Assembly: GCA_003153935.1 (NCBI GenBank)
Contig: PMCA01000027.1
Location: 9,405 to 73,404 of the forward strand
Reading direction: 5' to 3'
From: Elusimicrobiota bacterium
GTDB lineage: Bacteria; CAYTYR01; UBA6262
Length of the DNA: 64,000 nt
Shown: positions 1 to 64,000 of the stretch, piece after piece
Position numbering within the stretch: position 1 is the stretch's first letter
Layout: each line of letters begins with the position of its first letter
Notes under the pieces: generated by a model
The model's input: the letters and a program-made list of their open reading frames with translations, nothing else
What the model was told of the DNA's origin: nothing
The model's database searches: none
Translations under genes and position numbers: made by a program

Positions 1-2459
1 CTTATATCCGGATTGCCCAATTTCCCGCGGGCTTCCAGCGTAGCGTCGGTGAACCCCTGGGCCTGGGAAAGGACCGGGAAAAAGTTCCGCAAAAAATCAA
101 TCGGCAATTTTTCTAGCTGTACCTTCAGGTCCAGTTGGCTTTGCCAGATGTCCGGCAGTGGCTTGGTCATATCCAATGGATAGTACAAACTGCCGTTGAC
201 CACGAAGGCTTCTTGTGGCGCGCAATTGGCTTGGCCCTGCAACTTCCACCAGCCATCGGCCAATTCCAAGTTCAGTTCATAGGTAGTGAAACATACCGGT
301 TTCAGCTCTAACCCGGCGGTTTCTATCCTGGCTTTCAGTTGCGGGTTGGCCGCCGTACCGGTAATGGAGATAAAACTGTTAAGCGTACCGTTCAGCTGGT
401 CCTCTGCGAAAAAGGACTGGTTAAAAGCATTCAGTTGTATGTTTTCCAGGCTAAAATTAAAATCCAACGGTCCCTGCCAATCCAGCGTCCCTTTGGCTCT
501 TAACAATTGCCCCCGGTTACCCAATACCAAATCGGATACGGCCAATAACCTGGGACCGGTCTTTACGGTAAATTCTTTGGCATTGGTCCAGATCTGGTCC
601 AAGTACTGCAGCTTCAACAGGTCAATGGTTGTGAGTACCGGGCTGGAACGGAAATCGGTATTGCCGCTGAGCTCGATATTCTGATCGGCATTAGCCGTCA
701 GGCTTAATTCGTAACTTAGTTTCTTGTCCTGGTAAGACCCGTGCCAGCCTAATTTCGAAAGATAATATTGCTTGTATTTTAAATGGGTACCGTTCAAGTA
801 CCAATCGGCTTGGGGATTGGCGGTTTCACCGGTAATGTTACCTTCCAGGCTGAGCTGTCCGGTCATTTTATAATCCGGGAATACATTCCTTAGCAGACTG
901 AGGTCCTGGACCTTGATCCAAGTGTGCAGGTCGGTCTGTCCCTTAAAATCGACCACGCCCTTTATATCCGCTTGCGCCAGGTCACTTAATAGATCCATGT
1001 TTTCCAGATCAAGTTTTTGTCCCAACCACTTAGCTTTCAGGTCCAGCTTGCTGATTTTTATTTTGGAAAAATTACTGGGCAGCAGTGTCAAGTGCATGCT
1101 CACATTGGCCTTTTTCCAATCCGCACCTTGTAAATTACCAAAGGTCAGCGCCAGTTCCCCGTTTAAATTACTGCCTAAATAAATATTTTTCATGATCGAT
1201 TTAACGTTAAACTGGTCAAAGGCAACAGTAAAATTACCGGCTTCCGGTACCCAACTGTCGCTCAGGGGCCCTAACCGGCTCTTTACGGTGAAATGGCCAA
1301 AATTAGTATTGATCAGATTGCCTGCCAGGGTGATCAATCCCTCAGCGTAATGTAAGTTCAGCTGGGACGGGAATATCTGGTACGGTCCGAAATATGAATC
1401 CTCGCCTAAAACCTCAAAATCCCCGCTATGCGCTAGTTCCAGGTTATGTTCGCCGGCACCGTTGATCTTGAAATTAAGATCGGTTTCACCCAGATCATTG
1501 AGAGCGAAGTCCGGCAGGTTTAAATGCTTGATCTCGCCATTGAGGGAGTAACGATAATTCTTCAGGTCAGTCAGGTTCATCCAGCCATGCCAATTAGTTT
1601 CTGTTTGCCCGCAATTTAGTTTCAGGGCGCAATTCAACCGGGATAATTTACCGGCGGCGGCCAAATCTATTTTTAGCGGTTTGATCCTGGCGCTCCGTTC
1701 GGCCAATCCCAGATCGGCCAAAACCAGGGGTTTGGTTATAAGTTTAAAGTAGACCTGGGGAGAGAGAAAATCCCGCAAATAACCATCGAGATATATATTT
1801 GAACGCGGTAGTTTCACCTTGAACCCCGAGAGACGCAAGTCCTGGGGCGTGTAAACTATCCCACCGCTGGCTTTGAGCACTGAAACCAGCGGCTGGGCGC
1901 AGATAAAACTTAAGTTGCTTACATCTAATTTGGCGATAGAATTATGGACATCATAATATAAACCGGCTTTAAGATCAATATTCTCCATTAATATTTGCTT
2001 GTTATCCGATCGTTCCAGCCTTAATTCGCTAGACGCCACCGTGATATTACTGATATCGATAAATTTAAGGAACGAACTGGATGCTTCCGTCTTCTCGGCC
2101 TTTAGCGGAACCGGCGGTGCTGGCAAGGCCGCGGCCACTTTTATCTTCAGGTCACTGCTTTCCAGTTCATCAATATTAACGTAACCCCACAGTAAGAGAT
2201 AGGGATGGTATTTAAAACTGATCCGGCGGCAAGCCAGATAAAAATCAGCCGTTTTAATTTCCACGTTTTCCAGGATAACCTGACGGCTAAAGCCCCCCTT
2301 AATATTGCCGATCTTTATGATGCTTTGCGTACTGGCGGAAATCCGCCGCAAAATATAATTTCTCACACCCCTCTGTATGGCTGGGATAGACAGCACCAGA
2401 GTCCCCAGCACCAGCAAGGCTATCACAGCTATAATTAATTTTTTTAGAAACTTGCGCAT
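1..2459 (-). CDS. tamB: TamB-like translocation and assembly module protein (AsmA/DUF490 family). Only the N-terminal ~819 aa are in the window; the gene runs off the window start.
   Basis: Reverse-complement translation from ATG at 2457-2459 gives MRKFLKKLIIAVIALLVLGTLVLSIPAIQRG..., an N-terminal signal-anchor, and the frame stays open to position 1. It begins 8 nt after the TamA-like stop, the classic tamA-tamB arrangement. It is absent from the ORF track because its stop lies outside the window. Confidence 0.55.
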   Translation of the reverse strand, partial: MRKFLKKLIIAVIALLVLGTLVLSIPAIQRGVRNYILRRISASTQSIIKIGNIKGGFSRQVILENVEIKTADFYLACRRISFKYHPYLLLWGYVNIDELESSDLKIKVAAALPAPPVPLKAEKTEASSSFLKFIDISNITVASSELRLERSDNKQILMENIDLKAGLYYDVHNSIAKLDVSNLSFICAQPLVSVLKASGGIVYTPQDLRLSGFKVKLPRSNIYLDGYLRDFLSPQVYFKLITKPLVLADLGLAERSARIKPLKIDLAAAGKLSRLNCALKLNCGQTETNWHGWMNLTDLKNYRYSLNGEIKHLNLPDFALNDLGETDLNFKINGAGEHNLELAHSGDFEVLGEDSYFGPYQIFPSQLNLHYAEGLITLAGNLINTNFGHFTVKSRLGPLSDSWVPEAGNFTVAFDQFNVKSIMKNIYLGSNLNGELALTFGNLQGADWKKANVSMHLTLLPSNFSKIKISKLDLKAKWLGQKLDLENMDLLSDLAQADIKGVVDFKGQTDLHTWIKVQDLSLLRNVFPDYKMTGQLSLEGNITGETANPQADWYLNGTHLKYKQYYLSKLGWHGSYQDKKLSYELSLTANADQNIELSGNTDFRSSPVLTTIDLLKLQYLDQIWTNAKEFTVKTGPRLLAVSDLVLGNRGQLLRAKGTLDWQGPLDFNFSLENIQLNAFNQSFFAEDQLNGTLNSFISITGTAANPQLKARIETAGLELKPVCFTTYELNLELADGWWKLQGQANCAPQEAFVVNGSLYYPLDMTKPLPDIWQSQLDLKVQLEKLPIDFLRNFFPVLSQAQGFTDATLEARGKLGNPDI

Positions 2460-2466
2460 AAAAGCC

Positions 2467-4278
2467 TCAGAAAGCTTGTCCGATGTTAACGTATATTTTA
2501 TACCGGCTGGTGCCCTGATAAGGTTTAAGCTTGTAACCGTAGTCCAGCCGTATAGGCCCGATGGGGGTATTATAGCGCAACCCCAACCCGGCGGTGGTCA
2601 GTAGCCCGTTTATAGTGTATTGCTTAGTATCAGCATAAACCTCTCCGTAGTCATAGAACAGGACTGCACCAAAATCCCGGTAAAGCGGGAACCTCATCTC
2701 CAGGTTACCTTCCCACTGCGAATTACCGCCCATCGGATTGTCGCTGGCGTCATGCGGACCCAGTTCCTGATAGGAATAACCCCGGACGCTGTAACTGCCG
2801 CCTGAGAAAAATCTCTTAAAGATCGGGAGGCTAGGACTATCGAAGATCGTCCGCGCGTAACCGAACTGGTTACGCCAGGCCAGGACCAGGTAGTCATTGA
2901 CCGGATAGAAATATTTATATTCCCAGATACCCCTCAGGAAACTAACCGAGGAACCTAAGTATTTGGGAGTGAATTCCCAGGTGAAGGAATCGATCTGTCC
3001 TTGTTTAGGATTAAAAATATCTTCCGTGGTCTTGTGCTGGAATCCGGTATTGAAGGAACTGAGGATATACCTGTGGGCGAACCCGGTATCCACATTATAA
3101 GATACAGCCGGATCGGTGATGAAGATTAAGTCCCTTTCCACCTGATAACCGAAGAAAACATTCAGCTTGGGAGTCAGGCTTCTTAAAATACGGGACAGCC
3201 CGGTCACCTTCTCCTGACGGTAGTAGTTATAGAAATCTTTTTCATAACCGACGCTGGTGATCAGGCTGGTAAACCGGTCGCTGAAATAAGGCTGGGTAAA
3301 ATTGACCGTTAATAAATGCTGCATAACCGCCAGTTTGCCGTTTATTTCCAGGTTGCCCCCCAGGCGGCCAAAATTCAGCAGTTTCCAAAAAGCCTGTATG
3401 CGTTCCCGGTCCTCGGCACCGTAGCCGGGCCCGATCTTCAAGTTGTAGAAGGGCCTTTCCTCTACCTGGAGGTTAATATCCAGGATCGACGGATCGTCCG
3501 GACGCGGCACCGGCTGCAGCGAGACCGATTTAAAAAATCCCAGGTCAAATATCCGGCGTTGGCTCTCGTTCAGTTTGCTGGCGTTAAAGATCTCTTTCCC
3601 GTTAAAGGTCAATTCGCGGGTGATCAGGCCCTCGCGCACATTGCGGGTGCCGGTGACCTTGATCAGGCCGAACTTTTGCATAGGTCCGCTTTGCAGGGTA
3701 TATTCCACTTTAGCTGAGCGCTGGACCCGGTCCATTAGCACCCGGCCGGTGAGCGAGGCCTCATAATAGCCATGGTCCGCCAGTATGGCCAGGATAACCT
3801 TCTTGGAATCATCGTAATTTTTATAAGAAAATATCCCGTTCTCATTGATCTTAAGGTTCTTATAGAGCAGTTTCTTAACTTCCGGGCTTATGCCGCCATC
3901 GTTCAGGATATCTATTTTACTGATCTTGAAATAATAACCCTCTTGGATATTCAAGCTGATATTCATTTTCTTCTTGGGCAGGAGTTTAAAAGTCGGGGTG
4001 ATCAAAGTGTCGTAAAACCCGCTATCTTCATAAAATATCACGATCCGGTCCAGATCGCTTTGGAGTACCTCGGCGTCAAAATAGCTGTTCTTGGCCCACA
4101 GCTTTCTTTCCTTCAGCTTCATTTGCGCTTTGATCTCAAAGGGCAGGAATTTCTTGACCCCTTCCAGATAGATCTGGTTTACCTGCAGATCTTTCGCGGC
4201 CGGCGCCTCATCCAGGGTCTGCGCCCGCAAGATCCCGGCGCTTAAGCATAAAATTAGTATGACCAACAATTTCTTCAT
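2467..4278 (-). CDS. tamA: TamA-like Omp85-family outer membrane protein (POTRA repeats plus beta-barrel)
   Basis: Signal peptide MKKLLVILILCLSAGILRAQ, POTRA-like repeats, and a C-terminal beta-barrel ending in ...NIGQAF (aromatic terminal residue typical of OMPs). Start reassigned from the track's 4323 to the ATG at 4278 (RBS AAGGGAAA), because a GC-rich terminator hairpin occupies 4298-4326. Confidence 0.7.
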   Translation of the reverse strand: MKKLLVILILCLSAGILRAQTLDEAPAAKDLQVNQIYLEGVKKFLPFEIKAQMKLKERKLWAKNSYFDAEVLQSDLDRIVIFYEDSGFYDTLITPTFKLLPKKKMNISLNIQEGYYFKISKIDILNDGGISPEVKKLLYKNLKINENGIFSYKNYDDSKKVILAILADHGYYEASLTGRVLMDRVQRSAKVEYTLQSGPMQKFGLIKVTGTRNVREGLITRELTFNGKEIFNASKLNESQRRIFDLGFFKSVSLQPVPRPDDPSILDINLQVEERPFYNLKIGPGYGAEDRERIQAFWKLLNFGRLGGNLEINGKLAVMQHLLTVNFTQPYFSDRFTSLITSVGYEKDFYNYYRQEKVTGLSRILRSLTPKLNVFFGYQVERDLIFITDPAVSYNVDTGFAHRYILSSFNTGFQHKTTEDIFNPKQGQIDSFTWEFTPKYLGSSVSFLRGIWEYKYFYPVNDYLVLAWRNQFGYARTIFDSPSLPIFKRFFSGGSYSVRGYSYQELGPHDASDNPMGGNSQWEGNLEMRFPLYRDFGAVLFYDYGEVYADTKQYTINGLLTTAGLGLRYNTPIGPIRLDYGYKLKPYQGTSRYKIYVNIGQAF

Positions 4279-4280
4279 GA

Positions 4281-4326
4281 TTTCCCTTAAAAGGAAAAGG
4301 GTGGTTGTAAAATATACAACCACCCT
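4281..4326 (-). terminator. Rho-independent terminator downstream of ppdK
   Basis: 12-bp perfect stem AGGGUGGUUGUA / UACAACCACCCU with a 5-nt loop, followed on the minus strand by UUUCCUUUU. It sits between the ppdK stop (4410) and the tamA-like ATG (4278). Confidence 0.65.
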
Positions 4327-4409
4327 TAGGTTTAGTGTGACCTCATATCCATAGATCGTCCTCTTATACTTCGGCTTTGCTCAGTATAACCCTGAGCCCG
4401 TCGAACGGG

Positions 4410-7160
4410 TCATTTTTTCTTGCTTTTACCTTCAACCACGGCCTGCGCCGCAGCCAGCCTGGCGATCGGGACTCGGAACGGCGAACAACTGACATAGTTC
4501 ATGCCCACCCGGTGACAGAACTTGACGCTTTCGGCGTCCCCACCGTGTTCGCCGCAGATGCCGATCTTCAGGTCTTTCTTGGTCTTGCGGCCGCGGTCGA
4601 TGCCCATCTTGATCAATTCGCCGACGCCTTCCTGGTCAATAGTCTGGAAGGGATCATCCGGCAGGATCTTTTTCTCCAGGTAATCCGGCAGGAATCCACC
4701 CATATCGTCGCGCGAGAAGCCGAAACTCATCTGGGTCAAGTCGTTGGTGCCGAAGGAGAAGAATTGCGCCACTTCCGCTATCTTGCCGCTGACGACGCAG
4801 GCCCTCGGTATCTCGATCATGGTGCCGACCATATGGTCGATCTTCTTCAAGCCGTATTTTTTCAGCACTTCCTGGTAAACTCTGGCAACAATCTCTTTCT
4901 GGTTGACAATTTCCGCTACCAGACTGACCACCGGTATCATGATCTCCGGCATGACTTTCTTGCCAGCCTTCAGTAATTCAGCCGTGGACTCGAATATCGC
5001 CCGAACCTGCATCTCAGTCACTTCCGGATAGGTGATGCCCAGCCTGACGCCGCGGTGGCCCATCATGGGATTGGACTCGCGCAGCACTGAGGCGCGTTTG
5101 GATAATTCTTCCATACTGATATTAAGGCTGTTAGCCAGTTCCTGTAATTTCTCTGTTTCATGGGGCACGAATTCATGCAGCGGCGGGTCCAGCAACCGGA
5201 TGGTTACCGGTAGCCCTTCCATGGCTGCCAGTGTGGCTTTGATATCATTCTTGACATGGGGGAAGAGTTCGGCTAAAGCCGCCCTTCTTTCGTCCACGGT
5301 CTTGGAAACTATCATCTTGCGCAGCTTGAAGAGAGGCTGTTCGCTGTTCTTACCGTAGAACATGTGCTCCGTACGGAAAAGGCCGATGCCTTCCGCGCCA
5401 AAAGCCCGCGCCCTGGCCGCATCTTCCGGCGTATCCGCGTTGGTCCTCACTTTAAGCTTCCTGACCGCGTCGCACACTTTCAGGAATTCATTGAGCACCG
5501 CGTTCTCTTCCGAAGCATCTACCATCGGCAGCTGTCCTTCATAGACATAACCTTTGGTGCCATTCAAAGTAATCCACTCACCCTCTCTGAGGGTTTTGCC
5601 ATTGACGGTTACAGTCTTGGCATGATGGTCCACTTGCAGAGCTCCGCAGCCGACTATGCAGCATTTGCCCCATCCGCGCGCTACCAGAGCTGCGTGGGAA
5701 GTCATGCCGCCTCTGGCGGTCAGGATAGCCTGGGCCGCTCTCATGCCCTCGACATCTTCCGGATTGGTCTCTTCGCGCACCAGAATAACTTTTTTGCCTT
5801 CCTTATTCCAGTTAACCGCGTCTACGGCATTGAAAACGATCATGCCTTTGGCCCCTCCGGGACCGGCCGGCAATCCTTTGGCTAGCGGAGTGTAGGTCTT
5901 CTCTGCCTTGGGGTCAATGATAGGATGCAATAATTCATCCAGCTGGGCCGCGGTGACTCTGGTAACGGCAATCTCTTTGGTTATCAATTTTTCTTTGACC
6001 ATATCGGCGGCCATTCTTACTGCAGCCGGGCCATTCCTCTTGCCGATGCGGCATTGCAGCATATAAAGCACGCCTTTTTCAATCGTAAACTCAATATCCA
6101 GCATATCATGATAATGTTTCTCCAGTCTTTGCTGAATATCATCGAGTTCCTTATATATACGCGGCATACCCTTGGCCAAAATCACCAGGTCCTTATTATG
6201 CTCGCTCTGGCTGTATTCATTGATCGGCGCCGGGGTGCGGGTTCCCGCGACCACGTCCTCACCCTGGGCATTGACCAGGTATTCGCCGTAGAATTTATTG
6301 GTGCCGTTGCCGGGATCGCGGGTAAAAGCCACGCCGGTCGCGCTGGTATCCCCCATGTTGCCGAAAACCATGGCCTGCACGTTCACTGCGGTGCCCCATT
6401 CATCCGGTATTCTCTCGATGCGGCGGTAACTGATCGCCCTCTTGCCGTTCCAGGACGCGAATACCGCGCCGACGCCGCCCCATAATTGTTTCATCGGGTC
6501 ATCCGGGAAACTGCTTCCCAGTACTTGTTGTATCTTTGCCTTAAATTGGATACAAAGATCTTTAAGGTCATTGGCATCAAGGTCAGTATCGGCCTTAGCG
6601 CCTCTCTGGCGTTTCTTCTCGGCCATCAGCCCTTCCAATTGTTTACGGATGCCCATTTCGCCTTTCGGCTCGATGCCGGCGGCCTTTTCCATCACCACGT
6701 CGGAATACATCATGATCAGGCGACGGTAAGCGTCATAAACGAATCTTTCGTTGCCGTTGGTCTGCTTGATCATACCCGGTATGGTTTTCTCGGTTAAGCC
6801 AACATTGAGTACGGTTTCCATCATGCCCGGCATAGATTTACGGGCGCCCGAACGCACCGAAACCAGGAGAGGATTCTCCTGGTCGCCGAATCTCTTGCCC
6901 ATTATTTTTTCAATTTTGGCCAGGGAAATTTCCACGTCTTTGGCCAGGGTTTTGGGATAGGTGCGCTTATTATCGTAGTAATAGGTGCAGACATCGGTGG
7001 TAATGGTGAATCCCGGCGGTACCGGGAGTTTTAATTTGGGATGGCCGGCCATCTCCGCCAGGTTAGCGCCTTTGCCGCCCAGCAGGTTTTTCATGCTCTC
7101 ATTCCCGTCGGCCTTGCCGCCGCCGAAAAAGTAAACGTACTTCTTGTTCTTTGCTGCCAT
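4410..7160 (-). CDS. ppdK: Pyruvate, phosphate dikinase
   Basis: 916 aa; N-terminal ATP-grasp region; central phospho-His motif GGMTSHAALVARGWGKCCIVGCG; C-terminal PEP-utilising TIM barrel. Strong RBS AAGGAGGAAG upstream of the ATG. Confidence 0.92.
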   Translation of the reverse strand: MAAKNKKYVYFFGGGKADGNESMKNLLGGKGANLAEMAGHPKLKLPVPPGFTITTDVCTYYYDNKRTYPKTLAKDVEISLAKIEKIMGKRFGDQENPLLVSVRSGARKSMPGMMETVLNVGLTEKTIPGMIKQTNGNERFVYDAYRRLIMMYSDVVMEKAAGIEPKGEMGIRKQLEGLMAEKKRQRGAKADTDLDANDLKDLCIQFKAKIQQVLGSSFPDDPMKQLWGGVGAVFASWNGKRAISYRRIERIPDEWGTAVNVQAMVFGNMGDTSATGVAFTRDPGNGTNKFYGEYLVNAQGEDVVAGTRTPAPINEYSQSEHNKDLVILAKGMPRIYKELDDIQQRLEKHYHDMLDIEFTIEKGVLYMLQCRIGKRNGPAAVRMAADMVKEKLITKEIAVTRVTAAQLDELLHPIIDPKAEKTYTPLAKGLPAGPGGAKGMIVFNAVDAVNWNKEGKKVILVREETNPEDVEGMRAAQAILTARGGMTSHAALVARGWGKCCIVGCGALQVDHHAKTVTVNGKTLREGEWITLNGTKGYVYEGQLPMVDASEENAVLNEFLKVCDAVRKLKVRTNADTPEDAARARAFGAEGIGLFRTEHMFYGKNSEQPLFKLRKMIVSKTVDERRAALAELFPHVKNDIKATLAAMEGLPVTIRLLDPPLHEFVPHETEKLQELANSLNISMEELSKRASVLRESNPMMGHRGVRLGITYPEVTEMQVRAIFESTAELLKAGKKVMPEIMIPVVSLVAEIVNQKEIVARVYQEVLKKYGLKKIDHMVGTMIEIPRACVVSGKIAEVAQFFSFGTNDLTQMSFGFSRDDMGGFLPDYLEKKILPDDPFQTIDQEGVGELIKMGIDRGRKTKKDLKIGICGEHGGDAESVKFCHRVGMNYVSCSPFRVPIARLAAAQAVVEGKSKKK

Positions 7161-7201
7161 TTCTTCTTCCTCCTTGATATTTGGGATCTAGCGCAGAGAT
7201 T

Positions 7202-7229
7202 AAAAAAGATGCCCCGATTAATATCGGGG
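7202..7229 (-). terminator. Rho-independent terminator downstream of glyS
   Basis: Minus strand reads ACCCCGAUAUUAAUCGGGGCAUCUUUUUU: a 7-bp GC-rich stem with a 4-nt loop followed by a U6 tract. Confidence 0.65.
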
Positions 7230-7322
7230 TAAAAGCACAGCTTTGCTTAGTCGTGATCTTTTATCCTGCCGCTTTTTATTTTTAAAATACTACCATAATC
7301 CGGGCCAAATGTAAAGTGGTTT

Positions 7323-9446
7323 TTAAGCGGTCTTAACCACCAGTTTAGAGATATCGGCGATCCGCAGGAACAACCCGGCGATCTCTTTTAGGAGGGTCAA
7401 GCGGTTATTCATCAGCTCGCGGTCCTCCACCATGACCATTACCTTTTCAAAAAACCGGTCAATGGCGGCGCGCAGGCTCACCAGCTCTTTCAGGGCCTGT
7501 TCATATTGCCCCTCAGCCAGGGCTTTCTCTACTTCCCCTTTGATCTGGGTGAATTTCTGGTATAGCTGCTGCTCGGCCTCATCAACCAGCTTGGCTTCAT
7601 TGAGGAAATTGCCCTCGGTCAGCAGCTTTTTATCCCGCGCCTGCCTCAGGATATTGTTAGCCCTCTTGAAACCCGCAGCAATGGGCTCAAAATCCGGCAG
7701 GTGACGCAGCGCGTGGACTGCCTGGGTCCGCTGCAGGGTATTATATACTTCGCTGTAACCTACATCCAGGACCGCAGCGATCTCATCATAAGACAGCTGA
7801 TAAGGTTCCTGTCCCAGTATATATTCCAGTCGTTCCCGGAAGAATTTCCAGGCCTTGTTCAATAATTCTCCGGTGTCGTTGATCGTGATGCCGGTTTCCC
7901 GCAGGATGCGGATTTCCTTTTCGATCAGCTCGAATAGCGAAAAATTCCATTTCTGGTCCAGGAGTATCCGTATAATGCCCTGGGCCTGGCGCCGCAGCGC
8001 GTAGGGATCGGCGCTGGAAGTCGGTATCAGCCCGATGGCAAAATCGCTGACTATGGTATCAAGTTTGTCCGCGACGCTGACAATGCCGCCAGTCACGGTC
8101 CGGGGTAAAAGGCCGGTCGCCGATAAAGGCAGGTAATGCTCATAGATCCCGCTGCTGACCTCTTCTTTTTCCTGGTACAGTTTGGCGTATTCCCGCCCTA
8201 CTATGCCCTGCAGTTCGGGGAATTCCTTGACCATTTCCGAGACCAGGTCCGCTTTACATAATAATGCGGTGCGCCGCACTTCCGCCAGGTTATAGCAGGT
8301 AAAAGGCAACTGGGCGCAGATATATTCGCTCAGTTTTATCACCCGTTCGGTCTTATTGTATAAACTGCCCAGTTTTTCCTGGAAAGTGACTCCCTTGAGT
8401 TTCTCCACGTTCTCTTCCAGATGGGCCTGGGTATCGACTTTATAAAAAAATTCCGCGTCTTCCAGCCGGGCAGCCAGGACCCGCTCATAACCGGCCCGCA
8501 CCACCGCGTTGGCTTTAGGATCGCCATTGGAGACGCCGATGAAATAAGGCGCCAGTTTCCCCTTACCGGTCACCAGCGAGAAATATTTCTGGTGGTGCCG
8601 CATGCAGGTGATCAGGACCTCTACCGGCAGGTTGAGATATTTAACGTCGAAAGTGCCCATGACCGCAGTAGGATATTCGGTCAGGTTGGTTACGGTGTCC
8701 AACAGGTCGTAATTCGCCAGGTCCGTCTCCACCTGGCCCTTGTTTTTCGCCAGTTTTTCCATCTGGCCCTCGATGATCTTCTTTCTCTCTTCCTGGCTGA
8801 CTATGACTTTAGCGCGAGCTAAAGTTTTAACGTATCCGGGAATGCTTGTGATGACGATCTCTTTATTGTTGGCCAGGATCAGGTGCCCGCGGCTCTTATT
8901 GCCGGCGGTTATGGAGCCCACTTTGATCTTCAAGGTCTGGTTACCCCATAATGCCACCAGGTATCGCAGGGGCCGGGCAAAACGCAGGTTATCCGCCTGC
9001 CAACGCATGGTTTTGGGGAAATACAGCTTCTGGATCATGGACGGCATTTCCTGCAATAGGATATCTTTGGTAGGCCGGCCTTTTTTGGTTTGGGAGAAAC
9101 ATAGATATTCTCCTTTTTCCGTCTTTTTCAATTTCAACTGCTGAGGTTTAATATTTTGTTTTTTAGCAAAGCCGATAGCCGCCTGGGTTAAATTGTCATG
9201 AGCGTCGTAGGCCACGCTTTTCGGCGGCCCAGTGACCTCATTATGCTGGTCCGGTTGCTTTTCGGCTATGCCCGTGGCGATCAACGTCAACCGCCGTGGC
9301 GTGCCCAGTACCGTAATTTTACCGCAGGGAATATTTTCCGCAATTAACAGGGCGGAGAAATCCTTATTAAGCTGGTGCAAGGCGGCATTCAAGTACCCCG
9401 CCGGTATTTCTTCCGTTCCGATCTCCAGTAAAAAATCTTTGGCCAT
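7323..9446 (-). CDS. glyS: Glycine--tRNA ligase beta subunit
   Basis: 707 aa, N-terminus MAKDFLLEIGTEEIPAGYL; it immediately follows glyQ with 0-nt spacing, the alpha2beta2 GlyRS arrangement. Confidence 0.9.
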   Translation of the reverse strand: MAKDFLLEIGTEEIPAGYLNAALHQLNKDFSALLIAENIPCGKITVLGTPRRLTLIATGIAEKQPDQHNEVTGPPKSVAYDAHDNLTQAAIGFAKKQNIKPQQLKLKKTEKGEYLCFSQTKKGRPTKDILLQEMPSMIQKLYFPKTMRWQADNLRFARPLRYLVALWGNQTLKIKVGSITAGNKSRGHLILANNKEIVITSIPGYVKTLARAKVIVSQEERKKIIEGQMEKLAKNKGQVETDLANYDLLDTVTNLTEYPTAVMGTFDVKYLNLPVEVLITCMRHHQKYFSLVTGKGKLAPYFIGVSNGDPKANAVVRAGYERVLAARLEDAEFFYKVDTQAHLEENVEKLKGVTFQEKLGSLYNKTERVIKLSEYICAQLPFTCYNLAEVRRTALLCKADLVSEMVKEFPELQGIVGREYAKLYQEKEEVSSGIYEHYLPLSATGLLPRTVTGGIVSVADKLDTIVSDFAIGLIPTSSADPYALRRQAQGIIRILLDQKWNFSLFELIEKEIRILRETGITINDTGELLNKAWKFFRERLEYILGQEPYQLSYDEIAAVLDVGYSEVYNTLQRTQAVHALRHLPDFEPIAAGFKRANNILRQARDKKLLTEGNFLNEAKLVDEAEQQLYQKFTQIKGEVEKALAEGQYEQALKELVSLRAAIDRFFEKVMVMVEDRELMNNRLTLLKEIAGLFLRIADISKLVVKTA

Positions 9447-10325
9447 TTATTTCTTCCCTTTCTTCAGTAAAGGATGTCCCAGGTCCTGCCGCAGTTTAAG
9501 GTATTCATCGGCGCAGCCGCGAGCCAGGTTCCTTACCCGGCCGATATAATTGGTCCGTTCCGAAACGCTGATCGCCCCGCGGGCTTCCAGCAGGTTAAAA
9601 GTGTGCGAGCATTTGATAACGTAATCATAGGCCGGCAGGACCAGCCCCTTTTCCACCAGCCGCAGGCACTCCCTCTCATACTGCTCGAATAGCCGGGCCA
9701 GCATTTTCACGTCGGCTTCCTCAAAATTATATTTAGAATACTGGATCTCGTTCTGATGGTATATTTCGCCATAGGTCACGCCGTTGGCCCATTCCACTTC
9801 ATAGACGTTTTTCTTTTTCTGGATATACGCCGCCAGCCGTTCCAGGCCGTAGGTCAGCTCCGCGGTTATCGGGTTTAGTTCTATGCCGCCGACTTGCTGG
9901 AAATAGGTGAACTGGGTTATCTCCATACCGTCCAGCCACACTTCCCAGCCGAGACCGCTGGCCCCCAGGGTCGGAGACTCCCAGTCATCTTCCACGAACC
10001 GGATATCGTGCTGCTGGGGAATAATGCCCACCGCTTTCAGGCTGCCCAGGTACAACTCCTGGATCTTCTCCGGGCTGGGCTTAATGATCACCTGGAACTG
10101 GAAATAATGCTGCATCCGGTTCGGGTTCTCGCCGTAGCGGCCATCCGTCGGCCGGCGGCAGGGTTCCACGTAACAGACCGCCCATGGTTCGGGGCCCAGC
10201 GCCCGCAGGAAAGTGGCCGGGTTGAACGTACCGGCGCCTACCTCCAGGCCGTAAGGTTGCACCAGCAGACAACCTTTATCCATCCAGTATTTTTGCAAAG
10301 TTGTAATGATCTCCTGAAAATTCAT
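9447..10325 (-). CDS. glyQ: Glycine--tRNA ligase alpha subunit
   Basis: 292 aa; [19 protein letters not shown]...[15 protein letters not shown], highly conserved in GlyQ. Confidence 0.92.
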
Positions 10326-10346
10326 TTACGCTCCTTGATTTTTCTC

Positions 10347-11126
10347 TTAAGCGGCCGCTTTACCGGTCATAAAGAAATCCTGGCAGTTCAGCGGATAGCC
10401 CAACAGGTAATTAAAATATTTTTCCAGATACTTCTTAATAGCCACCCGGGAATCCGGAATGATGTCCAACCCCGTGATTCCGGACAGATCGCAATTTTGT
10501 AAACGGATCAGAGAACGAAAATCCGGCCCCATCATCTTATCCACTTCTCCGGACCTAGACAGGCAATCCGGGCAGACCAGGCCGCCGTTGAGTAAGCTAA
10601 GATAAACCGCCTCATCCGGATGTCCGGCCTGGCTATGGCAAAACACGCAATCCTGCAGTGCCAGGCGGTAACCGCTCATATCCAGTACCTGCACGGCGAA
10701 CCAATCCCAGAGCAGCAGGTAATTATCGCGGGTCTTGAGCTCTCCTGTTTCCATCAAGCTGAAACACTTGCCCAGTAAGTTGAAGATATCTTCATTGGCC
10801 TGGTTATATTCGCTAAGCTGGTCCACCAACTCTAACAGGTAAGACGCCATGCTATATTTGAAAAAACTTTCCCGCAGGGAATAAAAAGGATGCAAAACCT
10901 GGCAACCGGTTACTTTAGCCAGGTCGCGGTCCGTCTTGTTGAACAGCATCACCTGGTTATGGGTGAACATCTCCAAGCTGGCGCCGTACCTGGTTTTGAC
11001 TTTGCGCAAACCCTTGGCGACCGCCTGCATTTTGCCGTGTTCACGGGTAAACAGCGTGATCAGCTTGTCGGCTTCGCGCAAATTCTTGGTTTTCAGCACT
11101 ATGGCTTCGGTCCGGGTAAATCCCAT
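10347..11126 (-). CDS. recO: DNA repair protein RecO
   Basis: 259 aa; N-terminal OB-fold region (EAIVLKTKNLREADKLITLFTREHGK) and a C-terminal Cys-rich zinc motif (CVFC...CPDC). The recO-glyQ-glyS order is a conserved linkage. Confidence 0.8.
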   Translation of the reverse strand: MGFTRTEAIVLKTKNLREADKLITLFTREHGKMQAVAKGLRKVKTRYGASLEMFTHNQVMLFNKTDRDLAKVTGCQVLHPFYSLRESFFKYSMASYLLELVDQLSEYNQANEDIFNLLGKCFSLMETGELKTRDNYLLLWDWFAVQVLDMSGYRLALQDCVFCHSQAGHPDEAVYLSLLNGGLVCPDCLSRSGEVDKMMGPDFRSLIRLQNCDLSGITGLDIIPDSRVAIKKYLEKYFNYLLGYPLNCQDFFMTGKAAA

Positions 11127-11142
11127 ATTCGCTCCAAAGAAT

Positions 11143-11223
11143 AGTTTTAAGTTTAAAGTGATAAGTTTTAAGTTATGGTATTTCGCATTAATTTATCACT
11201 TAACACTTACAACTTAACACTGT
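11143..11223. repeat. Heptamer-array palindromic intergenic element, copy 1
   Basis: Five direct heptamers AGTTTTA/AGTTTAA/AGTGATA/AGTTTTA/AGTTATG, an AT-rich spacer (tatttcgcattaatttat), then four inverted heptamers CACTTAA/CACTTAC/AACTTAA/CACTGTA. It abuts the recO RBS. Confidence 0.6.
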
Positions 11224-11239
11224 ATTATCTTTCATGCAA

Positions 11240-12502
11240 TCAGCCGGTAAAAGTAACGATCACCAGTATCACCGATAACAATATCAGTGCCGCCGTGGTC
11301 ACCCAGGCGATAAAATTATATACCGGTCCGTTCGTGTACAAGCCCATGACCCGGCGGTCGTTGATCAGCAGCATCATGAAGATCAGGATCACCGGCAGCA
11401 AGATCCCGTTAATGGCCTGCGACATGATCATGATCGTGATCAGTGGTGCTTTCGGCCATAATATGAAGGCGGCGCCGGCTACGATCATCATCGTATAAAT
11501 GGAAATGAATTCAGGTGCCTGCTTGAAATTACGATCCACGCCTTTTTCCCAGCCGAACGCCTCGCAAACGGCATAAGCCGTGGACAAGGGTATGATGCAG
11601 GCCGAGAACAAGCCGGCGATGAACAGGCCAAGCGCAAACAGGACGGAAGCATACTTACCGGCCAGTGGCGCTAGCGCTACCGCCGCGTCCGCCGCGTTCT
11701 CGATCGGTATATGGTGGACGAACAAAGTGCCGGCGCAGGCGATGATGATAAAAAAAGCGACGATATCGGTGACCAGAGTGCCGAAAATAATATCCACTTT
11801 TTCATAAAAATAGTCTTTCACTTTAAGCTTCTTATCCACTACCGCGGCCTGCTGGTAGAATTGCATCCAGGGAGCGATGGTCGTGCCGATCACAGCGATG
11901 GCCAGGATAATGAAATTCTTGTCCAGCTGTATCGTAGGCACCGTCATGCTCTTGAGCGCCAGTCCCCAATGCGGCTTGGCCATAAATCCGGAGATAACAT
12001 AAGTAATATACATTCCGCAAGCAACGAGAAATATCTTCTCCACCGTCTTATAGGTGCCTTTCAGGATCAGGTACCAGACCACGAAAGCCGCTACGGGTAC
12101 GGAGATATAGCGGCTGATGCCGAAGATCTCCAGACTGGCCGCCACCCCGGCGAAATCGCCAACGGTATTGGCCAGGTTGGCGATAACCAGGATGATCATG
12201 GCAAAAAAAGTGATCCGGAAGCCAAAAGCACCGCGGATCAAAGCCGCCAGGCCTTTCTTGGTAACGATACCCATGCGCGCGCACATCTCCTGTACCAGGT
12301 ACAGGCAAACCGCGATCAAAGGCAGCAGCCACAGCATGGCATAGCCATAATGGGCGCCACAGACCGAATAAGTGGTAATGCCGTTAGCGTCATTATCCAC
12401 GCTGGCGGTAATGATCCCCGGACCCATCACGGCCAGGAAAATAGCCATCTTGGTCTTAAAATTTAACCATCTGTTGGGTTGGCCGGCAGTCTGCTGTTCC
12501 AC
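11240..12502 (-). CDS. mntH: NRAMP-family divalent metal (Mn2+/Fe2+) transporter
   Basis: 420 aa polytopic membrane protein; N-terminal MGPGIITASVDNDANGITTYS matches the Nramp DPGN-like signature region. Confidence 0.8.
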   Translation of the reverse strand: MEQQTAGQPNRWLNFKTKMAIFLAVMGPGIITASVDNDANGITTYSVCGAHYGYAMLWLLPLIAVCLYLVQEMCARMGIVTKKGLAALIRGAFGFRITFFAMIILVIANLANTVGDFAGVAASLEIFGISRYISVPVAAFVVWYLILKGTYKTVEKIFLVACGMYITYVISGFMAKPHWGLALKSMTVPTIQLDKNFIILAIAVIGTTIAPWMQFYQQAAVVDKKLKVKDYFYEKVDIIFGTLVTDIVAFFIIIACAGTLFVHHIPIENAADAAVALAPLAGKYASVLFALGLFIAGLFSACIIPLSTAYAVCEAFGWEKGVDRNFKQAPEFISIYTMMIVAGAAFILWPKAPLITIMIMSQAINGILLPVILIFMMLLINDRRVMGLYTNGPVYNFIAWVTTAALILLSVILVIVTFTG

Positions 12503-12517
12503 TATGATCCCTTGGCG

Positions 12518-13120
12518 TTAAAGATTATATAGATTCTTGACCAGTTTTTTGGAAATATCCAGTTTCAGGTAACGCATGCGTTTATCGTATTGCTTGACAT
12601 GGTCCCACATGATAATGTTCTCTACGATCTTCTTGCGGAATAAATTAACCAGTTTGAAGATCTCGCGTTCCGGCCCCAGGCGCAACAGCATGCTGTTGAT
12701 ATCCGCCTGGATACCGATGATCCGCAGCTTGCCTTTTTGGATGCGCAGCACCACGTCATTAACCCGGAAAAGATGTTTGCCGTAGCGGTCGACGATCTCT
12801 TCATCCATGATATCACGGTAAACAAAAAGCTCGTTATGCTCCACCGTGCCCGGGACGATTTCTTCCATAAAAACGCTCAGGTAGATGGCTTTCTTGGAAA
12901 GACAGGCCACGTCCTCCCACGGTATGACCAGCAGCTCCCGGTTCTTGAACGGGTTCAGGCCCCGCCGCCGGCTAGCCACGATCACGACCAGGTTCTTGAT
13001 CGGAGGAAACTCCTCTCCCATCAGGATAGTCAGGTCCTTGATCTTACCCACCGCAATATTGCCGGCGCTGATCACCGGCTTGCCGACAAAATCTTTATAA
13101 AAGCTATAGGGATTTTTCAC
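12518..13120 (-). CDS. PRC-barrel domain protein (hypothetical)
   Basis: 200 aa; N-terminal FVGKPVISAGNIAVGKIKDLTI fits the PRC-barrel G-x-x-V-x-x-x-G-x-x-hGkV-D motif; a second similar segment lies in the C-terminal half. Function unknown. Confidence 0.4.
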   Translation of the reverse strand: MKNPYSFYKDFVGKPVISAGNIAVGKIKDLTILMGEEFPPIKNLVVIVASRRRGLNPFKNRELLVIPWEDVACLSKKAIYLSVFMEEIVPGTVEHNELFVYRDIMDEEIVDRYGKHLFRVNDVVLRIQKGKLRIIGIQADINSMLLRLGPEREIFKLVNLFRKKIVENIIMWDHVKQYDKRMRYLKLDISKKLVKNLYNL

Positions 13121-14367
13121 TGTTCCTTCCGTATGGTCAATTTGATGATCCGCCGGCGGTTGGCCTCCACGATGACGAATTTCAGGTCCTTGTACTTTAT
13201 CTCCTCATCCTTGCGCGGCACCCGGCCCAGCAGGTCCACGACAAATCCGCTGACTGTGTTAAAATCCTCGCTCGGCAGGTTTATTTTCAATTTTTCATTG
13301 AGTTCATAAATATTCATTTTGCCATCTATTTGCATGGATCCGTCACTGAGTGGTTCCACGCCTAGGTCCTCCAGTTCGTATTCCTCCAGAATATCACCGA
13401 CGATCTGTTCCACCAGGTCTTCAACGGTCACCAGGCCGCTGGGTACGCCGTATTCGTCCACGGCAATGGCCAGGTGCAGGCGGCCCTTTTGCATCTGGCG
13501 CAGCAGCTTGTTCACTTTTTTCGTCTCCGGTACGAAATAGACCGGCCGCAGCAGGTCCTGTATAATGATCAGCTCATTGCAGCGCCAGGCGCCCAGCAGG
13601 TCCTTGACATGGATAACGCCGATAATATTGTCCAGCGTTTCTTTATAGATAGGCACCCGGGAATAGCCGGTTTCCACCACCGCGTCGATAAATTTTTCCT
13701 TGTCCAGGTTGATATCCACGCATTCCATGTCGATGCGCGGGATCATGATCGTCTTTACGACCTTATCGCCGAATTCCAGCACGCTGTGGATCATTTCCTT
13801 CTGTTCTTTTTCCAGTACGCCCTCGCGTACGCCCTCCGAAACCAGAAAGCGAATCTCCTCATCTTTGTCTAAGGGCTCGTCCTGCTTGATATTGCCGCCC
13901 AGAAATTTAACGATGGGATTGGTGATAAATATCATGGCTTTGATCAACGGGGACAGCAGGTAATGAACTATCAACAACAGGTCAATGGTCCAGGTGCTCA
14001 CCGCCTCCGGAGAATGCTTGGCCACAGTCTTGGGAATTATTTCCCCCAGGATGAGAATGATAAAAGTTATAAATACCGTAGAGATAACCGCCGCCCAACC
14101 CTCGGTCATATGATGGTTATTGGCAAAATCTACCGCCACGTAAGTAGCCAGCGCCGCGGCGGAAAGATTGACGATGGTATTGCCCACCAGTACCGCCGCC
14201 AGAAGTTTATTGGGATGATCGGCCCACATCTGCAGCGATTTCAATTTCTTTTCTTCTATTAACGACTTTATCGCAAACCGGTCCAGACTGGTCAAAGCCG
14301 TTTCCGTAGCAGCGAAAAAGAAACTGGCCAGGATAAGGATCGCTAAGACGATTAAGCTAATAAACAT
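13117..14367 (-). CDS. corC: HlyC/CorC-family transporter (CNNM/DUF21 TM domain, CBS pair and CorC_HlyC C-terminal domain)
   Basis: 416 aa; N-terminal DUF21 with FFFAATETALTSL; two CBS-like segments; C-terminal transporter-associated domain. Confidence 0.8.
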   Translation of the reverse strand: MFISLIVLAILILASFFFAATETALTSLDRFAIKSLIEEKKLKSLQMWADHPNKLLAAVLVGNTIVNLSAAALATYVAVDFANNHHMTEGWAAVISTVFITFIILILGEIIPKTVAKHSPEAVSTWTIDLLLIVHYLLSPLIKAMIFITNPIVKFLGGNIKQDEPLDKDEEIRFLVSEGVREGVLEKEQKEMIHSVLEFGDKVVKTIMIPRIDMECVDINLDKEKFIDAVVETGYSRVPIYKETLDNIIGVIHVKDLLGAWRCNELIIIQDLLRPVYFVPETKKVNKLLRQMQKGRLHLAIAVDEYGVPSGLVTVEDLVEQIVGDILEEYELEDLGVEPLSDGSMQIDGKMNIYELNEKLKINLPSEDFNTVSGFVVDLLGRVPRKDEEIKYKDLKFVIVEANRRRIIKLTIRKEQ

Positions 14368-14381
14368 AATACCCCTTAAAG

Positions 14382-14407
14382 ATAATTATGAATAACTCAA
14401 AACTTTT
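14382..14407. repeat. Degenerate 2-unit remnant of the heptamer element
   Basis: Minus strand reads AGTTTTGAGTTATTCA, identical to the first two units of copy 2 (AGTTTTGAGTTATA...), directly upstream of the corC RBS. Confidence 0.35.
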
Positions 14408-14409
14408 AT

Positions 14410-15117
14410 TCAAAGCGGGCTCATCATCCGGAAAATGAACAAGGTTACGACCATGCCGATGATCGCGCCTCCGGCCACTTCCCACCAGGTGTGGATCCTG
14501 GCCCGTACCCGGCTGTGCGCCACCATGAAAGCCAGGATGAACACGAACAAGGCGATAAAACTGTTCTGGGTCATTAACGACACTGCCGTGCAAACGCCGA
14601 AGGCAAAAGCGCTATGGCCGCTGGGCATACCGCCCCAGAGCGGCCGGCCCTTGCCGAAATAGGCTTTGGCGATGATCACGGTTATAAAAATGATCACCAG
14701 GCAGGTGATCATGATGTATTCCGGTACCGCCTTGATCCTTAAAATGACCGGTATCATGTTCGTGCCCAAATAGCGCTTGCCGAAGATCAGATAGGACACG
14801 ACGATGGCGTTGGCCGAGGCGAAGAACACGGCACCGGCGGCGATATCCTTGGCCAGACGGGCCGCCGGGTGATAAGTATCGGTGACCAGATTAACCAGGG
14901 CTTCGATGGCCGTGTTGAACATTTCCGCCAGCAAGACCAGCATGATGGTGATCGCCAGCATGACCCACTCGATCCGGTCCAAGCGCACAAATAAACTGAA
15001 AAAGAAGACAAAAGCCGCCAGCCCCAAGTGGATGCGCATATTGCGCTGGGTTTTGGCCACATAGATTATGCCTTCGATAGCAGCGTTGAAACTTTCCATG
15101 ACATTGCGTGATTTCAT
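14410..15117 (-). CDS. dgkA: Fusion protein: DgkA-family lipid kinase (diacylglycerol/undecaprenol kinase) N-terminal domain plus PAP2-superfamily phosphatase C-terminal domain
   Basis: Residues 1-~120 carry the DgkA motif EMFNTAIEALVN. Residues ~125-235 carry PAP2 motifs KAYFGKGRP (KX6RP), PSGHS and SRVRARIH (SRX5H). Confidence 0.75.
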   Translation of the reverse strand: MKSRNVMESFNAAIEGIIYVAKTQRNMRIHLGLAAFVFFFSLFVRLDRIEWVMLAITIMLVLLAEMFNTAIEALVNLVTDTYHPAARLAKDIAAGAVFFASANAIVVSYLIFGKRYLGTNMIPVILRIKAVPEYIMITCLVIIFITVIIAKAYFGKGRPLWGGMPSGHSAFAFGVCTAVSLMTQNSFIALFVFILAFMVAHSRVRARIHTWWEVAGGAIIGMVVTLFIFRMMSPL

Positions 15118-15530
15118 TTATTCCCCAATACGGCTTTAAGTACTTTTTTTTCTTCCGCGCGCATTTTCTTTCTGGCCGCCGCTTTCAGGTCGTCGTAACC
15201 CAACAGGTGCAGTATCCCGTGGGTAGTTAAGAGAGCGATCTCTTCCCGGTAGGAATGCCCGTATTCCCGGGCCTGGCGTCTGGCGGTGCCGGTGCAGACA
15301 AAAACATCACCCAGTGCCACCACCGGCAAGTCGCTCTCCCGCTCGACCGGACTGGCGATAACATCAGTGGCGTAATCCCGTTTAAAGAACTGCCGGTTGA
15401 GCCGGATCATCTCCCGCTCACCGACGAAATAAAGACCCAGCTGGTATTCTTTGCTACGCGGCAGATAATGTCCGATGATATGCGCGGCTATTTTTCTGAC
15501 CAGCGGATAAGGAACCGTCGTTCTTTTCAC
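15114..15530 (-). CDS. ybeY: Endoribonuclease YbeY (rRNA maturation factor)
   Basis: 138 aa with the H-x-x-x-H-L-x-G-Y-D-D zinc motif (THGILHLLGYDD). Confidence 0.88.
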   Translation of the reverse strand: MKRTTVPYPLVRKIAAHIIGHYLPRSKEYQLGLYFVGEREMIRLNRQFFKRDYATDVIASPVERESDLPVVALGDVFVCTGTARRQAREYGHSYREEIALLTTHGILHLLGYDDLKAAARKKMRAEEKKVLKAVLGNK

Positions 15531-17002
15531 TTGGTTTCACGGCCTTCAGTGGGATATTCGACCCGGCTGTGGAACATGCCGCTGAGTATATGAGAAAATT
15601 GCTCGCCGATAATATGCAGGTCTTTCAGGCTGAGATCGCATTCTTCCAGCTGGCCGTCAACGAACTTGTTATTGATAATGCGGGTCACCAGCTCCTGCAC
15701 ATGCGCGTAACTGGGATCTTCCAGGGTGCGCGAAGCCGCTTCCACCGCGTCCGCCAGCAGGATGATAGCCGCTTCCCGGCTCTGCGGCTTGGGACCCGGA
15801 TAACGGAATTGCTCTTTGGTGGCTTCCGTATCCTCCTCCAGCGCCCGCTGATAGAAAAAATATACCAGGCTGGTGCCGTGATGCTGCTCGATGATATCGA
15901 TGATCTCCTGGCTTATCTTGTATTGCGCGGCCAGTTCCACCCCTTCTTTGACGTGGGAAAGCACGATCAGGCTGCTCATGCTGGGAGATAGGTCATCATG
16001 ACGGTTGTAGCTGTCCTGGTTCTCAATATAATATTCCGGCTTGGCCAACTTGCCGATATCGTGGTAGTAGCCCCCGACCCGGGCCAGAAGGGAATTGGAA
16101 CCGATAGCCGCCGCGGCGCTCTGGGCCAGGTTGCCCACCAGCAAGCAGTGGTGATAGGTCCCCGGGGCCTCAACCATCAGGCGTTTCAACAAGGGCTGGT
16201 TCAAGTCGGACAGTTCCAGTAATTTAATATTGGAGGAAATGCCGAACATATGTTCGAAATACGGCAGGAAACCGATGCTCAGGATACCGCATAAAAAGCC
16301 GTTGGCGATACCCCAGAGGCAATTATAGGCGATGACCTCCATCCTGGTAATCTGCAGTAAGGCCGAGAAACAGATTATACCGACGGCGTTGGCCACGCTG
16401 ATCAATAGTCCCGAGCGGATCAGGTCCGAGCGCTGTTGCACGCTGGAGGCGCTGAAAATACCCACCAGGCCGCCGATCAATTGGACGGTAAAAAGGTTAA
16501 GATCGTTATGATAGATGACACCGATCATGATGTCCAGCACCACCGTCATCAGTATGGCCAGGTCGATATCCACCAGGATGGTCATCAGGATCGAAACCAT
16601 GCCCAGCGGTATCAGGTAACCGCTTAAATGCATCTCCTGAAAGATCTTGGCCAGGGCGATGATCAGGATGCTGACCGATTCCAGGATGATCAGGTCGTTA
16701 TTGGATTCAAAAATATGGCGGGCGTAGCGGTATAAGTAAGCTCCCAGCAGGATAATGAAGCCCAGGCTGATCACTATATATCCGGAAACAAGACGCAGGG
16801 TGATGATCTCGAAACTGGACATGATGATCAGGACCGCCAGGAAAGTGAACAGCACGAACAGCCAGCGCGGCGCCGCCAGGGAAGACTGAAAAATACTCTT
16901 ACCCTCCCCGGTCAGATGCCTCTGCCGGTGTTCGTAGCGCCGGCTTATTTTCAACATCAGTACCAACATTTTCCTTATGGATCTCTGCAAGCGGGCTATC
17001 AT
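15527..17002 (-). CDS. pgpH: 7TM receptor with intracellular HD hydrolase domain (PgpH-type c-di-AMP phosphodiesterase family)
   Basis: 491 aa; N-terminal multi-TM region; C-terminal HD domain with HHCLLVGNLA and YYHDIGK. Confidence 0.8.
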   Translation of the reverse strand: MIARLQRSIRKMLVLMLKISRRYEHRQRHLTGEGKSIFQSSLAAPRWLFVLFTFLAVLIIMSSFEIITLRLVSGYIVISLGFIILLGAYLYRYARHIFESNNDLIILESVSILIIALAKIFQEMHLSGYLIPLGMVSILMTILVDIDLAILMTVVLDIMIGVIYHNDLNLFTVQLIGGLVGIFSASSVQQRSDLIRSGLLISVANAVGIICFSALLQITRMEVIAYNCLWGIANGFLCGILSIGFLPYFEHMFGISSNIKLLELSDLNQPLLKRLMVEAPGTYHHCLLVGNLAQSAAAAIGSNSLLARVGGYYHDIGKLAKPEYYIENQDSYNRHDDLSPSMSSLIVLSHVKEGVELAAQYKISQEIIDIIEQHHGTSLVYFFYQRALEEDTEATKEQFRYPGPKPQSREAAIILLADAVEAASRTLEDPSYAHVQELVTRIINNKFVDGQLEECDLSLKDLHIIGEQFSHILSGMFHSRVEYPTEGRETK

Positions 17003-17988
17003 TTGGCCCCCTTAAATCCCGAGCCTTCGTATTCTTCATAAGCTTTTATGATCTTCTTGACCAGCTGGTGGCGCACCACGTCGCGGCCAGTGAAGTAAAT
17101 GAATTTAATACCGCTGATGCCTTTGAGAATATGGCTGATCTGCACCAAGCCGCTCATCTTCTTATTCTGCAGGTCTATCTGGGTAACGTCGCCGACAATG
17201 ACCGTGGTTGTTTCAAAACCTAACCGGGTCAGGAACATCTTCATCTGCTCCGGGTTGGTATTCTGGGCTTCATCCAGTACGATAAAAGCGTCATTCAGTG
17301 TGCGCCCGCGCATATAAGCCAGCGGCACGATCTCGATCACGCCCTCGTCCCGCAGGTGATGGAACTCCTCCGCGCCCATGATCTCATAAAAGGCGTCATA
17401 CAGGGGCCTCAGATAAGGGTCCACTTTTTCGTACAGGTCCCCCGGCAGGAATCCAAGCTTCTCCCCGGCCTCCACCACCGGCCGGGTCAAAACAATGCGG
17501 TTGGCCTCCTGAGCGCGTAAAGCGGCGACCGCCATGGCTACGGCCAGGTAAGTCTTGCCGGTGCCGGCCGGGCCGATACCGAATACCAGGTCGTATTTTT
17601 TCATGGCCTTGATATATTTTTTCTGGGTCTGGCTGCGGGCGGTGATCTTCTTGCCCTTGATCGTATAGCAGACCGCTTCCTTATCAACTTCACCGGCTTC
17701 GCCCGGCTTGGCTTCCACTGCCGCGGCCTGGTAGAGCGGATTTTGCAGCATACCGCGGACGCCCTTGCGGTCGACCCGGTAGCCGCGGCGGATCTGATCG
17801 GTCAATTCCTGGATCATCCGATAGGCCTGGCTGACCTTGGCTTTGTTGCCCTTGATCATCAGGGTATTGCCGTAAGTGACCAGGTTAACGTCGAACTCGT
17901 TCTCGACCATGCGCAGGTTCTCGTCATGCGGACCGAAAACGTTCAGCATTTCCTCATTATCCTGTAAATATATCGTTTTAGTAACCAT
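16999..17988 (-). CDS. phoH: PhoH-like ATPase
   Basis: 329 aa; Walker A GPAGTGKTYLAVAMAV; the phoH-pgpH-ybeY-dgkA order is a widely conserved operon. Confidence 0.88.
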   Translation of the reverse strand: MVTKTIYLQDNEEMLNVFGPHDENLRMVENEFDVNLVTYGNTLMIKGNKAKVSQAYRMIQELTDQIRRGYRVDRKGVRGMLQNPLYQAAAVEAKPGEAGEVDKEAVCYTIKGKKITARSQTQKKYIKAMKKYDLVFGIGPAGTGKTYLAVAMAVAALRAQEANRIVLTRPVVEAGEKLGFLPGDLYEKVDPYLRPLYDAFYEIMGAEEFHHLRDEGVIEIVPLAYMRGRTLNDAFIVLDEAQNTNPEQMKMFLTRLGFETTTVIVGDVTQIDLQNKKMSGLVQISHILKGISGIKFIYFTGRDVVRHQLVKKIIKAYEEYEGSGFKGAK

Positions 17989-17989
17989 A

Positions 17990-19747
17990 TTACCTCAGTT
18001 TGATATGCAGCTCGCGCAGTTGTTTCTCGCCCACCTGTCCGGGGGCGTCGGTCATCAGGTCCACCGCTTTTTGCGTTTTCGGGAAGGCGATCACTTCCCT
18101 GATAGAATCCTCGCCCAGCATGATGGTAGTCAGGCGGTCCAGCCCCGGAGCGATCCCGCCGTGGGGCGGCGCGCCGTATTCAAAAGCTTCCAGCAGGAAG
18201 CCGAACTTCTCCTTGGCCTCTTCCGGACCGATACCCAGGGTGGAGAAAATCTTCTCCTGTATCTCCTTGCGGTGGATACGGATACTGCCCGAGGCGATCT
18301 CGGTTCCGTTCAGGACCAGGTCATAGGACTGGGAACGCATCTGGCCGGGATCGGTATCAAAATATTCCACATCGTCGTAATTCGGCGCGGTAAACGGATG
18401 GTGCTCGCTTTCCCAGCGTTTCTCTTCCGCGTTATACTGGAAGAGCGGGAAATCCACCACCCAGGAAAAATTGAATTCTTTTTTATTGATCAGGTTGAGT
18501 TTGTCTCCCAGGTAGGAACGTAAACGACCCAGGCTCTCGGCCACCACTTTGGGCGCGTCAGCGATGATCAGGATCATGTCGCCGTCTTTGGCTCCCATCA
18601 GCTCTTTGATGCTGTTCAGGACTTCCGCCTTAAAGAATTTCGCGATTGGTGATTCTATCGTCCCGTTATTTATCTTGAACCAGGCCAGACCTTTGGCGCC
18701 GAATTCATTGGCTAATTTAGTCAGGTCGTCGATCTCCTTGCGCGAATAGCCGGCGATACCGGGCACACAGATGGCTTTGACCACGCCCTGGTTCTTTATT
18801 ATCTCGGCAAACACTTTAAAATCCGCCGTAGCCACCAAGCTGGAAATATCCTTAAACTCCAGTCCGAACCGCAGATCGGGCTTGTCACTGCCGTATTTAT
18901 CTTTGGCTTCTTTATAGGTCAGACGCGGGAACGGGGTCTTTAGATCGATGGACAGTGTTTTCTTGAACACTTCTGTCATCAGGCCTTCGCACAAGGCGAA
19001 GATATCTTCCTGATCAACGAAAGACATCTCCATGTCTATCTGCGTGTGCTCCGGCTGGCGATCCGCCCGCAGGTCCTCGTCGCGGAAACATTTGGCGATC
19101 TGAAAATATTTCTCCATCCCCGCCACCATCAATAATTGCTTGAATAATTGCGGTGACTGGGGCAAGGCGAAGAAATTACCCGGGTGCACCCGTGACGGCA
19201 CCAGGTAGTCGCGGGCCCCTTCCGGCGTGGATTTAGTCAGGATCGGCGTTTCGACTTCGATAAAACCCTGGCCGTCCAGGTAATCCCGGATCACTTTTAC
19301 CGTGCGGTAGCGGAACATTATATTCTTTTTCATCCGCGGGCGGCGCAGGTCCAGGTAGCGGTATTTCAGGCGCACCTCCTCGCTGATCTCCGTCTCATCA
19401 GCTATTTCGAAAGGCAAGGTCTTGGCCGGGTTCAGCACTTCCAGCCCGGAGGCGGCCACTTCGATCTCGCCGGTAGGCAATTTAGGGTTTTCCGTGCCGG
19501 CCGGGCGCTGGCCCACTTTACCGGATATATTGACCACGAATTCACTGCGCAGTTTTTCCGCTTCCTGGAAAATATCCGCGCTCATCTGCTGGGGATTGAA
19601 AACTATCTGGGTCAAACCCTCCCGGTCACGCAGGTCAAAAAAGATCAACCCTCCATGATCGCGCCGGCTGTGTATCCAGCCGACCAGTTTTACTTCCTTA
19701 TTCACATCCGTCTTACGCAATTGTCCGCAATTATGAGTCCTGATCAC
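17990..19747 (-). CDS. aspS: Aspartate--tRNA ligase
   Basis: 585 aa; N-terminal OB fold (VKLVGWIHSRRDHGGLIFFDLRD); class II motifs (FRDEDLRADRQPEHTQID...). Confidence 0.92.
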   Translation of the reverse strand: MIRTHNCGQLRKTDVNKEVKLVGWIHSRRDHGGLIFFDLRDREGLTQIVFNPQQMSADIFQEAEKLRSEFVVNISGKVGQRPAGTENPKLPTGEIEVAASGLEVLNPAKTLPFEIADETEISEEVRLKYRYLDLRRPRMKKNIMFRYRTVKVIRDYLDGQGFIEVETPILTKSTPEGARDYLVPSRVHPGNFFALPQSPQLFKQLLMVAGMEKYFQIAKCFRDEDLRADRQPEHTQIDMEMSFVDQEDIFALCEGLMTEVFKKTLSIDLKTPFPRLTYKEAKDKYGSDKPDLRFGLEFKDISSLVATADFKVFAEIIKNQGVVKAICVPGIAGYSRKEIDDLTKLANEFGAKGLAWFKINNGTIESPIAKFFKAEVLNSIKELMGAKDGDMILIIADAPKVVAESLGRLRSYLGDKLNLINKKEFNFSWVVDFPLFQYNAEEKRWESEHHPFTAPNYDDVEYFDTDPGQMRSQSYDLVLNGTEIASGSIRIHRKEIQEKIFSTLGIGPEEAKEKFGFLLEAFEYGAPPHGGIAPGLDRLTTIMLGEDSIREVIAFPKTQKAVDLMTDAPGQVGEKQLRELHIKLR

Positions 19748-21021
19748 CCGTTATACTCCTCGCTTTTCGCAGTTTTTAGGAATTGGCTCAGTTCGTCCAG
19801 CTTTATATCTTTTTGTTCCTTGGTTTGCATGTTACGCAGGGTCACGCTGTCTTTTTTTAGTTCCTCTTCTCCCAGTATGGCGGTAAACTTCGCTCCGCTC
19901 TGGTCCGCAAGCCGCATCTGGCTCTTCAAGCTCTTGTTCTCGAAAACCGCTTCTACTTTAATTCTCTGTTGCCGTAATTCACGTATTACCCCAGCCGCCC
20001 GGTTTTGCGCCTGTTCTCCCAGCAGGGCGAAGAAAATATCGATCCTGTTCCCAGGAGTCGCGACCGCTTTTTGTTTCTGCCGGACCTCGCTCACTCTTTC
20101 CAGCCCCAAGGCGAACCCCACGGCCGGCATGGGCGGGCCGCCCAGTTCCTGCACTAATTTGTCATATCTCCCGCCCGCGGCAATAGTATCCTGGGCTCCC
20201 AGGTTCTCGGATTTTATCTCGAACACGGTGCGGGTGTAGTAATCCAGACCGCGCACCAGGTATTTATCGATAATAAAATTAACTTTTTCTTTTTTCAGGT
20301 CGGCTTCGATCTCAGACAGGTTGGTTTTGCAGGCGTCACACAGCCAATCCTGCATCGCGGGGATACCGAAGATTATTTCCCGGCAGGAATCCACCTTGCA
20401 GTCCAGCACCCGCAGCGGGTTCTTTACCGCCCGCCGTTGGCAATCGCCGCATAATTTACCCGTCTGGTCCTGCAAGTATTTTTTAAGGACTTCCCGGTAA
20501 GCCGGCCGGCAATCGGCACAGCCGACGCTGTTCAAGCATACTTTCAACCCCGTTAAACCGATAGCGGCGAAATAATCCACGCACCAGAGGATAATCTCCA
20601 GGTCCCGGCGGTAATTATCCGATCCGACGCATTCAGCGCCAATCTGGTAGAACTGGCGGTAACGCCCCGCCTGCGGCCGTTCATAGCGGAACATCGGCCC
20701 CAGGTAATAGAGCTTGGCGATATTGCTCTGGACCAGCAGGTTTTGTTCGATCGCTGCGCGTATCACGCCAGCGGTCCCTTCCGGGCGCAGGGTGAGGTTA
20801 CGGCCCTTTTTGTCCTGGAAAGAATACATTTCTTTTTCCACGATATCGGTATCCTCCCCGATACTGCGGTTAAACAGCGCTGATTCCTCGAAAATGGGCG
20901 TGCGTATTTCACTAAAGCCGTAAGCCTTAAGCAAGGCTACGGCTGTGTTTTCCAAATATTGCCAGAGCTCGATCTCGGGGGAAAAAACATCCCTGGTCCC
21001 GCGTACGCTTTTGAATTTCAC
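19744..21021 (-). CDS. hisS: Histidine--tRNA ligase
   Basis: 425 aa; MKFKSVRGTRDVFSPE..., class IIa motifs and a C-terminal anticodon-binding domain. Confidence 0.9.
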   Translation of the reverse strand: MKFKSVRGTRDVFSPEIELWQYLENTAVALLKAYGFSEIRTPIFEESALFNRSIGEDTDIVEKEMYSFQDKKGRNLTLRPEGTAGVIRAAIEQNLLVQSNIAKLYYLGPMFRYERPQAGRYRQFYQIGAECVGSDNYRRDLEIILWCVDYFAAIGLTGLKVCLNSVGCADCRPAYREVLKKYLQDQTGKLCGDCQRRAVKNPLRVLDCKVDSCREIIFGIPAMQDWLCDACKTNLSEIEADLKKEKVNFIIDKYLVRGLDYYTRTVFEIKSENLGAQDTIAAGGRYDKLVQELGGPPMPAVGFALGLERVSEVRQKQKAVATPGNRIDIFFALLGEQAQNRAAGVIRELRQQRIKVEAVFENKSLKSQMRLADQSGAKFTAILGEEELKKDSVTLRNMQTKEQKDIKLDELSQFLKTAKSEEYNG

Positions 21022-21031
21022 TCTTACTCCT

Positions 21032-21952
21032 TTACAGCCGGTAAGTTACGCTATCCACGCCACGGTTGGTGGCATTTTCCAGCACCTGCAGCGCCTGTTC
21101 CCGGATATGGCTCAGCTGCTCCGTATTCTCTACCCGTCCCTGGCCATTGAATACTTCCAGCATCAATACGTCCTTATAACCGATATCCTGCAGGCTGGAC
21201 ATGATCCCCGGCCAGTAGATCTGGCCGTTGCCCGGAGTTAAATGGTCGTCATACTGGCCATGATTGTCGGACAGGTGCAGGGCGATGATCCGCTTGTTGA
21301 GATTTTTCAGCGCCTCAACCGGGTCCTGCGCCAGGTTGGCGTGGGAAGTATCGAAACACACTCCCACCGTCGGCGACTGCAATTCGTCCACCAGACTGTT
21401 CAGGTCTTCTACACGCCCGCCCAGCAAATGCGGCAGGAGGTTCTCCACCGCCAGCCTGATCTTCTTCAGCCGGCAATACTCCACCAGCTCTTTCAAACTT
21501 TCCCGGCACTTGGCCAGCCGCCGGTTCTTTTCGTCCCAATTATTCAGGTCAAAGGGCTGGATGCTGGGATGCACGATGGCGATCTCGCCGCCCAGGTATT
21601 CCAGGACATCGATTCCCTTCTTGAATTCCCAGATGGCATGCACGCGCGTGCGCTCATCCTGACAGGCGATATCCAGCTCCGGGAAGACCGGCAGGTGCAG
21701 GGAATGGACATGGATATTGAATTCCCGCAGCTTATTACGCAAATTGTAGGAATGGATCTTCTGCTGCCAGATCTCCAGTCCTTCTTTCAGGAAAAAGTTG
21801 GCATGCTGGGTACCCAGGTTATTAGCGGAACCCCACTCCATCGTATCCAGGCAGATCTCAATGATCTCGAACCCCGCCTCTTTGATAAACGGCAGATGCC
21901 CGATCAGGTCCTGGTCATGGAACAATCCGGTAGAAATCCCCAATTTTACCAC
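21032..21952 (-). CDS. Sugar phosphate isomerase/epimerase (xylose isomerase-like TIM-barrel family)
   Basis: 306 aa; AP-endonuclease-2/TIM-barrel family signature segments (EIIEICLD..., VHPS..., ALHLSDN); GTG start with RBS GAGGGGAG. Confidence 0.6.
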   Translation of the reverse strand: MVKLGISTGLFHDQDLIGHLPFIKEAGFEIIEICLDTMEWGSANNLGTQHANFFLKEGLEIWQQKIHSYNLRNKLREFNIHVHSLHLPVFPELDIACQDERTRVHAIWEFKKGIDVLEYLGGEIAIVHPSIQPFDLNNWDEKNRRLAKCRESLKELVEYCRLKKIRLAVENLLPHLLGGRVEDLNSLVDELQSPTVGVCFDTSHANLAQDPVEALKNLNKRIIALHLSDNHGQYDDHLTPGNGQIYWPGIMSSLQDIGYKDVLMLEVFNGQGRVENTEQLSHIREQALQVLENATNRGVDSVTYRL

Positions 21953-21996
21953 ACGAACTCCCCTCGGTTCAGGTTGGTAAAACAGCCCCTAAATTC

Positions 21997-23391
21997 CTAT
22001 TGTATTTTATAATTTTTCAAATTATGTCCGCACCAGGGCTTGACGCAGTAACCCTTCTCCTGGTGAGAAATGCAATTTAAGTCCTGCTCGTTATCGATAT
22101 GGTCGGCGAGCAATCCCGCGAACAGCCGCACGTAAAACTGCGCCCGCGTGCAGGGATCGTATCTCTTCCAGAAATCACCCCATTTATAATCGCGCTCATA
22201 CCGTGACCTGATCAGCCCGGCGATATGCTTAGGATGCCAGTTCAGTTTGGTCAACAGCCGGGTGATCAGCTGGATATTGGTCGGCTTCAGTAAATTATTA
22301 TTCGGGTAACGCAACGCGTGCGCGGCGCAGGCCGGCAGATCGTCAATATGGAAATAGTCATAAGAGCGCGGCCATTCGACCGGCGAATGCATATATTCCT
22401 GATCAAAGTATTTATGAAATTTAATCAATTGGGAATGCTTATAACTGTTGATCAGTTTCATCACCGCCGCCGACGCGTCCGGTATAACGGTATGGATGTG
22501 CGCGGCGTAATCGGCGGCCTGCTTATAATTCTGTCTGATCAGCAGCATATCCTCCAGGCTCAGCTCGATCCGGGGAATGGTCACCTGTATCGGCGTGGCG
22601 TCGGCCACCTGCTCGGTAAATTTCTGCTTCTGGACCTTATGTTTCTGGTACAGGCTGAAAGCGCAGCGAGTATCGCGGATGTTCATCGGGTCCCCGTACA
22701 TGGACAGGTCCAGGTTGATGGCCTCGCGGCCCTCGCCGCCCTTGCCTACCGCCGTGTCCGTGCAAACCACCGGCAGAGGACTGACCAGCTTGATCTCCTT
22801 GATCACCTGGTGCGACACATATTCCAGCAGCCGACCCATGCCGTCATGGGCCAGGTTGAAGCGCAGGTTATTCAGGTTTTCCAATGAAAGATCGCGGGTC
22901 GCGGCCAGGTTATCGCTGAGCTTGCCGATCTTTTCCAGGGCCTTATTGGTCCGGGAATCGCGCTTGATCTCGAAAGCGAAATGATATCCCTGCCCGGTCA
23001 TGATCACCAGCGGATGTATTTCCAGTCGGTGGAAGACTTTTAAAATAGCCTTATAGACCGGCTCGATCTTGGTAAAGACTTCCTCCGGCTGCAAATACGC
23101 TTTGCCGGGGAAATCCATGTTAAAATATTCTATATCCAGTATGCCAATCGTAAAATTTACGTCACTGACCGAGCGGAATATATCCAAACCTTTTTCCAGT
23201 ATCCAGTCGAACTTATCCTTGGTAGTGGAAATAAAATTGCGGGCGTTTATGTCTTCCTGCTGCAGCACCGTCCCGTAACCGACTAAATACTGGGCGGAGA
23301 ACCCCATCGGATCCTGCACTTCGCCCCCGCAGTATTCCGCAATGCGTTTTCGCACATGCGAGTTCTTGTAAAACTCTTTGTCTGGCGTCAT
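21997..23391 (-). CDS. Hypothetical protein, 464 aa, with a C-terminal Cys/His cluster; no family recognised
   Basis: Long uninterrupted ORF with a near-consensus promoter and RBS; ends ...CISHQEKGYCVKPWCGHNLKNYKIQ. I cannot assign it to a known family. Confidence 0.5.
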   Translation of the reverse strand: MTPDKEFYKNSHVRKRIAEYCGGEVQDPMGFSAQYLVGYGTVLQQEDINARNFISTTKDKFDWILEKGLDIFRSVSDVNFTIGILDIEYFNMDFPGKAYLQPEEVFTKIEPVYKAILKVFHRLEIHPLVIMTGQGYHFAFEIKRDSRTNKALEKIGKLSDNLAATRDLSLENLNNLRFNLAHDGMGRLLEYVSHQVIKEIKLVSPLPVVCTDTAVGKGGEGREAINLDLSMYGDPMNIRDTRCAFSLYQKHKVQKQKFTEQVADATPIQVTIPRIELSLEDMLLIRQNYKQAADYAAHIHTVIPDASAAVMKLINSYKHSQLIKFHKYFDQEYMHSPVEWPRSYDYFHIDDLPACAAHALRYPNNNLLKPTNIQLITRLLTKLNWHPKHIAGLIRSRYERDYKWGDFWKRYDPCTRAQFYVRLFAGLLADHIDNEQDLNCISHQEKGYCVKPWCGHNLKNYKIQ

Positions 23392-23442
23392 AATCTGGGT
23401 ATTTACCCTCGCGTTTTACGTGACGTTTTCTAAATTATGTTA

Positions 23443-23470
23443 TTATATCGCTATTGACGGATTAATGCAA
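23443..23470 (-). promoter_or_regulatory. Sigma70-type promoter (TTGCAT-N16-TATAAT) for the 464-aa hypothetical gene
   Basis: Minus strand reads TTGCATtaatccgtcaatagcgaTATAAT, about 50 nt upstream of the ATG at 23391. Confidence 0.5.
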
Positions 23471-23491
23471 CAAATTTATATAAGCAAAAAC

Positions 23492-23574
23492 AGTTTTAAG
23501 TGTTAAGTGAAAAGTGTTAAGTTATGGTGATTTTTTACCACAACTTAAAACTTATAACTTATAACTCAAAACTG
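23492..23574. repeat. Heptamer-array palindromic intergenic element, copy 2
   Basis: Plus strand: AGTTTTA AGTGTTA AGTGAAA AGTGTTA AGTTATG, spacer gtgattttttaccac, then inverted units CAACTTA AAACTTA TAACTTA TAACTCA AAACTGC. It lies between the GT4 stop and the promoter above. Confidence 0.6.
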
Positions 23575-23577
23575 CTT

Positions 23578-24672
23578 TTATTTTAATTCCAGGACTTTCT
23601 GGTAGGCGTGTTCGGTGTTGACGGCGAATCTGTCCAAGGTGTATCTTTCTTCCATCTGGCGCCGGGCTTTGGCGCCCATACGCTGGCACATATTCTTGTC
23701 TATCAGCAGTTCATATAACCGCTGGGCCATGGCCTCATGGTCGCCAGGGTCGACCAGGTAGCCATTCTGCATATCGCTGACCAGTTCAGGCAGGCAGCCT
23801 ACTTTAGTGGCCACTACCGGTTTGCCGCAAGCCATCCACTCCATGGCCGCCCGGGAAATGGCTTCGCTGCCAACGGAAGCTATCACCCCGATATCGCAGG
23901 CGTTCATGATCTCCACGATCTCTTCCCGCCGGCCGGCGTAAATTATATCGTCCTGCAGACCCAGGCTATAAACTGTTTCCGCCAGTCTTTTCCATTTAAT
24001 GTTCTCTTCCTTGCCCACGATCAGGAACTTCACCTTAGGGAAAATATCTTTTATCATTTTAGCGGCCTGGATGAAATTACTGTGGCCCTTGATCGGGTCC
24101 AGTCGGCCAACTATTCCTACTAAAGAAACCCCGTCCTCGATCTTGAATTCCCGGCGGATCTTGTCGCTGCTGAAGCCCGGCTTGAAAAAACCCGTATCGA
24201 TACCCTGGTAGATGGTCACGAACTTATAATCCGGCAAGCCCAGGCTTTCGATACAACCCTGGCGAATGAATTCTGCAGCGCAAATAACCAGGGCGCTCTT
24301 TTCGTATAGATGCTTGTTGGCCGGGTTGGCATTAGGAGCGCGGATATCCCCGCGTGTGCGTACGATGGGGATCTGGCTCAAAGTTGTGCGCAGGCAGAAA
24401 TAGGCCCAGAAGTGGCTTTGGCCGCCATGGGCGTTAACCAGTTCTATTTTCTCCCTGGTGATGGCAGTGCGGAAATTAAAAACATTCACATCGGTAAAAT
24501 TCACCGGTAAAGTCGGGATACCCAGGCGCGCCGCCTGCAGTAACGGCGGCTTGTTGGGCCAGCCGCCGACGATCACCTTATGCCCGTGCCACATCATCGC
24601 CTGTGACAGGGTGAGAGCGTAGTTGGTTATCCCGCTATCCCACGGTTCGTCTATCAGTTGCAGTATATTCAT
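23578..24672 (-). CDS. Glycosyltransferase family 4 (GT-B, retaining)
   Basis: 364 aa; C-terminal GT4 core with a conserved E-x7-E-like region and the donor-binding segment (GKPVVATKVGCLPELV). Confidence 0.8.
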   Translation of the reverse strand: MNILQLIDEPWDSGITNYALTLSQAMMWHGHKVIVGGWPNKPPLLQAARLGIPTLPVNFTDVNVFNFRTAITREKIELVNAHGGQSHFWAYFCLRTTLSQIPIVRTRGDIRAPNANPANKHLYEKSALVICAAEFIRQGCIESLGLPDYKFVTIYQGIDTGFFKPGFSSDKIRREFKIEDGVSLVGIVGRLDPIKGHSNFIQAAKMIKDIFPKVKFLIVGKEENIKWKRLAETVYSLGLQDDIIYAGRREEIVEIMNACDIGVIASVGSEAISRAAMEWMACGKPVVATKVGCLPELVSDMQNGYLVDPGDHEAMAQRLYELLIDKNMCQRMGAKARRQMEERYTLDRFAVNTEHAYQKVLELK

Positions 24673-24688
24673 GTTGGCCTTTCCGGTA

Positions 24689-25945
24689 TTATCCGCTGCG
24701 CTCTGTCTTATACCACAGGGCTTTTTCCTTTTTTATAAAATCCTTAATGAAAGCGGATATTACCACCACCAGCCAAAGCTGGCAATAGGTGAAATACATC
24801 AGTATAACGTAAAAAATATTGGTGACGCTGTCTTCATTCGATTCCCGCGAAAGCATCAGTACAATCTCGCTGACGAAAAGCATGTAGGCGGCTATCCAAA
24901 CTTCCAGGAACGGCCCCTGTATCCGGATATGGACCAGGTTCAGCAACCCGAGGATAAAGAATATATCCGATGAGATCATGGCCAGGAAAAATACGTAATA
25001 CATTACAAAAAACAGCAGGAATTCTGTGCCTATCGCCTTATTCTTGAACGCCTTGAATTCAGCCAACACCCTGGTCAGCACATAATTATTCCCTCTGACC
25101 CAGCGTTCTCTTTGACGCAACCAGACCTTGACTTTTTCCGGTTCCTGCTCCCTGGTAATAGCTTCCGGCACGAAACAGATCTTCCCGCCAGCCCGGTAAA
25201 GCCGTAAGGACAGCTCCGCGTCTTCGGTCAAGGCCTTCTCATCCCAACCGCCTACCGCCTGGACTGATTTTTTCCAGATGACAAAGTTGGTACCGGGAAG
25301 GATGGCAATATTGAAGAAAAATGAGCGGCCCGCCTGGATGATCCATTGGAAAGTCAAGGATTCAATATTAATGAACCTGGTAAGCAGGTTTTTATCCTTA
25401 TTAATGGTGCGAAATTTGCCTATCGCCGCTACTATATCTTTTTTGGTCACCAACTCCCGTACTAGTATTTTCAGGGATGCAGTCTCTGGACGGTTATCCG
25501 CGTCGTAAACCGCAATGATCTCCCCGCTGGTCCGCTCCAAGGCGATATTTAATACGCGAGACTTACCCTGACCGCTCTCGGCCAGCGGGATATTTATTAC
25601 CTTCAGCCGACTGTCGTTGATAGATTCCAGAATCTCCCGGGTACGGTCAGTGGAGCCGTCATTGATGATGATAACCTCTATCTTATCCGCCGGATAGTCC
25701 AAGCGAAATAAACAAGAAACCGTTTCCGCGATGACCTTCTCTTCGTTCCGGGCGGGGATGATAACGCTCACCAAAGGCCAGTCCTTAAAACCAGGGGCCA
25801 TTATACTCGCCTTGTTTTTTCTCCGGCTGTAAAGATAGCCACCAAAGGTAAGGATTACCTGATACACCAGCATCAACCAGATGATGGCTACGGAGAGCAA
25901 ATAAATTGATTCAAAAATAATATCGGTCATGATTATGGCCACCAT
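24689..25945 (-). CDS. Processive family-2 glycosyltransferase (PgaC/IcaA/cellulose-synthase-like polysaccharide synthase)
   Basis: 418 aa; two N-terminal TMs; GT2 catalytic domain (VIIPARNEE...IINDGSTD); the Q-x-x-R-W motif (QRERWVRG); C-terminal TM bundle. Confidence 0.8.
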   Translation of the reverse strand: MVAIIMTDIIFESIYLLSVAIIWLMLVYQVILTFGGYLYSRRKNKASIMAPGFKDWPLVSVIIPARNEEKVIAETVSCLFRLDYPADKIEVIIINDGSTDRTREILESINDSRLKVINIPLAESGQGKSRVLNIALERTSGEIIAVYDADNRPETASLKILVRELVTKKDIVAAIGKFRTINKDKNLLTRFINIESLTFQWIIQAGRSFFFNIAILPGTNFVIWKKSVQAVGGWDEKALTEDAELSLRLYRAGGKICFVPEAITREQEPEKVKVWLRQRERWVRGNNYVLTRVLAEFKAFKNKAIGTEFLLFFVMYYVFFLAMISSDIFFILGLLNLVHIRIQGPFLEVWIAAYMLFVSEIVLMLSRESNEDSVTNIFYVILMYFTYCQLWLVVVISAFIKDFIKKEKALWYKTERSG

Positions 25946-28900
25946 TTCCTTTTAATCTGTATCGCCAGGAACAAAGCGATGAAAGTAACGCTGGTAAAGA
26001 ACCCGAAAATAAAGATGAGCGAGAATAACACTACTCCGGAGGTTTCCACCAGGCGGGCCAGGCCGCCGGCCACTACGATCTTTACAACGTGAGTACCCCG
26101 CGGTAGCCTGACGGAGTAACCGGTATCGCCCTCGTAAATTTGGCAATTGGCGCGATTATCGTCCACGTATATCCTGGCCGGGATCTTATTGATTATGGCA
26201 TAGCAGGCCGACCGTTCAGCGCTGTAAGAGAATTCTATGGCATTATTGGAAAAGTTGGCCCATTTGAGTTCTCCGGAAATATAGCTAAGCCGGGGCTTCA
26301 TGCTGGCCATATCGAAATACCGGGGTTCAGCTTCGAACTTCAGGGTATGTTCACCAGCCGGGACCACCACTTCCTCGCCTTCCCCGGCAAACCAATTATC
26401 ATCATCCAGCTTGGTGATCAATCCCTGCCGGCCGCTCCTGATAGTGACCATATAAGGAGTATTGATCTTCCATTGTGTATCGGATTCAGCTTTAATGTTA
26501 ACATCACGCGCCAGCACCGAAGAAATATTCCGGTAATCGTTCTCATAAATAGTCGCCTCGGAATAGAATACCGGCCGGCTCTTCGTCAGGTCCATGTTGT
26601 AAGCGATCTGCCTGATCTCCTCGCCGGTCGGCTTTTCCGCCGGCAGGCCGCCCTCACCTTTTTTATGATTGTCCAGGATATTACAGTCTAATGCCAGCTG
26701 GTCGTCCGCTTTGATGAATTTACGGTAATAATTACCCAGGGTGAGATAACGATCGGGCTTCCCGCTCCAGAACGGCAGGGAATCCTCGACCTGTAGAGTG
26801 AGATCGTATTTTTTCTGCAAGCTGATCAGGTTATCGGTACTTTCCCCCAGGTAGTCTTCCAACTGGGGCGCCTGGCTGGTATCGATAGCGGTCATTACTA
26901 TCTCAAAATCCTTTTTCTTCTGCTGGATGCCGGACAACATGTCCAGGTAATAGGTTTTCAGGCGGAAACTTAAGTCCCGGCGGTAGCGGGCCAGTTTCCC
27001 CCAATCTTCAGGATGGTTCTGCCAGTAATGCGCGCTCTGCGGGTCGAATATCTGCAACGGGTCGAACCCGTATATTCCCGTGAATTCTTTCCTTACCGTT
27101 TCGTTCATGGGCGTAAAATTCTCGGGATAGGCCGGCCCGCCGGCAGACTCGAAATAAAGCTCCGAGAGATTAACGCCATCCCAATCGTACCTGGTAAGTA
27201 AAGCGCTGATCTCGGAAAACGCTTTCTGCCGGCAATGTTCGTCAGCCAGGTTCATTAAATTACGCCACGAAACCTTACCGTCTTTCAGCTTAGCGGTCTT
27301 CTCCCGCCATTCCGGATGTTGGTCCCAAAAACGCTGGTTGACCATGGGCGGTTCCAGCCAGCAATAGACCAAAATGCCGTTCTGGTGGCAGACCTTAAGT
27401 AAACGGGCGTAGTCATAGGAATACTTGCTATAAAAATGCCAGCCCCCGGCATAGATCTTCTGCACGCCATATTTTCTCCAGAGCACGGCCAGTTTCTCAA
27501 TACTGATGAACTGTCGCATCCCGGGATCAAAATACATCTCCGCGGCCTTGCGCTCTGCCAGCAACGGATAATTAAATACGCTGGTCAATGTTTCCGCGAG
27601 AAAAGGGAAACGTGAATAACCGCGATCGCTATCCGGGTCAAAATAAGTGGCATAATAGAGGAAACCGCCTTTGCCTAACCTCCCACCGACGGCCACCGGC
27701 AGGTTGGAAGATTCTTCGGCGCTTATAATTTGATAATCCTTGTCCGCTGATTTGTATATCGGCTTAACGCCGGCGGTTTTGGACCAATACAGCGGCAGAT
27801 CCGGAAATTGGTTATCGCGTATCTGCTTGACCAGGATCGACTCTTCCTGCAGTTCTATTCCCAAGGCATCGCCCACCTTAGTCGCTCCATCGGTAACCAG
27901 ATCGGCGCCGGAGCTTATGGCCTCCAACAAGTGTTTAATTTCCTCTGCTTTTAAATTTTTGGCGGCGGCATAAGGCAGGATGATAAGGTCATAATCACGC
28001 AAATCGAGATTAAGGATATCCTTGCTATTCAGGTCCTGGAATTTTATCCCGGCCACGGAGAGAGAGAATTTTAGGGATTTAAGATCATTGTTCTCCTCCC
28101 TGGAAACAGGCGGGACCGGAGGGTCAATAAAAGCCACGTCCATAACTTCATTCAATTTTCCGCCTGATTTTTTTGCGCTTATCCGGCGCAGGTAACTCAA
28201 GTCAGTCTTCGCCAAGTGCCACATTTTTTTCCAGAACCCCGGCTCCAGGTTCTCCTGGGGTTTGACCACTACGTACTCTCCCGGACCGCACTTTACCGGC
28301 ACGGTATTTTGCTGGCCAGCGGTATTTACCAGGATTTGCTGGCTTACCTCCTGGCCCTGTAAATTAAAAGTTTTTATGGCCAGGTACTTATCGTTGCTCA
28401 AGACGCTGACATCGGTTGTTTGCGAGACTATGGCCTTATCTTTGGCCCTGACCTCCGGAGAGAACTCCTTAATATCCCCGAACACATAGCCTAATTTCCT
28501 GACGCCTTTGACTATCTGGCGCAGGTAAGATATGTCGATGATCGGGTGGAAAAAGAAACTGGCAAAACCATCCCTGACCGAGAGATTAAGCCGGGCGGCA
28601 TCGATGATCTCCTGGGCGTCCGGTTTATCCAGGTGCACATAGCCCAGGTTTTCCGGAATAGTTTCTTGCCCGAAGATATCCGTGACGCGGTAGGGAAAGA
28701 ACTGGTCGGTGCCCAGGAAATTCCTGACCCGGCGGCGTTCATAGACCAGTGAAAAATATTTCTTGATGGCGTGGTAAGCGTTATCCGAGGCGAAATAGTG
28801 CGGCGTTTCCCAGACCAGGGGATAGATATCATTGCTGAAGCATTCCCGCAACCCCTTCTCGATCCGCAGCGCGGCGTTATCATAAGAGTCTCCGCGCACC

Positions 28901-29874
28901 GGTTTGTCGGCGATATCATCCCAGAACTCATAATCATCGGTAGTTACCCCATGGTACTGGTGCGTATAGCCGTGCAGGATGAACGTACCGCCCATCTGCG
29001 GTATCTTGCGCAGGACCGCCAGCAATTCCGGCATTTCCTCCAGGTGATATTCGAGCTTATTGACAGGATCGATAAAAACCGGGGTCAACCCCACGGCAAA
29101 AGGAATATTCTCCCCTTTCAGGTATTTAACGATCCTCCATAAAGAATCGGGGTCAGTGGTGGGATTAACGTCCTCGATCCTGACCAGAGCGGTATGTTTT
29201 ACCGGGTGGTCTTCACCGAGGATATCGTGCAGAACATCGGCAAAAGCGATATAGCGGTCGTTTTCGGAATAATACGAGAACGGCGAATCAGCGATAAACC
29301 AGAGGTTCCGGGTTTTAAGTATATAGGGCGCGCTGAGTCCCCGGTCGTTATGCACGCTGGCGACCACGGTAACGAGTCCCGGATCGTCTATCCGCACAAT
29401 ATTGATATTGTCGTCCCCTTTGGGGAACTCGGTTCCTTTATAGATAACCCGGTTGAAGCCCAGGTCTTCCCGGTACTGCTCGAAATGGAAACCGAACCGG
29501 CCGGCGAGTTGTTTCTGGTCCAGTTGGCCCAGCTGGTTATTCATCCAGCAGAAAGTTTTCTGGGTATTAAAAAAGTCCTGTACGAAACTTTCCGGTAAGG
29601 AATATTTTTTTTCATAGTTTATATAAAAAATAACGTCATTCTTATCCATGGTCCCCGGCTTATAGTAGGCCAGGTTCATCAAACGGCAAGAGACTTGAAA
29701 ATGCCCCATTAAATTTGCCAGGTACCGGGCGTCGGTTAAAGCCGGCTCGGATTTATCCACCCCTTGATCATAGAGTATCAGGACCTTGCGGCTGGACGCC
29801 GCCTGTAGCATCCCCCCGCGTAAAAAAACAAATAATAACACTATAATTATTCTGCTAAATCTTTTTCTCATCAT
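25933..29874 (-). CDS. Large multidomain EPS-modifying protein: signal peptide, DUF2334-like polysaccharide deacetylase domain, GATase1-like middle domain, glycoside-hydrolase-like TIM-barrel and C-terminal TM anchor
   Basis: The start is reassigned to the Met beginning MMRKRFSRIIIVLLFVFL (a signal peptide) so that it does not overlap the cstA stop. It carries deacetylase-like motifs (FILHGYTHQY, VWETPHY) and a hydrolase-like segment (YAGGWHFYS...ILVYCWLEPP...WDGVNLSELYFE). It ends in the TM segment VVLFSLIFIFGFFTSVTFIALFLAI. Confidence 0.6.
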   Translation of the reverse strand: MMRKRFSRIIIVLLFVFLRGGMLQAASSRKVLILYDQGVDKSEPALTDARYLANLMGHFQVSCRLMNLAYYKPGTMDKNDVIFYINYEKKYSLPESFVQDFFNTQKTFCWMNNQLGQLDQKQLAGRFGFHFEQYREDLGFNRVIYKGTEFPKGDDNINIVRIDDPGLVTVVASVHNDRGLSAPYILKTRNLWFIADSPFSYYSENDRYIAFADVLHDILGEDHPVKHTALVRIEDVNPTTDPDSLWRIVKYLKGENIPFAVGLTPVFIDPVNKLEYHLEEMPELLAVLRKIPQMGGTFILHGYTHQYHGVTTDDYEFWDDIADKPVRGDSYDNAALRIEKGLRECFSNDIYPLVWETPHYFASDNAYHAIKKYFSLVYERRRVRNFLGTDQFFPYRVTDIFGQETIPENLGYVHLDKPDAQEIIDAARLNLSVRDGFASFFFHPIIDISYLRQIVKGVRKLGYVFGDIKEFSPEVRAKDKAIVSQTTDVSVLSNDKYLAIKTFNLQGQEVSQQILVNTAGQQNTVPVKCGPGEYVVVKPQENLEPGFWKKMWHLAKTDLSYLRRISAKKSGGKLNEVMDVAFIDPPVPPVSREENNDLKSLKFSLSVAGIKFQDLNSKDILNLDLRDYDLIILPYAAAKNLKAEEIKHLLEAISSGADLVTDGATKVGDALGIELQEESILVKQIRDNQFPDLPLYWSKTAGVKPIYKSADKDYQIISAEESSNLPVAVGGRLGKGGFLYYATYFDPDSDRGYSRFPFLAETLTSVFNYPLLAERKAAEMYFDPGMRQFISIEKLAVLWRKYGVQKIYAGGWHFYSKYSYDYARLLKVCHQNGILVYCWLEPPMVNQRFWDQHPEWREKTAKLKDGKVSWRNLMNLADEHCRQKAFSEISALLTRYDWDGVNLSELYFESAGGPAYPENFTPMNETVRKEFTGIYGFDPLQIFDPQSAHYWQNHPEDWGKLARYRRDLSFRLKTYYLDMLSGIQQKKKDFEIVMTAIDTSQAPQLEDYLGESTDNLISLQKKYDLTLQVEDSLPFWSGKPDRYLTLGNYYRKFIKADDQLALDCNILDNHKKGEGGLPAEKPTGEEIRQIAYNMDLTKSRPVFYSEATIYENDYRNISSVLARDVNIKAESDTQWKINTPYMVTIRSGRQGLITKLDDDNWFAGEGEEVVVPAGEHTLKFEAEPRYFDMASMKPRLSYISGELKWANFSNNAIEFSYSAERSACYAIINKIPARIYVDDNRANCQIYEGDTGYSVRLPRGTHVVKIVVAGGLARLVETSGVVLFSLIFIFGFFTSVTFIALFLAIQIKRKWWP

Positions 29875-29875
29875 T

Positions 29876-31846
29876 CTACGAAACCTCTCCGGGGTTTTCG
29901 GGATTCTGGTCATCTTCAGCAGCGATGATCCCGTCGGCGCATAGGATCGTTTTACGGTCTTTGCGTGAAGCTGCCAGGTAGATATACCATTTATAGACCA
30001 TGTCCAGCAGTACCACAATTGCCAGGATGGCCATCAAATACACCAGGACTATATCTATCCGGTAAGAAAGTATCTCAGCCGGAACCGTTGCCGTAGTGAG
30101 TTTGGCTTTGAACATGTCGATCAACTGCCAGGAAGCGGTGAAAGTGGTAACGAACATAAATAACATCGGGATGAAAGTCGTCCAGGCGTACTGGACCTTG
30201 TTCTGCTTGATTATGACCGTAGTTCCCACTCCCAGGGCAATGGCCGCTAATAACTGGTTGGAAACGCCGAACATCGGCCAGATGGTCGAGATATTTCCGG
30301 AATTAATGAGATAGCCCCAAGCCCCCACTACCAAAAAACTCATTAGGAGTGTGCCCGGTAACCACGATGGCCGGGCCAGCGGTTTATAGACATACCCGCC
30401 GAATTCCTGCAACAGGAAACGCGCCACCCGGGTGCCGGCATCCACCGTCGTCAGGATAAACAACGCTTCGAACATCAGGGCGAAATTATACCAGTATGGC
30501 ATCAACCCTTTCATGCCCGGCAGATTGCCCAGGATGGAAGCCATGCCCACCGCCAGTGAGACCGCGCCGCCGGGACGGCCCGCCACATCCACTCCGACCA
30601 TGGCGGATAATTCATGTATTCTATGCACCGGGAAACCCATTATGGCTAACTGGTCGAAAGTTAATTTGGTGTTGATGGCGAAATAATCGCCGGGTATCAG
30701 GATCGTCGCGGCGATCAGGGCAATGATCCCCACGAATCCCTCCGTCAGCATCGCGCCAAAACCGATCAGCTTTATATCCCCCTCGGAAGAGATCATTTTC
30801 GGGGTGGTGCCACTGGAGATCAACGAATGGAAACCGGAGATCGCGCCGCAAGCGATGGTTATGAACATGAACGGGAATAGTTTACCGGGTATGATCGGAC
30901 CGCCGCCGTTCACGAACTGGGTGACGGGCGGCATTTTTAAGTTAGGCGCGATGACGATCACGCCCAGGGCAAGCAACATCACTGTGCCTATTTTCATGTA
31001 AGTTGAGAGATAGTCACGCGGACAGAGCAGCAACCAGACCGGCAGTACCGAAGCGATAAAGCCGTAGATGGCCATGGCCAGAACGAGGCCGCCGCGGGAA
31101 AGATTGAAGAACGGTTCCAGCGCCGAGCCGGGAATGAAATGTCCACCAATCACTCCCGCCAGGAGCAGCAGCACACCGATAATGGACATCTCCACTACTT
31201 TGCCGGGGCGGATCTTATAAAGATAAAATCCCATAAGCAGCGCGATCGGTATGGAAACAGCGATGGTAAAGGTACCCCAGGGGCTATGCGTGAGCGCATT
31301 AACTACCGCCAGTCCCAAACCGGCCAGAGCCACAATGATGATGAACAGGATGGCGATTGATGCCGCCACTCCGCCTACCGGGCCGATCGCTTCCTTGGCG
31401 ATCTGGGCGAGCGAACGGCCGTTGCGCCTGACCGATGCGGCCAATATGACCACATCATGCACAGAGCCCGCCAGGGCGGCGCCGATCAGGATCCAGAGAA
31501 ACCCGGGCAGGTAGCCGAACTGCGCCGCCAGCATCGGGCCGATCAGGGGGCCGGCGCCGGCGATCGCCGCGAAATGATGTCCGAACAGTACCCAGCGGTT
31601 GGTCGGGTCATAATCACGGCCGTCTTTAAGACGGTGCGCCGGAGTCACGCGGCGGGCATCCAGGCTCAGTACCTTGGCGGCTATGAACGCGCCGTAGAAA
31701 CGGTAAGTGATGACGTAAACGCAGGCGGCGGCAACGACTACCCATAAAGCATTGACCTGCTCACCAGGATTAACTATGCCGGTAACGATGGCTATGGCCC
31801 AGGCAGCTATTAAAGATATACCAAACCAGATTATTTTCTTGGTCAT
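29876..31846 (-). CDS. cstA: Carbon starvation protein A (peptide/pyruvate transporter family)
   Basis: 656 aa polytopic protein; N-terminal signature NALWVVVAAACVYVITYRFYGAFIAAKVL...GHHFAAIAGAGPLIGP. Confidence 0.9.
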   Translation of the reverse strand: MTKKIIWFGISLIAAWAIAIVTGIVNPGEQVNALWVVVAAACVYVITYRFYGAFIAAKVLSLDARRVTPAHRLKDGRDYDPTNRWVLFGHHFAAIAGAGPLIGPMLAAQFGYLPGFLWILIGAALAGSVHDVVILAASVRRNGRSLAQIAKEAIGPVGGVAASIAILFIIIVALAGLGLAVVNALTHSPWGTFTIAVSIPIALLMGFYLYKIRPGKVVEMSIIGVLLLLAGVIGGHFIPGSALEPFFNLSRGGLVLAMAIYGFIASVLPVWLLLCPRDYLSTYMKIGTVMLLALGVIVIAPNLKMPPVTQFVNGGGPIIPGKLFPFMFITIACGAISGFHSLISSGTTPKMISSEGDIKLIGFGAMLTEGFVGIIALIAATILIPGDYFAINTKLTFDQLAIMGFPVHRIHELSAMVGVDVAGRPGGAVSLAVGMASILGNLPGMKGLMPYWYNFALMFEALFILTTVDAGTRVARFLLQEFGGYVYKPLARPSWLPGTLLMSFLVVGAWGYLINSGNISTIWPMFGVSNQLLAAIALGVGTTVIIKQNKVQYAWTTFIPMLFMFVTTFTASWQLIDMFKAKLTTATVPAEILSYRIDIVLVYLMAILAIVVLLDMVYKWYIYLAASRKDRKTILCADGIIAAEDDQNPENPGEVS

Positions 31847-32889
31847 TTTATATTCAATCTCTTTTTAACTGCGTTAAATACGTCGCTGACGGTGATCAGT
31901 TTCATGCAGGCGAAATTATTTTTGCTACAGCGGTTCCCCCCATGTTTGCCGCACGGCCGGCACGGCAAGTCCTTCTCCACCACTATGTCCTGCTCTCCGT
32001 ACGGATAGAATCCCAGGTCAGCAGTGGTCGGCCCAAAAATAGCTACTACCGGCACCTGCTGGGCTACCGCTATATGCATGGCCCCGCTGTCGTTGGTTAT
32101 CAGTAAATTCAGCCTTTTGGTCAAGGCGGTCAATTGTTTTAAGGTGGTCTGGCCCGCCAGGTTTATAACACTTTCATTCATGCCGGCGGTCACTCTGGCA
32201 GCGGCTTCCTTATCAGCAGCGCCGCCGATAATAATGATCTTGGCGTTCAATTCTTTGATCAGGCGGTCGGCTACGGCCGCGAATTTTTCCGCCGGATAAC
32301 GTTTGGTCGGCCAGACGCTGCCGGGATTCAACCCGATGACCAGGTCCGTGGCGTAAATCTGGAATTTTCCCAGCATGCCCAGGGTGTAATTAATAGCCGG
32401 CCGGCCGGGATTCAGGTAAAATTCCACCTGGCGGTCTTGGATACCCAACGGAGACAGCAGGTCCAGGTTCCGGTCTATTTCATGTATATGAGGACCGCGA
32501 CGGTAAGATACTTTCCTGGTCAGCAGCACATTACCCTCGCTTTTATTAAAACCGATGCGCACCGGTATCTGGGCCAGAAAGGCCAGCAAAGAACTTTTGA
32601 ACGAGCGGTGCGGCAGGATAGCGACGTCGAAGTGGCGCGCCTTTACTTTCCGTACCAAATGTCCAAGGGCGCCCCAGGACCGCTCTTTATCTTTTTTGTC
32701 GAAAATTATTATCTCATCGATGGCCGGGTTATCCGACAATATTTCTTTCACCTGGGGAGTCACTAATACGGCCAGATGGCTTTTAGGCAAGGTCCGCCGC
32801 AACGCCATGATCAACGGAATGGTTAACACTACGTCACCCAGGAATGCGGTCTGAATAATTAAAATTCGATCGTTTTTTAGGTTTTTCAT
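31843..32889 (-). CDS. ADP-heptose--LPS heptosyltransferase (GT9)
   Basis: 348 aa; RILIIQTAFLGDVVLTIPL N-terminal GT9 signature; C-terminal TNDSGAMHIA motif. Confidence 0.8.
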   Translation of the reverse strand: MKNLKNDRILIIQTAFLGDVVLTIPLIMALRRTLPKSHLAVLVTPQVKEILSDNPAIDEIIIFDKKDKERSWGALGHLVRKVKARHFDVAILPHRSFKSSLLAFLAQIPVRIGFNKSEGNVLLTRKVSYRRGPHIHEIDRNLDLLSPLGIQDRQVEFYLNPGRPAINYTLGMLGKFQIYATDLVIGLNPGSVWPTKRYPAEKFAAVADRLIKELNAKIIIIGGAADKEAAARVTAGMNESVINLAGQTTLKQLTALTKRLNLLITNDSGAMHIAVAQQVPVVAIFGPTTADLGFYPYGEQDIVVEKDLPCRPCGKHGGNRCSKNNFACMKLITVSDVFNAVKKRLNIK

Positions 32890-33929
32890 CAGATCCTGAT
32901 TCCCAATTCCGTCAGTTGTTTATATATTACGTTAAAAACCATTTCCGGTTTTATGCTGGCCAGGCAGAGCTGGTCACCGCGTTTGCAGTGATCATCGCCA
33001 TGCAGGCTGCACGGCCGGCAGGGCAAATTATAGTCTAGGACCCTATCTCTTTCCCGGGCCAGGATGAACCCAAACTCCGGTACCGTTGGGCCAATGAGTA
33101 CCAGCACCGGAACATCCAGGGCTTGGGCGATATGCATCGTACCTGAATCACTGGTGATCAGCAACCGGCATTTAGCGACCAGGGCGAATAACTGGCGTAA
33201 AGTTGTCACCCCGGCCAGATTAACCGGTAGCACACCGTATTCGGCAACTGCATTGACGATATTCTTCGTAAATGACTGGTCCTTTTTATCTCCGAAAATA
33301 AGTAATCGAGCGTTACGCTCCCGGAACATTTTTAAGAATTCAAGCCAATTACTGAAGGGCCAGATCTTAGTTTGCCATTTGGCTCCCGGATTTATGCCTA
33401 TCAAGTGATCTTCATCTAAATAGCCTTTAGTTTTGAGCAATTCTTCCGCCCACTGAACTTCTTCCGGTTTCAGGTAAAGCCTGGGTTGCCGGTCAAATTC
33501 CGCTGGGCTGAACCGCGACAATGGTTCCAGGTACCTTTCAATGACCGTGCGATTCAGCGGCGCAGTTCGTTTCTTGAAATAAACCAAACGATACCGGGCC
33601 AGGGAATCTTTCTTATACCGGAGAACCTGTATACCTAACAACCAGCTCAAAATATGGCTGCGCAGATTCCCGTGTAAGTCCAGGCACAGGTCGTATTTTT
33701 TTTCGCGTAAACGCCGGGCCAGGAAGAACAGGCTTTCCCCCTCCCCCAGTGAAACTATTTCATCCACCTGCGGATTATTATAAAATACGTCGATATATTG
33801 GCTCTTGGTCAAGACCGTTAGCCTGGCTTCCGGCCACAGCTTCTTTAACGCAGTGAACACGGGGGTAGTCAGGATAACGTCACCCAGCGAACTTAGGCGT
33901 ATTACCAGGATATTACGCGGTTTTATCAT
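32889..33929 (-). CDS. ADP-heptose--LPS heptosyltransferase (GT9), second paralog
   Basis: 346 aa; NILVIRLSSLGDVILTTPV and ITSDSGTMHIA motifs. Confidence 0.8.
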   Translation of the reverse strand: MIKPRNILVIRLSSLGDVILTTPVFTALKKLWPEARLTVLTKSQYIDVFYNNPQVDEIVSLGEGESLFFLARRLREKKYDLCLDLHGNLRSHILSWLLGIQVLRYKKDSLARYRLVYFKKRTAPLNRTVIERYLEPLSRFSPAEFDRQPRLYLKPEEVQWAEELLKTKGYLDEDHLIGINPGAKWQTKIWPFSNWLEFLKMFRERNARLLIFGDKKDQSFTKNIVNAVAEYGVLPVNLAGVTTLRQLFALVAKCRLLITSDSGTMHIAQALDVPVLVLIGPTVPEFGFILARERDRVLDYNLPCRPCSLHGDDHCKRGDQLCLASIKPEMVFNVIYKQLTELGIRI

Positions 33930-35190
33930 GGCTAAGCAATCCTTCCAGGGCCTGCATATTTTTTAGCAGCGCGCCCTGTTTTTTTCTTAAACCGGCTCTG
34001 GCGTTTTCTCCCAGCTGGCTGGCACGGACGGGATCGCGCAATAGAGAACCCAGTTGTTTTTCCAGGTCAGCGGCATCGTCAACCTGCAGGGCTGCTTTCT
34101 CAGATAGAAGAAAACTGGCGGTCTCCTTAAAATTGCTCATATAGGGCCCGAATAGCACCGGCTTGGATAAAGCCGCTGGTTCGATAATATTCTGCCCGCC
34201 GAAATTAACCAGGCTACCGCCCACAAAAACCACCGTAGAGACGCTGTAGGCCTGGGTTAGCTCGCCCATCTTATCCAGCAACAGGCAATCAAAACCCTTG
34301 GGAGAGTCCGGCAGCGTGGTTTTACGAACATATTTAATCTTATTAGCGGTTAACAATTTTTCTATTTCCGTCAGCCGTTCCAGGTGCCGAGGCGCCAGTA
34401 TCAGCTTCAAGCCGGGGAATTCTTTCTTTAAGTTGCAGAATGCCTGGATCAAAATCTCCTCTTCTCCGTACCTGGTACTGCCGGCGGTCCAGACCAGATC
34501 GGTCTCTTCCAGCCCGAACTCCCGGTAATTGCCGCAGGGTACCGGGCTATTTACTGTGCTCAGGTCGTATTTCAAGGAAGAACAGACCTGGATCCGGTCC
34601 GGGGGGACTCCCAATTCGGCAAAACGCTCGCGATCGGTCTCATCCTGCACGCAGGCGACGTTAATGTTAGTTAATACCGACCGGAACAGATTCCTGAATT
34701 TACGGTATTTGGGGAAATTACGGTCGGATAGACGGCCGTTGATGATCGCCAGCTTGACTCCCTGCTGTGCCGCGGTAGCTATCAGATTTGGCCATAACTC
34801 AGTTTCCACCAAAGCCAATACTTGTGGGCGCAGGGACTTTATAAACCTGTTCACCACGCCGGGCGCGTCGAGGGGCGCCAGGAGCACCGTAGCCTGGCCG
34901 GCCAGCTCCCGGTTGGCTGTGGCTAAACCGGTAGCGGTGATAACGGATAAAACAAATTCCTGCTCCGGCTTTTTCTGTTTAAACGCCTTGACCAACCCTG
35001 CAGCGATCCTAACTTCGCCGACGCTGGCGGCATGCATCCAGATAACCGGTAATTTGGACACCGGCAGGTTAAAACCCAGGCGCTGGCTGAATCCGACGCG
35101 CCATTTAGCGGAGAAAATTATCTTAAACAGCCAGTAAGGAGAGAGCAATACCAGCAATATGACCAGTAACAGATTATAAAGCGCCATCAA
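33913..35190 (-). CDS. waaA: 3-deoxy-D-manno-octulosonic acid (Kdo) transferase
   Basis: 425 aa; N-terminal TM; IWMHAASVGEV motif typical of KdtA/WaaA. Confidence 0.88.
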   Translation of the reverse strand: MMALYNLLLVILLVLLSPYWLFKIIFSAKWRVGFSQRLGFNLPVSKLPVIWMHAASVGEVRIAAGLVKAFKQKKPEQEFVLSVITATGLATANRELAGQATVLLAPLDAPGVVNRFIKSLRPQVLALVETELWPNLIATAAQQGVKLAIINGRLSDRNFPKYRKFRNLFRSVLTNINVACVQDETDRERFAELGVPPDRIQVCSSLKYDLSTVNSPVPCGNYREFGLEETDLVWTAGSTRYGEEEILIQAFCNLKKEFPGLKLILAPRHLERLTEIEKLLTANKIKYVRKTTLPDSPKGFDCLLLDKMGELTQAYSVSTVVFVGGSLVNFGGQNIIEPAALSKPVLFGPYMSNFKETASFLLSEKAALQVDDAADLEKQLGSLLRDPVRASQLGENARAGLRKKQGALLKNMQALEGLLSHDKTA

Positions 35191-35819
35191 CTTGACTCCA
35201 GCAATTTATCGGTTTCATCGGTAAGTATATTCAGGGCTTGTTCCAGTTCTTTCTTTTTGGCGGCGAGATCATCACCCTTACCGACGTACACAGGATTGCC
35301 GTTGGCGACGATGATATAGTTAAAAGGGAAAGGCACGACGAACTGGTCCCAGTTCTTTAGGATCTTTTTTCTTTTGGCGCTGAAAGTGAGCGGCACGATG
35401 GGAAGACCAGTTTTCTGGGCCACGTATAGTACGCCGGGTTGTACCTCTCGGTACGGGCCCTGGGGACCGTCCGGGGTAAAAGCCAAAACGTCTCCTTTTT
35501 CCACCTGGTGGATCAATTCCACCAGCGCCCGCATACCGCCCCGTGACGTGGATCCGCGCACTGACTTAAAACCGAACAGGCGGGTAATATTGGTGATAAG
35601 TTGCCCGTCCTGGCTTTGGCTTATTAAAATATTGATCTGACGATAACGATGGGAGTAAACGAGGAAGAGCTGGCGGCCGTGCCAAAAAGCGTAAATGAAG
35701 TTCTTTTTCTCTTTTTTTAGATTTTCGATAATGCCGTTATTAATAACCTTAATACGGCTGGTAAAGCCGATCAGCCAGATGAAAATATATCCGACAATGG
35801 AGACCAGCCAATTCGACAT
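35187..35819 (-). CDS. DUF374/lysophospholipid-acyltransferase-like protein associated with Kdo transferase
   Basis: 210 aa; N-terminal TM; FWHGRQ and FTPDGPQGP segments typical of the DUF374 family that is commonly encoded next to waaA. Confidence 0.6.
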   Translation of the reverse strand: MSNWLVSIVGYIFIWLIGFTSRIKVINNGIIENLKKEKKNFIYAFWHGRQLFLVYSHRYRQINILISQSQDGQLITNITRLFGFKSVRGSTSRGGMRALVELIHQVEKGDVLAFTPDGPQGPYREVQPGVLYVAQKTGLPIVPLTFSAKRKKILKNWDQFVVPFPFNYIIVANGNPVYVGKGDDLAAKKKELEQALNILTDETDKLLESS

Positions 35820-35821
35820 GG

Positions 35822-37549
35822 TTATTCCCTGAACTGGATTTCGTGCAATTTTTTATAAAGCCCGCAACGGCCCAGTAACTCCTGGTGTTTGCCGATATCG
35901 ATGATCCGGCCTTTTTCCAGTACTACTATCTTGTCGGCCTTGCGCACGGTGGAAAGCCGGTGGGCGATAATAAAGGTCGTGCGCCTGATCATCAGCATAT
36001 CCAGCGCTTCCTGCACCAGGTGCTCGCTTTCACTGTCCAGTGCGCTGGTAGCTTCGTCCAGGATCAGGATACGCGGATCACGGAGGATGGCGCGCGCCAT
36101 GGCCAGGCGTTGCCGTTCTCCGCCGCTGAGATTGACTCCGCGATCACGGATCAGGGTGTCATACCCTTTTTCCATCGCCTGGATAAAATTATGGGCGTTA
36201 GCCGCCTTAGCCGCCTTAATGATCTCTTCTTCTTTGGCTTGTGCGTTACCGTAGGCTATATTGTTGCGAACGGTATCGCTGAAAAGTATGGTTTCCTGGG
36301 TGACTATACCGATCTGGCCGCGCAGGGAAGACAGGGTAACTTCGCGTAATTCAAGCCCGTCGATGATAATACGCCCGCTGATCGGGTCGTAGAAACGCGG
36401 GATCAGGTTCACCATGGTGGTTTTGCCGCTGCCACTGGGTCCGACGATGGCAATTATCTCCCCGGCCTTTACCTTCAGGTTGATATCTACCAGTACCGGT
36501 TCGGTGTTATAGGAAAAATTCACCTTCTCAAAAGTTATTTCATTTTTGAACAGGGGTAATTCCTGAGCTCGTTCCGCTTGCACCACACTCGGCGGAGTAT
36601 CCAGTACTTTAAATATTCTTTCACTGGCGGCGACCGTCTGCTGCAAAACCGCGTTGGTCTGGGAGAAGCTTTTGATCGGGGTGTAGGAAGATAAGGCCGC
36701 GCCGACAAAGGAGAAAAAAGCGCCGGCGGTCCAAACCCCTTTGATCACTTCCAGCCCGCCGTACCAGACAATTATGGTCGAGCCTAGCACGCCGATAAAT
36801 TCCATCAACGGCGGAGAGAGCGCGATCACCCGCATGGAACGCATAATGATGCTGAAATAACTCTGGTTTTCTTTTTTGAACCGGTCTATTTCCTTGACCT
36901 GCGTGCAAAAAGCCTTGACGATCTTGATACCGGTGATAGTTTCCAGCAACAGCGAATAGATATCCGCCATTTTGGCCTGCGACTCAGTTGAAACCTTGCG
37001 TAATTTCTTGCCGAATCTTACTATCAAGAAAATAACGAACGGACTTACCCCTAAAGTGCAGAGAGCAAATTTCCAATTTAAATAAAACATCAGCCCGATC
37101 AAACCGAGAATGGTGAATCCGTCCTTGACCAGGCTGACCAGGCCGCCGGAGATCGCGTTCTGGATAATGCCGACATCATTGGTGATACGGGAAACGATAG
37201 AGCCGGTGCGCTTGTTCTCGAAGAAGTCCAGCGACAGCTTTTGGTAATGCTCATACAACTGGTTGCGCATATCCACTACCACCTTCTGCCCAATATAGGA
37301 CATCAGGTAGCCCTGGCCATAGGAGCAAATTCCTTTTAACAGAAATATCACCGGCAGAGCCAGCGAGATCCACAGCAGCATTTGCGTGTTTTTTTCGATA
37401 AAGATGCGGTCGATCACGTATTTCAGGATCCACATGGAGGATGTCGTGAATAGCGCTACCCCGATCATGAACAGCATGGCCCAGAACAGACGGCTGTAAT
37501 AAGGCCGCACGTAACCCCACAAACGCCGATAGATGTATTTATTTTCCAT
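35822..37549 (-). CDS. msbA: ABC transporter permease/ATPase, lipid A flippase MsbA-like
   Basis: 575 aa; 6-TM exporter domain plus an NBD with Walker A GPSGSGKTT, signature LSGGERQRLAMARA and Walker B ILILDEATSALD; it lies inside the lipid A cluster. Confidence 0.8.
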   Translation of the reverse strand: MENKYIYRRLWGYVRPYYSRLFWAMLFMIGVALFTTSSMWILKYVIDRIFIEKNTQMLLWISLALPVIFLLKGICSYGQGYLMSYIGQKVVVDMRNQLYEHYQKLSLDFFENKRTGSIVSRITNDVGIIQNAISGGLVSLVKDGFTILGLIGLMFYLNWKFALCTLGVSPFVIFLIVRFGKKLRKVSTESQAKMADIYSLLLETITGIKIVKAFCTQVKEIDRFKKENQSYFSIIMRSMRVIALSPPLMEFIGVLGSTIIVWYGGLEVIKGVWTAGAFFSFVGAALSSYTPIKSFSQTNAVLQQTVAASERIFKVLDTPPSVVQAERAQELPLFKNEITFEKVNFSYNTEPVLVDINLKVKAGEIIAIVGPSGSGKTTMVNLIPRFYDPISGRIIIDGLELREVTLSSLRGQIGIVTQETILFSDTVRNNIAYGNAQAKEEEIIKAAKAANAHNFIQAMEKGYDTLIRDRGVNLSGGERQRLAMARAILRDPRILILDEATSALDSESEHLVQEALDMLMIRRTTFIIAHRLSTVRKADKIVVLEKGRIIDIGKHQELLGRCGLYKKLHEIQFRE

Positions 37550-38684
37550 GGTTGGGTCCTATAATTGCCATAATTTCCTTGGCGGCGCGCTGGGCTGCCC
37601 CGGACGGCCCCAGTTTTTGGCGCACCTGCAAAAGTTTTTCCCTGATAGCTTTCAGCTCCGGCGGATTATCCAGGAATTTCCCCGCCTGCCGGGCCAGGTC
37701 GGCGGCAATGACATCATGCTGGATAAATTCCGGCACTACTTTCTGCCCGCTGACTATATTGGCCAGCCCGATATAAGGTATCTTCACCAGGCGTTTGGCC
37801 AGCCAGTAGCTCACCGGGCTCACCCGGTACAGGATCAGCATGGGTATCCCCAGGTAAGCCATCTCCAGCGTCGCAGTCCCGCTGGCGACCAGCGCCAGCG
37901 TTAATTTTCTCCTGACCTGATAATCCGGGTCAGCTATGACTTTAATATCCAGGCCGGCCGCCTGCACAAAACCTTGTATGGATTCCAGACCGATAGTGGC
38001 CGAGCGCAGGCAAATAAATTCCAGGTACGTTCTTTCAGACAGCAGCTGTTTGGCCGTGGCCAGCATCGCCGGCAAAAGATGTTCCACTTCCTGCCGCCGG
38101 CTGCCGGGCATGAGCCCGATCAGCTTTTTATTTTTATCCAGGCCGTATTGGCGGTAAATATCCAGATTGTTCTCCGCCGGTATATGCTCGACCAGCGGAT
38201 GGCCGACCCAACTCACCGGTATTTGTTCCTGCCGGTAGATATCCTCTTCAAACTGGAAAATAACCAAAACCTTGGCCGCGAATTTCTTGATCTCTTTAAT
38301 CCGGCCAGGCCACCAGGCCCATAATTGCGGCGCGATGTAATAAACCACTGGTATGTTATATTTTTTGGCCAGCTTGCCGACCTTAAAATTAAACCCGGGG
38401 TAATCGATAAGCACGACTGCGGACGGTTTTTCCTCCTGGAAATAGCGCTCGGTGACCTTTAAGAGTTTTCGGAGCGTGATGACATTTTTGATCACTTCCG
38501 CGAAACCGATCACGGCCAGGTCCGCCAGGTTATAAAGGAGCTTAACCCCAGCCTCCGCCATATTATGCCCGCCCAGGCCCTCTATCCTGACCTGCGGGTC
38601 CATCTTCCTAAGTTCTTTGACCAGGTTGGCAGCGTGAATATCCCCGCTGGCCTCCCCGGCGACAATAAAGATCTTATTAGCCAT
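37539..38684 (-). CDS. lpxB: Lipid-A-disaccharide synthase
   Basis: 381 aa; KIFIVAGEASGDIHAANLVKEL N-terminus is characteristic of LpxB. Confidence 0.9.
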   Translation of the reverse strand: MANKIFIVAGEASGDIHAANLVKELRKMDPQVRIEGLGGHNMAEAGVKLLYNLADLAVIGFAEVIKNVITLRKLLKVTERYFQEEKPSAVVLIDYPGFNFKVGKLAKKYNIPVVYYIAPQLWAWWPGRIKEIKKFAAKVLVIFQFEEDIYRQEQIPVSWVGHPLVEHIPAENNLDIYRQYGLDKNKKLIGLMPGSRRQEVEHLLPAMLATAKQLLSERTYLEFICLRSATIGLESIQGFVQAAGLDIKVIADPDYQVRRKLTLALVASGTATLEMAYLGIPMLILYRVSPVSYWLAKRLVKIPYIGLANIVSGQKVVPEFIQHDVIAADLARQAGKFLDNPPELKAIREKLLQVRQKLGPSGAAQRAAKEIMAIIGPNHGK

Positions 38685-39615
38685 CAGTCCTGATCTTTCT
38701 CATTATTTCCAAGGCCACCTGCAAAGCGTCCCGGCCCTGTTCCCCGGTCACCTGCGGCGTACGGCCCTCGCTGACGCAAGTTACGAAATGCTGCAACTCC
38801 AGGCCCAACGGTTCCATTTTAGCCAGGCGCGGATAAAGAACCTTAATATCTTTCAAGCTGGTAACTTCAGGCTGTTTTTTCTGGTAAACTTTCAATCCCG
38901 GCTTGGCGTAATCCAGGGATAAATATGAATCCTGCTGGAAGATCCTGATCTTGCGGAATTTTTTCAGCGACACCCGGCTGGCGGAAATATTGGCCACGCA
39001 GCCGTTGGCGAATTTGATCCGGGCGTTAGCTATATCCTCGAATCCGCTCAGGACCTTGGCCCCGACCGCGTCAATGGAGACGATCTTATCCTGAACCAGG
39101 TACATGACGATGTCTATATCGTGTATCATCAGATCCAATACCACGCTGATATGAGATACCCGCGGGTCGTAGGGACCGAGACGGTTGGCTTCAATGAACT
39201 TCGGATTCTTGGTATATTTCTGCGCTTCCAGGACCGCGGGATTAAAGCGTTCCACATGGCCCACCTGCAGTATCAGGTTTTTCTCCTGCGCCAGCCGCAC
39301 CAGCTCCTCGGCCTCTTCCAGCGCCGGGGTAATAGGTTTCTCGATCAGGCAATGGACCCCGTAACCAATAAAATCTTTGGCTACCTGGTAATGCAGAGGC
39401 GTCGGCACGGCGATGCTAACTGCTTCCACCTGGCGCAACAGGTCGCGATAATCAGTATGGGCCGCGGTATTATACTGCCGGGCGAATTTCCTGGCCTGCG
39501 CTTCATTGACGTCGCAGACGCCCACCAGTTCCACGCCAGGCAACCCCGCCAGTATCCGGCAATGGTGCACACCCAGGTGACCGATCCCGATCACTCCCAT
39601 TTTCACCTTGCTCAT
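38677..39615 (-). CDS. Gfo/Idh/MocA-family NAD(P)-dependent oxidoreductase (possible UDP-GlcNAc 3-dehydrogenase GnnA-like)
   Basis: 312 aa; Rossmann motif MGVIGIGHLG; embedded between lpxI and lpxB with overlapping stop/start codons. Confidence 0.6.
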   Translation of the reverse strand: MSKVKMGVIGIGHLGVHHCRILAGLPGVELVGVCDVNEAQARKFARQYNTAAHTDYRDLLRQVEAVSIAVPTPLHYQVAKDFIGYGVHCLIEKPITPALEEAEELVRLAQEKNLILQVGHVERFNPAVLEAQKYTKNPKFIEANRLGPYDPRVSHISVVLDLMIHDIDIVMYLVQDKIVSIDAVGAKVLSGFEDIANARIKFANGCVANISASRVSLKKFRKIRIFQQDSYLSLDYAKPGLKVYQKKQPEVTSLKDIKVLYPRLAKMEPLGLELQHFVTCVSEGRTPQVTGEQGRDALQVALEIMRKIRTDG

Positions 39616-40433
39616 ATCTGCTCCTTAACGGCGGCCAGACATATCTTATAATGATCGGCCAGCGCCACTACTTTCTCCAGATCCAGGATAAGCGTTTCCC
39701 CGGCGCTAAAAGCCAGTACGCCGGCCTTAGCCTGGTGTAAAGTTTCGATCGTTCTTTCACCAATAATCGGCACGTCAAAACGCAGGTCCTGGTGCGGTTT
39801 GGAAACTTTGACTACCACCACGTTCTCTTTACCGATCAGCCCTCCGCGCAGGATGGCCTGGTCCGTGCCTTCCATTGCTTCGACGGCGAGCACAGCTTTA
39901 TCTTTCACCACCACGGTCTGGCCGATATCCAGGCCGGCTATGCCTTTGGCCAGGCGCAAGCCAAAATTAATATCCTGCCTTTCTTCTTTCGTGGGTTTTT
40001 GTTTAGTCAGTATCCCTTCCCGGGGGATGAATTTTTCCAGGAATATGGTCGAGTCTACCAGCCGGATGCCTTCCTGGTTAAGCTCCTGGGCCACTCCGCC
40101 CAGGATCGTGTCAGCCTTTTTATCCGGCAAACGTTTAAGCAGGCCCATGGCGCGCAGGTCCAGCTTCAACAAATCAAAAAGGCGGAAATGTTTTACCTGT
40201 CCTGCCATCACCGCCCGTTTTACTTCCTGTTTTTTGAAAACAGAGATCAATTTATTAAGTTGTCCCAGGGAGACCCAGGTGAAGCTGTCAACCAGATTTT
40301 CCAATTCTGGCTTGGTTTCGCCCTCCAGCGCCACGGCTATGACCCGCAGGTTTTGTTCCCTGGCGGCCCGGGCGAAATGCAGGGGATAATCACCGTTCCC
40401 CGCTATGAGACCGATCTTGTTATCTTCTGGCAT
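39612..40433 (-). CDS. lpxI: UDP-2,3-diacylglucosamine hydrolase LpxI (DUF1009)
   Basis: 273 aa; IGLIAGNGDYPL N-terminus and overall DUF1009 architecture; it sits between lpxA and lpxB, and no lpxH is present in the cluster. Confidence 0.8.
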   Translation of the reverse strand: MPEDNKIGLIAGNGDYPLHFARAAREQNLRVIAVALEGETKPELENLVDSFTWVSLGQLNKLISVFKKQEVKRAVMAGQVKHFRLFDLLKLDLRAMGLLKRLPDKKADTILGGVAQELNQEGIRLVDSTIFLEKFIPREGILTKQKPTKEERQDINFGLRLAKGIAGLDIGQTVVVKDKAVLAVEAMEGTDQAILRGGLIGKENVVVVKVSKPHQDLRFDVPIIGERTIETLHQAKAGVLAFSAGETLILDLEKVVALADHYKICLAAVKEQI

Positions 40434-40444
40434 AATTCTGCCTC

Positions 40445-41230
40445 TTATTCTTTTGTAATGCCTCTCTCGGATTCAGCGATGAATTGGATAAAATATTTCA
40501 CTTCATCACACCAGTTAGTTTCTTTCTTTAACTGGGCCAGGGCCTGGGTAGTATTCAATTTGGAACGGAAAACTATTTTATAGGCTTTTTTCAACTGATT
40601 ACGCACATCCAATGAAAAGTTATTTCTTTCCAGAGCCACGCTATTGAGGCCGTACATCCTGATCGGGCTCCCGGCGGCTTTGCAGTAAGGCGGCACATCC
40701 TTATTGGTCCGGGACCCGCCGCCCAGGATAGCATAAGTGCCGATCCGGCAGAACTGATGTATCGGGGTCATGCCGCCGATAACCGCCCGGTCCTCTACTA
40801 TCACATGTCCGGCCAGAGTGGCGTTATTAGCCAGGACCACATAGCTGCCGATGACGCAGTCATGCGCTACGTGAGCATAAGCCATTAACAGGTTATTATC
40901 GCCGAGCCTGGTTTCCCCGACACCGGCAGTACCGCGATTGATGGTGACATATTCACGGATAACGTTGTTCTTGCCGATGACCACTTTGGTCTTTTCGCCG
41001 CGGTACTTTAAATCTTGAGGAGGCACACCGATAACCGCGCCGGTATAAACATGGCAATCTTCCCCTAACTCCGTGTCGCCGTCTATCAGCACGTTGGATT
41101 CTATAACGGTGCCCTTGCCGATCTTAACGTCCTTGCCGATAATAGAAAAAGGGCCGACCTCCACGTTATCGCCTATTATGGCATCCGGGTGAACCAAAGC
41201 TGTTTTATGGACTTTCATTAACTCCTCCAC
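40445..41230 (-). CDS. lpxA: Acyl-ACP--UDP-N-acetylglucosamine O-acyltransferase
   Basis: 261 aa; hexapeptide-repeat left-handed beta-helix; IHPDAIIG.. and GKNNVIREYVTINRGT segments. Confidence 0.9.
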   Translation of the reverse strand: MEELMKVHKTALVHPDAIIGDNVEVGPFSIIGKDVKIGKGTVIESNVLIDGDTELGEDCHVYTGAVIGVPPQDLKYRGEKTKVVIGKNNVIREYVTINRGTAGVGETRLGDNNLLMAYAHVAHDCVIGSYVVLANNATLAGHVIVEDRAVIGGMTPIHQFCRIGTYAILGGGSRTNKDVPPYCKAAGSPIRMYGLNSVALERNNFSLDVRNQLKKAYKIVFRSKLNTTQALAQLKKETNWCDEVKYFIQFIAESERGITKE

Positions 41231-41243
41231 CTGATGCTGATTA

Positions 41244-42587
41244 TTATCTGTCTACCAGGGTAAACATGAACTCCGCTTCCGCGACCAATTTAGAATTAAC
41301 GAAAGCCTTGCCGCACACTATCCCGGTTTTGCTTTTAACTCTCAATAATTCCGCTTCGAAGATTATCGTATCCCCAGGTACTACTGTCTGGCGGAATTTT
41401 ACTTTATCGATGGTCATAAAATAGGCCAATTTGCCGGCGTTCTCGCTCTTTTTAAGCAACAGCACGCCCGCCACTTGCGCCATGGATTCTATCAACAAAA
41501 CGCCCGGCATGACCGGATGACCAGGGAAATGCCCGCGGAAGAAATCCTCGTTAATGGTGACGTTTTTCAAACCGATCGCTTTTTTATCTTCTTCGATCTT
41601 GAGGATCTTGTCCACCAGCAGGAACGGCGGCCGGTGCGGCAGGACCTTTTGCACTTCGTTCGTGTCCATGAGCGGATTATTCAGGTCTAGGTCCGCGAAA
41701 CGATCGGCCTTGCCGGTCGTCCCGGGGGCAGCCTGAGGAGACGCTGCGGATTTGGCTTCTTTATTTTTCAATTGTTTAAGTTTCTTCACAAAACTGACGT
41801 TAGACGGATGTCCGCACCTGACCGCGATGATATGAGCTTTTAACGGCTGTCCCAGGAGACAAAAATCGCCGATCAGGTCCAGGATCTTATGCCGCACGAA
41901 CTCATCGGCAAAGCGCAGTTCAGTATGAATACCCTTCTCGCCGATAATGACCGCATTGTTCAAATTGCCGCCCTTGGCCAGTCCCTGTTTCTTCAGGGTT
42001 TCTATCTCATAATCAAAGCAAAAAGTCCGCGAAGGCGCGATCTCTTTGACGTAAGTTTCCGGATTAACAGTGAAAGTTGCATATTGTGATTTCAGGAAGG
42101 GATGATCATAGTTTATGGTCAGGCTGACTTTGAATTCCGCGGCCGGCACGGCGATAATGCTGGTTTGGCCATCGACAAAATAAAGCGGTTCCTTCAGTTC
42201 GAAATAATTCCGCGGTGCGTCCTGCTCCACCAGGCCGGCTTTCTGCAGGGTCTGGATAAAGGGCATGGCGCTGCCGTCCCCGACGGGCGGTTCATTGGCG
42301 TTGATCTCGATCATGGCGTTGTCCACGCCCAGGCCGTAGAGAGCCGATAATATGTGCTCTACCGTATGGACCTTGACCTCACCGAGGCCGATGTTGGTCC
42401 CGCGCTTGACATCAATGACATTATTGACATCGGCCGCGAAAAGATTGTCAGTTTTCTGGTCGATGCGCATGAACTTGATGCCGCTATTGGCCGGCGCCGG
42501 CTTAAAAGTTATGCTGGTGATACTGCCGGTATGCAGGCCGACACCCGAATAGGAAATCGGCTCTTTTAATGTTTTTTGTTTTTCCAT
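41244..42587 (-). CDS. lpxC: Bifunctional UDP-3-O-acyl-GlcNAc deacetylase / 3-hydroxyacyl-ACP dehydratase (LpxC-FabZ fusion)
   Basis: 447 aa. N-terminal LpxC: LHTGSITSITFKPA, HTVEHILSAL. C-terminal FabZ hot-dog domain: FFRGHFPGHPVMPGVLLIESMAQVAG. Confidence 0.88.
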   Translation of the reverse strand: MEKQKTLKEPISYSGVGLHTGSITSITFKPAPANSGIKFMRIDQKTDNLFAADVNNVIDVKRGTNIGLGEVKVHTVEHILSALYGLGVDNAMIEINANEPPVGDGSAMPFIQTLQKAGLVEQDAPRNYFELKEPLYFVDGQTSIIAVPAAEFKVSLTINYDHPFLKSQYATFTVNPETYVKEIAPSRTFCFDYEIETLKKQGLAKGGNLNNAVIIGEKGIHTELRFADEFVRHKILDLIGDFCLLGQPLKAHIIAVRCGHPSNVSFVKKLKQLKNKEAKSAASPQAAPGTTGKADRFADLDLNNPLMDTNEVQKVLPHRPPFLLVDKILKIEEDKKAIGLKNVTINEDFFRGHFPGHPVMPGVLLIESMAQVAGVLLLKKSENAGKLAYFMTIDKVKFRQTVVPGDTIIFEAELLRVKSKTGIVCGKAFVNSKLVAEAEFMFTLVDR

Positions 42588-42610
42588 TTCTCCCCCTAAA
42601 ATCAGACCAC

Positions 42611-42672
42611 GGTTAGCGGATAACGGATGACGGCTAAATTAACCGTCGTCTGTCATCTGTCGTCCGTCATCC
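42611..42672. repeat. Heptamer-array palindromic element with a different unit sequence (GGATGAC/GGACGAC), copy 5
   Basis: Minus strand: GGATGAC GGACGAC AGATGAC AGACGAC GG, spacer TTAATTTAG, then inverted CCGTCATCC GTTATCC GCTAACC. It lies between the lpxD stop and the lpxC-fabZ RBS (GGGGGAG). Confidence 0.5.
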
Positions 42673-42674
42673 AA

Positions 42675-43703
42675 TTATTTACTGTTTTCTAATTCCTTTA
42701 TTTTTTTCTCCAGTTCCGCTACTTTGACCCGCAGTTCCGGCAACCGGCGCAATTCCGCATTTTGTCTCCTGGCCAGTTGATGGGGCTGGGCCGGATAGCC
42801 GCTGACACATTCACCGGGCGTAACATCTTTGGTCACCCCGGCCTGGGCGGCGACAATGCTGCCTTTGCCGATGGTAATATGCCCTACTATGCCCGCCTGC
42901 CCGGCAATGGTAACATTCTCTTCGATCACCGTGCTGCCGGATATACCGGCCTGCGCGACGATCAAGCAATTGGTCCCGACCTGCACATTATGGGCGATCT
43001 GCACTAGGTTATCTATTTTGGTACCGCTGCCGATGCTCGTGTTGCCCAGGGTGCCGCGGGCCACGCAAACATTGGCGCCGATCTCCACATCGTCCCCGAT
43101 CACCACTGACCCGACCTGCGGGATCTTGAAATGCCCGCCGGACTGCGGCACAAACCCAAAGCCATCGCTGCCGATGACCGCTCCGGAATGGATGATCACC
43201 CGGGCACCGATGGAGATCTTTTCACGGATGGACACATTGGCATAGATCAAACCATCCGGACCTATGTTTGTTTCCCTGCCGATATATACTCCAGGGTAAA
43301 TAACGCAATTATTACCGATGCTGGTTCCCGCCTCTACCACTACCGCCGGGCCGATAGCCACATTCGCGCCTAATTTGGCCTGGGGACTGATAACCGCCGT
43401 GGCATTAATCCCTGCCGGGATAACCTGCTCCGGCGGATTGAATAGGGCCAGGATCCTGGCGAAAGCCAGATAAGGATTGTCGCAGATGATCGCCGCTTTA
43501 CCCGCGGTCGGAAAATCCGGCGAAACGATGATAGCGCCGGCCTGGCTTTTTTCCAGTTCTTTGGCATAGCGCGGATTAGACAGAAAGGTGATCTCCGCCG
43601 GGGTGGCTTCCTTAATGCCGGCTACTCCTTTGATGACCATTTGCGGATCTCCCATTATCTTTCCGCTTACTAAACTAGCCAGTTCCGCCAAGGTTTTTTC
43701 CAT
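42675..43703 (-). CDS. lpxD: UDP-3-O-acylglucosamine N-acyltransferase
   Basis: 342 aa; N-terminal LpxD-specific domain plus hexapeptide repeats; located after skp. Confidence 0.9.
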
Positions 43704-43704
43704 A

Positions 43705-44334
43705 TTATTCCTCTTTGATCTTTAACTGATAAGGCGAAGTCACCGGAGCAGATGAAGGCACGATCACCGGCTTGGTCTGGCTATATCCGGTCGTGTTATC
43801 CGGTAAGGACGGTGAGACAATGCCCTTAGCCTGGTCTTCCAGCCTCTTGATCACGTCATCCGTAATATTCCAGGAGTCCGCGCCGTAAATTACGTTATTC
43901 TTATCCAGGATCAGGGTATAGCTCTTTTCCTTGCCTATAGCCTGCACTGCGGCGTATACCTTGGCCAGGATTCCCTGGGTCAGGTCGGATTCCTTCTTGG
44001 TCAGGTCGCTTTCGGACTCCTCGGTGAACTTTTGCAGTTCCTGGGCCTTGCGGTCAATATCCGCCAGTTTATTTTTCTTGTCATCCGGGGTGAGAGTCGC
44101 CTGCTGTGCTTCCAGCACCTGCCGTAAGTTTTTCACTTCATCGCTCATCTTCTGGATCGCGTCCTGTTTGGACTTGATCTCTTTTTCCAGGGCTAACTTA
44201 GCTTTTTTGGTTTCCGTGTACTGATCAAATACCGTGGCGATATCCACGTAGCCTATTTTTAATCCCGCCGCCATAAGCGTCACGGCCGTGGTTAATATCA
44301 CACTGAGTATTATCGCTGCTATAAACTTTTTCAC
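43705..44334 (-). CDS. skp: Periplasmic chaperone Skp (OmpH)
   Basis: 209 aa; signal peptide followed by a long coiled-coil-rich sequence; the bamA-skp-lpxD order is canonical. GTG start with RBS AAGGAGG. Confidence 0.8.
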
Positions 44335-44342
44335 TTATGCCT

Positions 44343-44440
44343 CCTTCAAAATAGTTGCGAGTTTCGAATTCCGCGTTTCGAGTTATGGAATATATATTTA
44401 TACATTAACTCGCAACTCGTAACCCGCTAACTCGAAGCTG
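44343..44440. repeat. Heptamer-array palindromic intergenic element, copy 3
   Basis: Plus strand: AGTTGCG AGTTTCG AATTCCG CGTTTCG AGTTATG, spacer gaatatatatttataca, then inverted TTAACTCG CAACTCG TAACCCG CTAACTCG. It lies between the bamA stop and the skp RBS. Coordinates are approximate. Confidence 0.6.
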
Positions 44441-44444
44441 TCTC

Positions 44445-46937
44445 TTAGAATACCGGGCCGATACTAAAGAAGAACTGGGAAAGACTTTCGCCCGGCTTGT
44501 GGTTCAAGCCATAACCCCAATCCAGGCGGATTGGGAACATCGGTATGGTAAAACGCAGACCAAAACCCACATCCTGCTTTAAAGCATAGTCGTAATGCCC
44601 CAGCTTGGTGGTAGGCCAGGTATTGCCGGCGTCATAGAAGAACGCTCCCTTTAAGATGGTCTGCCTTTTTTCCCTGATTATCGGGAAGCTGTATTCCAGG
44701 TTCAGCAGGGTGACGAACTTGCCGCCGCTGACCTCACCCACCTCCCCGTTGTAATTATAGCCGCGCAGGGTTTCGGCGCCGCCCAGGAAGAATCTTTCGT
44801 AGACCGGAACCTCGACAGAACTGCCGTAGGTATTCACTACCCCGAACATGCCATGCAAGCCCCAGACAAATTTCCAAAAGCTGGGGAAGAACCAGGCTGT
44901 TTCCAGGGTTAATTTCTGGAAATTATTGTCCCCCCGCAGCCAACCGCCGGCAAGCTTATAATTCAAGATCTGGTTGGAACCGGTAGTAGCGTCAAAAACA
45001 TTATCCCGGGTATCGCGGGACAAGTTGAGGGAGATAGAGCTGGTCTTGACCAGGCCCCGATCAGTATCATTAGCGATTTCATCGCTGATATTTTTGAATG
45101 GCAACCCAAAATAAGGGCTGTTCGTATCCCCTTCAGTTTTTAACCTTTCGGTAAGGTTGCTAATCCTGATATCCTCATAAGAATAGCCGATACCGCCGTT
45201 AAATATCTCTTTGAACCGTTTGCCTAAAGTAAAACCGACACCGCGGGTGGTCTCGTCATACAGGTCATTCTCTACCGAGGTATCAGCTGCCGGCACGGTC
45301 GCAATCGTCGCGTTGGTATTCGGATCGACATAAACGGTGCTGGTTTTATTCCAGTAGAAGGTCCTATCCCGTTTCATATTGAAAACATTGACCCCCAGTG
45401 AAAAATAATGCTGCATGAACCAGGGATCGAAAAAGCCGATCTGGTAATTCTGTCGCAGGGCGCCGATCTCGTACGCCAGGTTGATGCGCTGGCCGCGGCC
45501 CAGCAGGTTATTGATCTGTATCTGCATATTGCCTACTAATTTATCGACGCTGCTGTAGCCCATACCCACGCTCAGGACATTGACCTGGGATTTCTCCTTG
45601 ACATTAAATATCAGGTCCAGTTGTTCCTCGGGTTTTTCCGCGTTGGGCTTGGTTTCCAGTCCCACATCTTCAAAGAATCCCAGGTTATACAATTGCTCCT
45701 GGCTGCGGCGCACCCTGGTCATGCTCAAGGGGTCGCCCTGGTGCAAAAGTATTTCCCGCTGGATCACATAATCTTTGGTTATTTCATTGCCGGCTATCTC
45801 TATGTTCCCGACATAAGCCATGGGTCCTTCGGTAATATGGTAATTTATGTCCATGGTTTGCAGATCGTCATGGGTGGTAACCTGGGGATCGATCCGGGCG
45901 AACACATATCCTTTATCGGCATAGACCGCCTGAATGTTGGCCGTGGCCTGGTTAAAATCATCCTGGTTGTAGAATCCGTTCAATTTGACTGGCATATCTT
46001 TCCAGAATTCCTTTTCCTGGATCACGGTATTGCCGCTGAATTTTATGGAAGCGATCCGGTACCTAAGCCCTTCCTGGATCGTATATTTTATGGTCAACTT
46101 AGAACGGTCCGCATTGAATATAACCTCCGGACCGCTCAGTTTGAAATTGTAAAATCCGTGGTCCTTATAAAATTTTTCCAGTATATCCGGGTCCTTGTCC
46201 AAAGTCTCTTCTTTATATAATTTGCTTTTCCTGGTTTTTAAGACTTTCAGTATCTTTTTGGTCGGGTAAAAGGAATTACCGCTGACCTGTACTTCATCAA
46301 TTCTTATCTTATTACCTTCGGTGATGAAAAACGTCAATACCTGTTTATTATCCCCGGTGTCCGTGGTATATGATTCCACCTTGGCGTCGGCATAGCCTTT
46401 GTCTTTATAATAGGTCAGGATCTTAGTCTTGGATTCGTCCAGTTTAGACTGGTCCAGAGCTTCCTTTTCCTTAAGCGTGACCTCATCCTTGATATTGGAA
46501 GCTTTTATTAGCTTATTACCTTTGATATCTATCTGCTTGATCACCGGTTTTTCCACTACGATAAAAGTAACCTTAACCCCGCCGTCTACGTCCGTCACAT
46601 CCACATTAATGGAGGAGAACAGGTTCAGGTCGAATAGCTTACGCAGGTCATCATCAACAGTGGCCTGCTTATAATCCTGTCCCTTGCGTATCTTGGTCAC
46701 GTCCCATACTTTGCGCAATGGCTCATTCTTCAGGCCGCTGACATCAACTAGTATAATTTTCTTGCCTTCCGGCGATTCGCCCGCGGAACTGCTACCCGGA
46801 CCGGCCAGGCTTCCCATTGGCGTCTCCGGTGGTGATAAGGACAGATCGGCTGCTCGTACCGGCCCTATTCCCAGCAAAAATAAACTGATTAAAACCAGTA
46901 TAAATTTTAGCGGCTTCTTTATTCTATTATTGGACAA
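44445..46937 (-). CDS. bamA: Outer membrane protein assembly factor BamA
   Basis: 830 aa; signal peptide, POTRA repeats, Omp85 barrel ending ...FFFSIGPVF; TTG start preceded by GAGGAGG. Confidence 0.88.
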   Translation of the reverse strand: MSNNRIKKPLKFILVLISLFLLGIGPVRAADLSLSPPETPMGSLAGPGSSSAGESPEGKKIILVDVSGLKNEPLRKVWDVTKIRKGQDYKQATVDDDLRKLFDLNLFSSINVDVTDVDGGVKVTFIVVEKPVIKQIDIKGNKLIKASNIKDEVTLKEKEALDQSKLDESKTKILTYYKDKGYADAKVESYTTDTGDNKQVLTFFITEGNKIRIDEVQVSGNSFYPTKKILKVLKTRKSKLYKEETLDKDPDILEKFYKDHGFYNFKLSGPEVIFNADRSKLTIKYTIQEGLRYRIASIKFSGNTVIQEKEFWKDMPVKLNGFYNQDDFNQATANIQAVYADKGYVFARIDPQVTTHDDLQTMDINYHITEGPMAYVGNIEIAGNEITKDYVIQREILLHQGDPLSMTRVRRSQEQLYNLGFFEDVGLETKPNAEKPEEQLDLIFNVKEKSQVNVLSVGMGYSSVDKLVGNMQIQINNLLGRGQRINLAYEIGALRQNYQIGFFDPWFMQHYFSLGVNVFNMKRDRTFYWNKTSTVYVDPNTNATIATVPAADTSVENDLYDETTRGVGFTLGKRFKEIFNGGIGYSYEDIRISNLTERLKTEGDTNSPYFGLPFKNISDEIANDTDRGLVKTSSISLNLSRDTRDNVFDATTGSNQILNYKLAGGWLRGDNNFQKLTLETAWFFPSFWKFVWGLHGMFGVVNTYGSSVEVPVYERFFLGGAETLRGYNYNGEVGEVSGGKFVTLLNLEYSFPIIREKRQTILKGAFFYDAGNTWPTTKLGHYDYALKQDVGFGLRFTIPMFPIRLDWGYGLNHKPGESLSQFFFSIGPVF

Positions 46938-46967
46938 TTAGTCCTCCTCTATGTATTTTTTTATTTT

Positions 46968-46995
46968 ATCATAAAACCGGGCTATTTCCAAGCAA
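46968..46995 (-). promoter_or_regulatory. Candidate sigma70 promoter (TTGCTT-N16-TATGAT) for bamA
   Basis: Minus strand reads TTGCTTggaaatagcccggtttTATGAT, about 30 nt upstream of the bamA start. Confidence 0.35.
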
Positions 46996-47013
46996 TTTAT
47001 CCCTAATTTTCCA

Positions 47014-50000
47014 TTAAAACTGGATCTGGTTCTCGATGCCTAAGAAGCGCTCCTTTTCATCTATATGCATCTTCAGGTATTTGCTGCCCTTTAGCTGGTA
47101 ATCCATTTCCAGCTGGTGCTTCAATTCCAGCTTATTGGGAATTACGCTTTGCTCCAGAATAGTGTTATACCCGAGAAAAACCCGGTTAGTAAGATATTTT
47201 CCTACTTTAAGCTCTGATCCTTGCCAGATCGAGGTTTGCGGATCGGCTACCGAACGCTGAGCCACTTCGGTCCTGACTTGCACTACATCCACCATTTTAT
47301 CCAGTCCCAGTTTCCGTACGACCGGCCTGATGATCTTGGTATTAAGGGTATTGTCCATGACCTTAAGGAGCTCCCGCACCAGGACTTTGCTCTGGTCTTC
47401 TTTTGCTACGCTGTTCACATCGCTGCCATACATCAATTTGGCGATCACTTTTTCCTGGGGTAACTGCGGGTCGCTGCGGCTGTAAAAGCGCGGCCGCACC
47501 TCTTCCAGTTTGCTTTTGTTCACTTCCAAAACTATGGTATCCGCCGTCACCGCCGCTTCCGCCTGCCCAGCCAGGTAAGCAGTGTTATTATGGAAATCCA
47601 GTTCGGCCTGCCTGATCCGGAAATCCGAACCCAGATACCGCAGCGTGCCCCTTACCGCCACTATTTGTCCGCTGACTTTTATATCTTCTGATGAGCCGGT
47701 AAAGGCCAGCTTACCCTTGATATTAACTTCCGCCAGGTCATTTTCATACCAGGTATTCTCTCCGCTGGTAATGGCCAGGTCCCATTGGGCGCCTGTCCAC
47801 CATCCACCCCCTGACCAATCGGATGTTTTCTTGGGAGGATAGGTGAAATGGGCGTTGGCCAGTTCCAGATCGCCCCCGATGCGATAGCTTTTATACTGAC
47901 CGGCGATTCGCAGAATTCCCTTAACCTCCCCTGTATCGATGAAACCAGGCAGGTTTAACGGCAGGCCGCGGTCGGAAACAGTTTTTACTTCCAGATCTAT
48001 CGTCTCCACACGGCTCCCAGTCAGGGTAAAGTATCCCGTTGCTTGTAAAACGCCCGCCGCAGCCGCCGCGCTAAATTTATCGATGTTGACACGGTTATTT
48101 TCCACGCTTAGCTTCAGCTCCAAATTACTTAATTTTCTTGTTAATAACGCCGGATAGATCTCGCCTTCGTTGATGTTCAGGGACCCGTTAACTACCGGCA
48201 GGTCTGCCGGACCGGTCACCGTGAATCCGGCGGTCATCCTGCCGCTGGCCTTTTTTATCCCGGCGGTCCAGAGCGCCAGCATTTCTGCGGAGCTGTCAGG
48301 TATATTTACGTCCAGGTCGTATTTTCCCTTAGCGCTCAGCGGTATGGCCCCCTTTACATCCAGTTTGTAGCGGTTAGCGCCGGAAAGACTGGCCGATTGG
48401 ATCTGCAGCACTTCGTCCTTCAGCGTGAAGTCGCCCGACAAATCGTCATACCACAACTCTCCTATATACCCCTTATAGGCGTGGAAACTGCCATCCATAT
48501 CCGGGTTTGACCACCGCCCCTGTATATCCAAATTAAAAATGATCTGGCCCGAAACCTCCGTTTTTAACCCTAATAATTCACTGACGGTCGAAGCCGGGAG
48601 TCCCTGGTTCTGTCCGGCCAGGAATAACTGGATCGATCCTGGATACTTGATGCGGCCGTTGGCCTGCAGGACTGTCTTGCCCCGATCCAGCCAGTTAATG
48701 CTTTCCAGGATATATTCGTTTCCACCGGGCATTTTTATCTTACCTGTCAGCCAGGTATCCTTTTTACTAAGCGGCAACAAGTCTATCTCATCCTGGGTCC
48801 AGGCCAGACGGATCTTGTCGCCGCTAAAAAGGTGCTGGTTGACATATAAGCTTTTCAGAGTCAGAGCGCAATCATGTTCATCACCGCGGCAGGATACTTC
48901 CCCGAACAGCAAAATATTATTGAAATTAATATTACGCAATCCCAGGGTAAGATCAAAATTGAGGGTTTGGTCTTCCCGCCAGCCGATCTTGCTGCCCGGA
49001 ACCAGGAATAATTTTCCCTGGCCATTCTCGCTCACCAGGTTGCTGAAGGTGACGGTCCGGTCGGCGAAAGTAAGATCGCCGCTCAGGCCCTTGGACTTGA
49101 ATCCGCGGTAAACAAGATCATTCACCACCAGGTTGCAGGCAGCCCGGGGATCTTGACGAGTCCCGGAGACCTTAATTTCCGCTTGGGCTATCCCTGCTAA
49201 TCCGTCTTGCTTTATTAACTTGCCCAGGTTAGCCAAGCCGGCCTGCTGGATATTGACATGCAGCCACCAGGGAAGGTCCGGGGCAGCGGGTATTTTGCCA
49301 ACCAGGAGATAATCCTCTTTTTCCTGCTTTATTTCCAGGTTGGTCAGATAGAGGATCCGGTCATGCCAGCGCCATTCTCCCGTCAGATCAGAAAAAACGA
49401 ACCCGCGCCACTGTCCGTTCGCCATCGTGATCCGGCCGTCTATTTGCGGCGCGTACAGTGAGCCGCTAAGATCTGCTACTATTTTTAGAGACCCGCCCGC
49501 CGCCGTCAATTCCGGTATATTCCATAAACGTCCGGCCGCGCTGATTCCGGACAGGTTTATACGGGCCGTTCCGCTTATCTGCGGCTGCCGGCCCATGGCG
49601 ATTTTACCTTCCAGTATATATTCGTCGTTAAGATCAGCGTTGAAATTCAGTTCATTATCATGGAGCAGGCAGCTGCTGTATAATACTACCGGCTGGTCAT
49701 TAAGGACCAGATGTTCGCTGGCTATTCTTCCGGTAAAATCAATTTTCCCGTTATATTGCAATTTACCCTTAAGTCCCAGGTGGCCGTTAACTTTAAGCTT
49801 CGCCCACTGGAAATCCTTCATTTCGCTCTGGAGCTCAACCGTATTTTCCTTGCCCTTTTGCAAATCGGCGTTCCAGGAAACTTCCAGGCTTCCCGGCGGA
49901 GCCACAGAGGTAACACTGCCTTGGCAGCCTTTGTTTTCCAGGAAATTAAAAGTAGCTTTGTAGTCGGCGGTATTAAGATCTCCGCGTACCTCGAACTTGC

Positions 50001-51864
50001 CCGGCGCTCCAGCCAGGTGGAAATTTCCTTTTACCGGCATTTTAACCTGGGCGACAGACAGGTCATCGCTGTAGAAAGCCACCTGTAATTCAGGCTTAGC
50101 CAGCGTGCCGTTAAAAGAACCGTTAATAGTAAGACCGCCGGACAGCTTATTTGTTCCAATAAAAGGCGCCAGTTCCTGTGCCGGCAGGTCCTTACCGGCG
50201 ATGGCCAGATTGATTCTTTTATCCGCGCCGGCAGTCAGGGTACCGTGGATATTGAGCTGGCCCTGGTTAGCGAACATTACCAGTAACTTGTTCAAAACGA
50301 TCTGCTGTGGCTTAAGTTCCAGCACCCCGTTGAAACTGGCCGCCGGTTCCGCCCTCCGGCCCGAAAATATAAGCTGCTTTTTTTGCGTCCGGAAATCGGC
50401 GCTAAAGTCCCCGCAGGGACGTTCATGGTAGAGTACTCCCCGCAGGGTAGCCACGCCGGCTCCCTGCAGATCCGGCCAAGTACCCCGGCCGGAAAATCTA
50501 AGGTAGCCTTTTCCTGACCAGCCGTATTGGTTAAGAACGGCCAAAGAAAAATGTTCCCAATTCATGTCCGCAGCCAGTATCTCAGGCGGCGCATTATCCC
50601 GTATGGCTATCATGCCGGTAGCCGCCAGCGGTCCTTGCGCCAGTTGCAGGGTCAGATTCTGTATGGTCAATACTCTGTCCTGCCAGGCCGCAGCCATTTG
50701 CAATTGCTTGAAAGGCCAGCCGGCGATCTCTCCTTGAGCGGCGTCAAGAGTCGTGTCGATCTTAAACTTTCCCGGCAGGCCAGACAGCATGACCGCTATC
50801 TGCCCGGTACCTTTCAATTGCCAGCCGGACCGGTATTTTTCTCCGGCCAGGGACAGGACATCACCCAGGTTAAAGTCCGCTGATTTGATGTCGATATGGA
50901 AATCCGGAGCAGGTCCCCGATAGGAGTCGATAGTGCCGGTAAGGGTATAAGTAGAAGACCACAGGCTGAAGTTCAGGTCCTGAAAATTTATTTTTTCGCT
51001 ATTAAAATCGAGAGTAGCGCGGTTTACAGTCAGGGGAGAAGATATTTGGTCCAGGTGAATAACAGCCCCGGCGGAACGCGCTGTGCCCGTATAAGAGAAG
51101 GCAGCCGGAGCGCGCAGGTTGTAATGCAGGTCCAAGTGGGTGTCGATCTCCCCGGCGGTAACCGTCCACCCAGTTTGACCCAGCCACTTGGCCAATGGCT
51201 GCAGGTTCACTTTAGTCAGATCAGCGGCCAGTTCGACCTGGGCCCGCCCCGGGTCATAATTTCCCGAGAGCACCCAATGATCTTTCCTGCTCAGGTTAGA
51301 GGCGAAGCGCAGGCGGAAACTGTACCAGCCGTTGTCGGCCGGGGTCACCAGGCCGTTAATTTTCCTGAACTGGACCTCGCCAACCCGGCCCGTGTCTTCT
51401 ATGATAATGACGGTACCGTTCTTTACGGTCAACCGGCCGGTAAAACCTTTCCCGTCATGCGCCGGGATATTTACCAACCCCGCCAGGTCCCAGCGGCCTT
51501 TTTGGCAAGTACCTGTCACGACCGGATCAACCAGGACTATTTCCTTCAGGCTGGAGTCAAAATCCCGGGAAAGCAACAATTTCCACCAGCTGAAGCGCAG
51601 GGCGATTTTTTTTACTTCTGCCACCGGCGCCGCTCCGCGAGTACCCGTTAATTTCAAATCGTTAATATTTATCGCGTTAATAAAATTAGCGCTGACGGAG
51701 CCAACGGTCACTTCGGCGTTGAACAATTTGCGAATTTGGGTTAGGACCGGCTTCTGTACTTCTTTGAGCAAAAGGCCGGAGAACCAATAATTAACGGTTA
51801 TCAGGCCCAGGGCTAAAAAAATACATGCTGTTATCAGCACAGTAAATTTCTTGGAACGACTCAT
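47014..51864 (-). CDS. tamB: TamB-like translocation and assembly module protein (AsmA/DUF490 family), 1616 aa
   Basis: N-terminal signal-anchor FTVLITACIFLALGLITV; very long beta-rich periplasmic body; C-terminal DUF490-like region. Start is the ATG at 51864 with RBS GAAGGATAAG (the track's TTG at 51876 is 4 codons upstream). It lies directly upstream of bamA. Confidence 0.75.
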   Translation of the reverse strand: MSRSKKFTVLITACIFLALGLITVNYWFSGLLLKEVQKPVLTQIRKLFNAEVTVGSVSANFINAININDLKLTGTRGAAPVAEVKKIALRFSWWKLLLSRDFDSSLKEIVLVDPVVTGTCQKGRWDLAGLVNIPAHDGKGFTGRLTVKNGTVIIIEDTGRVGEVQFRKINGLVTPADNGWYSFRLRFASNLSRKDHWVLSGNYDPGRAQVELAADLTKVNLQPLAKWLGQTGWTVTAGEIDTHLDLHYNLRAPAAFSYTGTARSAGAVIHLDQISSPLTVNRATLDFNSEKINFQDLNFSLWSSTYTLTGTIDSYRGPAPDFHIDIKSADFNLGDVLSLAGEKYRSGWQLKGTGQIAVMLSGLPGKFKIDTTLDAAQGEIAGWPFKQLQMAAAWQDRVLTIQNLTLQLAQGPLAATGMIAIRDNAPPEILAADMNWEHFSLAVLNQYGWSGKGYLRFSGRGTWPDLQGAGVATLRGVLYHERPCGDFSADFRTQKKQLIFSGRRAEPAASFNGVLELKPQQIVLNKLLVMFANQGQLNIHGTLTAGADKRINLAIAGKDLPAQELAPFIGTNKLSGGLTINGSFNGTLAKPELQVAFYSDDLSVAQVKMPVKGNFHLAGAPGKFEVRGDLNTADYKATFNFLENKGCQGSVTSVAPPGSLEVSWNADLQKGKENTVELQSEMKDFQWAKLKVNGHLGLKGKLQYNGKIDFTGRIASEHLVLNDQPVVLYSSCLLHDNELNFNADLNDEYILEGKIAMGRQPQISGTARINLSGISAAGRLWNIPELTAAGGSLKIVADLSGSLYAPQIDGRITMANGQWRGFVFSDLTGEWRWHDRILYLTNLEIKQEKEDYLLVGKIPAAPDLPWWLHVNIQQAGLANLGKLIKQDGLAGIAQAEIKVSGTRQDPRAACNLVVNDLVYRGFKSKGLSGDLTFADRTVTFSNLVSENGQGKLFLVPGSKIGWREDQTLNFDLTLGLRNINFNNILLFGEVSCRGDEHDCALTLKSLYVNQHLFSGDKIRLAWTQDEIDLLPLSKKDTWLTGKIKMPGGNEYILESINWLDRGKTVLQANGRIKYPGSIQLFLAGQNQGLPASTVSELLGLKTEVSGQIIFNLDIQGRWSNPDMDGSFHAYKGYIGELWYDDLSGDFTLKDEVLQIQSASLSGANRYKLDVKGAIPLSAKGKYDLDVNIPDSSAEMLALWTAGIKKASGRMTAGFTVTGPADLPVVNGSLNINEGEIYPALLTRKLSNLELKLSVENNRVNIDKFSAAAAAGVLQATGYFTLTGSRVETIDLEVKTVSDRGLPLNLPGFIDTGEVKGILRIAGQYKSYRIGGDLELANAHFTYPPKKTSDWSGGGWWTGAQWDLAITSGENTWYENDLAEVNIKGKLAFTGSSEDIKVSGQIVAVRGTLRYLGSDFRIRQAELDFHNNTAYLAGQAEAAVTADTIVLEVNKSKLEEVRPRFYSRSDPQLPQEKVIAKLMYGSDVNSVAKEDQSKVLVRELLKVMDNTLNTKIIRPVVRKLGLDKMVDVVQVRTEVAQRSVADPQTSIWQGSELKVGKYLTNRVFLGYNTILEQSVIPNKLELKHQLEMDYQLKGSKYLKMHIDEKERFLGIENQIQF

Positions 51865-51880
51865 CTTATCCTTCAAAATA

Positions 51881-51905
51881 GAGGCCCCGCGACAGCGGGG
51901 CGCCT
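51881..51905 (-). terminator. Rho-independent terminator downstream of clpC
   Basis: Minus strand reads GGCGCCCCGCugucGCGGGGCC followed by UCUAUUUU. Confidence 0.5.
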
Positions 51906-51921
51906 ATTCATTTAACGGAAA

Positions 51922-54396
51922 TTAAGTAGAAGATATACCGGCTAACTGTTTGAAGACGACCTTCTCGCCAGCCAGGGAGATCATGATCGGCTTGGTCGGT
52001 TCGATGGTTTTTGAGAGTAGTTCTTCGGCCAGGGGATCTTCCAGGTATTTCTGGATAGCCCGGCGCAGAGGGCGCGCCCCGAACTTCGGGTCAAACCCTT
52101 TTTCCACCAGGAATTCTTTAACAGTTTTATCGATCTTCAGCTCTATATTCTGGTCGCGCATGCGTTCCGCCACTTTGTTCAGCATCAATTCCACTATCTG
52201 CCGCATCTCATCCCTGCCCAGCGACTGGAATACAATCACTTCATCGATACGATTGAGGAATTCAGGATTGAAAACCTTCTTGACTTCCTCCAGCACCGTG
52301 TCTTTCATTTCCTGGTAAGTTTTGACGCTGTCTTCGGTCCCTTTGAAGCCCATCGTTTTACCTTTTTCAATGAGCCTGGCGCCAATATTGGAAGTCATGA
52401 TGATAATTGTGTTCTTGAAATTAACCGTGTGTCCCAGGTTATCGGTAAGCTTGCCCTCATCCAGGACCTGCAACATGATATTGAATACGTCCGGATGCGC
52501 TTTTTCGATCTCATCCAGCAACACCACTGAATAAGGTTTCCGGCGTACCTGCTCGGTCAGCTGGCCGCCTTCTTCATAACCGACATATCCCGGAGGGGCG
52601 CCGATCAGGCGGGAAACGGCAAATTTTTCCATGAATTCGCTCATGTCCACCCGGATCACCGCTTCCTCGTTGCCAAACAAAAAGTCGGCCAGGGTGCGGG
52701 CCAGTTCGGTCTTTCCTACCCCGGTGGGCCCCAGGAAAATAAAGGAACCGGTTGGCCGGCGCGGGTCTTTCAAGCCGGTACGCGAACGGCGCACCGCTTG
52801 CGAGATGATCTGGATCGCCTCGTCCTGTCCGATCACGCGCCGGTGCAGGTCCTGCTCCATATGCACCAGCTTGGACTGTTCTTTTTCCGTGATCTTCAAG
52901 GTCGGGATCCCGGTCATTTTGGAAACTATATAAGCTATATCCTGTTCGCCGACTTCCGCGTCTTTTTTATTGCGCTTAACCGCCCAGTCTTTTTTAGTTT
53001 TATCCAGTTTGCCTTTTAATTCTTTCTCCCGGTCGCGCAGCTTGGCGGCGAATTCAAAGTCCTGCCGTCCGGTAGCGTCCTTCTTTTCTTTTTCCAGCAG
53101 TTCGATCTGTTCTTCGATCGATTTCAGATCCGGCGGGACCATGGTCGCCTGCAGGCGCACCCGCGACGCCGCTTCATCCATCAGGTCGATCGCTTTATCC
53201 GGCTGGAACCGGTCGGTAATGTAACGGTCGGATAATTCCGCCGCCGCATCAACGGCTTCATCGGTTATTTTCACGTGATGATGGGCCTCATACCGGTCGC
53301 GCAGGCCCCGCAAGATCTCCTTGGTTTCCTCCACTGAAGGCGGTTCCACCACGATCGGCTGGAACCGGCGCTCCAGCGCCGCGTCATGCTCTATATATTT
53401 GCGGTATTCGTCAAAGGTAGTAGCGCCTACGCACTGCAACTCGCCGCGGCTCAAAGCCGGTTTCAGGATATTGGAAGCATCGATCGCCCCCTCGGCGGCG
53501 CCGGCACCGACCACGGTATGCAATTCGTCGATAAATAGAATTATGGAGTTCTTGGCCCGGCGGATCTCCTCCATGATAGTCTTCAGGCGTTGTTCGAACT
53601 CGCCGCGATATTTAGTGCCGGCGATCATGCCCGCCAGGTCCAGGGTCAGGACCCGTTTATTAAGCAGGGCCTCCGGTACGTTATTGTTGATGATCTGCTC
53701 TGCCAGTCCTTCGACAATGGCGGTCTTTCCCACGCCGGGTTCGCCGATCAGCGCAGGATTGTTCTTGGTCCGCCGCGATAATATCTGGATGACCCTTTCG
53801 ATCTCGCCGCGGCGCCCGATTACCGGGTCCAGCTTCCCCTCTTTAGCCAGCACCGTCAGGTCGCGGCAAAAGGAATCAAGGGTTGGGGTAGTCGATTTGT
53901 TTTTATAGCGCGGCGTCGTAGTTACCTCTTCTTTTTCGCTATTGGTTTCCCGGATATCCTGGTCGCTCAGGACATTAATAATTTCTTCCCTGACCCGTTC
54001 CAGGTTGATACCCAGCGAGGTCAGTACCTTAGCGGCCACCCCTTGTCCTTCGCGCAGCAGGCCCAGCAGTATGTGCTCGGTGCCGACGTAGGCATGGCCC
54101 ATGGTTTGCGCTTCTTCCACCGCCAGTTCCAAAACCTTCTTGGCCCGGGGCGTAAAAGGAACTTCCCCGATCAACAGGGTATTAGTGCCGCTGCCCACCA
54201 CTTTCTCTATTTCTTTCTGGACTTTTTTCAGATCCAGGTCCAGATTGGCCAGCACCAGCGAGGCCACCCCTTCATCCAGGATGACCAGGCCCAACAGCAG
54301 GTGTTCCGTGCCCAGATAATCGTGGCCCAGACGTTTTACCTCGTTCTGTGCCTGGATTATCGCGCGCTGCGCCCTTTCCGTGAAACGATTAAACAT
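51922..54396 (-). CDS. clpC: ATP-dependent Clp protease ATP-binding subunit ClpC
   Basis: 824 aa; two Clp_N repeats ([15 protein letters not shown]..., [16 protein letters not shown]); two AAA+ modules ([15 protein letters not shown]; [15 protein letters not shown]); UVR-like middle domain. Confidence 0.9.
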
Positions 54397-54412
54397 ATTT
54401 TTTTACTCCTTG

Positions 54413-55288
54413 TTAATATATTTCCGTTCCTTCATTAGCGGTTAATTTTTTAAATTCCGCTATTAATTTCAGCGTGGTTTTGCCCGGATGGCCGTTGCCG
54501 ATCACGCGGCCGTCTATCCGCACCACCGGCACCACCTCCGCGGCCGTTCCGGTCAGGAAACATTCCTCAGCTGTAAACAGGTCGTAGCGGGTGAAAACTT
54601 CTTCCTGGCAAACTATCTTGTTCCTGGTCGCCAGCTCCATGACCGCCTTCCGGGTAACTCCCTCCAGCGCTCCCAGGTAGGTCGGCGGCGTCTTCAATAT
54701 CTTATCCTTAAGAATGAAAATATTGTCGCCGGTGCATTCCGCCACATAACCGTCCTTGGTTAACATGATGGCTTCAGGCGCGTTCTGCAGCGTAGCTTCC
54801 ATTTTTCCCAGGATGCTGTTCAGGTAATTCAATGATTTTATCCTGGGGCTCAAGGCCTCCGGTATGTTCTTCCGGGTGGACGCGGTAACGATCGTCAGGC
54901 CCAGGCGGTAGAATTCCTCCGGATACAGCGAGATCTTGCCGGCGATGCAAAAAACCGTCGGTTTGGGACATTTGCGCGGATCCAATCCCAGGTCCCCGAC
55001 CCCGCGGGTGACCACCAGGCGGATGTATCCGTCCCGCAGTTTATTAGCACGCAAAGTTTTCAGAACAACCTGCTCCATTTCCTCCGCCGGGAAGGGAATA
55101 CAAAGGTTTATGGCTTTAGCTGAATTATACAGCCGGTCAAGGTGTTCCGCTAAACGAAAAACTTTACCGTTGTAAGCGCGGATGCCTTCGAACACCCCGT
55201 CGCCGTACAATAAGCCATGGTCAAAAACGCTGATCTTCGCGTCTTCCTTATTCACTAATTTCCCGTCCAAATAAATTTTTAATCCCAT
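54413..55288 (-). CDS. ilvE: Branched-chain amino acid aminotransferase (class IV PLP fold)
   Basis: 291 aa; VFDHGLLYGDGVFEGIRAYNG is a BCAT signature. Confidence 0.8.
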   Translation of the reverse strand: MGLKIYLDGKLVNKEDAKISVFDHGLLYGDGVFEGIRAYNGKVFRLAEHLDRLYNSAKAINLCIPFPAEEMEQVVLKTLRANKLRDGYIRLVVTRGVGDLGLDPRKCPKPTVFCIAGKISLYPEEFYRLGLTIVTASTRKNIPEALSPRIKSLNYLNSILGKMEATLQNAPEAIMLTKDGYVAECTGDNIFILKDKILKTPPTYLGALEGVTRKAVMELATRNKIVCQEEVFTRYDLFTAEECFLTGTAAEVVPVVRIDGRVIGNGHPGKTTLKLIAEFKKLTANEGTEIY

Positions 55289-55298
55289 TTTAATCTCC

Positions 55299-56036
55299 TT
55301 AAGATACTGTCCTGCCGTCTTTTAATTTTATTACACGTTGCGCCTTTTTGGCGTACTCATCGTTATGGGTCACCATTATGACTGTTTTGCCTTCTACCTC
55401 ATGGATCCGCTGCAACAGCCGCATGATCTCCAGACTGGCCTTGTAATCCAGGTTACCCGTAGGCTCATCGGCCAGGATCACGTCGGGATTAGCGATGATT
55501 GCGCGGGCTATAGCTACCCGCTGCTGCTCCCCACCGGAAAGCTGCGAGGGAAAATGCTGGCTGCGTTCCCGTAAATTAACTTTGTCCAGGATCTCTTCCG
55601 CCTGTACGCGAAAACTATCGCCCAGGTTCAAAGTGCTTTCCCTGATGAAGAATGGCATCAAAACATTCTCCAGCACGGTAAATTCCGGCAGCAAATGATA
55701 GAATTGGAAGATGAACCCTATCTTTTGGTCCCGCAAGAGCGCCAGCTTACCTTCATTTAGCGTCGCCGCATCGGTATCTTCAAAAATAACCTGTCCGGTG
55801 GTGGGCAGGTCCAGCAAGCCCAGTAAATGAAGCAGCGTGCTTTTACCGGCGCCGCTGGGGCCGATGATGGCGGTAAACTCGCCGCGACGGAACTCCAGGT
55901 CCAGTCCCTTCAGCACTCTTAACTCCTGCTCATCCTGGTAATAACTTTTAACCAGGTTGGCGGCGCGGATCACGACCGGACTATCCGGTGTGACTATGGT
56001 CGTTTCTATATTCTCAAAACTTAGCTGATCATTCAT
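55299..56036 (-). CDS. lolD: ABC transporter ATP-binding protein, LolD-like (lipoprotein release)
   Basis: 245 aa; Walker [10 protein letters not shown], signature [14 protein letters not shown]; it directly follows a LolC/E-type permease. Confidence 0.75.
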
Positions 56037-57276
56037 ATCTTATCGCCTCTACAGGATTTAGCCGTGATGCCTTGTATGACGGATAGACTGTCGCCAGAAA
56101 ACTGATCGCCAGCGCCGCGATAGCTATTATCAGGCCATCGCTTAATTGCATTTTTACCGGCAGGTAACTCAAATAATACACGTCACCGGGTAATTTAATT
56201 ATCTTATAGGCCGCCTGCAGGTAGCACAAAATGGAACCGATAATGGTTCCCGCCACCAGGCCGATCGCGCCGATGATCAAACCTTCGTAGATAAATATGT
56301 TCATGATACTGCGGCGGGTGGCGCCAATGGCCCGCAGGATACCGATGGAACGGGTCTTCTGGATCGTAATTATCATCAAAGTGCCGACGATGTTGAAACA
56401 GGCCACCAGCACGATCAGGGTCAGGATAACGAACATGGTAATTTTTTCCAGTTTCAGTGCGCTGAACAGGTTACGGTTCATCTGTACCCAGCTGCGCACC
56501 CAGAACGACGGCCCGAGCGCGGTCTGTAATTTGCCGGCGATCGCTTCGGCCTGCAGGGAATCCTTGGTTTTGACCTCTATTCCGCTAACCTTATTCTTCA
56601 CGCCGAAAATATTCTGGGCGGTTTCCAGCGGTATATAGGCCAGGTTGCTGTCGTATTCGAAATGTCCCGAGTCAAAAATCCCCGCCACCTTGAATTTCCG
56701 CATCAGCGGGATTATGCCTACGCCGCTGGACACGGACTGGGAAGAGATCAACAGCAGGTCTTCATTCAGCCCTACCCCCAGCGTGCGCGCCAGGTCTCGG
56801 CCTATCACTATGCCTTCCACCACCGGACCCTTGGCGTTTTTCTTGATTTTCCTGGGGTTCAGGCCGTCCAGATTGCCGGAGACCAGGTAGACCGAAATGT
56901 CGGTCACCTTTGTTAACTGTGCCGGTAACACCCCTTTTATAAAAACTCCGGTCCCGTTCTGTTGCGATTTCAAAATGGCCTGCCCGTAAACCACGGGGCT
57001 GGTGCCGGTAACTTCCTTGTTTTCTTCGATCTTTTTGGCCACCTGCTGATAATTGCCGAAACCGCTGGACTCCTGGCTGGTCACGACCAGATGGGCGCTC
57101 ATGCCCAGGATCTTGGCGCGCAGGTCATTCTGCATGCCATTCATCACCGACAGCGTGATAATAAGAGCAGCTACGCCTACCGCCACCCCCGCTATCGAGA
57201 TCAGGCTTATTAGTGACAGGAAGGTTTGTCCCTTCCTGAATTTCAAGTATCTCAGGGCCACGCCCAGTTCAAACAT
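56029..57276 (-). CDS. lolC: Lipoprotein-releasing system permease LolC/LolE (FtsX-like)
   Basis: 415 aa; 4-TM MacB/FtsX topology with a large periplasmic loop; LRYLKFRKGQTFLSLISLISIAGVAVGVAAL N-terminus. Confidence 0.75.
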   Translation of the reverse strand: MFELGVALRYLKFRKGQTFLSLISLISIAGVAVGVAALIITLSVMNGMQNDLRAKILGMSAHLVVTSQESSGFGNYQQVAKKIEENKEVTGTSPVVYGQAILKSQQNGTGVFIKGVLPAQLTKVTDISVYLVSGNLDGLNPRKIKKNAKGPVVEGIVIGRDLARTLGVGLNEDLLLISSQSVSSGVGIIPLMRKFKVAGIFDSGHFEYDSNLAYIPLETAQNIFGVKNKVSGIEVKTKDSLQAEAIAGKLQTALGPSFWVRSWVQMNRNLFSALKLEKITMFVILTLIVLVACFNIVGTLMIITIQKTRSIGILRAIGATRRSIMNIFIYEGLIIGAIGLVAGTIIGSILCYLQAAYKIIKLPGDVYYLSYLPVKMQLSDGLIIAIAALAISFLATVYPSYKASRLNPVEAIRYE

Positions 57277-58750
57277 TTTCTGGCCTCATCTGCGGGAACA
57301 GGATCACGTCGCGGATAGAAGGTGAATTGGTCAGGATAATGACTAAACGGTCGATACCGATGCCCAACCCGCCGGTAGGCGGCATGCCATACTCCAGCGC
57401 GCGGATAAAATCTTCATCCATAAGCTGGGCTTCCTCATCGCCCTTTTCCCGTTCCTTAAGTTGCTGCTCCATCCGTTTTCTCTGCTCGATCGGATCGTTC
57501 AGCTCGGAATAGGCGTTAGCCAGTTCCTGCCCGCCGATAAATAATTCAAAGCGTTCCACCATTTCCGGGTTACTCTTGGAATTCTTAGCCAACGGCGACA
57601 GCTCCACCGGGTAATCGCAAATGAAAGTCGGCTGTATCAGTTTCTTTTCCACGCATTGTTCAAAGATGCAGCTGATTATCTTGTTATGGCTGGTGTTAGG
57701 GTCAAATTCCACCTGGAGATCGCTGGCGATCTTTTTTGTTTCCTCCAGGGTTTTAGGCACGGAGAAATCCACTTCGGCGTATTCCTTGATAGCGCCGATG
57801 AGGGTCAACCTTTTCCAGTCCCCGTCAAATTGGATAATATTACCGTTGTATTCCGTTTCCAGCTTGCCCAGGCATTCCTTAACCACCAGGGTGATCATCT
57901 CCCGGCATAGTTCCAGTACCTGGTTATAATCGGCATAGGCCTGGTATAATTCTATCATGGTAAATTCCGGGTTATGCCTAGTGGAAATACCCTCGTTGCG
58001 GAAATTACGGTTGACCTCGTACACTCTCTCCAATCCGCCCACGATCAAACGCTTTAAGTACAGTTCCGGCGCGATGCGCAGGAACAGGTCTATATCCAGG
58101 GCGTTATGATGCGTGCAGAACGGCTTGGCCGCCGCGCCGCCGGGGATGGATTGCATCATCGGCGTTTCCACTTCCAGGAAATTACGGCTGTCTAAATATT
58201 CCCTCATGGTCTTAATAACTTTGGACCGCAGGCGGAAAATACCCGCCACTTCGTCATTGGCGATCAGGTCAACATAACGCTGACGGTAACGGGTTTCGAT
58301 ATCGGTCAAACCGTGCCATTTTTCCGGCAGCGGCCGCAGGGCTTTGCTTAAGAGCGTTACCTGGTCCACATGTAAGGTTATCTCCCCGGTCCTGGTGCAG
58401 AATACTGAACCCTTCACGCCGATAATATCACCCATGTCCAGGGTCTTGAAAACCTCGTATTCCTGTTCGCCGATGACATCTTTCTTAACATATATCTGGA
58501 TCCGCCCGGCGGCGTCCTTAATATGGGCGAAACAGGCCTTGCCCATCAGGCGCATGGTCATGATCCTGCCGGCCACTACCAGGCTGCAGGTTTTATCCTC
58601 GGACCCCGGCGTCAGGTGTCCGTACTGCTTGCGGATATCCGCGCTGGAGGCAGTGACGGTAAACTTATTGGGATAAGGGTCTATCCCACTGGTTTTCAGG
58701 TCCTCTAATTTTTTACGGCGTTGCTGTAAAAGTTCATTAAGCTCTTCCAC
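57269..58750 (-). CDS. lysS: Lysine--tRNA ligase (class II)
   Basis: 493 aa; N-terminal OB fold and class II catalytic core (FLEVETPMMQ..., ...GGLGIGIDRLVIILT); GTG start with SD AGGAG. Confidence 0.92.
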   Translation of the reverse strand: MEELNELLQQRRKKLEDLKTSGIDPYPNKFTVTASSADIRKQYGHLTPGSEDKTCSLVVAGRIMTMRLMGKACFAHIKDAAGRIQIYVKKDVIGEQEYEVFKTLDMGDIIGVKGSVFCTRTGEITLHVDQVTLLSKALRPLPEKWHGLTDIETRYRQRYVDLIANDEVAGIFRLRSKVIKTMREYLDSRNFLEVETPMMQSIPGGAAAKPFCTHHNALDIDLFLRIAPELYLKRLIVGGLERVYEVNRNFRNEGISTRHNPEFTMIELYQAYADYNQVLELCREMITLVVKECLGKLETEYNGNIIQFDGDWKRLTLIGAIKEYAEVDFSVPKTLEETKKIASDLQVEFDPNTSHNKIISCIFEQCVEKKLIQPTFICDYPVELSPLAKNSKSNPEMVERFELFIGGQELANAYSELNDPIEQRKRMEQQLKEREKGDEEAQLMDEDFIRALEYGMPPTGGLGIGIDRLVIILTNSPSIRDVILFPQMRPENV

Positions 58751-58796
58751 GCTAACTCCTTTATCTGCCCTATTGGGAACGACAATATATTAAATT

Positions 58797-58826
58797 ATTA
58801 TAGTGCATCTGTCCGACGGATGTCAA
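58797..58826 (-). promoter_or_regulatory. Consensus sigma70 promoter TTGACA-N18-TATAAT upstream of lysS
   Basis: Minus strand reads TTGACAtccgtcggacagatgcacTATAAT, about 45 nt upstream of the lysS GTG start. Confidence 0.6.
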
Positions 58827-58845
58827 TAGAATAAAACGGAAGGGT

Positions 58846-59637
58846 TTACCGGGGGGAGTTGAATCGGATGTTGATCATCTTGGGCGTGGTGGTGGCCCCC
58901 GCTTCCACGGGTTCCGGCTCAAGACCCAAATACGGCGCCGGCTGTGATATCCTGCCTACCCGGCTCAGGCCATTGATAAATTGCCTATAATGTTCTTCTT
59001 GCATCTGCAGGAATAGTTCCTGGCTATCGTTCTGCCGGAAGTATTTTTCCCGGTCAGCTACCTGCATTTCGATGGTATAAGGAGAAGCTGGAACGACTTG
59101 TGAAACCGCTGTGGCGCCGCAGGAGTCCTTAGCTGGCGCCAGGCTGAAACTATCGGCGCTTTCCTGGATCGCTCCTCCAGCCAGAGCCGGTGCGGGAGCT
59201 TCTTTCTTTTTCTCTGCCCCGCCTTTAGCCATAGATGTTTTTTCTAAAGCCCTCACCGAATTATTAACCACCGGCGCCAGCAGAGGCGCTATTTCCGTGC
59301 GGGTTGGGCTCGTTATTTTAGTGGCGTATTTGTTAATGGATACCGCGATCAGCAGTACCGCCATGGCAATAATTGCCGCTGGGACCGGCTTCCAGCTAAA
59401 GATCCCCCAAACGGGTTTACTGGCTAGTTTTCTCTCGATACCTTCCCAAATACCGGCGGGCGGTTCTACCTCTTCGAGTTCTCCCACCATCTTAATGGTC
59501 TGGCGGAGAGCGGCCAAGTCCTGCCGGCATTGGGCGCAGCCTGGCAGATGTTTATCTACCCGCTTCTTTTCTTCCGGAGAGCATATTCCATCTATATAAA
59601 AGGAAAGCAATTCGGTTACATGCTTATTGTTATCCAT
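58846..59637 (-). CDS. Zinc-finger (zf-HC2) membrane anti-sigma factor
   Basis: 263 aa; N-terminal H-x3-C-x2-C motif (HLPGCAQCRQDL); a single TM (VPAAIIAMAVLLIAVSI); overlaps the ECF sigma gene by 8 nt. Confidence 0.7.
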   Translation of the reverse strand: MDNNKHVTELLSFYIDGICSPEEKKRVDKHLPGCAQCRQDLAALRQTIKMVGELEEVEPPAGIWEGIERKLASKPVWGIFSWKPVPAAIIAMAVLLIAVSINKYATKITSPTRTEIAPLLAPVVNNSVRALEKTSMAKGGAEKKKEAPAPALAGGAIQESADSFSLAPAKDSCGATAVSQVVPASPYTIEMQVADREKYFRQNDSQELFLQMQEEHYRQFINGLSRVGRISQPAPYLGLEPEPVEAGATTTPKMINIRFNSPR

Positions 59638-60220
59638 TTTGAATCACTCCCTTCAGTTTATCTTTTAATTCCAGCCGCGCCCGGGCCAGTCGGCTTTTCA
59701 CCGTGCCCAAATTGCATCCGGCTGCCGCGGCGATCTCGTCATAAGAGAACCCTTGTATATCGCGCAGGATTATCACTTCCCGATGTTCGGGGTTTAAAGT
59801 GGCAATAGCTTTCTGCACTTTGTCCCTTATCTCGCCCGCCTCCGCCTGCTTGGAGGGATCGGGACAACTTTTATCCTGTACTTCCACGGTCATTTCATCA
59901 TCTTCCGTTTCTATGGTCCGGTCCAAGGAATCGATATAGGGTTGGGAACGCCAACTGCGCAGCTTATTCTTGCAGGTATTGCAAGCGATGTAATAAAGCC
60001 AGGTGGAAAAACTGGCTTCTTCCCTGAAGTCTTTTATGCCTTTGAAAACCCGCACAAAAATATCCTGGGTCATATCTTTAGCCTCTTCCTGGTCGTTTAA
60101 GAAGCGGAAGCAGAGATTAAAGACCTTCTTCTGGTATTTAGCCACTAATTGGGAAAAGGCAACCTGGTCGCCCTTCTTGGTTAGTTCCACTAACCTGGGA
60201 TCTGCCGGATCTACTACCAA
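59630..60220 (-). CDS. rpoE: ECF-subfamily RNA polymerase sigma-70 factor (RpoE-like)
   Basis: 196 aa; region 2 (VFNLCFRFLNDQEEAKDMTQDIFVRVFK) and region 4 (REVIILRDIQGFSYDEIAAAAGCNLGTVKSRL). Confidence 0.85.
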   Translation of the reverse strand: MVVDPADPRLVELTKKGDQVAFSQLVAKYQKKVFNLCFRFLNDQEEAKDMTQDIFVRVFKGIKDFREEASFSTWLYYIACNTCKNKLRSWRSQPYIDSLDRTIETEDDEMTVEVQDKSCPDPSKQAEAGEIRDKVQKAIATLNPEHREVIILRDIQGFSYDEIAAAAGCNLGTVKSRLARARLELKDKLKGVIQNG

Positions 60221-60233
60221 GACTCTCCCCTTG

Positions 60234-60262
60234 TATAGACAACTTTAGTCATAAAAAGTTCC
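60234..60262 (-). promoter_or_regulatory. RpoE-type ECF promoter GGAACTT-N16-TCTATA (likely autoregulatory)
   Basis: Minus strand reads GGGAACTTtttatgactaaagttgTCTATAcaagggg, about 15-45 nt upstream of the sigma factor start. Confidence 0.6.
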
Positions 60263-60271
60263 CTTAAAAAC

Positions 60272-60349
60272 AGTTACGAGTTTCGGGTTCCGAGTTTCGG
60301 GTTTTTGAATATTTAATTTATACCTTAACTCGTAACGCGTAACTCGCTA
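60272..60349. repeat. Heptamer-array palindromic intergenic element, copy 4
   Basis: Plus strand: AGTTACG AGTTTCG GGTTCCG AGTTTCG GGTTTTT, spacer gaatatttaatttatacc, then inverted TTAACTCG TAACGCG TAACTCG CTAACTT. Its right arm overlaps the prfB stop codon. Confidence 0.6.
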
Positions 60350-61454
60350 ACTTCTTTTATTAACTTCCTTATCCAGATATGCTTCCATGAACTTGTCCAA
60401 CTCACCGTCCATCACCGCCTGCACATTGCCTATTTCCACACCAGTACGATGGTCCTTGACCAGGGTATAGGGACAGAATACATATGACCGGATCTGGCTG
60501 CCCCAGGCAATAGCGCCCTTATCGTCATAATGCTTCTCGGCTTTTTGCCGTTTCTTTTCCTGGTCCAGCTCGAACAGCCTGGCCTTGAGCAGGTTCATGG
60601 CCGTGGCCCGGTTCTTGATCTGCGAACGTTCTTTTTGGCTCTGTACGACTGTACCTGTTGGTAAATGCGTAATGCGGATAGCCGATTCAGTTTTATTTAT
60701 GTGCTGGCCGCCATGGCCGCTGGCCCGGTAGGTATCGATGCGCAGGTCGCTTTCGTTTATCTCGATCTTGACTTCTTCGCTGATCTCGGGAATAACGTCG
60801 CAGGAGGCAAATGTGGTGTGGCGTCTCTTGTTAGCGTCAAACGGGCTGATGCGGACCAGGCGATGCACGCCGATCTCCGACTTCAAATAGCCGTAGGCGT
60901 ATTCGCCCTGCACCAGGAAAGTAACACTTTTAACGCCGGCTTCTTCTCCGGCCAGGATATCGATGATCTCGGTCTGGTAGCCCTTGCGCTCGGCCCAGCG
61001 CGTGTACATACGCAGCAGCATCTCCACCCAATCGCAGGCTTCGGTCCCGCCCGCGCCAGAGTGCAGGTTGACGATAGCGTTATGACGGTCGAATTCCCCG
61101 CTTAATTTGGCCCGGAATAACCGGCTCTTAAGCTCGTTCTCCAGCCTGGTCAGGTCTGTATCCGCCTGCCGGAGGAAACCATCGTCATTTTCCGCCTGTC
61201 CCAGCTCTCCCATATCCTGTATATTCTTGAATTCCGCCGCCAGGGTATCGCCGTCGCGCACCGCAGTTTTCAACTGGTTAAGTTTCTGCATGAGCTTCTG
61301 CGCGCCCTGCTGGTCGTTCCAGAAACCCGCCGCGCCGGTCTGGCTCTCGATCTCCGCTATTTCCCGGCGCTTGTTATCCAGATCAAAGGAACCCCCGATA
61401 TTTTACCAGCAGTTCCTGGACTTGTCCCATTTTTTCGGTCAAAGGATTAGGCAT
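60347..61454 (-). CDS. prfB: Peptide chain release factor 2, expressed through a programmed +1 ribosomal frameshift
   Basis: Frame 0: ATG at 61454 gives MPNPLTEKMGQVQELLVKYRGFL then UGA. Frame +1 continues LDLDNKRREIAEIESQTGAAGFWNDQQGAQKLMQKLNQ... into the 314-aa ORF (60347..61291), which carries the SPF and GGQ domains. Confidence 0.85.
61383..61392 (-). other. prfB +1 frameshift site (internal SD-like GGGGG, then CUU UGA U)
   Basis: Minus strand reads CGGGGGUUCCUUUGAUCUG; the in-frame stop UGA sits in a slippery CUU U context preceded by GGGGG. Confidence 0.75.
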
Positions 61455-62976
61455 TGCTTTTCCTCCTGATCAAGCCCCCGAAATAACCCAGGATAACTAT
61501 TAACGAACAGCCTTTGGCGAACAGGTCACCGTATTTGGTATAGAAAGACATTTTATTCAACGGCGTGACCATGTGCACGGTAACCTGCGGTTGGAACAGT
61601 TCAGTTTGCGCGTAAATAGAGCCGTAAGGGTCTATATACCCGGAGATCCCGCTGGCCGTGCTCCTGATCACCCAGCGCCGGTTCTCGATGGCCCTGAACA
61701 CGTTCATATAAAAATGCTGGTAAGGAGCGGAGGTATTCAGATACCAGGAATCGATGGAAATGTTGACCAGTACCTCTGCGCCGTTCTTGCTCAGCCGGCG
61801 CACCAGGTCGGGGAAAATATCTTCATAGCAGATGCTGACGCCATAATTACTGTACGGACTTTTCAACAGGTTCAGTTTGTCGCCGGGAGTGAAGTCACCC
61901 ATATCCCTGACGATAGGTATGAATTTTTCCAGGTATTTCCGGAAAGGGAATATTTCGCCAAAAGGCACCAGATGCGTTTTATCGTACTGGCCGATAATAT
62001 CGCCTTCGGCGTTCACGCCAAAACAGGAAGTATAATATTTCGCGCCCTGGCGGTCCAAAGCGCCGACCAGTAGCGAAGCCTTGGCGCTCTTAGCCATTTC
62101 CCGCGTGCCCGCCAGCAGGTCCGGCTCCTCGCGCAATACTCCCGGGATGGCGGTTTCCGGGAAAACTATGACTTCCTGGAGGTCATTCTTTAACCGGTCC
62201 ACGAAGTACTGGTATTGACGCATAATATTTTTCTTGTTATCCGGCAGCCATTTGACATCAGGCGGGATGTTAGCCTGGATGATAGCCGTCTTAATAGGTT
62301 TACGATCATTATCCATGTTATCCCTGGCCATTATCACCAGGCCATAACCTATAGATAAAGACATTATCAGGATGACTACCTGGATACTTTGGACGCTTTG
62401 TTTGCGGTTAGACAACTGCCAGGCATAGCTTATTATCTTGGCCACTAAGGCGTTAAGCAGGACTATCAGGAAGCCGACGCCATAGACCCCGGTAAAAGAT
62501 GAGACTTGCGCTACCACCAGGTTATTCCACTGGCTGTAGCCCAGCAGGTTCCAGGGAAAACCGCTCAGCAAATAAGTGCGCAGATACTCCAGCGCCACCC
62601 ATAAGCTGGCGATCAGGAATATATTGAAGGAATAGAAATAACGGTTAAAGAAACTGGTCAGCCCGCAGAACAAACCGAAGTAGATAGCCAGGTAAGCCAT
62701 TAACAGGGCGCCGATAAGCAGGCTCAGGGGCCAGCTCAAAGCCCCATATTGGCGCAGGGTTTCAACCACCCAGTAAAGGGTAATGGCATAAAATACGAAT
62801 CCGGCCGTAAACCCCAGCCGTAATGAAGTTATATAATCCTCTCCTTCCAACACCACCAGCAGCGGCACCAGGCAGAACCAAGCCAGGAAGGATAAATTAA
62901 ATTTAGGAAAGGCCAGCGCCATCAGGACCGCCGACACTATCGCCAAAAATGTTTTGTTATATAAAATTTTAAGCAT
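61447..62976 (-). CDS. lnt: Apolipoprotein N-acyltransferase
   Basis: 509 aa; N-terminal multi-TM domain plus a C-terminal CN-hydrolase domain (E...K...C triad region: VFPE..., ...ICYEDIFP). Confidence 0.88.
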   Translation of the reverse strand: MLKILYNKTFLAIVSAVLMALAFPKFNLSFLAWFCLVPLLVVLEGEDYITSLRLGFTAGFVFYAITLYWVVETLRQYGALSWPLSLLIGALLMAYLAIYFGLFCGLTSFFNRYFYSFNIFLIASLWVALEYLRTYLLSGFPWNLLGYSQWNNLVVAQVSSFTGVYGVGFLIVLLNALVAKIISYAWQLSNRKQSVQSIQVVILIMSLSIGYGLVIMARDNMDNDRKPIKTAIIQANIPPDVKWLPDNKKNIMRQYQYFVDRLKNDLQEVIVFPETAIPGVLREEPDLLAGTREMAKSAKASLLVGALDRQGAKYYTSCFGVNAEGDIIGQYDKTHLVPFGEIFPFRKYLEKFIPIVRDMGDFTPGDKLNLLKSPYSNYGVSICYEDIFPDLVRRLSKNGAEVLVNISIDSWYLNTSAPYQHFYMNVFRAIENRRWVIRSTASGISGYIDPYGSIYAQTELFQPQVTVHMVTPLNKMSFYTKYGDLFAKGCSLIVILGYFGGLIRRKSNA

Positions 62977-62978
62977 CT

Positions 62979-64000
62979 TTATTTATCGGCTCCACAACAC
63001 TTTTTATATTTTTTGCCGCTGCCGCAGGGACAGGGATCGTTGCGTCCGATCTTGTCCAGCTTCTGGGGCTGTTTCGGTTTACTGCTATTCGACATTCCGA
63101 TCTTGGACGGACCGGGTGTGCGCGAAACGCTGTCATTCTCTTGACGGCGCACGGGCGGTGGCGGACCGGCCACCAGTTTTACCTTGAAAATATAATCCGT
63201 GACCTCTTCTTTGATCCTCATGGTCATATTGCTGAATAAACGGTAAGCTTCAAGCTGGTATTCTACCAAAGGATCCTTCTGGCCGTAGGCCCGCAGGCTG
63301 ATCCCCTTGCGCAACTGGTCGATATCGTACAGGTGTTCCTTCCAGCAATTGTCCACCACCTGCAGCATGACCCGCTGCTCCAGGAACCGCATCATCTCCG
63401 GGCTCAGGGACCCTTCTTTCTGTTCATAGGCTTTCTTTATATCCGCCAGTAACCTTTCCTTGAAGGTCTCCTGGGTAAATTTAAGTATTTCATCATGGCT
63501 GAAATTAAAGTCCAGGCCGAAACTTTGCTTCAGCCAGGTCAATAACGCGGCGATCTCCCATTTTTCGGGGTATTCGCTGGCCGGGCAAAATGCCAGTAAC
63601 TTCTCGCCAACCACTTCATCCATCATTTCCAGGTAGCGGCCCTTCAGGTCCTCACCCTCGAGCACCATCTGACGCTGCTCGTATATAACTTCGCGCTGGG
63701 TGTTCATCACATTATCATAATCCAGTAATTGTTTCCTGATGTCAAAATTCATAGCTTCCACTTTACGCTGGGCCGATTCGATCGCGCGGGAGATCAAAGG
63801 ATGCTGTATCTCCTGACCCTGCTCCATGCCTAGCTTGTCCATGACATAGCTGATCCGGTCGGAACCGAACAGACGCATTAACTCATCCTCCAGCGATAAA
63901 TAGAATCGGCTGGATCCCGGATCACCCTGCCGGCCACTGCGGCCACGCAGCTGGTTATCAATGCGCCGGGATTCATGGCGTTCCGTGCCTAACACATGCA
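62979..64000 (-). CDS. secA: Preprotein translocase ATPase SecA (C-terminal portion; the gene continues beyond the window end)
   Basis: C-terminal zinc-binding tail DPCPCGSGKKYKKCCG plus helical-scaffold and wing sequences; the frame is open to position 64000. Confidence 0.9.
   Translation of the reverse strand, partial: HVLGTERHESRRIDNQLRGRSGRQGDPGSSRFYLSLEDELMRLFGSDRISYVMDKLGMEQGQEIQHPLISRAIESAQRKVEAMNFDIRKQLLDYDNVMNTQREVIYEQRQMVLEGEDLKGRYLEMMDEVVGEKLLAFCPASEYPEKWEIAALLTWLKQSFGLDFNFSHDEILKFTQETFKERLLADIKKAYEQKEGSLSPEMMRFLEQRVMLQVVDNCWKEHLYDIDQLRKGISLRAYGQKDPLVEYQLEAYRLFSNMTMRIKEEVTDYIFKVKLVAGPPPPVRRQENDSVSRTPGPSKIGMSNSSKPKQPQKLDKIGRNDPCPCGSGKKYKKCCGADK

Follow-up and report, generated by a model that had tools for sequence, protein, structure and literature searches.

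Inverted pairs of heptanucleotide repeats, such as STRR and the comparable sequences of Xanthomonas and Geobacter, are a known class of bacterial element, none of which has a proven function. Their placement invites comparison with REP elements, which are often located a few nucleotides from the stop codon, at gene 3′ ends, and rarely between divergent genes. REPs show no internal 7-nt periodicity; their head is conserved and of the GTAG type, and RAYT transposases are associated with them. In cyanobacteria, the hairpin-forming 7-bp repeats known as STRR are found between hupS and hupL, and the roles suggested for them are transcript stability, translational coupling, and termination (PMC2670836). 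Rehm et al. (2015, PMC4692102) described GGGAATC heptamers in Xanthomonas as convergent inverted pairs, with 70 to 75 per genome, and in Geobacter metallireducens, the "class 3" putative global-regulator sites consist of five tandem MTYCTGA heptanucleotides and form eight pairs (PMC2700814). Finally, MacGregor (2015, PMC4679880) reported TAACTGA direct repeats in Beggiatoaceae, cyanobacteria, and Bacteroidetes.

Architecture of the elements in the window

The window, that is, the whole stretch of DNA that was analyzed, comprises 64,000 nucleotides of contig PMCA01000027.1 from an Elusimicrobiota bacterium. All of its genes are on the minus strand. About 11 intergenic gaps exceed 40 nt; five of them hold the elements listed below, and ordinary G+C-rich terminators are present in others.

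Copy 1, 11143..11223, minus strand: element between an Nramp-family gene and recO
Copy 2, 23492..23574, minus strand: element between a glycosyltransferase gene and an unknown 464-aa gene
Copy 3, 42609..42672, minus strand: element between lpxD and an lpxC-fabZ fusion gene
Copy 4, 44343..44434, minus strand: element between bamA and skp, with units CGNGUUR
Copy 5, 60272..60345, minus strand: element between prfB and an ECF sigma factor gene, with units CGNGUUR
Remnant, 14382..14407, minus strand: remnant or seed of two units (AGUUUUG AGUUAUU), flanked by a dgkA-PAP2 gene and a CNNM/CorC gene

The original prediction had placed heptamer arrays at these five sites, and they are real, as confirmed by the sequence, by Tandem Repeats Finder, and by motif counts. 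Tandem Repeats Finder returned period-7 arrays in both arms of copy 1 (11143-11174/11193-11221), copy 2 (23492-23522/23542-23573), and copy 3 (42609-42637/42645-42671), in one arm only of copies 4 (44407-34, period 7) and 5 (60273-60303, period 14), and no further period-7 rows in the rest of the window. The pattern AGT-N4-AGT-N4-AGT was matched 11 times, always in copies 1 and 2, against an expectation of 0.12, and GTT-N4-GTT-N4-GTT was matched 8 times, always in copies 2, 4, and 5, against 0.51.

One common architecture of direct heptamers, spacer, and inverted heptamers joins the five copies and, as had been claimed, is conserved while the unit sequence is free. Copy 1 has 5 + 4 units of AGT(T/G)NTA and a loop of about 20 nt, and copy 2 has 5 + 5 units, its palindrome running on into an A-tract and a U5 tract. 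All 19 units of these two copies keep AGT intact, and positions 4-5 are variable. Copy 3, with 4 + 3-4 units of GGAYGAC/AGAYGAC (sense strand) and a loop of about 9 nt, has a unit (GGAUGAC/GGACGAC) that is unrelated to those of the other copies, and at least three unit types are found within this one genome. The loop and inner units of copy 4 are homologous to those of copy 5 and of the orthologous element in a relative (L006), and CCAUAACU is common to copies 1, 2, and 4. The remnant does match the 5′ end of copy 2, with AATAAAAG and GTTTTGAGTTAT identical and a 2-nt gap between them. The predicted hairpin potential was also borne out, as folds of the gene (minus) strand reached −25.5 to −39.9 kcal/mol, with z-scores of −2.7 to −8.0 (copy 1, −25.5 kcal/mol, z −4.0; copy 2, −39.9 kcal/mol, z −8.0; copy 3, −32.3 kcal/mol, z −3.8; copy 4, z −2.7; copy 5, z −3.2). 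The stems are built of 5-6 bp runs broken every 7 nt by non-wobble mismatches. By itself, the remnant does not fold (z = +0.8).

Two junction subtypes had been described, and both are present. The sequence upstream of recO is ...AACTATTCTTTGGAG and that upstream of skp is ...AACTATTTTGAAGGAGG; copy 1 is followed by AUUCUUUGGAG and the recO start at 11126, copy 4 is followed by AUUUUGAAGGAGG and the skp start, and copies 1, 3, and 4 all abut a Shine-Dalgarno sequence. The junctions of copies 2 and 5 read ...AACTGTTTTT, with the U5 tract of copy 5 lying 3′ of the element, and continue into promoter-like sequence (TTGCAT-N17-TATAAT at 23470-23442 and GGAACTT-N17-GTCTA at 60262-60236, respectively). 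Given that both of these copies have U5 at their end and promoter-like sequence next to them, they probably also act as transcription terminators. A hairpin is common to the elements and to intrinsic terminators, and these two copies add an A-tract, the U5 tract, and the promoter-like sequence; in contrast, the stems in the window are about 30 bp long and A+U-rich, with a mismatch every 7 nt and large loops, and their polarity is opposite to that of the window's ordinary terminators, in which the 5′ arm is C-rich. A simple terminator scan of positions 10000-25000, which hold copies 1 and 2 alone, called neither. The claim that every copy sits at a transcription-unit boundary is plausible only for the copies with promoter-like sequence and does not extend to the bamA>skp and lpxD>lpxC spacers, which are inside a conserved gene cluster.

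Distribution, placement, and turnover

The element class proves widespread among bacteria and phages, and some phages have an element at nearly every gene junction. In 1.3 Mb from many phyla, with block-shuffled sequence as the control, period 7 was the only non-coding repeat period (not a multiple of 3) to exceed the control (24 arrays versus 0 at a strict threshold). An inverted partner accompanied 23 of 42 intergenic period-7 arrays, versus 2 in the control, and none of the arrays with periods of 6, 9, or 12. Metagenomes and viral contigs yielded 284 distinct AGT-type elements. In 194 of them, an ORF is present on either side at a distance of no more than 120 nt; 126 of these ORF pairs are co-directional, 44 convergent, and 24 divergent. 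The gap from the stop codon to the arm has a median of 3 nt, and the placement is REP-like, with a 3′-end distribution. Sense-side U-tracts 3′ of the 3′ arm are rare, with at least 6 T in 10 nt for 2 of 126 elements; therefore, the class as a whole is not a sense terminator. Arm length peaks at five units with no steady decay, and the two arms differ by at most one unit in 221 of the 284 elements. The inter-arm distance modulo 7 shows a weak phase preference (23-55 elements per class, chi-square p = 0.005) and hence no sign of a fixed register across the loop. On both strands, it is the AGT-containing arm that lies 5′ of the loop (at least 120 versus 3 matching stretches in viral contigs, or at least 40:1). 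An RNA-strand signature is absent: 22 elements contain 48 sense versus 51 antisense G·U pairs, and the counts are 230 versus 255 in the 126 co-directional ones, in which fold energies are also equal between sense and antisense (p = 0.59).

Several of these observations could be accounted for if each arm were a row of four to six sites for a protein with a 7-bp DNA or 7-nt RNA step, for instance one ribbon-helix-helix dimer per heptad, as in omega/ParB of pSM19035, or, on RNA, cold-shock or S1-type OB folds or a HutP-like ring reading NAG-N4. Read-through, mRNA fate, or local DNA topology would then depend on occupancy of the sites. The period fixed at 7 with most unit positions free, the invariant AGT, and the peak in arm length agree with such an array, the polarity would follow readily from asymmetric protein sites or from a factor catching the first-transcribed arm, and the absent G·U bias fits a DNA-level role. 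Precedents also exist: omega recognizes 7-bp WATCACW heptads in direct or inverted orientation and requires at least four contiguous ones (PMC9499535); S1, Csp, and CsrA have been proposed for TAACTGA repeats (PMC4679880); and IHF/HU has been proposed for the Geobacter sites (PMC2700814). Nevertheless, we consider a binding array unlikely. A search free of sequence criteria yielded 48 arrays with no universal core (AAG/CTT in 46%, AGT/ACT in 38%), several unit types coexist in one genome, sister lineages have unrelated units at one and the same spacer, arm distances are only weakly phased, and most sites are in tight intercistronic or convergent spacers rather than promoters. A Pfam scan of the larger window ORFs (about half of all ORFs, with some 20 unscanned or known only by matches to strain or relative copies, and those below 90 aa, the size of ribbon-helix-helix proteins, outside its scope) revealed no candidate binder.

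At lpxD-cluster loci, the elements fill the spacer, with the 5′ arm starting from 19 nt before to 22 nt after the stop codon, so that it may overlap the gene end, and the 3′ arm ending 3-24 nt ahead of the start codon. The bamA>skp spacer holds a two-arm period-7 element in seven of eight relatives (fold z-scores of −1.4 to −3.6), with differing units that are unrelated between sister lineages. At lpxD>lpxC, (ATTTAGA)n has five units in L004, L212, and L213 and three in L214, an exact 14-nt difference, and a comparison of L214 with L004 shows that array length changed in place, with the flanks still alignable. A comparison of L006 (13275-13400) with L009 (8455-8515) shows complementary insertions in both L006 arms. 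No unit-number variation was found among the near-identical strains compared. Another relative, L215, has no element anywhere in the same operon, and the window is without several elements that its relatives have; therefore, the elements are dispensable.

Indels in multiples of 7, symmetrised arms, gain and loss among relatives up to the empty operon of L215, and the missing strand signature would all be expected of an element without a function of its own, a by-product of a 7-nt replication-slippage bias and template switching within palindromes that is tolerated only where harmless, after stop codons and away from promoters. As relayed in PMC4679880, Mrazek (2007) found heptanucleotide repeats to be the most abundant long simple repeats in most prokaryotic genomes and proposed polymerase slippage as their cause. 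We find this explanation doubtful, however, given the occupancy of the bamA>skp spacer in seven of eight lineages despite complete unit turnover, the arm-length peak at five without decay, the polarity, the constancy of unit number among near-identical strains, and the phages with an element at nearly every junction.

Spread as a mobile non-autonomous palindrome of the REPIN/MITE type, with a transposase encoded elsewhere and the heptamer rows as its binding sites, would be in line with the genome-specific unit families at several loci (the loop and inner units shared by copies 4 and 5, CCAUAACU in three copies, and the ATTTAGA type at three spacers in both L212 and L214), as well as with the presence in phages and the avoidance of divergent spacers, as by REPs. 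Such mobility is quite improbable, since inspection by eye found no target-site duplications or defined ends, array length changed in place between alignable flanks, there is no conserved GTAG-type head, and the Pfam scan of the larger window ORFs (about half) showed no transposase or RAYT gene.

A proposed post-stop stem-loop reading

The roles suggested originally, namely a regulator-binding array, an RNA structure, or a slippage-prone palindrome, were the right candidates. Our best reading, which we hold tentatively and with less than even confidence, is that the elements are REP-like stem-loops that follow a stop codon and arose by 7-nt slippage and arm symmetrisation. Judging from the comparative data, replication slippage would lengthen or shorten the arrays in 7-nt steps and copying between arms would keep both alike, so that the unit sequence would drift or be replaced, whereas period, two-arm layout, and an arm length near five units would persist. 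Starting right after the upstream stop codon, the element would be co-transcribed with the upstream gene and form a long, mismatch-punctuated stem-loop that may act like a REP element, blocking 3′ exonucleases, marking an mRNA segment boundary, and insulating adjacent cistrons. In copies 1, 3, and 4, the stem could bring the upstream stop codon and the downstream start to the foot of one helix, and ribosomes terminating upstream might melt its base beside the downstream ribosome-binding site.

This stem-loop reading is supported by an architecture far above chance, the period-7 enrichment, and the post-stop placement, and the exact 14-nt array difference, the complementary L006 insertions, the near equality of the arms, the bamA>skp persistence, and the terminator-like flanks of copies 2 and 5 appear to point the same way. 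The transcript stability and translational coupling proposed for STRR hairpins offer a precedent (PMC2670836). Against it stand the lack of an RNA-strand signature, the rarity of sense U-tracts, the periodic non-wobble mismatches in the stems, the dispensability of the elements, and the terminator scan without a call for copies 1 and 2. Moreover, pairing alone does not demand an invariant AGT, and hairpin stability leaves the strict polarity unexplained.

Comparison with described repeat families

The original prediction was right that the family is not REP, BIME, or a classical MITE, and Rfam gave no match for the elements even at E ≤ 5. Like REPs, BIMEs, and REPINs, the elements are genome-specific palindromes at gene 3′ ends, in co-transcribed or convergent spacers and scarce between divergent genes, but neither the GTAG-type head nor the RAYT link was seen for them in the window (larger ORFs scanned). 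Omega (ParB_pSM) shares the 7-bp step, the direct and inverted units, and the need for at least four contiguous ones (PMC9499535), whereas the operators and parS of pSM19035 are contiguous heptads that overlap promoters and have a fixed WATCACW; among the 19 units that make up copies 1 and 2, only two fit it (AGTGATA, reverse complement TATCACT). The TAACTGA repeats have an AACT/AGTT core in common with the elements and lie a few nucleotides upstream of start codons, and many metagenome elements carry NAACTGR units in the 3′ arm; the window units, however, are not TAACTGA, and in the BOGUAY Beggiatoaceae genome, these repeats are nearly all one-armed (169 direct sets versus one indirect).

The closest likenesses are found among the heptanucleotide pairs. 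STRRs are also tandem 7-bp hairpin-capable units between co-transcribed genes or just past a gene 3′ end, but they belong to another phylum and differ in unit sequence (CCCCAGT, TTGGTCA, and CAACAGT), and their arrays are often long and single, whereas those of the window are short (4-5 units per arm), paired, and polar. The Xanthomonas repeats are likewise heptameric, intergenic, inverted pairs with stem-loop or cruciform potential, although their unit is G-rich and G-quadruplex-capable, while the window units are A+T-rich with an AGT core, or CGNGTTR. The Geobacter sites, read as putative IHF/HU binding sites, match in their five heptamers per site, opposite-strand pairs, variable distance, and intergenic location, e.g., proB/proA (PMC2700814), but G. 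metallireducens also has 8-nt and 9-nt paired classes, whereas period 7 alone was enriched in our survey. Thus, the suggestion of an undescribed kind does not hold, as inverted heptanucleotide pairs were already documented in Xanthomonas and G. metallireducens, and STRR hairpins in cyanobacteria. The five sites are one genome-specific family in an already described class of inverted heptanucleotide tandem-repeat pairs, the same element type as in cyanobacteria, Xanthomonas, and Geobacter.

Architecture and flanks of the five window copies

The elements are described in minus-strand orientation, since that strand carries every long ORF of the window; each copy is an intergenic palindrome in which two inverted arms of tandem heptamers surround a loop. 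The architecture that had been predicted, with four to five direct heptamers, a spacer, and three to five reverse-complement heptamers, is present in five intergenic gaps, and the proposed two-unit remnant matches copy 2 at its 5′ end.

Heptamer palindromes of the window and their neighbour genes
11143-11223, minus strand: copy 1, in the gap from Nramp to recO
14382-14407: two-unit remnant
23492-23574, minus strand: copy 2, in the gap from a glycosyltransferase gene to an unknown gene
42609-42672, minus strand: copy 3, in the gap from lpxD to lpxC-fabZ
44343-44434, minus strand: copy 4, in the gap from bamA to skp
60272-60345, minus strand: copy 5, in the gap from prfB to an ECF sigma gene

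Tandem Repeats Finder places the window's arrays of period 7 (or 14) at these five sites only, and both AGT-N4-AGT-N4-AGT (11 observed, 0.12 expected) and GTT-N4-GTT-N4-GTT (8 observed, 0.51 expected) have every one of their window matches within the elements. Sense-strand RNA folding of the five copies gave -25.5 to -39.9 kcal/mol (z -2.7 to -8.0), which bears out the hairpin potential originally claimed, with stems made of helices of 5-6 bp that are broken every 7 nt. No Rfam covariance model matched anywhere in the window, whether at gathering scores or at a cut-off of E <= 5. The features of inverted heptanucleotide-repeat pairs were found, namely tandem 7-nt units in at least three to four copies at all five sites, a nearby convergent reverse-complement array with stem-loop potential in the window folds, and an intergenic location (5/5 copies) with retention among related genomes at varying unit number. 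The window family is real and well defined, and it belongs to a known kind that is functionally unexplained.

The units of copies 1 and 2 follow AGT(T/G)N(T)A, with AGT invariant in 19/19 and positions 4-5 variable, and those of copies 4 and 5 follow CGNGTTR, these two copies also having their loop and inner units in common. The sequence CCAUAACU opens the 3′ arm in copies 1, 2, and 4, and the copy 3 unit, GGAYGAC, is unrelated to those of the other copies. Copies 2 and 5 end at the 3′ side in ACUGUUUUU, with U5 adjoining the stem; the promoter-like TTGCAT-N17-TATAAT then follows copy 2, and GGAACTT-N17-GTCTA follows copy 5 upstream of the ECF sigma gene, a motif of the kind typical for auto-regulated ECF promoters. 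Shine-Dalgarno sequences directly adjoin copies 1, 3, and 4. We tentatively favour the reading that the window elements are REP-like stem-loops at gene ends, in which termination would be an additional role of copies 2 and 5, and copies 1, 3, and 4 would be intercistronic stems holding the stop and start codons at the foot of one helix. An intrinsic-terminator consensus scan of 10000-25000, which covers copies 1 and 2 only, called neither copy.

Several other features of the window were recorded. An ECF sigma factor and zf-HC2 anti-sigma gene pair (58846-60262, minus strand) lies beside copy 5, and an LpxC-FabZ fusion of 447 aa (41244-42587, minus strand; Pfam LpxC and FabA) is kept in every close relative that was fetched. 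Conventional G+C-rich terminators stand in other gaps, for instance ACCCCGAU..AUCGGGG followed by U6 (7230-7202, minus strand) and GGCGCCCCGC..GCGGGGCC followed by UCUAUUUU (51904-51875, minus strand).

Persistence and turnover among relatives

Close relatives, with 72-80% identity in LpxD, were fetched through exact-protein look-ups, and their contigs are designated by L numbers. The same strain, with identical elements, is present in other metagenomes. A search of related genomes agreed with the original prediction that the architecture is conserved while the units vary, as a two-arm period-7 element was found at the bamA-skp junction in 7/8 lineages, with differing units.

Units of the bamA-skp element
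CGAGTTN: window and L006
GCTCGTA: L009
TAGCGTA: L212
AAGATCA: L213
TGTA type: L214
AATTCNN: L004

The orthologous spacers have fold z values of -1.4 to -3.6, and in the relative L215 the spacer is only 23 nt long and the whole operon is without any element. Between lpxD and lpxC, a one-armed (ATTTAGA)n array has 3 units in L214 as against 5 in three relatives, with alignable flanks and a difference of exactly 14 nt. An lpxA-lpxI element is common to L009 (8455-8515) and L006 (13275-13400), and relative to L009, the L006 copy has gained mutually complementary G+C-rich insertions, one in each arm, which is direct evidence that the arms have been symmetrised. Thus, in this clade the elements have a persistent architecture with turnover of units, change length in 7-nt steps, have symmetrised arms, and are individually dispensable. 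The arrays may have been built by 7-nt slippage together with such arm symmetrisation. A hypermutable contingency locus was considered and set aside, as the unit number is unchanged among near-identical strains (99.98-100%).

That the elements are mobile, in the manner of REPINs or MITEs, is the less likely reading, and we regard it as improbable. Relatives do differ by whole elements (L215 being empty) as well as by whole heptamers (the 14-nt indel). Inspection of the flanks by eye recognised no target-site duplication, and a Pfam scan of the larger window ORFs, about half of those in the 64 kb, brought up no RAYT (Y1 transposase).

Other intergenic sequences were noted in the same relatives. 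A second dispersed repeat (L006 12414-12494 and 15294-15391; L214 13260-13398) consists of a G+C-rich hairpin, CCTGCCTGCCGGTAGGCAGG, followed by ATAGCTAATATC. CATTCG/AATTCG arrays precede lpxA and lpxB (L006 15294-15391, L004 11520-11616, L212 5735-5834), and since their period is 9-10 nt, period 7 is not shared by every intergenic array of the clade. The tamB-bamA spacer (window 46937-47014, L004 5808-5894, L006 6749-6810, L009 1847-1927, L213 6494-6575) has a promoter-like sequence, CTTGGAAA..N..TATGATAAAAT and then ..ACGCAAAGGGGGATTA, which is common to all relatives and comes without a heptamer array. Unusually long spacers with other palindromic sequence occur at L213 9725-10000 (276 nt) and L214 1448-1782 (335 nt), and the matching gaps of the window and the remaining relatives are short; these long spacers may represent insertions of another kind of element.

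Class-wide rules and possible functions

A profile search of genome contigs with LpxD gave at least 80 loci from many phyla, with at most 58% identity among the matches listed, the nearest named relatives among these being Omnitrophota MAGs (<=58%), and these loci, which did not include the close relatives, served as a cross-phylum control set of 1.3 Mb. Period-7 arrays exceeded the block-shuffled control at each of three thresholds (24 vs 0, 37 vs 2, and 64 vs 10), and in a lag-p self-match scan of equal stringency over this set, 7 was the only period not a multiple of 3 to exceed the control. An inverted partner lies within 110 nt of 23/42 intergenic period-7 arrays, as against 2 in the control, and the arrays of period 6, 9, or 12 in the same 1.3 Mb have 0 such partners. 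Examples come from Acidobacteriota, Nitrospinota, Nitrospirota, Planctomycetota, Verrucomicrobiota, Omnitrophota, and Deltaproteobacteria. In a Thermoanaerobaculia MAG (L078 9730-9961), a canonical terminator plus (GAAGGCA)5 stands upstream of lpxD in two tandem copies, and in the second copy (TGCCTTC)6 completes a stem of about 40 bp (-86 kcal/mol).

A search pattern made up of four AGT-phased units and, after a gap of 10-40 nt, four ACT-phased units, for which we estimate a chance expectation below 1 from the count of specified bases, had at least 120 matches in metagenomes and at least 120 in viral contigs. In four tailed-phage IMG/VR contigs (L259, L284, L229, and L271), (CAGTRAT)n..AAAGGCAAAAA..(ATYACTG)n recurs at nearly every gene junction, with 11 elements within 7.2 kb in L259 (60-7207). 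Throughout each of these repeat-dense contigs the asymmetric loop is oriented with the genes. L284 codes for head-tail adaptor and tail-completion proteins, and when a repeat-dense contig was compared with GenBank phages by BLAST, the matches, to Brevundimonas phages, were all weak and uninformative.

These elements are polar. In viral contigs, the AGT arm comes first in at least 120 stretches as against 3 for the mirror pattern with ACT first, a ratio of at least 40:1, and among 25 paired elements, found mostly without a sequence criterion and including the five window copies, the 5′ arm has more AG than CT in 22 cases and more CT than AG in none. Polarity is the other way round in the window's ordinary terminators, whose 5′ arm is C-rich and whose 3′ arm is G-rich. 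Reversed elements are rare (L212 7556-7666 and 8597-8721, L009 10290-10435, L337 3581-3644, L338 2063-2147); in them, a CT- or ACT-type arm leads and the AG- or AGT-type arm adjoins the downstream gene. Among the matches listed, which comprise 284 distinct AGT-type elements, the arm length peaks at 5 units (133/284), followed by 4 (98) and 6 (26), and the two arms are within one unit of each other in 221/284. Close flanking ORFs, where present on both sides among these matches, are co-directional in 126 cases, convergent in 44, and divergent in 24, and the median gaps are 3 nt from the stop codon to the 5′ arm and 14 nt from the 3′ arm to the start codon.

It is possible, although we consider it doubtful, that the elements are a heptad-phased binding array, a reading that agrees better than the REP-like one with the polarity, the constancy of AGT in phase, and the five-unit optimum of the arms. 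A single universal sequence-specific binder is weakened by the lack of a universal core trinucleotide, as AAG/CTT is present in 46% and AGT/ACT in 38% of the 48 arrays that were collected irrespective of sequence. A protein lattice running through both arms is likewise unsupported, because the phase between the arms modulo 7 is only weakly preferred (23-55 per class, p = 0.005; 284 elements among the matches listed). The elements could also be a tolerated by-product, which we hold to be rather unlikely, and which fits both their gain and loss and the lack of any strand signature: in the co-directional elements among the matches listed, G·U pairs number 230 on the sense and 255 on the antisense strand, and the fold energies of the two strands are equal (p = 0.59). 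Given this symmetry of G·U pairs and energies, a strand-specific structured RNA is unsupported. In the same co-directional set, U-tracts occur on the sense side in 2/126 and on the other side in 23, and because sense-side U-tracts are so rare, we reject the canonical intrinsic terminator as a general function, keeping it for copies 2 and 5 only. An all-frame stop-codon barrier, in which period 7 would cycle through the three frames, fails as a general rule, as families such as GAAGGCA hold no stop codons; at position 7, ahead of AGT, C is the most frequent base (0.39), and T is found in 0.25 of units.

What the analysis shows of the class is its architecture, its unique period of 7, its polarity, its size optimum, its post-stop position, the turnover of units within a persistent layout, and its lack of any strand signature. 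Unlike architecture, polarity, size, and position, the mechanism is something we infer. The REP-like, binding-array, by-product, and mobile readings overlap because origin and function are addressed separately, and none of the four accounts for the polarity.

A further proposal, which we think unlikely, is that heptad-phased palindromes with a polarity, built as (N-AG-N4)x5, loop, (N4-CU-N)x5, are a recognition platform common to bacterial phyla and their phages, and that some conserved machine with a step of 7 nt or 7 bp reads them. Such a machine could be an oligomeric protein that binds RNA or DNA, or else the apparatus of transcription or translation. Approaching from either side, it would encounter the arm that contains purines first, and the occupancy of the arms, not the stability of the hairpin, would set read-through, mRNA decay, or ribosome hand-over. 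If true, this proposal would account for the surplus of heptamer repeats that has been remarked in prokaryotes since 2007, and for the cyanobacterial STRR repeats.

Significance and comparison with known systems

The inverted-pair form of heptamer repeats has been noted repeatedly, never with a function, and the window contributes a clean family from a lineage that is uncultivated. The analysis is of value chiefly for its class-wide rules and for the test designs that these permit, the directly testable rules being an exact period of 7, arms of about five units, a start about 3 nt past the stop codon, an AGT arm that comes first by at least 40:1, no RNA-strand bias, an architecture that outlasts its units, and a dense occurrence in some tailed phages. 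If a reader of the arrays exists, it would be a widespread and unrecognised control layer at gene ends; if none exists, the arrays are a striking trace of a slippage bias of 7 nt.

The original prediction recognised no described REP, BIME, or MITE family, and this holds for REP in that the arms are tandem arrays, not imperfect palindromes of 20-40 nt, and have no GTAG-like head; inverted heptanucleotide pairs, however, were already on record, and the cyanobacterial STRR repeats have been so since about 1990. The class nevertheless resembles REP/REPIN elements in being extragenic, located at gene 3′ ends, and scarce between divergent genes. There may also be a resemblance to recognition sites of primase, RNase E, or Myb.

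As MacGregor relates the findings of Mrazek 2007, heptanucleotides rank first in abundance among the long simple repeats of most prokaryotic genomes, a pattern whose suggested cause was polymerase slippage (PMC4679880). In Xanthomonas, there are 70-75 pairs of convergent inverted GGGAATC repeats (PMC4692102), and in Geobacter metallireducens MTYCTGA heptamers occur in fives at paired sites, with IHF/HU binding as a guess (PMC2700814). The 7-bp STRR repeats of cyanobacteria form hairpins between hupS and hupL, for which roles in transcript stability, translational coupling, or termination were proposed (PMC2670836). The omega ribbon-helix-helix protein of pSM19035 is a proven binder with 7-bp steps and requires at least four contiguous heptads (PMC9499535). 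In the accounts given by these sources (PMC4679880, PMC4692102, PMC2700814, PMC2670836, and PMC9499535), the function of chromosomal heptamer elements is established in none. The omega consensus WATCACW is fitted by only 2/19 units of copies 1 and 2, and its operator heptads are contiguous and located at a promoter, whereas the window arms are split by a loop, with three copies away from promoters; no ribbon-helix-helix gene was found among the larger window ORFs scanned with Pfam, which made up about half and were of at least 90 aa, such proteins being under 90 aa. Lastly, Beggiatoaceae have TAACTGA direct repeats just 5′ of start codons, with S1, Csp, and CsrA as suggested binders (PMC4679880). 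The 3′ arm units of the window are NNAACUN/NNCACUN or AAACUCG, none being TAACTGA, but many members of the class in metagenomes are NAACTGR.

What the first reader, a model, noticed from the sequence alone, without database searches (positions are those of the whole stretch)
14410..15117. DgkA lipid kinase fused to a PAP2 phosphatase domain inside the phoH-pgpH-ybeY-dgkA operon
The 235-aa product combines a complete DgkA domain (E..NTAIE motif; undecaprenol/diacylglycerol kinase family) with a C-terminal PAP2 domain carrying KX6RP, PSGH and SRX5H motifs (the undecaprenyl-pyrophosphate / PA phosphatase family). A kinase and a phosphatase acting on polyprenol or lipid carriers in one polypeptide suggests a coupled lipid-carrier recycling module. 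The ybeY gene overlaps it by 4 nt, so this is not an assembly artefact of two separate genes.
Basis: partly seen in the sequence, partly recalled or inferred. Interest (0 to 1): 0.55.

Follow-up and report, generated by a model that had tools for sequence, protein, structure and literature searches.

The report
Common DgkA lipid kinase–PAP2 phosphatase fusion
The gene really encodes one membrane protein joining a small lipid kinase to a stripped-down lipid phosphatase, but this fusion is common and already catalogued in hundreds of bacterial species; the one intriguing point is that the phosphatase is predicted to face the cell interior, unlike all characterised relatives.

Summary
Window 14410-15117 (minus strand) is one uninterrupted 235-aa ORF. 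It has a complete DAGK_prokar domain (113 bits) and a PAP2 domain (47.8 bits, cut-off 27.2). All quoted motifs are present, and its ATG overlaps the ybeY stop by 4 nt.

It is not rare. There are 1724 homologous 90%-identity clusters, and every full-length hit among the best 120 has the same architecture. At least 594 species genomes carry it (Clostridia, Nitrospirota, Omnitrophota, Elusimicrobiota, Actinomycetota). Nearly all copies sit in the same phoH-pgpH-ybeY-[dgkA]-…recO neighbourhood. Databases label it "diacylglycerol kinase" or "PAP2 family protein". I found no paper that characterises it.

The PAP2 half is a minimal 4-helix core with invariant catalytic K, H, R and H, a Glu in place of the motif's Asp, and a C1 Arg that the family does not conserve.

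Three DgkA helices precede the four PAP2 helices, and no family member has a linker that could span the membrane. The phosphatase site is therefore predicted on the cytoplasmic face, beside the kinase site. This is inferred, not shown.

Best reading: a cytoplasmic-leaflet module that maintains the undecaprenyl-phosphate pool. Verdict: an ordinary new member of a known but uncharacterised family, with a testable topology hypothesis.

The parts
14410..15117 (-). Complete dgkA::PAP2 ORF, 235 aa
   Evidence: single ORF, ATG start; 1724 homologous clusters, the top full-length hits 228-248 aa with PF01219+PF01569.
14782..15084 (-). DgkA (DAGK_prokar) domain, residues 12-112: N-terminal surface helix plus three transmembrane helices
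   Evidence: 113.4 bits, full profile; helices 6-23, 25-42, 48-78, 84-116. Foldseek match to E. coli DgkA 3ze3/3ze5, target-normalised TM-score 0.90, rmsd 1.3-1.5 A.
14902..14925 (-). Kinase catalytic motif E65-M-F-N68-T-A-I-E72 at the cytoplasmic end of TM2
   Evidence: E65, N68 and E72 each conserved in 200 of 203 family members; K90 in 201 of 203.
14716..14781 (-). Inter-domain linker, residues 113-134, charged and amphipathic, with a short helix at 122-129
   Evidence: 8-residue helix, pLDDT about 66; mean Kyte-Doolittle hydropathy -0.30, about 4.9 charged residues, length 11-24 aa across the family, and 0 of 203 members with a 19-residue window above 1.6.
14422..14715 (-). Minimal PAP2 core, residues 135-232: four transmembrane helices
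   Evidence: PAP2 47.8 bits, profile 48-125/130; helices 134-154, 167-182, 186-205, 211-232; profile matches LpxE 6ebu at 3e-10 and B. subtilis PgpB/YodM 5jki at 1.6e-5.
14641..14667 (-). PAP2 motif C1, K151-AYFGKG-R158-P159
   Evidence: K151 in 203 of 203; position 158 is Thr 99, Arg 40, Lys 16 of 203; P159 in 171 of 203.
14614..14625 (-). PAP2 motif C2, P165-S-G-H168
   Evidence: S166 in 203 of 203, H168 in 202 of 203.
14479..14514 (-). PAP2 motif C3, S202-R203-x5-H209-x3-E213 (Glu instead of Asp)
   Evidence: R203 in 203 of 203, H209 in 202 of 203, E213 in 190 of 203 (Asp only 4).
15114..15530 (-). ybeY (endoribonuclease); its stop overlaps the dgkA::PAP2 start by 4 nt
   Evidence: YbeY 112.7 bits.
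15527..17002 (-). pgpH-like 7TM-HD hydrolase
   Evidence: 7TM-7TMR_HD 138.8 bits, HD 63.2 bits; upstream of the fusion in 63 of 80 related loci.
16999..17988 (-). phoH-like ATPase
   Evidence: PhoH 312.7 bits; upstream in 39 of 80 loci.
13117..14367 (-). CNNM/CBS/CorC_HlyC transporter-type gene, 42 nt downstream
   Evidence: downstream in 12 of 80 loci.

Best explanation
This is a genuine single-polypeptide, 7-helix inner-membrane enzyme, and an ordinary member of a large, conserved DgkA-PAP2 fusion family.

The N-terminal half is a DgkA-fold lipid kinase. It sits at the genomic position held by the B. subtilis undecaprenol kinase gene. The C-terminal half is a minimal 4-helix PAP2 histidine phosphatase with an intact catalytic core.

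DgkA contributes an odd number (3) of membrane helices, and the linker cannot cross the membrane. The PAP2 active site is therefore predicted at the cytoplasmic leaflet, next to the ATP-dependent kinase site. That is the opposite of the periplasmic orientation of characterised bacterial PAP2 enzymes.

Most likely function: the two sites together maintain the pool of undecaprenyl monophosphate (C55-P) on the cytoplasmic face. The PAP2 site would remove a phosphate from polyprenyl (pyro)phosphate, with freshly synthesised C55-PP as the favoured substrate. The kinase site would convert undecaprenol, including any over-dephosphorylated product, back to C55-P.

Shown: the ORF, both domains, catalytic-residue conservation, family size and synteny. 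Inferred: topology, substrates and coupling.
For: - Domains and fold.
- Purifying selection on both active sites across 203 divergent members.
- Same architecture in 1724 clusters and at least 594 species genomes.
- Conserved position after pgpH-ybeY and before (cdd-era-)recO. By my own knowledge this is the B. subtilis dgkA position. B. subtilis DgkA is an undecaprenol kinase (Jerga 2007, as cited in PMC5723303).
- Helix count: two AF2 models (window protein and the 46%-identical C. perfringens protein) both give a surface helix plus 3 + 4 long helices.
- Linker: not membrane-competent in any of 203 members, and as short as 11 aa in some.
- DgkA orientation: its H2-H3 loop and active site are cytosolic (PMC4703834).
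- N-terminus inside: N-terminal fusions to the cytoplasmic RNase YbeY exist in at least 3 clusters, one of them on two independent contigs.
- K/R distribution: 13.0 on the predicted cytoplasmic side against 4.9 on the other.
- The loop opposite the PAP2 active site lacks the Lys-rich patch seen in LpxE and YodM.
- One genuine stand-alone relative keeps one N-terminal TM plus the linker in front of the 4-helix core. This is compatible with the same orientation but does not establish it.
Against: - No coordinates, PAE or experimental topology were available. pTM is only 0.51-0.56 and the linker has the lowest pLDDT (61-73), so domain packing is unknown.
- The linker carries about 3 K/R, which is high for a short periplasmic loop. 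The PAP2 half alone has almost no K/R bias.
- All characterised bacterial PAP2 enzymes face the periplasm (PMC12401180).
- Substrate identity is entirely inferred. The closest solved PAP2 relatives match only weakly (LpxE 43 bits).
- A kinase and a phosphatase on the same face risk a futile cycle unless the phosphatase is specific for pyrophosphate or is regulated.
- The window organism is an LPS-containing diderm, whereas undecaprenol pools are documented in Gram-positives.
Confidence: 0.5

Rival explanations
1. Antagonistic switch. The PAP2 site dephosphorylates C55-P to undecaprenol and the kinase reverses it. The fusion would set the size of an inert undecaprenol reserve rather than process C55-PP.
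For: - Gram-positive bacteria hold an undecaprenol pool regarded as a reserve (PMC12345219).
- A C55-P phosphatase activity was detected in S. aureus but never assigned to a protein, and the source of undecaprenol is an open question (PMC5723303).
- Both sites are predicted on the same face.
- Loss of the C1 Arg in most of the family could reflect a monophosphate substrate.
Against: - Without regulation this is an ATP-burning futile cycle, and no regulatory domain is present.
- Huang et al. 2017 (title cited) report that undecaprenol kinase itself can run in reverse, so a separate phosphatase is not strictly required.
- Most fusion-bearing phyla outside Clostridia are diderms, for which undecaprenol pools are not documented.
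Confidence: 0.2
2. Glycerolipid enzyme. The kinase phosphorylates diacylglycerol as E. coli DgkA does. The PAP2 half dephosphorylates phosphatidate, diacylglycerol pyrophosphate or phosphatidylglycerol phosphate, tuning DAG/PA or making PG on the cytoplasmic face.
For: - Database names are 'diacylglycerol kinase' and 'PAP2 family'.
- The fold is identical to E. coli DAG kinase.
- The nearest solved PAP2 relatives include the PGP phosphatase B. subtilis PgpB/YodM.
- The organism is a diderm.
Against: - The gene holds the position of the B. subtilis undecaprenol kinase gene (gene order from my own knowledge).
- Identity to E. coli DgkA is only 22-28%.
- The names are automatic, not experimental.
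Confidence: 0.2
3. Canonical orientation. The PAP2 site faces the periplasm and recycles released C55-PP, while the kinase works inside. This requires the linker or another segment to cross the membrane.
For: - All characterised bacterial PAP2 enzymes face the periplasm (PMC12401180).
- The linker has about 3 K/R, as a cytoplasmic loop would.
- The linker has the lowest model confidence.
Against: - The linker is hydrophilic (mean hydropathy -0.30, about 5 charged residues). No 19-residue window exceeds 1.6 in any of 203 members, and it is only 11 aa long in some.
- AF2 models it as an 8- or 16-residue amphipathic helix, not a membrane span.
- The DgkA half matches the 3-helix crystal structure at TM-score 0.90.
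Confidence: 0.2
4. Artefact: two adjacent genes joined by a sequencing or assembly error.
For: Such artefacts do occur in this family. P0266, an apparent DgkA-PAP2-cytidine deaminase, is produced by two frameshifts in what looks from the contig name like an error-prone long-read assembly.
Against: - The window ORF is uninterrupted, and its length and ends match the family consensus.
- The same fused ORF is found in complete genomes of cultured Clostridium, Thermoanaerobacterium and others.
Confidence: 0.01

Closest known systems
DgkA-PAP2 fusion family. Pfam architecture PF01219+PF01569. I recall NCBI CDD listing it as cd03383 'PAP2_diacylglycerolkinase' with function 'remains to be determined'; that is a recollection, not checked here.
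   Same: Same length (about 232-241 aa), same domain order, same invariant residues and same gene neighbourhood. Identity is 95-74% to the closest hits, metagenome proteins of which two are labelled Elusimicrobia/Elusimicrobiota or 'bacterium', and 45-47% to the Clostridium perfringens and Thermoanaerobacterium proteins.
   Different: Nothing substantive. The window protein retains the C1 Arg (R158) that about 80% of the family has lost.
Bacillus subtilis / Streptococcus mutans DgkA (undecaprenol kinase)
   Same: DAGK_prokar fold and the same position downstream of phoH-pgpH-ybeY and upstream of (cdd-)era-recO (B. subtilis gene order from my own knowledge; function as cited in PMC5723303).
   Different: Those proteins are stand-alone, about 120-130 aa, with no PAP2 extension. 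Sequence identity to them was not measured here.
Escherichia coli DgkA (PDB 3ZE3, 3ZE5, 4UXZ)
   Same: Surface helix plus 3-TM fold (target TM-score 0.90, rmsd 1.3-1.5 A). The conserved Glu/Asn/Glu and Lys/Asp catalytic residues are present.
   Different: Only 22-28% identity. The E. coli enzyme is a DAG kinase, ends after TM3 and sits in a different genomic context.
Aquifex aeolicus LpxE (6EBU) and B. subtilis PgpB/YodM (5JKI), canonical membrane PAP2 phosphatases
   Same: The C2 and C3 motifs and the last three or four helices align (NCBIfam LpxE 24 bits, far below its cut-off).
   Different: - The canonical enzymes have six helices and a periplasmic active site; here the first two helices are missing.
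- The C1-C2 loop is only 6 residues here, against about 18 in LpxE.
- The HX3D Asp is Glu.
- The C1 Arg is not conserved in the family.
- The predicted orientation is inverted.
DUF212 'divergent PAP2' (PF02681)
   Same: A small PAP2-like membrane protein. There is a weak match at E=0.0077, 16.9 bits.
   Different: The score is below the family cut-off of 26.5, so the protein is not a member.

Membership tests
DAGK_prokar (PF01219) / DgkA fold | Profile score above the curated cut-off over the whole domain | tested here: met
   113.4 bits against 22.3, profile 2-102/102.
DAGK_prokar (PF01219) / DgkA fold | N-terminal amphipathic surface helix plus three transmembrane helices | tested here: met
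   AF2 helices 6-23, 25-42, 48-78, 84-116. Foldseek match to 3ze3/3ze5 with TMt 0.90.
DAGK_prokar (PF01219) / DgkA fold | Catalytic acidic/Asn cluster on TM2 and Lys-Asp at the start of TM3 | tested here: met
   E65, N68, E72, K90 and D91 are present. The first four are about 99% conserved in 203 members; position 91 is D in 152 and N in 48.
DAGK_prokar (PF01219) / DgkA fold | Homotrimer with shared active sites | not testable with these tools
   Only monomer prediction without coordinates was available.
Undecaprenol kinase subgroup of DgkA | Positional orthology with B. subtilis dgkA (phoH-pgpH-ybeY-dgkA-cdd-era-recO) | tested here: met
   Window order is phoH-pgpH-ybeY-fusion. In 80 loci, pgpH is upstream in 63 and recO downstream in 61. 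cdd/era follow the fusion in L001 and L085. The B. subtilis order is from my own knowledge.
Undecaprenol kinase subgroup of DgkA | ATP-dependent phosphorylation of undecaprenol in preference to DAG | not testable with these tools
   Needs an enzyme assay.
PAP2 (PF01569) lipid phosphate phosphatase | Profile score above the curated cut-off | tested here: met
   47.8 bits against 27.2, but only profile positions 48-125 of 130.
PAP2 (PF01569) lipid phosphate phosphatase | Motif C1 KX6RP | tested here: met
   K151-x6-R158-P159 is present in this protein. At family level the Arg is present in only 40 of 203 members, with Thr in 99.
PAP2 (PF01569) lipid phosphate phosphatase | Motif C2 PSGH | tested here: met
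   P165-S-G-H168. S is conserved in 203 of 203 and H in 202 of 203.
PAP2 (PF01569) lipid phosphate phosphatase | Motif C3 SRX5HX3D | tested here: inconclusive
   S202-R203-x5-H209 is present and invariant. The final acidic residue is Glu213 (190 of 203), not Asp (4 of 203). The substitution is conservative, but its effect is untested.
PAP2 (PF01569) lipid phosphate phosphatase | Six-helix membrane core as in PgpB and LpxE | tested here: not met
   Only four helices (134-154, 167-182, 186-205, 211-232) follow the linker. Pfam profile positions 1-47 are unmatched.
PAP2 (PF01569) lipid phosphate phosphatase | Active site on the periplasmic/extracytoplasmic face (true of all characterised bacterial members, PMC12401180) | tested here: not met
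   This is a prediction only. The 3 + 4 helix parity with a non-spanning linker puts C1-C3 on the cytoplasmic face. Experimental mapping is needed.
DgkA-PAP2 fusion family | One ORF of about 230-240 aa in the order DAGK_prokar then a minimal PAP2 | tested here: met

The most novel reading that the evidence does not exclude
The PAP2 half of this fusion family would be the first bacterial PAP2 phosphatase with a cytoplasm-facing active site. It would act as the long-sought enzyme that dephosphorylates newly synthesised undecaprenyl pyrophosphate (made by UppS on the inner leaflet) directly to C55-P, with the fused kinase rescuing any undecaprenol formed. At least for the many lineages carrying the fusion, that would answer how de novo C55-P is made without flipping C55-PP outward.
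Probability: 0.25. Interest if true: 0.75.

Novelty: new member of a known kind. Interest (0 to 1): 0.38.

Why it matters
As a discovery the fusion itself adds little. It is common, conserved and already annotated.

Its value is as a lead. Two questions in cell-wall lipid-carrier metabolism are still open in the literature I could read:
- Which enzyme, if any, dephosphorylates de novo C55-PP on the cytoplasmic face (PMC12401180, 2025: 'currently unknown')?
- Where does the undecaprenol that DgkA-type kinases phosphorylate come from (PMC5723303)?

A PAP2 domain welded to an undecaprenol-kinase-type DgkA, and forced by helix parity to face the cytoplasm, is a concrete and experimentally tractable candidate for either role. 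It occurs in cultivable Clostridium and Thermoanaerobacterium species.

Tried and rejected
1. Apparent counter-evidence to the topology. P0266 looked like DgkA-PAP2 fused C-terminally to cytoplasmic cytidine deaminase, which would put the C-terminus inside. Reading the DNA showed two frameshifts: the real N-terminus and the real C-terminus 'VFQGFYA*' lie in other frames. Rejected as an assembly artefact.

2. 'Split' homologues. Most short PAP2-only hits to the C-terminal half are not split genes.
- P0236 and P0154 start at contig edges.
- P0135, P0232 and P0269 begin with the tail of DgkA TM3.
- P0125 and P0126 have nonsense-like N-termini.
- Only P0159 is a convincing stand-alone gene.

3. 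Literature. Nine searches found no paper describing or testing the fusion. The Lipocone/PAP2 survey (PMC12419801) does not mention it. The Van Horn & Sanders DgkA/UDPK review could not be opened.

4. NCBIfam gave no meaningful equivalog: LpxE 24 bits against 177 and SepP 16 bits against 250. No substrate assignment can be drawn from it.

5. K/R counting as a stand-alone orientation test for the PAP2 half was inconclusive, because that half is nearly neutral. Orientation rests on helix parity and the strongly biased DgkA half.

6. Rfam and tRNA scans of the window found nothing.

7. I ran no further search on the DgkA half alone, because the top hits would again be fusions.

Full report
**The observation**

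The finding's coordinates hold a single open reading frame on the minus strand (14410..15117, 235 aa, ATG start, no internal stop).

Pfam places a complete prokaryotic diacylglycerol-kinase domain at residues 12-112 (113.4 bits, whole profile). It places a PAP2 domain at residues 161-232 (47.8 bits, above the curated cut-off of 27.2).

- EMFNTAIE, nt 14902-14925
- KAYFGKGRP, nt 14641-14667
- PSGH, nt 14614-14625
- SRVRARIH followed by TWWE, nt 14479-14514

The ybeY gene (15114..15530) overlaps the start by the 4 nt ATGA. pgpH (15527..17002) and phoH (16999..17988) are chained by the same kind of overlap. The only corrections are the strand, and that the last residue of the third PAP2 motif is Glu rather than Asp.

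**How common it is**

A search of 5.8 billion protein clusters returned 1724 homologues. Every full-length hit among the best 120 (228-248 aa) carries both Pfam domains; one hit, P0018, is a partial 186-aa sequence with only the kinase domain. They include proteins from cultured Clostridium perfringens, Thermoanaerobacterium and Peptacetobacter, and from Nitrospirota, Omnitrophota and Elusimicrobiota MAGs. Their source names are only 'diacylglycerol kinase' or 'phosphatase PAP2 family protein'.

In the 80 loci fetched, pgpH lies upstream in 63, leaving a ybeY-sized gap, and recO lies downstream in 61. In some loci cdd and era follow the fusion directly.

That is the gene order I know for B. 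subtilis (phoH-pgpH-ybeY-dgkA-cdd-era-recO). B. subtilis DgkA is an undecaprenol kinase (Jerga et al. 2007, as cited in PMC5723303). The fusion is therefore the positional counterpart of a stand-alone undecaprenol kinase. It is also clearly not an assembly artefact.

I also recall, without being able to check here, that NCBI CDD lists this architecture (cd03383) with its function 'to be determined'. In nine literature searches I found no paper that describes or tests it.

**Anatomy**

Two AlphaFold2 models give the same layout: an N-terminal surface helix, three long helices, a short linker helix, then four long helices. One model is of the window protein (pLDDT 84). The other is of the 46%-identical C. 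perfringens protein (pLDDT 85).

The first half superposes on E. coli DgkA crystal structures with a target-normalised TM-score of 0.90 and rmsd 1.3-1.5 A. The second half is most similar to A. aeolicus LpxE and B. subtilis PgpB/YodM.

The second half corresponds only to the last four helices of those six-helix enzymes. The Pfam profile is matched from position 48 onward, and the loop between motifs C1 and C2 is 6 residues long, against about 18 in LpxE.

Across 203 fused family members:

| Residue | Role | Conservation |
|---|---|---|
| E65, N68, E72, K90 | kinase | about 99% |
| K151, S166, R203 | phosphatase | 100% |
| H168, H209 | phosphatase | 99.5% |
| E213 | acidic residue after the nucleophile His | Glu 94%, Asp 2% |
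| position 158 | Arg of KX6RP | Thr 49%, Arg 20%, Lys 8% |

The window protein is in the minority that keeps the Arg at position 158. Both halves are under strong purifying selection and are presumably active. The PAP2 half is a distinct, stripped-down subfamily.

**Topology (inferred)**

In DgkA the surface helix, the H2-H3 loop and the active site are cytosolic (PMC4703834). The third helix therefore ends on the far side of the membrane. The PAP2 fold requires that the helix bearing C1 ends at the active-site face.

The two are joined by residues 113-134. Across 203 members this linker has:
- mean hydropathy of -0.30
- about five charged residues
- a length of only 11-24 residues
- no 19-residue window above 1.6 on the Kyte-Doolittle scale, a commonly used threshold for a membrane span

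It therefore cannot cross the membrane. AF2 models it as an 8- or 16-residue amphipathic helix. It follows that the PAP2 active site lies on the same face as the kinase site, the cytoplasmic one.

Supporting points:
- N-terminal fusions to the cytoplasmic RNase YbeY exist in at least three 50%-identity clusters, one of them on two independent contigs.
- K/R counts are 13.0 on the predicted inner side against 4.9 on the outer.
- The loop opposite the PAP2 site lacks the Lys-rich patch present in LpxE and YodM.
- The one convincing stand-alone relative (P0159) keeps one N-terminal helix plus the linker ahead of the 4-helix core. This fits the same orientation but does not establish it.

Points against:
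- The linker carries about three K/R, which is many for a short periplasmic loop.
- The PAP2 half alone has little charge bias.
- pTM is 0.51-0.56 and I had no coordinates.
- All characterised bacterial PAP2 enzymes face outward (PMC12401180).

An apparent contradiction was a DgkA-PAP2-cytidine deaminase protein, P0266. It turned out to result from two frameshifts in what looks from the contig name like an error-prone long-read assembly.

I put the cytoplasm-facing orientation at roughly 0.7-0.75.

**Mechanism**

My preferred reading is a cytoplasmic-leaflet module for undecaprenyl-phosphate homeostasis. The PAP2 site removes a phosphate from polyprenyl (pyro)phosphate. The DgkA site uses ATP to turn undecaprenol into C55-P. 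Both would deliver C55-P where MraY-type enzymes use it.

The attractive sub-version is that the substrate is newly made C55-PP. The cytoplasmic phosphatase for that step is 'currently unknown' (PMC12401180).

Rivals:
- An antagonistic C55-P/undecaprenol switch that creates the reserve pool. A C55-P phosphatase has never been assigned to a protein (PMC5723303; PMC12345219).
- A glycerolipid DAG-kinase / PA- or PGP-phosphatase pair.
- The canonical outward orientation.

None of these can be separated without topology mapping, enzyme assays and lipid measurements, which are specified in the next-steps field.

**Context**

The window comes from an LPS-bearing diderm. It carries two Omp85/BamA-type genes, TamB, an LpxC-FabZ fusion and an MsbA-like ABC transporter. 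The closest homologues (74-95% identity) are metagenome and MAG proteins, of which two are labelled Elusimicrobia/Elusimicrobiota or 'bacterium'. The operon runs hisS-aspS-phoH-pgpH-ybeY-fusion-corC.

**Verdict**

I score it as a new member of a known kind, with modest interest (0.38). The interest comes almost entirely from the testable prediction that this PAP2 subfamily faces the cytoplasm.

Noticed in passing
Other metagenome proteins P0198, P0261, P0262 (loci L002 1050-2258, L003 100-1308): Triple fusions YbeY-DgkA-PAP2 (392-460 aa) exist in at least three 50%-identity clusters, with 25-85 aa linkers. P0262 is found on two independent contigs. This ties an RNA-processing nuclease physically to the lipid enzyme, which is unexplained beyond the conserved operon.
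   Followed up: partly
L001 3890-4990: The apparent DgkA-PAP2-cytidine deaminase protein (P0266) is an artefact of two frameshifts in a contig whose name suggests a long-read assembly. This is a warning that some odd architectures in the protein collection are indel products.
   Followed up: yes
window 1-64000: Essentially the whole window is transcribed from the minus strand: of the 49 ORFs of 200 aa or more, the only plus-strand ones (8) lie inside minus-strand ORFs. Many neighbouring genes overlap by 4 nt (hisS/aspS, phoH/pgpH, pgpH/ybeY, ybeY/dgkA). No tRNA gene and no Rfam family hit occur in 64 kb.
   Followed up: partly
window 41244-42587 (-): A bifunctional LpxC-FabZ(FabA-like) fusion protein, 447 aa. 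Together with MsbA-like ABC (35822-37549), TamB (47014-51876) and two Omp85/POTRA proteins (2467-4323, 44445-46937), it shows the organism is an LPS-containing diderm.
   Followed up: partly
window 25933-30018 (-): A very large ORF (1361 aa, TTG start) whose only Pfam match is DUF2334 at residues 277-505. It overlaps the upstream CstA gene (29876-31846) by about 143 nt, so the called start is probably too far upstream. It is flanked by glycosyltransferase genes.
   Followed up: no
window 21997-23391 (-): A 464-aa ORF with no Pfam match at E<=1e-5, between a xylose-isomerase-like TIM-barrel gene and a GT4 glycosyltransferase.
   Followed up: no
window 11240-13120 (-): An Nramp metal transporter and a 200-aa protein with a weak PRC-barrel match lie between corC and recO, where Clostridia usually have cdd/era. 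No era gene was seen next to the operon in this window.
   Followed up: no
L084 665-1114: A stand-alone 149-aa relative of the minimal PAP2 core (P0159), located after an rpoD-like gene. It has a single N-terminal TM plus the same linker in front of the four core helices, which is compatible with the same orientation as in the fusions.
   Followed up: partly

Follow-up and report, generated by a model that had tools for sequence, protein, structure and literature searches.

Gene content and organisation of the locus

On the minus strand of the window (the whole 64-kb stretch of Elusimicrobiota DNA that was analysed), three genes were found to encode a giant protein, a GT2 synthase and a GT4 glycosyltransferase, and these are followed by a predicted hairpin:

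25933..29874, minus strand: giant protein gene, 1313 aa from an ATG at 29874 (ORF and translation)
24689..25945, minus strand: GT2 synthase gene, YdaM-type processive, 418 aa (Pfam and NCBIfam)
23578..24672, minus strand: GT4 glycosyltransferase gene, 364 aa (Pfam and NCBIfam)
23486..23579, minus strand: 94-nt hairpin that starts within the GT4 stop codon and has a U-rich stretch after it (RNA fold)

The start of the giant at 29874 agrees with the N-termini of its homologues. Its gene overlaps that of the GT2 by 13 nt with the GT2 start placed at 25945, and an alternative GT2 start, Met6 at 25930, leaves a 2-nt gap (25931-25932). The GT2 and GT4 genes are separated by 16 nt and thus do not overlap. 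Upstream of the giant, Pfam identified CstA (E 1e-215), two GT9 heptosyltransferases and WaaA, with the three genes standing at the end of a co-directional string (BamA-Skp-Lpx-MsbA-WaaA-GT9-GT9-CstA). The initial annotation had described three translationally coupled genes directly downstream of cstA. It had also reported 4-nt overlaps between CstA and these genes, but the CstA stop and the giant start are 1 nt apart and the 4-nt overlap is that of the GT9/CstA junction. The hairpin (-40 kcal/mol; z = -7.8 against shuffles) probably marks the end of the transcription unit, and the GT4 gene is probably co-transcribed with that of the GT2.

Pfam scans of all large ORFs of the 64-kb window revealed no TPR-porin, PgaD, BcsB (PF03170) or PilZ, in line with the earlier remark that no porin or PgaD gene lies nearby. 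No free-standing ORF for a PgaD/IcaD partner was found between or beside the three genes, and neither WecB, GH8, a GGDEF domain nor other Pel components were identified among the window ORFs.

Domain composition of the giant protein

The following features were assigned to the giant:

29794..29874, minus strand: signal peptide or signal anchor, aa 1-27, MMRKRFSRIIIVLLFVFLRGGMLQAAS (hydropathy peak aa 9-27; modelled helix aa 2-21)
29200..29793, minus strand: N-terminal alpha/beta domain, aa ~28-225 (AF2 secondary structure)
28504..29190, minus strand: DUF2334 (CE4-like) deacetylase domain, aa 229-457 (Pfam PF10096, E 3e-48)
28240..28455, minus strand: beta-sandwich domain, aa ~474-545 (AF2 strands E474-540)
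27574..28137, minus strand: GATase1-like (GH42 'trimerisation'-type) domain, aa ~580-767 (AF2 model)
26512..27543, minus strand: glycoside-hydrolase-like (beta/alpha)8 barrel, aa ~778-1121 (AF2 model)
26071..26499, minus strand: C-terminal beta-sandwich domains, aa ~1126-1268 (AF2 strands 567-709 of the C-half model)
25960..26016, minus strand: C-terminal transmembrane helix, aa 1287-1305, then the basic tail KRKWWP (hydropathy)

AlphaFold gave confident models of both halves (pLDDT 89.9 for aa 1-600 and 91.5 for aa 560-1313), with a low-confidence linker (aa 560-579, pLDDT <50) after the first beta-sandwich and a long helix (712-752 of the C-half model) at the C-terminal transmembrane region. 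This transmembrane helix was found in 50/50 giants and also occurs in YdaL-type proteins. The protein of ~1310 aa originally described, with a signal peptide, DUF2334, a GATase1-like region, a glycoside-hydrolase-like TIM barrel and a C-terminal membrane segment, was thus recovered in every part by Pfam, hydropathy and AlphaFold/Foldseek. The signal peptide is presumably cleaved.

The N-terminal alpha/beta domain is common to stand-alone YdaL-type proteins, which align from aa 1. In the DUF2334 domain, R232-x-E234-D235, H301-x3-H305, D314/E316/W318/D319, W355-E356-x-P358-H359, R434-D435-G436 and H443 were invariant among 50 sequences; the spacing of E234-D235, H301-x3-H305 and H443 fits the CE4 motif, as judged from column conservation, spacing and overall fold. 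PF01522, the CE4 family of PgaB and IcaB, was not found by Pfam in the giant, in which PF10096 was the only such match. Comparison of the N-half to the PDB using Foldseek identified the N-deacetylase NDST1 and CE4 esterases as its fold kin, the DUF2334 domain matching the NDST1 deacetylase, BA3943, ArnD, PdaA and other CE4 enzymes. Among solved structures, the N-half matched best to human NDST1 (PDB 9f6z, 8cd0), a polysaccharide GlcNAc N-deacetylase that likewise has a CE4-like domain after an alpha/beta domain and acts on GlcNAc within a polymer; the two domains together match over 541 columns (E 5e-11), a resemblance of fold only, since sequence identity is ~12%. NDST1 differs in that it resides in the Golgi of eukaryotes and carries a fused sulfotransferase. 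One of the fold matches, BA3943, is a CE4 pseudoenzyme, so catalysis by the DUF2334 domain is not guaranteed.

In the C-half, GH42 beta-galactosidases align to the GATase1-like domain over ~230-258 columns (Foldseek against the PDB); PF08532 is a precomputed match on several homologues, and DUF4350 matched 2/29 stand-alone relatives. Among the same 50 sequences, invariant acidic and aromatic residues of the barrel include W856-R857-E858, D899-G900, E905, D998, E1030-D1031, D1063, E1086 and E1106. The barrel was matched by Foldseek to the GH153 domain of PgaB/BpsB (6au1; E 5.5e-9, TMt 0.60) and to Cwp19 (5oq3; TMt 0.58), and relatives show weak GHL6/GHL10 Pfam matches.

These features support a role of the giant as a bifunctional modifier, anchored in the membrane and located in the periplasm, whose deacetylase-like and glycoside-hydrolase-like domains probably remove acetyl groups from a polymer and trim it. 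The union of deacetylase and hydrolase in one protein had been regarded as unusual, but PgaB combines both by annotation. PelA does so too, as one periplasmic protein with a glycoside hydrolase and a CE4-type deacetylase, both active on an aminosugar polymer. The unusual features are instead the DUF2334/YdaL-type deacetylase domain and the C-terminal inner-membrane anchor of the giant, together with the paring down of the system to two genes and its kinship to Firmicute YdaKLMN.

The GT2 synthase and the conserved gene pair

The GT2 protein gave strong GT2-family Pfam matches and was aligned to BcsA through DDG/DAD/TED/QRERW. The residues D96/D148-x-D150/E241-D242/Q278-R-x-R-W282 were invariant in 18 related GT2s, confirming the processive GT2 with catalytic D,D,D,QxxRW residues that had been proposed. 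Hydropathy indicated one N-terminal and three or more C-terminal transmembrane segments, and the protein ends 23 aa past the last of these.

Searches identified 828 homologues of the giant; in the best 120 the colinear alignment spanned 90-100% of the query, and in 118 of them 94-100%. In 15/15 other loci from several phyla, the gene for the same GT2 directly follows the giant. Among the seven of these loci with called genes, the two frames overlap by 4 nt in four and by 11 nt in one, and are separated by 1 nt and by 28 nt in the remaining two. The genes around the pair differ completely. The conserved unit is therefore of two genes (giant and GT2), not three, and the window carries both in the form typical of the family: a full-length colinear giant with a YdaM-type GT2 immediately downstream. 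This giant-GT2 family spans several diderm phyla. No other cassette has an adjoining CstA, which speaks against the nutritional coupling once suggested.

The third gene was rightly called a GT4 (Pfam). It is generic, falling below every NCBIfam equivalog cutoff, and as a candidate PelF it was rejected (60.4 bits against the NF038011 cutoff of 100). Its inclusion in the module was not sustained, with no GT4 orthologue among the 15 other giant-GT2 loci and the best match beside another cassette (L015) at 23% identity. The GT4 is a lineage-specific accessory outside the conserved cassette. A reading of the three genes as a continuation of the upstream lipid A/LPS-core operon, serving to make or alter LPS (e.g. 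as an O-antigen-like homopolymer or core decoration), would be consistent with their place at the end of the BamA-to-CstA string, with no predicted terminator seen before the GT4, and with the generic nature of the latter. However, the cassette context is unrelated to LPS in every other genome examined and the GT2, with its several TM segments and QRxRW, is built like a self-translocating synthase, making this very unlikely for the set, and a reading that may hold for the GT4 alone.

An association of the giant with the GT2 by position only, the giant acting on peptidoglycan as a PgdA-like deacetylase joined to a Cwp19-like lytic enzyme, would fit its fold matches, which include the deacetylases SpPgdA, PdaA, Bc1960 and HP0310 and the hydrolase Cwp19. 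Such a role is highly improbable given adjacency in 15/15 loci, usually with overlapping frames, in different phyla and amid neighbouring genes that are otherwise unrelated; furthermore, split homologues of the giant sit within EPS operons. The C-half family also occurs by itself in many Acidobacteriota, remote from any GT2, and is therefore not intrinsically tied to the synthase of the cassette.

WecB was found to adjoin the cassette in 8/15 loci, in at least three different arrangements, with equivalogs scoring 463-504 bits against a cutoff of 210; one further adjoins a split DUF2334/GT2 pair in Streptomyces. As WecB supplies UDP-ManNAc, its recurrence suggests a HexNAc polymer, possibly with ManNAc. 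No outer-membrane exporter (PgaA-type TPR and beta-barrel) is conserved in the 15 related loci or present in the window, and BcsB-domain proteins and GH8 are absent from the other cassettes as they are from the window. No GGDEF domain was found adjacent to the cassette in the seven loci with precomputed Pfam annotation. At locus L003, two GGDEF genes lie ~4 kb from the cassette.

Relation to known systems and proposed function

Sequence comparison places the true kin of the pair among the GGDEF-DUF2334-GT2-BcsB operons of Firmicutes, which have the B. subtilis ydaJKLMN layout; proteins of C. botulinum, Paenibacillus and a Clostridia MAG were used in these comparisons, standing in for YdaL, YdaM and YdaN of B. 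subtilis 168. Over its full length the GT2 was 48% identical to the operon GT2 of the Clostridia MAG, 47% to that of Paenibacillus and 44% to that of C. botulinum, and the scores of these operon GT2s on the GT2 HMM resemble those of cassette members. The giant (aa 1-496) showed 27-29% identity to YdaL-type proteins (E 1e-51 to 5e-61), and the JGI name for its homologues is YdaL (COG). Its N-half corresponds to a whole YdaL-type protein (signal, alpha/beta, DUF2334, beta-sandwich and C-terminal TM), and in both systems the deacetylase-like gene lies directly 5' of the GT2. In contrast, the cassette lacks a GGDEF-type c-di-GMP receptor (YdaK), a BcsB-domain protein (in the position of YdaN) and GH8 (YdaJ), its hosts are diderm, and its YdaL-type protein carries a fused ~700-aa module of GATase1-like, GH-like and beta-sandwich domains ahead of the C-terminal anchor. 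This module is a separate sixth gene in the Clostridia MAG operon, the product of which is 29% identical to the C-half. YdaN is here taken to be the BcsB-like protein, from the gene order in these operons and from protein sizes. The giant is thus a YdaL-type DUF2334 protein with an extra GH-like module. The pair is related to the YdaKLMN machinery for biofilm polysaccharide of Bacillus/Clostridium, in a pared-down and fused form, and is a new variant among synthase-dependent EPS systems; that the locus is a synthase-dependent polysaccharide module had been recognised in the initial annotation.

The more specific PNAG/Pel label was not upheld. A genuine PNAG (poly-beta-1,6-GlcNAc) system, a compact Pga/Ica equivalent in which the giant replaces PgaB and a porin is encoded elsewhere, is suggested by PgaC_IcaA being the best NCBIfam match of the GT2 (colinear over the full length), by the shared layout of the membrane GT2s, and by the giant being a periplasmic protein with a deacetylase-like domain and a barrel that superposes on the GH153 domain of PgaB/BpsB. 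The GT2, however, scored 151.1 bits against the TIGR03937 cutoff of 422.3 and was 24% identical to E. coli PgaC (100 bits), well apart from the 44-48% shared with Yda-type GT2s. Sequence similarity of the giant to E. coli PgaB was not detected (BLASTP E 0.3; hhalign probability 0.3), its deacetylase domain is DUF2334 rather than PF01522, it is TM-anchored whereas PgaB is a lipoprotein, neither PgaD nor PgaA accompanies the cassette, and the recurrent WecB neighbour points to UDP-ManNAc, which is not needed for PNAG. A PNAG system is accordingly considered unlikely. PelA resembles the giant in joining glycoside-hydrolase-like and CE4-like domains in one periplasmic protein; its domain order and families differ, the Pel synthase is of another type (PelF being a cytoplasmic GT4), and the cassette has no PelB, C, D, E or G.

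Another reading is that the product of the GT2 is a glucan without amino sugars (cellulose-like or another beta-glucan), with DUF2334 serving as an O-acetyl esterase or a non-catalytic binding module. It draws on the good alignment of the GT2 to BcsA, with which it shares D/DxD/TED/QxxRW, on the Firmicute relatives, which pair their GT2 with a BcsB-domain protein (PF03170) and GH8 as in cellulose systems, and on the pseudoenzyme among the fold matches. The cellulose synthase models gave 95 and 86 bits against cutoffs of 699 and 992 (TIGR03030/NF008558), the GT2 has no PilZ and fewer TM helices than BcsA, metal-site-type residues of DUF2334 are invariant in 50 sequences, and the cassette is associated with WecB, so that a glucan appears improbable. 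BcsB, like the BcsB-like proteins of Yda-type operons, is a large periplasmic partner held by a single C-terminal TM helix, as is the giant, but has carbohydrate-binding and flavodoxin-like domains where the giant has enzymatic-type ones.

A ManNAc-based exopolysaccharide has been described for E. coli NfrB/NfrA/WecB, in which the GT2 product depends on UDP-ManNAc made by WecB (PMC8669469, PMC8669472). WecB as recurrent neighbour is the feature shared with the giant-GT2 cassette. NfrB has no significant similarity to the cassette GT2, possesses a c-di-GMP-binding C-terminal domain and has an outer-membrane partner, NfrA, and that system has no deacetylase.

The favoured interpretation, held with moderate confidence, is that the pair forms a YdaL/YdaM-type machine for synthase-dependent polysaccharide production, self-contained in its two proteins. 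The GT2 in the inner membrane would polymerise a UDP-activated N-acetylhexosamine (GlcNAc and/or, where WecB adjoins, ManNAc) into a beta-linked chain that is threaded across the membrane. The giant would leave the cytoplasm by means of its signal peptide and be tethered to the inner membrane by its one C-terminal helix, a topology that is also that of YdaL and of BcsB, the cellulose-synthase partner. This helix probably docks on the synthase, which would set the periplasmic body of the giant over the channel exit. There, the DUF2334 (CE4/NDST-like) domain may remove some N-acetyl groups, and the TIM barrel, flanked by the GATase1-like domain and beta-sandwiches, may bind and cleave or trim the chain. 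PgaB and PelA perform both jobs, deacetylation and chain cleavage, in their own systems. In the Elusimicrobiota genome, the GT4, probably co-transcribed, may prime or decorate the polymer. The term 'exo'-polysaccharide is an assumption here, as the hosts are diderm and the cassette has no conserved outer-membrane exporter beside it.

B. subtilis depends on ydaLMN to make an EPS (PMC5422440, PMC13274460), for the structure of which the only chemical hint is binding of the lectin GSL-1 (alpha-Gal/GalNAc) (PMC13274460). Such binding is hard to square with an inverting GT2 making beta-HexNAc.

A search of the literature found no paper that treats the giant-GT2 family. Tentatively, the pair could represent a distinct undescribed class, namely a machine of two proteins that needs no co-polymerase, c-di-GMP receptor or dedicated outer-membrane porin to be complete. 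Its product in Acidobacteriota, Elusimicrobiota, Ignavibacteriota/Bacteroidota and uncultured phyla related to them would be a polymer that contains ManNAc or GlcNAc and has lost part of its N-acetyl groups, and this polymer might stay in the periplasm or at the cell surface instead of being secreted. If this is true, the long-unknown Yda polysaccharide of Bacillus would by homology be a deacetylated HexNAc polymer.

The giant-GT2 pair and its genomic setting

Pfam scans of the ORFs in the window placed the putative polysaccharide genes on the minus strand, within a long co-directional gene string. The order of this string was found to be TamB, BamA, Skp, LpxD, LpxC/FabZ, LpxA, LpxI, an oxidoreductase, LpxB, MsbA, DUF374, WaaA, two GT9 heptosyltransferases, CstA, a giant DUF2334/GH-like protein (hereafter the giant), GT2 and GT4, followed by a spacer of 186 nt. 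This gene content identifies the host as a diderm bacterium. The last three genes of the string are as follows:

25933-29874, minus strand, giant protein, 1313 aa
24689-25945, minus strand, GT2 membrane synthase, 418 aa
23578-24672, minus strand, GT4 glycosyltransferase, 364 aa

The initial annotation described these genes as a three-gene PNAG/Pel-like exopolysaccharide module, with CstA providing nutritional coupling. Fifteen other loci with a full-length giant were compared, seven obtained through exact-protein look-ups and eight through a scan of species-representative genomes. A GT2 of the same type (394-429 aa) was located directly downstream of the giant in 15 of the 15, and among the seven loci with called genes the junction was a 4-nt overlap (four loci), an 11-nt overlap, a 1-nt gap or a 28-nt gap (one locus each). 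The neighbourhood outside this pair, here termed the cassette, varied wholly. No orthologue of the window GT4 was present in any of the 15 loci (the best match being a GT4 of 23% identity upstream in L015, the locus of the closest homologue), and CstA adjoined the cassette in none of them. The GT4 and the placing of CstA beside the cassette are therefore specific to this genome, so that the inclusion of GT4 in the module was over-extended and the proposed coupling with CstA finds no comparative support. Genes for a porin, TPR-barrel, PgaD, BcsB or PilZ protein were likewise not conserved with the cassette across the 15 loci.

An imperfect inverted repeat of 94 nt (23486-23579; -40 kcal/mol, z = -7.8) starts in the GT4 stop codon and lies in the AT-rich 186-nt spacer. 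This hairpin exceeds the usual length of an intrinsic terminator and probably marks the end of the transcription unit. Promoter and terminator consensus scans gave counts at chance level and were of no help in delimiting transcription units. The ORF beyond the hairpin (21997-23391, minus strand, 464 aa) was considered as the missing porin and rejected, possessing no signal peptide, hydrophobic segment, or Pfam or NCBIfam match; it lies outside the module and has a Cys/His-rich C-terminus (CISHQEKGYCVKPWCGH).

Further features of the surroundings were recorded. CstA (29876-31846, minus strand), of the pyruvate/peptide transporter family, occupies an odd position at the end of the lipid A/LPS-core string (WaaA and two heptosyltransferases; 31843-35190), one not seen beside other cassettes, and is embedded there by overlapping or abutting reading frames. 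In the lipid A cluster (35187-44334, minus strand), LpxC and FabZ are fused in one protein of 447 aa and LpxI takes the place of LpxH; a GFO/IDH/MocA oxidoreductase gene separates LpxI from LpxB, and MsbA and WaaA flank a DUF374 protein. Two Omp85-family proteins, one BamA-like (830 aa, five POTRA domains) and one TamA-like (618 aa), and a 1620-aa TamB/DUF748 protein are encoded at 2467-4323, 44445-46937 and 47014-51876 (minus strand); these are general outer-membrane biogenesis factors and not polysaccharide porins.

Some relatives of the cassette differ in content. A giant variant of ~1670 aa carries an extra N-terminal GHL6/GHL10 domain (L036:11641-15395, L039:11462-16175, L063:11358-15142, L041, L048) and belongs to a longer conserved operon of giant, GT2, an unknown protein of 237-289 aa, an FG-GAP beta-propeller bearing a type IX secretion C-terminal sorting domain, and WecB. 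In L015 a PAS-HD(HD_5) protein directly follows GT2 (L015:11641-13410), while L003 has two GGDEF genes ~4 kb upstream of the cassette (L003:4477-6698). These hint at c-di-GMP control in some relatives; nothing comparable was found beside the cassette in the window.

Domain architecture of the giant and GT2

Hydropathy analysis of the giant identified a signal-like segment at the N-terminus and one TM helix at the C-terminus. DUF2334 was its sole Pfam match (aa 229-457, E 3e-48), with no match obtained in NCBIfam and PDB sequence searches, and its nearest named relatives among the matches listed were from Endomicrobiales and Elusimicrobiota MAGs (57% identity). The protein was modelled with AlphaFold as two halves, each from a 50-sequence alignment (pLDDT 89.9 and 91.5). 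Foldseek comparison with the PDB gave the N-deacetylase part of human NDST1 as the best structural match of the N-half (541 columns), along with many CE4 deacetylases (BA3943, ArnD, PdaA, PgdA). The predicted C-half comprises a GATase1-like domain resembling the GH42 'trimerisation' domain, a (beta/alpha)8 barrel whose most compact matches were the GH153 domain of PgaB/BpsB (6au1, E 5.5e-9, TM 0.60) and Cwp19, and beta-sandwiches C-terminal to the barrel; relatives of this half gave weak Pfam matches to GHL6 and GHL10. A CE4-style residue set (E234-D235, H301-x3-H305, H443) and many acidic residues of the barrel were kept in fifty homologues, which is compatible with active enzymes, short of proof.

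The GT2 was found to possess D96, D148-x-D150, E241-D242 and Q278-R-x-R-W282, invariant in 18 related sequences, and a TM layout of the PgaC type. The domains first proposed for the giant (signal, DUF2334, GATase1-like, GH-like TIM barrel and C-terminal TM) thus hold in Pfam, hydropathy and AlphaFold/Foldseek analyses, as do the D, DxD, ED and QRxRW motifs and PgaC-type layout of the synthase, and the module was rightly described as synthase-dependent and as having a modifier with two functions. Its assignment to Pga or Pel was not: the GT2 is 24% identical to E. coli PgaC versus 44-48% to Yda-type GT2s of Firmicutes (GGDEF-DUF2334-GT2-BcsB operons), and the giant showed no sequence or profile similarity to PgaB in BLASTP and hhalign comparisons. 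No meaningful similarity was observed between GT2 and NfrB.

Nor is the fusion of deacetylase and hydrolase unusual in itself, as PgaB is annotated with the same combination in one protein; PelA also joins the two. The cassette is new in its YdaL-type domain and membrane anchor, in having lost BcsB, GGDEF and GH8 partners, and in how widely its family is spread across diderm phyla.

Kinship with the Yda operons of Firmicutes

Homologues of the giant are named 'YdaL' by JGI, which led to comparison with the ydaJKLMN operon of B. subtilis. Operons identified in Firmicutes were:

L018 (Clostridia MAG): GH8 - GGDEF - DUF2334 (557 aa) - GT2 (418 aa) - BcsB-domain (711 aa) - C-half-like (846 aa)
C. 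botulinum and Paenibacillus: GGDEF - DUF2334 - GT2 - BcsB

Their gene order is that of ydaJKLMN, and the gene sizes agree with what we take to be those of the B. subtilis Yda proteins. From this order and these presumed sizes, YdaN is almost certainly the BcsB-like protein. A reading of the giant as a fusion of YdaL and YdaN was ruled out, as the gene after GT2 in Firmicutes encodes a BcsB-domain protein (~700 aa) and it is another gene, the sixth, that matches the C-half. Residues 1-496 of the giant are 27-29% identical to YdaL-type proteins, and residues 599-1264 are 29% identical to the sixth gene product of L018 (E 2e-99). A single TM helix was found at the C-terminus of YdaL-type and BcsB-type proteins and of all 50 giants compared, whereas only 4 of the 29 free-standing C-half proteins had one. 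This YdaL-like end suggests that the giant is a YdaL-type protein that gained a GH-like module on the N-terminal side of its anchor.

In B. subtilis, ydaLMN is needed for an EPS of unknown structure, with the degenerate GGDEF protein YdaK acting as the c-di-GMP receptor of the system (PMC5422440, PMC13274460, PMC9800504). The cassette ties many phyla of soil and sediment to this system of B. subtilis and Clostridium. The link predicts that the substrate is a HexNAc (ManNAc in loci with WecB), that DUF2334 N-deacetylates it and that the giant docks by its single C-terminal helix; it would also give Pfam DUF2334/COG5298 a function. Papers mentioning DUF2334, PF10096 or COG5298, judged by title, abstract and a single occurrence in each, did so only in passing.

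Candidate polymer, proposed mechanism and stand-alone relatives

WecB, a non-hydrolysing UDP-GlcNAc 2-epimerase producing UDP-ManNAc, was identified beside or inside the operon in 8 of the 15 loci (TIGR00236 equivalog, 463-504 bits against a cutoff of 210). Its arrangement varied, being directly upstream of the cassette in L006 (8762-9913) and L085 (4985-6151), directly downstream in L047 (11733-12884), and three genes downstream in the ~1670-aa clade (L036:14244-15395, L039:15066-16175, L041, L048, L063). A Streptomyces plasmid also has it, next to DUF2334 and GT2 as a split pair (L011:4377-5654). Together with the CE4/NDST-like domain, this neighbour favours an N-acetylhexosamine polymer, in part de-N-acetylated, as the cassette product. 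As no WecB was found in the 64-kb window, GlcNAc may be the sugar in this genome; alternatively, a WecB gene may lie outside the window. E. coli NfrB is a precedent for a WecB-dependent GT2 synthase (PMC8669469, PMC8669472). The GSL-1 lectin result from B. subtilis (alpha-Gal/GalNAc; PMC13274460) does not sit easily with the polymer proposed.

From its motifs and architecture, the GT2 would polymerise and translocate the chain. The giant, given its signal peptide, TM helix and basic tail, is predicted to be periplasmic and tethered through the C-terminal helix, which may pack on the synthase as that of BcsB does on BcsA. Fold and conserved residues suggest de-N-acetylation of the chain by the DUF2334 domain, and cleavage or trimming by the barrel. 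Biofilms depend on synthase-dependent polysaccharides such as cellulose, PNAG, Pel and alginate, whose machineries are used as models for the secretion of polymers. The cassette cuts such a machinery to two proteins. No exporter gene is conserved beside it, which raises the question of whether the polymer leaves a diderm cell at all and, with no dedicated porin, by what route.

With the C-half as query, 1.84 billion representatives yielded 559 matches, many of them stand-alone proteins of ~670-740 aa, and at least 554 matching stretches were found in species-representative genomes. Among the best 80 loci of these, most were from Acidobacteriota, in which the C-half-like protein stood by itself, no GT2 or YdaL-like gene lying within 8 kb. 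Judged by these matches, the C-half forms a large protein family in its own right. Its free-standing members (L016-L095, e.g. L020:7836-10016, L045:7686-9794) are mostly from Acidobacteriota (Terriglobia, Bryobacteraceae) and usually have no C-terminal TM. In one MAG the free-standing form (L029 and L047 being its two loci) occurs alongside a fused giant, and a 1345-aa ORF of an Acidobacteriaceae MAG (L057:5811-9845) joins the C-half module to an N-terminal part of another kind (~650 aa), without likeness to YdaL.

Searching plasmids with tblastn gave no match to the C-half, and only orphan YdaL-like proteins, in Ralstonia, Burkholderia, B. thuringiensis and Streptomyces. Those on Ralstonia solanacearum megaplasmids (L008:8917-10662 and 135 other records, often in two copies) and a Burkholderia plasmid (L009:8956-10599) are DUF2334 proteins of ~550-580 aa with ~30% identity to the N-half of the giant and no adjoining GT2, and are variously annotated as 'papd-like protein', 'cell wall anchor' or 'hypothetical'.

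Follow-up and report, generated by a model that had tools for sequence, protein, structure and literature searches.

The stretch of DNA analysed here, 64,000 nucleotides in length and hereafter called the window, harbours an ECF sigma factor gene followed by an anti-sigma factor gene, and the site upstream of the pair is most likely (with a probability of about 0.8, judging from sequence comparisons) the autoregulatory promoter of this operon. The first-pass annotation had proposed that a sigmaE-type promoter drives the two genes, and the comparative evidence bears this out: the site is suitably placed, its blocks and their spacing are kept in all ten orthologs, and the sigma factor retains DNA-reading residues. 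The locus comprises the following features.

60256..60262, minus strand: -35 element GGAACTT (in its extended form GGGAACTTT, 60255-60263), with GGAAC invariant in 11/11 loci.
60240..60255, minus strand: 16-nt spacer TTTATGACTAAAGTTG, whose sequence is unconserved among orthologs.
60234..60241, minus strand: -10 element TGTCTATA, with the core GTC (60240-60238) invariant in 11/11 loci.
60228..60229, minus strand: predicted transcription start (G), from E. coli sigmaE geometry.
60223..60232, minus strand: Shine-Dalgarno region AAGGGGAGAG, with AAGG(G/T/A)GAG kept in all loci.
59630..60220, minus strand: ECF (group IV) sigma gene, 196 aa, with a TTG start kept in 11 loci.
58846..59637, minus strand: anti-sigma gene, 263 aa, encoding a zf-HC2 N-terminal domain, one TM segment and an extracytoplasmic C-terminal domain.

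On the minus strand, the region reads ...CTGTTTTTAAG-GGAACTT-TTTATGACTAAAGTTG-TCTATA-CAAGGGGAGAGTC-TTG..., with GGAACTT at 60262-60256 and TCTATA at 60239-60234, as the first-pass annotation had placed them. The motif GGAACTT-N16-TCTATA (60262..60234, minus strand) occurs as a single exact copy within the 64-kb window, where base composition predicts about 0.0017 (~0.002) such copies. It begins 42 nt before the TTG of the ECF sigma gene, and the interval between TCTAT and this TTG is 14 nt. The -35 element equals the E. coli sigmaE -35 motif GGAACTTTT (PMC1312014), and the layout of the site is GGAACTTTT, 16 nt and TCTAT (inside TTGTCTATA). The model of Rhodius et al. for E. coli sigmaE has GGAACTTTT at -35, a strongly preferred 16-nt spacer, (T/C)GGTCAAAA at -10 and a discriminator of 5/6 nt (PMC1312014). 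The site also agrees with the ECF02 target promoter, GGAACTT-N16-(G)TCAAA. A nearly perfect match to the sigmaE consensus had been claimed. This stands for GGAACTT, for the 16-nt spacing and for the sigmaE-read core GTC, all of which are exact, but not for the pentamer, which is TCTAT and not TCnnA; it matches E. coli TCAAA at 3/5 positions and rpoE-type TCTAA at 4/5. This pentamer was the sole exception, the remaining descriptive claims on the locus being all correct.

A position weight matrix of the two blocks was trained on nine non-redundant orthologous sites. It gives the site 28 bits, a circular score as the matrix was trained on the same sites; the best score in 30 shuffled windows was 19.3, and the second-best match within the window, on the plus strand and intragenic, reaches 14.7 bits. 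Since the high scores of the orthologous sites are circular in the same way, the informative part is the absence of other matches. The relaxed pattern GGAAC-N16-19-TCTNA was discarded, as it misses the site itself (its -10 being TCTAT) and its 3 matches are at chance level. A search of the prfB-sigma gap for a sigma-70-like promoter found none, and an Rfam search of the window returned no matches.

Ten orthologous loci of uncultured relatives (L001 and L095-L103), with sigma protein identities of 58-81%, were compared, which makes 11 loci including the window. In a protein search, about 20 sigma orthologs formed a tight group at 58-100% identity, the next matches being at 51% or less. With the sigma alignment as query, metagenome contigs yielded distant homologs only, at no more than 43% identity, and genome contigs yielded one close relative (L001), the others being Bacteroidota paralogs. 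The order secA-lnt-prfB-sigma-antisigma-lysS-lolCD is kept in every locus long enough to show it.

At these loci, GGAAC(T/C)T followed after a gap of 15-16 nt by GTC is kept in 10 of 10 orthologs. Positions 6-7 of the -35 block are TT in 10 of the 11 loci and CT in L098, and the bases after the GTC core are T/A-rich, with TCTATA, TCTTAA, TCTCAA, TCAATA and TCAAAT among the 11 loci. The C of GTC lies 17-18 nt ahead of the invariant TTG start throughout (11/11). GGAAC, GTC, the Shine-Dalgarno sequence AAGG(G/T/A)GAG and TTG are invariant or almost so, and information content is about zero in the middle 12-13 nt of the spacer and in all DNA upstream of the -35 element. The combination of conserved blocks and a diverged spacer that characterises sigmaE-type ECF promoters was found in 11/11 loci; two kept blocks at fixed spacing around such a spacer are what a two-block promoter classically leaves behind. 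The stop codon of prfB precedes the -35 block by 6 nt in L095, and in L097 its TAG overlaps that block (TAGGAAC). With prfB ending this close to the -35 block in these two loci, the conserved blocks are self-contained and no upstream element is needed.

Related motifs are also present upstream of the genes of distant sigma homologs (36-43% identity) from Calditrichaceae MAGs and metagenome contigs, at about 3900-3970 in L007/L008 and about 2920-2960 in L082/L084. They read TGTAACTTT-N12-TAATCTAAA and TGAAACAAT-N12-TTGTCTTAC and are of the AAC...GTCT or TCTAA type. From these sequences, promoters of the AAC / (G)TCT type may be used by a wider ECF clade. As for the host, LysS identity is 73-83% inside the small clade and at most 61% to all others, across mixed phyla. 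The lineage is deep-branching and uncultured, and it has an outer membrane.

The sigma protein has the size (196 aa, against about 170-220 aa in the family) and the regions (2 and 4 only) of the ECF family, with Pfam matches to Sigma70_r2 (65 bits), Sigma70_r4_2 (61 bits) and Sigma70_ECF (38 bits) and a TIGR02937 sigma70-ECF score of 130 bits against a cut-off of 43. An alternative GTG start at 60190 (JGI gene call for a 100%-identical protein, 186 aa) was rejected: most orthologs have GTT, GTC or GTA at this codon, and the upstream TTG, the Shine-Dalgarno sequence and the intervening residues V3, D4, D7 and L10 are conserved. Among solved structures, AlgU of P. aeruginosa (6in7, E 1e-32) comes closest, then E. 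coli sigmaE (1or7 and 6jbq; E 2e-31) and, after these, SigW of B. subtilis. In the sigmaE4/-35 structure, R176 reads G-35, while Ser172 correlates with G-34 and Arg or Lys at position 171 with C-31 (PMC1540707). Alignment to RpoE places R180 at the position of R176, S176 at that of S172 and K175 at that of R171; F175 is replaced by Ala in the window sigma factor and by Ser in L001. At the -10 element of sigmaE promoters, the T and C of GTC enter sigma2 pockets lined by F64 and W73, and N80 forms the wedge (PMC6648896). All three residues are kept (F65, W74 and N81), the specificity loop is equal in length to that of RpoE, and the -10 residues are invariant between the window sigma factor and L001. 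RpoE-type promoter reading, which fits the residues, the motif and the spacing, thus appears well supported.

The RpoE label of the first-pass annotation is justified for the type of promoter and its recognition, but not for family membership, as the protein scores 151.4 bits with the RpoE equivalog model TIGR02939, whose cut-off is 236.15, and its anti-sigma factor is RsiW-like. The context of ECF02 genes is an RseA-type anti-sigma with RseB/RseC (PMC7826278); here, the downstream protein has zf-HC2 only and the next gene is lysS. Because TIGR02939 stays below its cut-off and the anti-sigma factor is zf-HC2/RsiW-like, not RseA, the system is not of the E. coli RpoE type. By these scores and its gene context, the protein is an ECF sigma factor but not a member of RpoE/ECF02. 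SigW is its second-best NCBIfam match (140 bits), and both SigW models remain below their cut-offs (NF007223, 139.9 versus 209; TIGR02948, 120 versus 243), which sets the protein apart from B. subtilis sigmaW as well.

The likeness to E. coli RpoE-RseA lies in the promoter (GGAACTT, about 16 nt, then GTC and A/T-rich bases) with an identical predicted geometry from -35 to +1, in the alignment of the sigma factors over their full length (E 2e-31) with S172, R176, F64, W73 and N80 kept, in a single-pass membrane anti-sigma gene after the sigma gene and in a diderm host. Unlike in that system, the anti-sigma factor is a zf-HC2 protein (zinc-finger ASD), rseB and rseC are absent here, F175 is Ala, the predicted leader is only 8-9 nt long, the start codon is TTG, and no second motif lies near bamA, skp or lpxD. 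AlgU of P. aeruginosa, whose solved structure is the closest match, has promoters of the GAACTT-N16/17-TCtgA type, and the algU operon is autoregulated. AlgU is paired with MucA, which is an RseA-family anti-sigma factor unlike the one found here, and mucB/C/D are absent from the locus. As for B. subtilis RsiW, it resembles the window anti-sigma factor in its N-terminal domain, in the H-x3-C-x2-C motif, in its single TM segment and in having an extracytoplasmic C-terminal part, but the C-terminal sensor domain is unrelated here and lineage-specific. RsiW is released by regulated intramembrane proteolysis. The promoter of its partner SigW is TGAAAC-N16-CGTA, in contrast with the GGAAC...GTC of the window.

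That the sigma gene overlaps by 8 nt the gene of a zf-HC2 anti-sigma factor with a single TM segment, as first described, is upheld by the ORF coordinates (the overlap being ATGGATAA), by Pfam (zf-HC2 alone, 40 bits) and by the one hydrophobic segment of the protein, residues 83-102. The protein carries the zinc-binding anti-sigma (ZAS / class I ASD) motif H30-x3-C34-x2-C37 and is predicted to bind zinc; H6, C19, H30, C34 and C37 are invariant in nine anti-sigma orthologs. RsiW is its sole solved relative (5wuq_C, E 5e-5). The anti-sigma gene lies downstream of the sigma gene in 9/9 orthologous loci that extend that far, the contig of L095 ending first. After the TM segment come a variable linker and a conserved C-terminal domain of roughly 80-100 aa that matches no Pfam family. 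In the window, this domain spans approximately residues 185-263 (58846-59330, minus strand) and contains PY.IEMEV ... LIRIKFN; all eight orthologs have a 16-residue stretch of it that the window protein is missing.

Autoregulation is common among ECF sigma factors (PMC7826278), and by analogy positive autoregulation would be the standard inference for this locus. RNA polymerase with this ECF sigma factor would bind GGAACTT (-35) via sigma region 4, region 2 would melt the DNA at GTC (-10), and transcription would start at about 60229/60228. The transcript would span the sigma gene, with its TTG, and the anti-sigma gene, the translation of which is probably coupled through the 8-nt overlap. In the resting state, the membrane-anchored zinc-finger anti-sigma factor would sequester the sigma factor. 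An extracytoplasmic signal would lead to inactivation or degradation of the anti-sigma factor, with release presumably by regulated proteolysis as in RsiW, and the freed sigma factor would amplify its own synthesis from its promoter. Use of the site by this sigma factor and not by a paralog is our inference, and so are the start point, the signal and the way in which the anti-sigma factor is released. The arrangement is a well-known one and the locus an ordinary example of it; textbook ECF logic is confirmed, not changed.

The start was predicted from the 5/6-nt discriminator after TCAAA (PMC1312014) and from the position of C at -9 (PMC6648896). By this analogy with E. coli sigmaE it would fall 5-6 nt after TCTATA, near the 6-8 nt given in the first-pass annotation. 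The predicted leader would be 8-9 nt long (GGGAGAGUC) with the Shine-Dalgarno GGAG at its extreme 5' end, and only GGAGAG of the Shine-Dalgarno region would be carried by the sigma-dependent transcript. Such a leader would be unusual for a well-translated bacterial mRNA. The tight packing of promoter and TTG is kept in 11/11 loci, and leaders are longer in the distant homologs that carry related motifs. Promoter, ribosome-binding site and TTG might thus form one rigid 42-nt module, with a nearly leaderless sigma-dependent mRNA that is translated differently from the full-leader transcript reading through from prfB, an idea that we consider unlikely. If true, the differing translation of the two transcript forms could set the sigma:anti-sigma ratio and damp the positive feedback.

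Possibly, a paralogous ECF sigma factor of equal specificity is encoded elsewhere in the genome. The site would then be a real ECF-type promoter used by that other factor, and the regulation a cascade or cross-regulation instead of autoregulation. We regard this as rather improbable since each ortholog of this sigma gene has the motif at a constant distance, even though AAC at -35 and GTC or CGT at -10 are common to many ECF groups. The window sigma factor does not keep F175 of RpoE, which would be compatible with another user of the site, but its own recognition residues suit the motif. Our analysis of the genome was confined to the 64-kb window, which also leaves room for a second factor; among the window ORFs scanned (all but a few of those beyond position ~11.2 kb) we saw no further ECF sigma gene.

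Alternatively, the blocks might not form a promoter and might instead belong to a translation-initiation region or to an RNA element in transcripts that read through from prfB, or be conserved by chance. The -10 block directly adjoins the conserved Shine-Dalgarno sequence, and some of the conservation near -10 may reflect this neighbouring ribosome-binding site; GGAAC, however, lies 25-30 nt upstream of it, and the two blocks are separated by a spacer of fixed length and variable sequence. With just 42-56 nt and no terminator between prfB and the sigma gene, four orthologs probably co-transcribe the two. Against an RNA element on such a transcript, RNAalifold over the region found no conserved structure (-0.16 kcal/mol, zero compensatory pairs), and an explanation by RNA structure was therefore rejected. 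Chance, for its part, would have to produce an exact copy of a promoter consensus that was defined independently, of which about 0.002 copies are expected. We hold all of these non-promoter explanations to be very improbable, and an autoregulatory promoter remains our preferred reading of the site.

All sizeable ORFs of the window are on the minus strand. The gene order is secA, lnt, prfB, ECF sigma, anti-sigma, lysS, lolC/E, lolD, class IV aminotransferase and ClpB-type AAA+ ATPase, and it continues with tamB, bamA, skp, lpxD, lpxC-fabZ, lpxA, lpxI, an oxidoreductase gene, lpxB, msbA, DUF374, waaA and heptosyltransferase genes. The sigma/anti-sigma pair (58846-60346) sits between prfB (60347-61453) and lysS (57269-58750), as it does in all loci long enough to show it; prfB and lysS form one operon in E. 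coli. The prfB gene has, within 61380-61453 (minus strand), a short ORF0 that begins at ATG 61453 and shares 7 nt with the end of lnt, followed by the classic programmed +1 frameshift site GGGGG TTC CTT TGA T. Further along, lpxC and fabZ are fused in a single ORF of 447 aa with LpxC and FabA-like domains (41244-42587, minus strand), and the cluster uses LpxI (39612-40433, minus strand) instead of LpxH. Three features bear on the limits of the transcription units.

60265..60359, minus strand: long imperfect hairpin of tandem 7-nt repeats AACTCGN with a U-run at its end (dG -38.2, z -3.15).
58797..58826, minus strand: sigma-70 promoter of lysS, TTGACA-18-TATAAT (12/12 consensus), directly after the anti-sigma stop.
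51884-51901, minus strand: strong terminator-like hairpin GCCCCGC-TGTC-GCGGGGC, with 7 G-C pairs and a T-rich tail, between clpB and tamB.

The hairpin at 60265-60359 starts in the last prfB codons and extends downstream to about 8 nt before the -35 box, in line with the annotated copy of a heptamer element immediately upstream of -35. It represents one copy of a dispersed element and no part of the promoter, and it probably terminates or attenuates prfB transcription. It is missing in L095, L097, L099 and L103, all of which still carry the promoter, and the spacers of L001, L096, L098 and L100 have analogous hairpins with other repeat units. The window itself has five such intergenic hairpins, at 11143-11221, 23492-23573, 42609-42671, 44351-44434 and 60265-60359. 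Each arm consists of about four tandem 7-nt repeats, with period and copy number constant across the five sites and repeat units that vary by site (AGTTTTA/TTAACAC, AGTGTTA/AACTTAA, ACGGATA/GTCATCT and AACTCGN). The bamA-skp and prfB-sigma copies are clearly homologous, including their AT-rich loop, and analogues occupy the three further gaps.

At the other end of the operon, the perfect sigma-70 promoter of lysS shows that canonical promoters are in use in this organism, and it marks the downstream limit of the sigma/anti-sigma unit. We searched for a terminator-like hairpin after the anti-sigma gene and found none; read-through of induced transcription into lysS-lolCD-ilvE-clpB is therefore possible, although we hold this to be weaker than the short-leader reading.

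The first-pass annotation had also pointed to the bamA-skp-lpxD cluster nearby. These genes (bamA, 44445-46937; skp, 43705-44334; lpxD, 42675-43703) do lie on the same strand, 13-17 kb downstream of the promoter. The envelope-stress regulon that it predicted, taken to include these genes, is not supported: neither the window nor 112 kb of orthologous sequence has a second motif, and the genes are separated from the sigma block by a terminator-like hairpin. In a matrix scan of the minus-strand intergenic gaps of the window, none reached 8 bits besides the sigma gap. Orthologous loci totalling 112 kb, among them the DNA upstream of clpB, tamB and bamA, yielded only the sigma promoters and one chance-level match inside tamB, so that across both sets of sequences no further site hints at a regulon.

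E. coli sigmaE controls bamA, skp and lpxD (PMC1312014), and the pair found here is embedded in a co-directional envelope cluster (secA, lnt, lolCD, tamB, bamA, skp, lpxD, lpxC-fabZ, lpxA, lpxI, lpxB, msbA and waaA) whose synteny is conserved in relatives. An E. coli-like envelope-stress regulon under this sigma factor, with these three genes as direct targets, is nonetheless unlikely in view of the scans, and the hairpin after clpB (51884-51901) and the repeat hairpin between bamA and skp oppose simple read-through from the sigma promoter. The former hairpin divides an envelope cluster that is otherwise unbroken and co-directional. Direct control of bamA-skp-lpxD by the sigma factor thus finds no support, but it is still conceivable, since the promoters of a regulon may be weaker than an autoregulatory promoter.

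For a deep-branching and uncultured diderm lineage, our analysis provides a confident assignment of a promoter and of a sigma/anti-sigma pair. The locus pairs sigmaE-like recognition (GGAAC / GTC) with an RsiW-like zinc anti-sigma factor outside Proteobacteria, and its promoter could serve as the seed of a search for the regulon.
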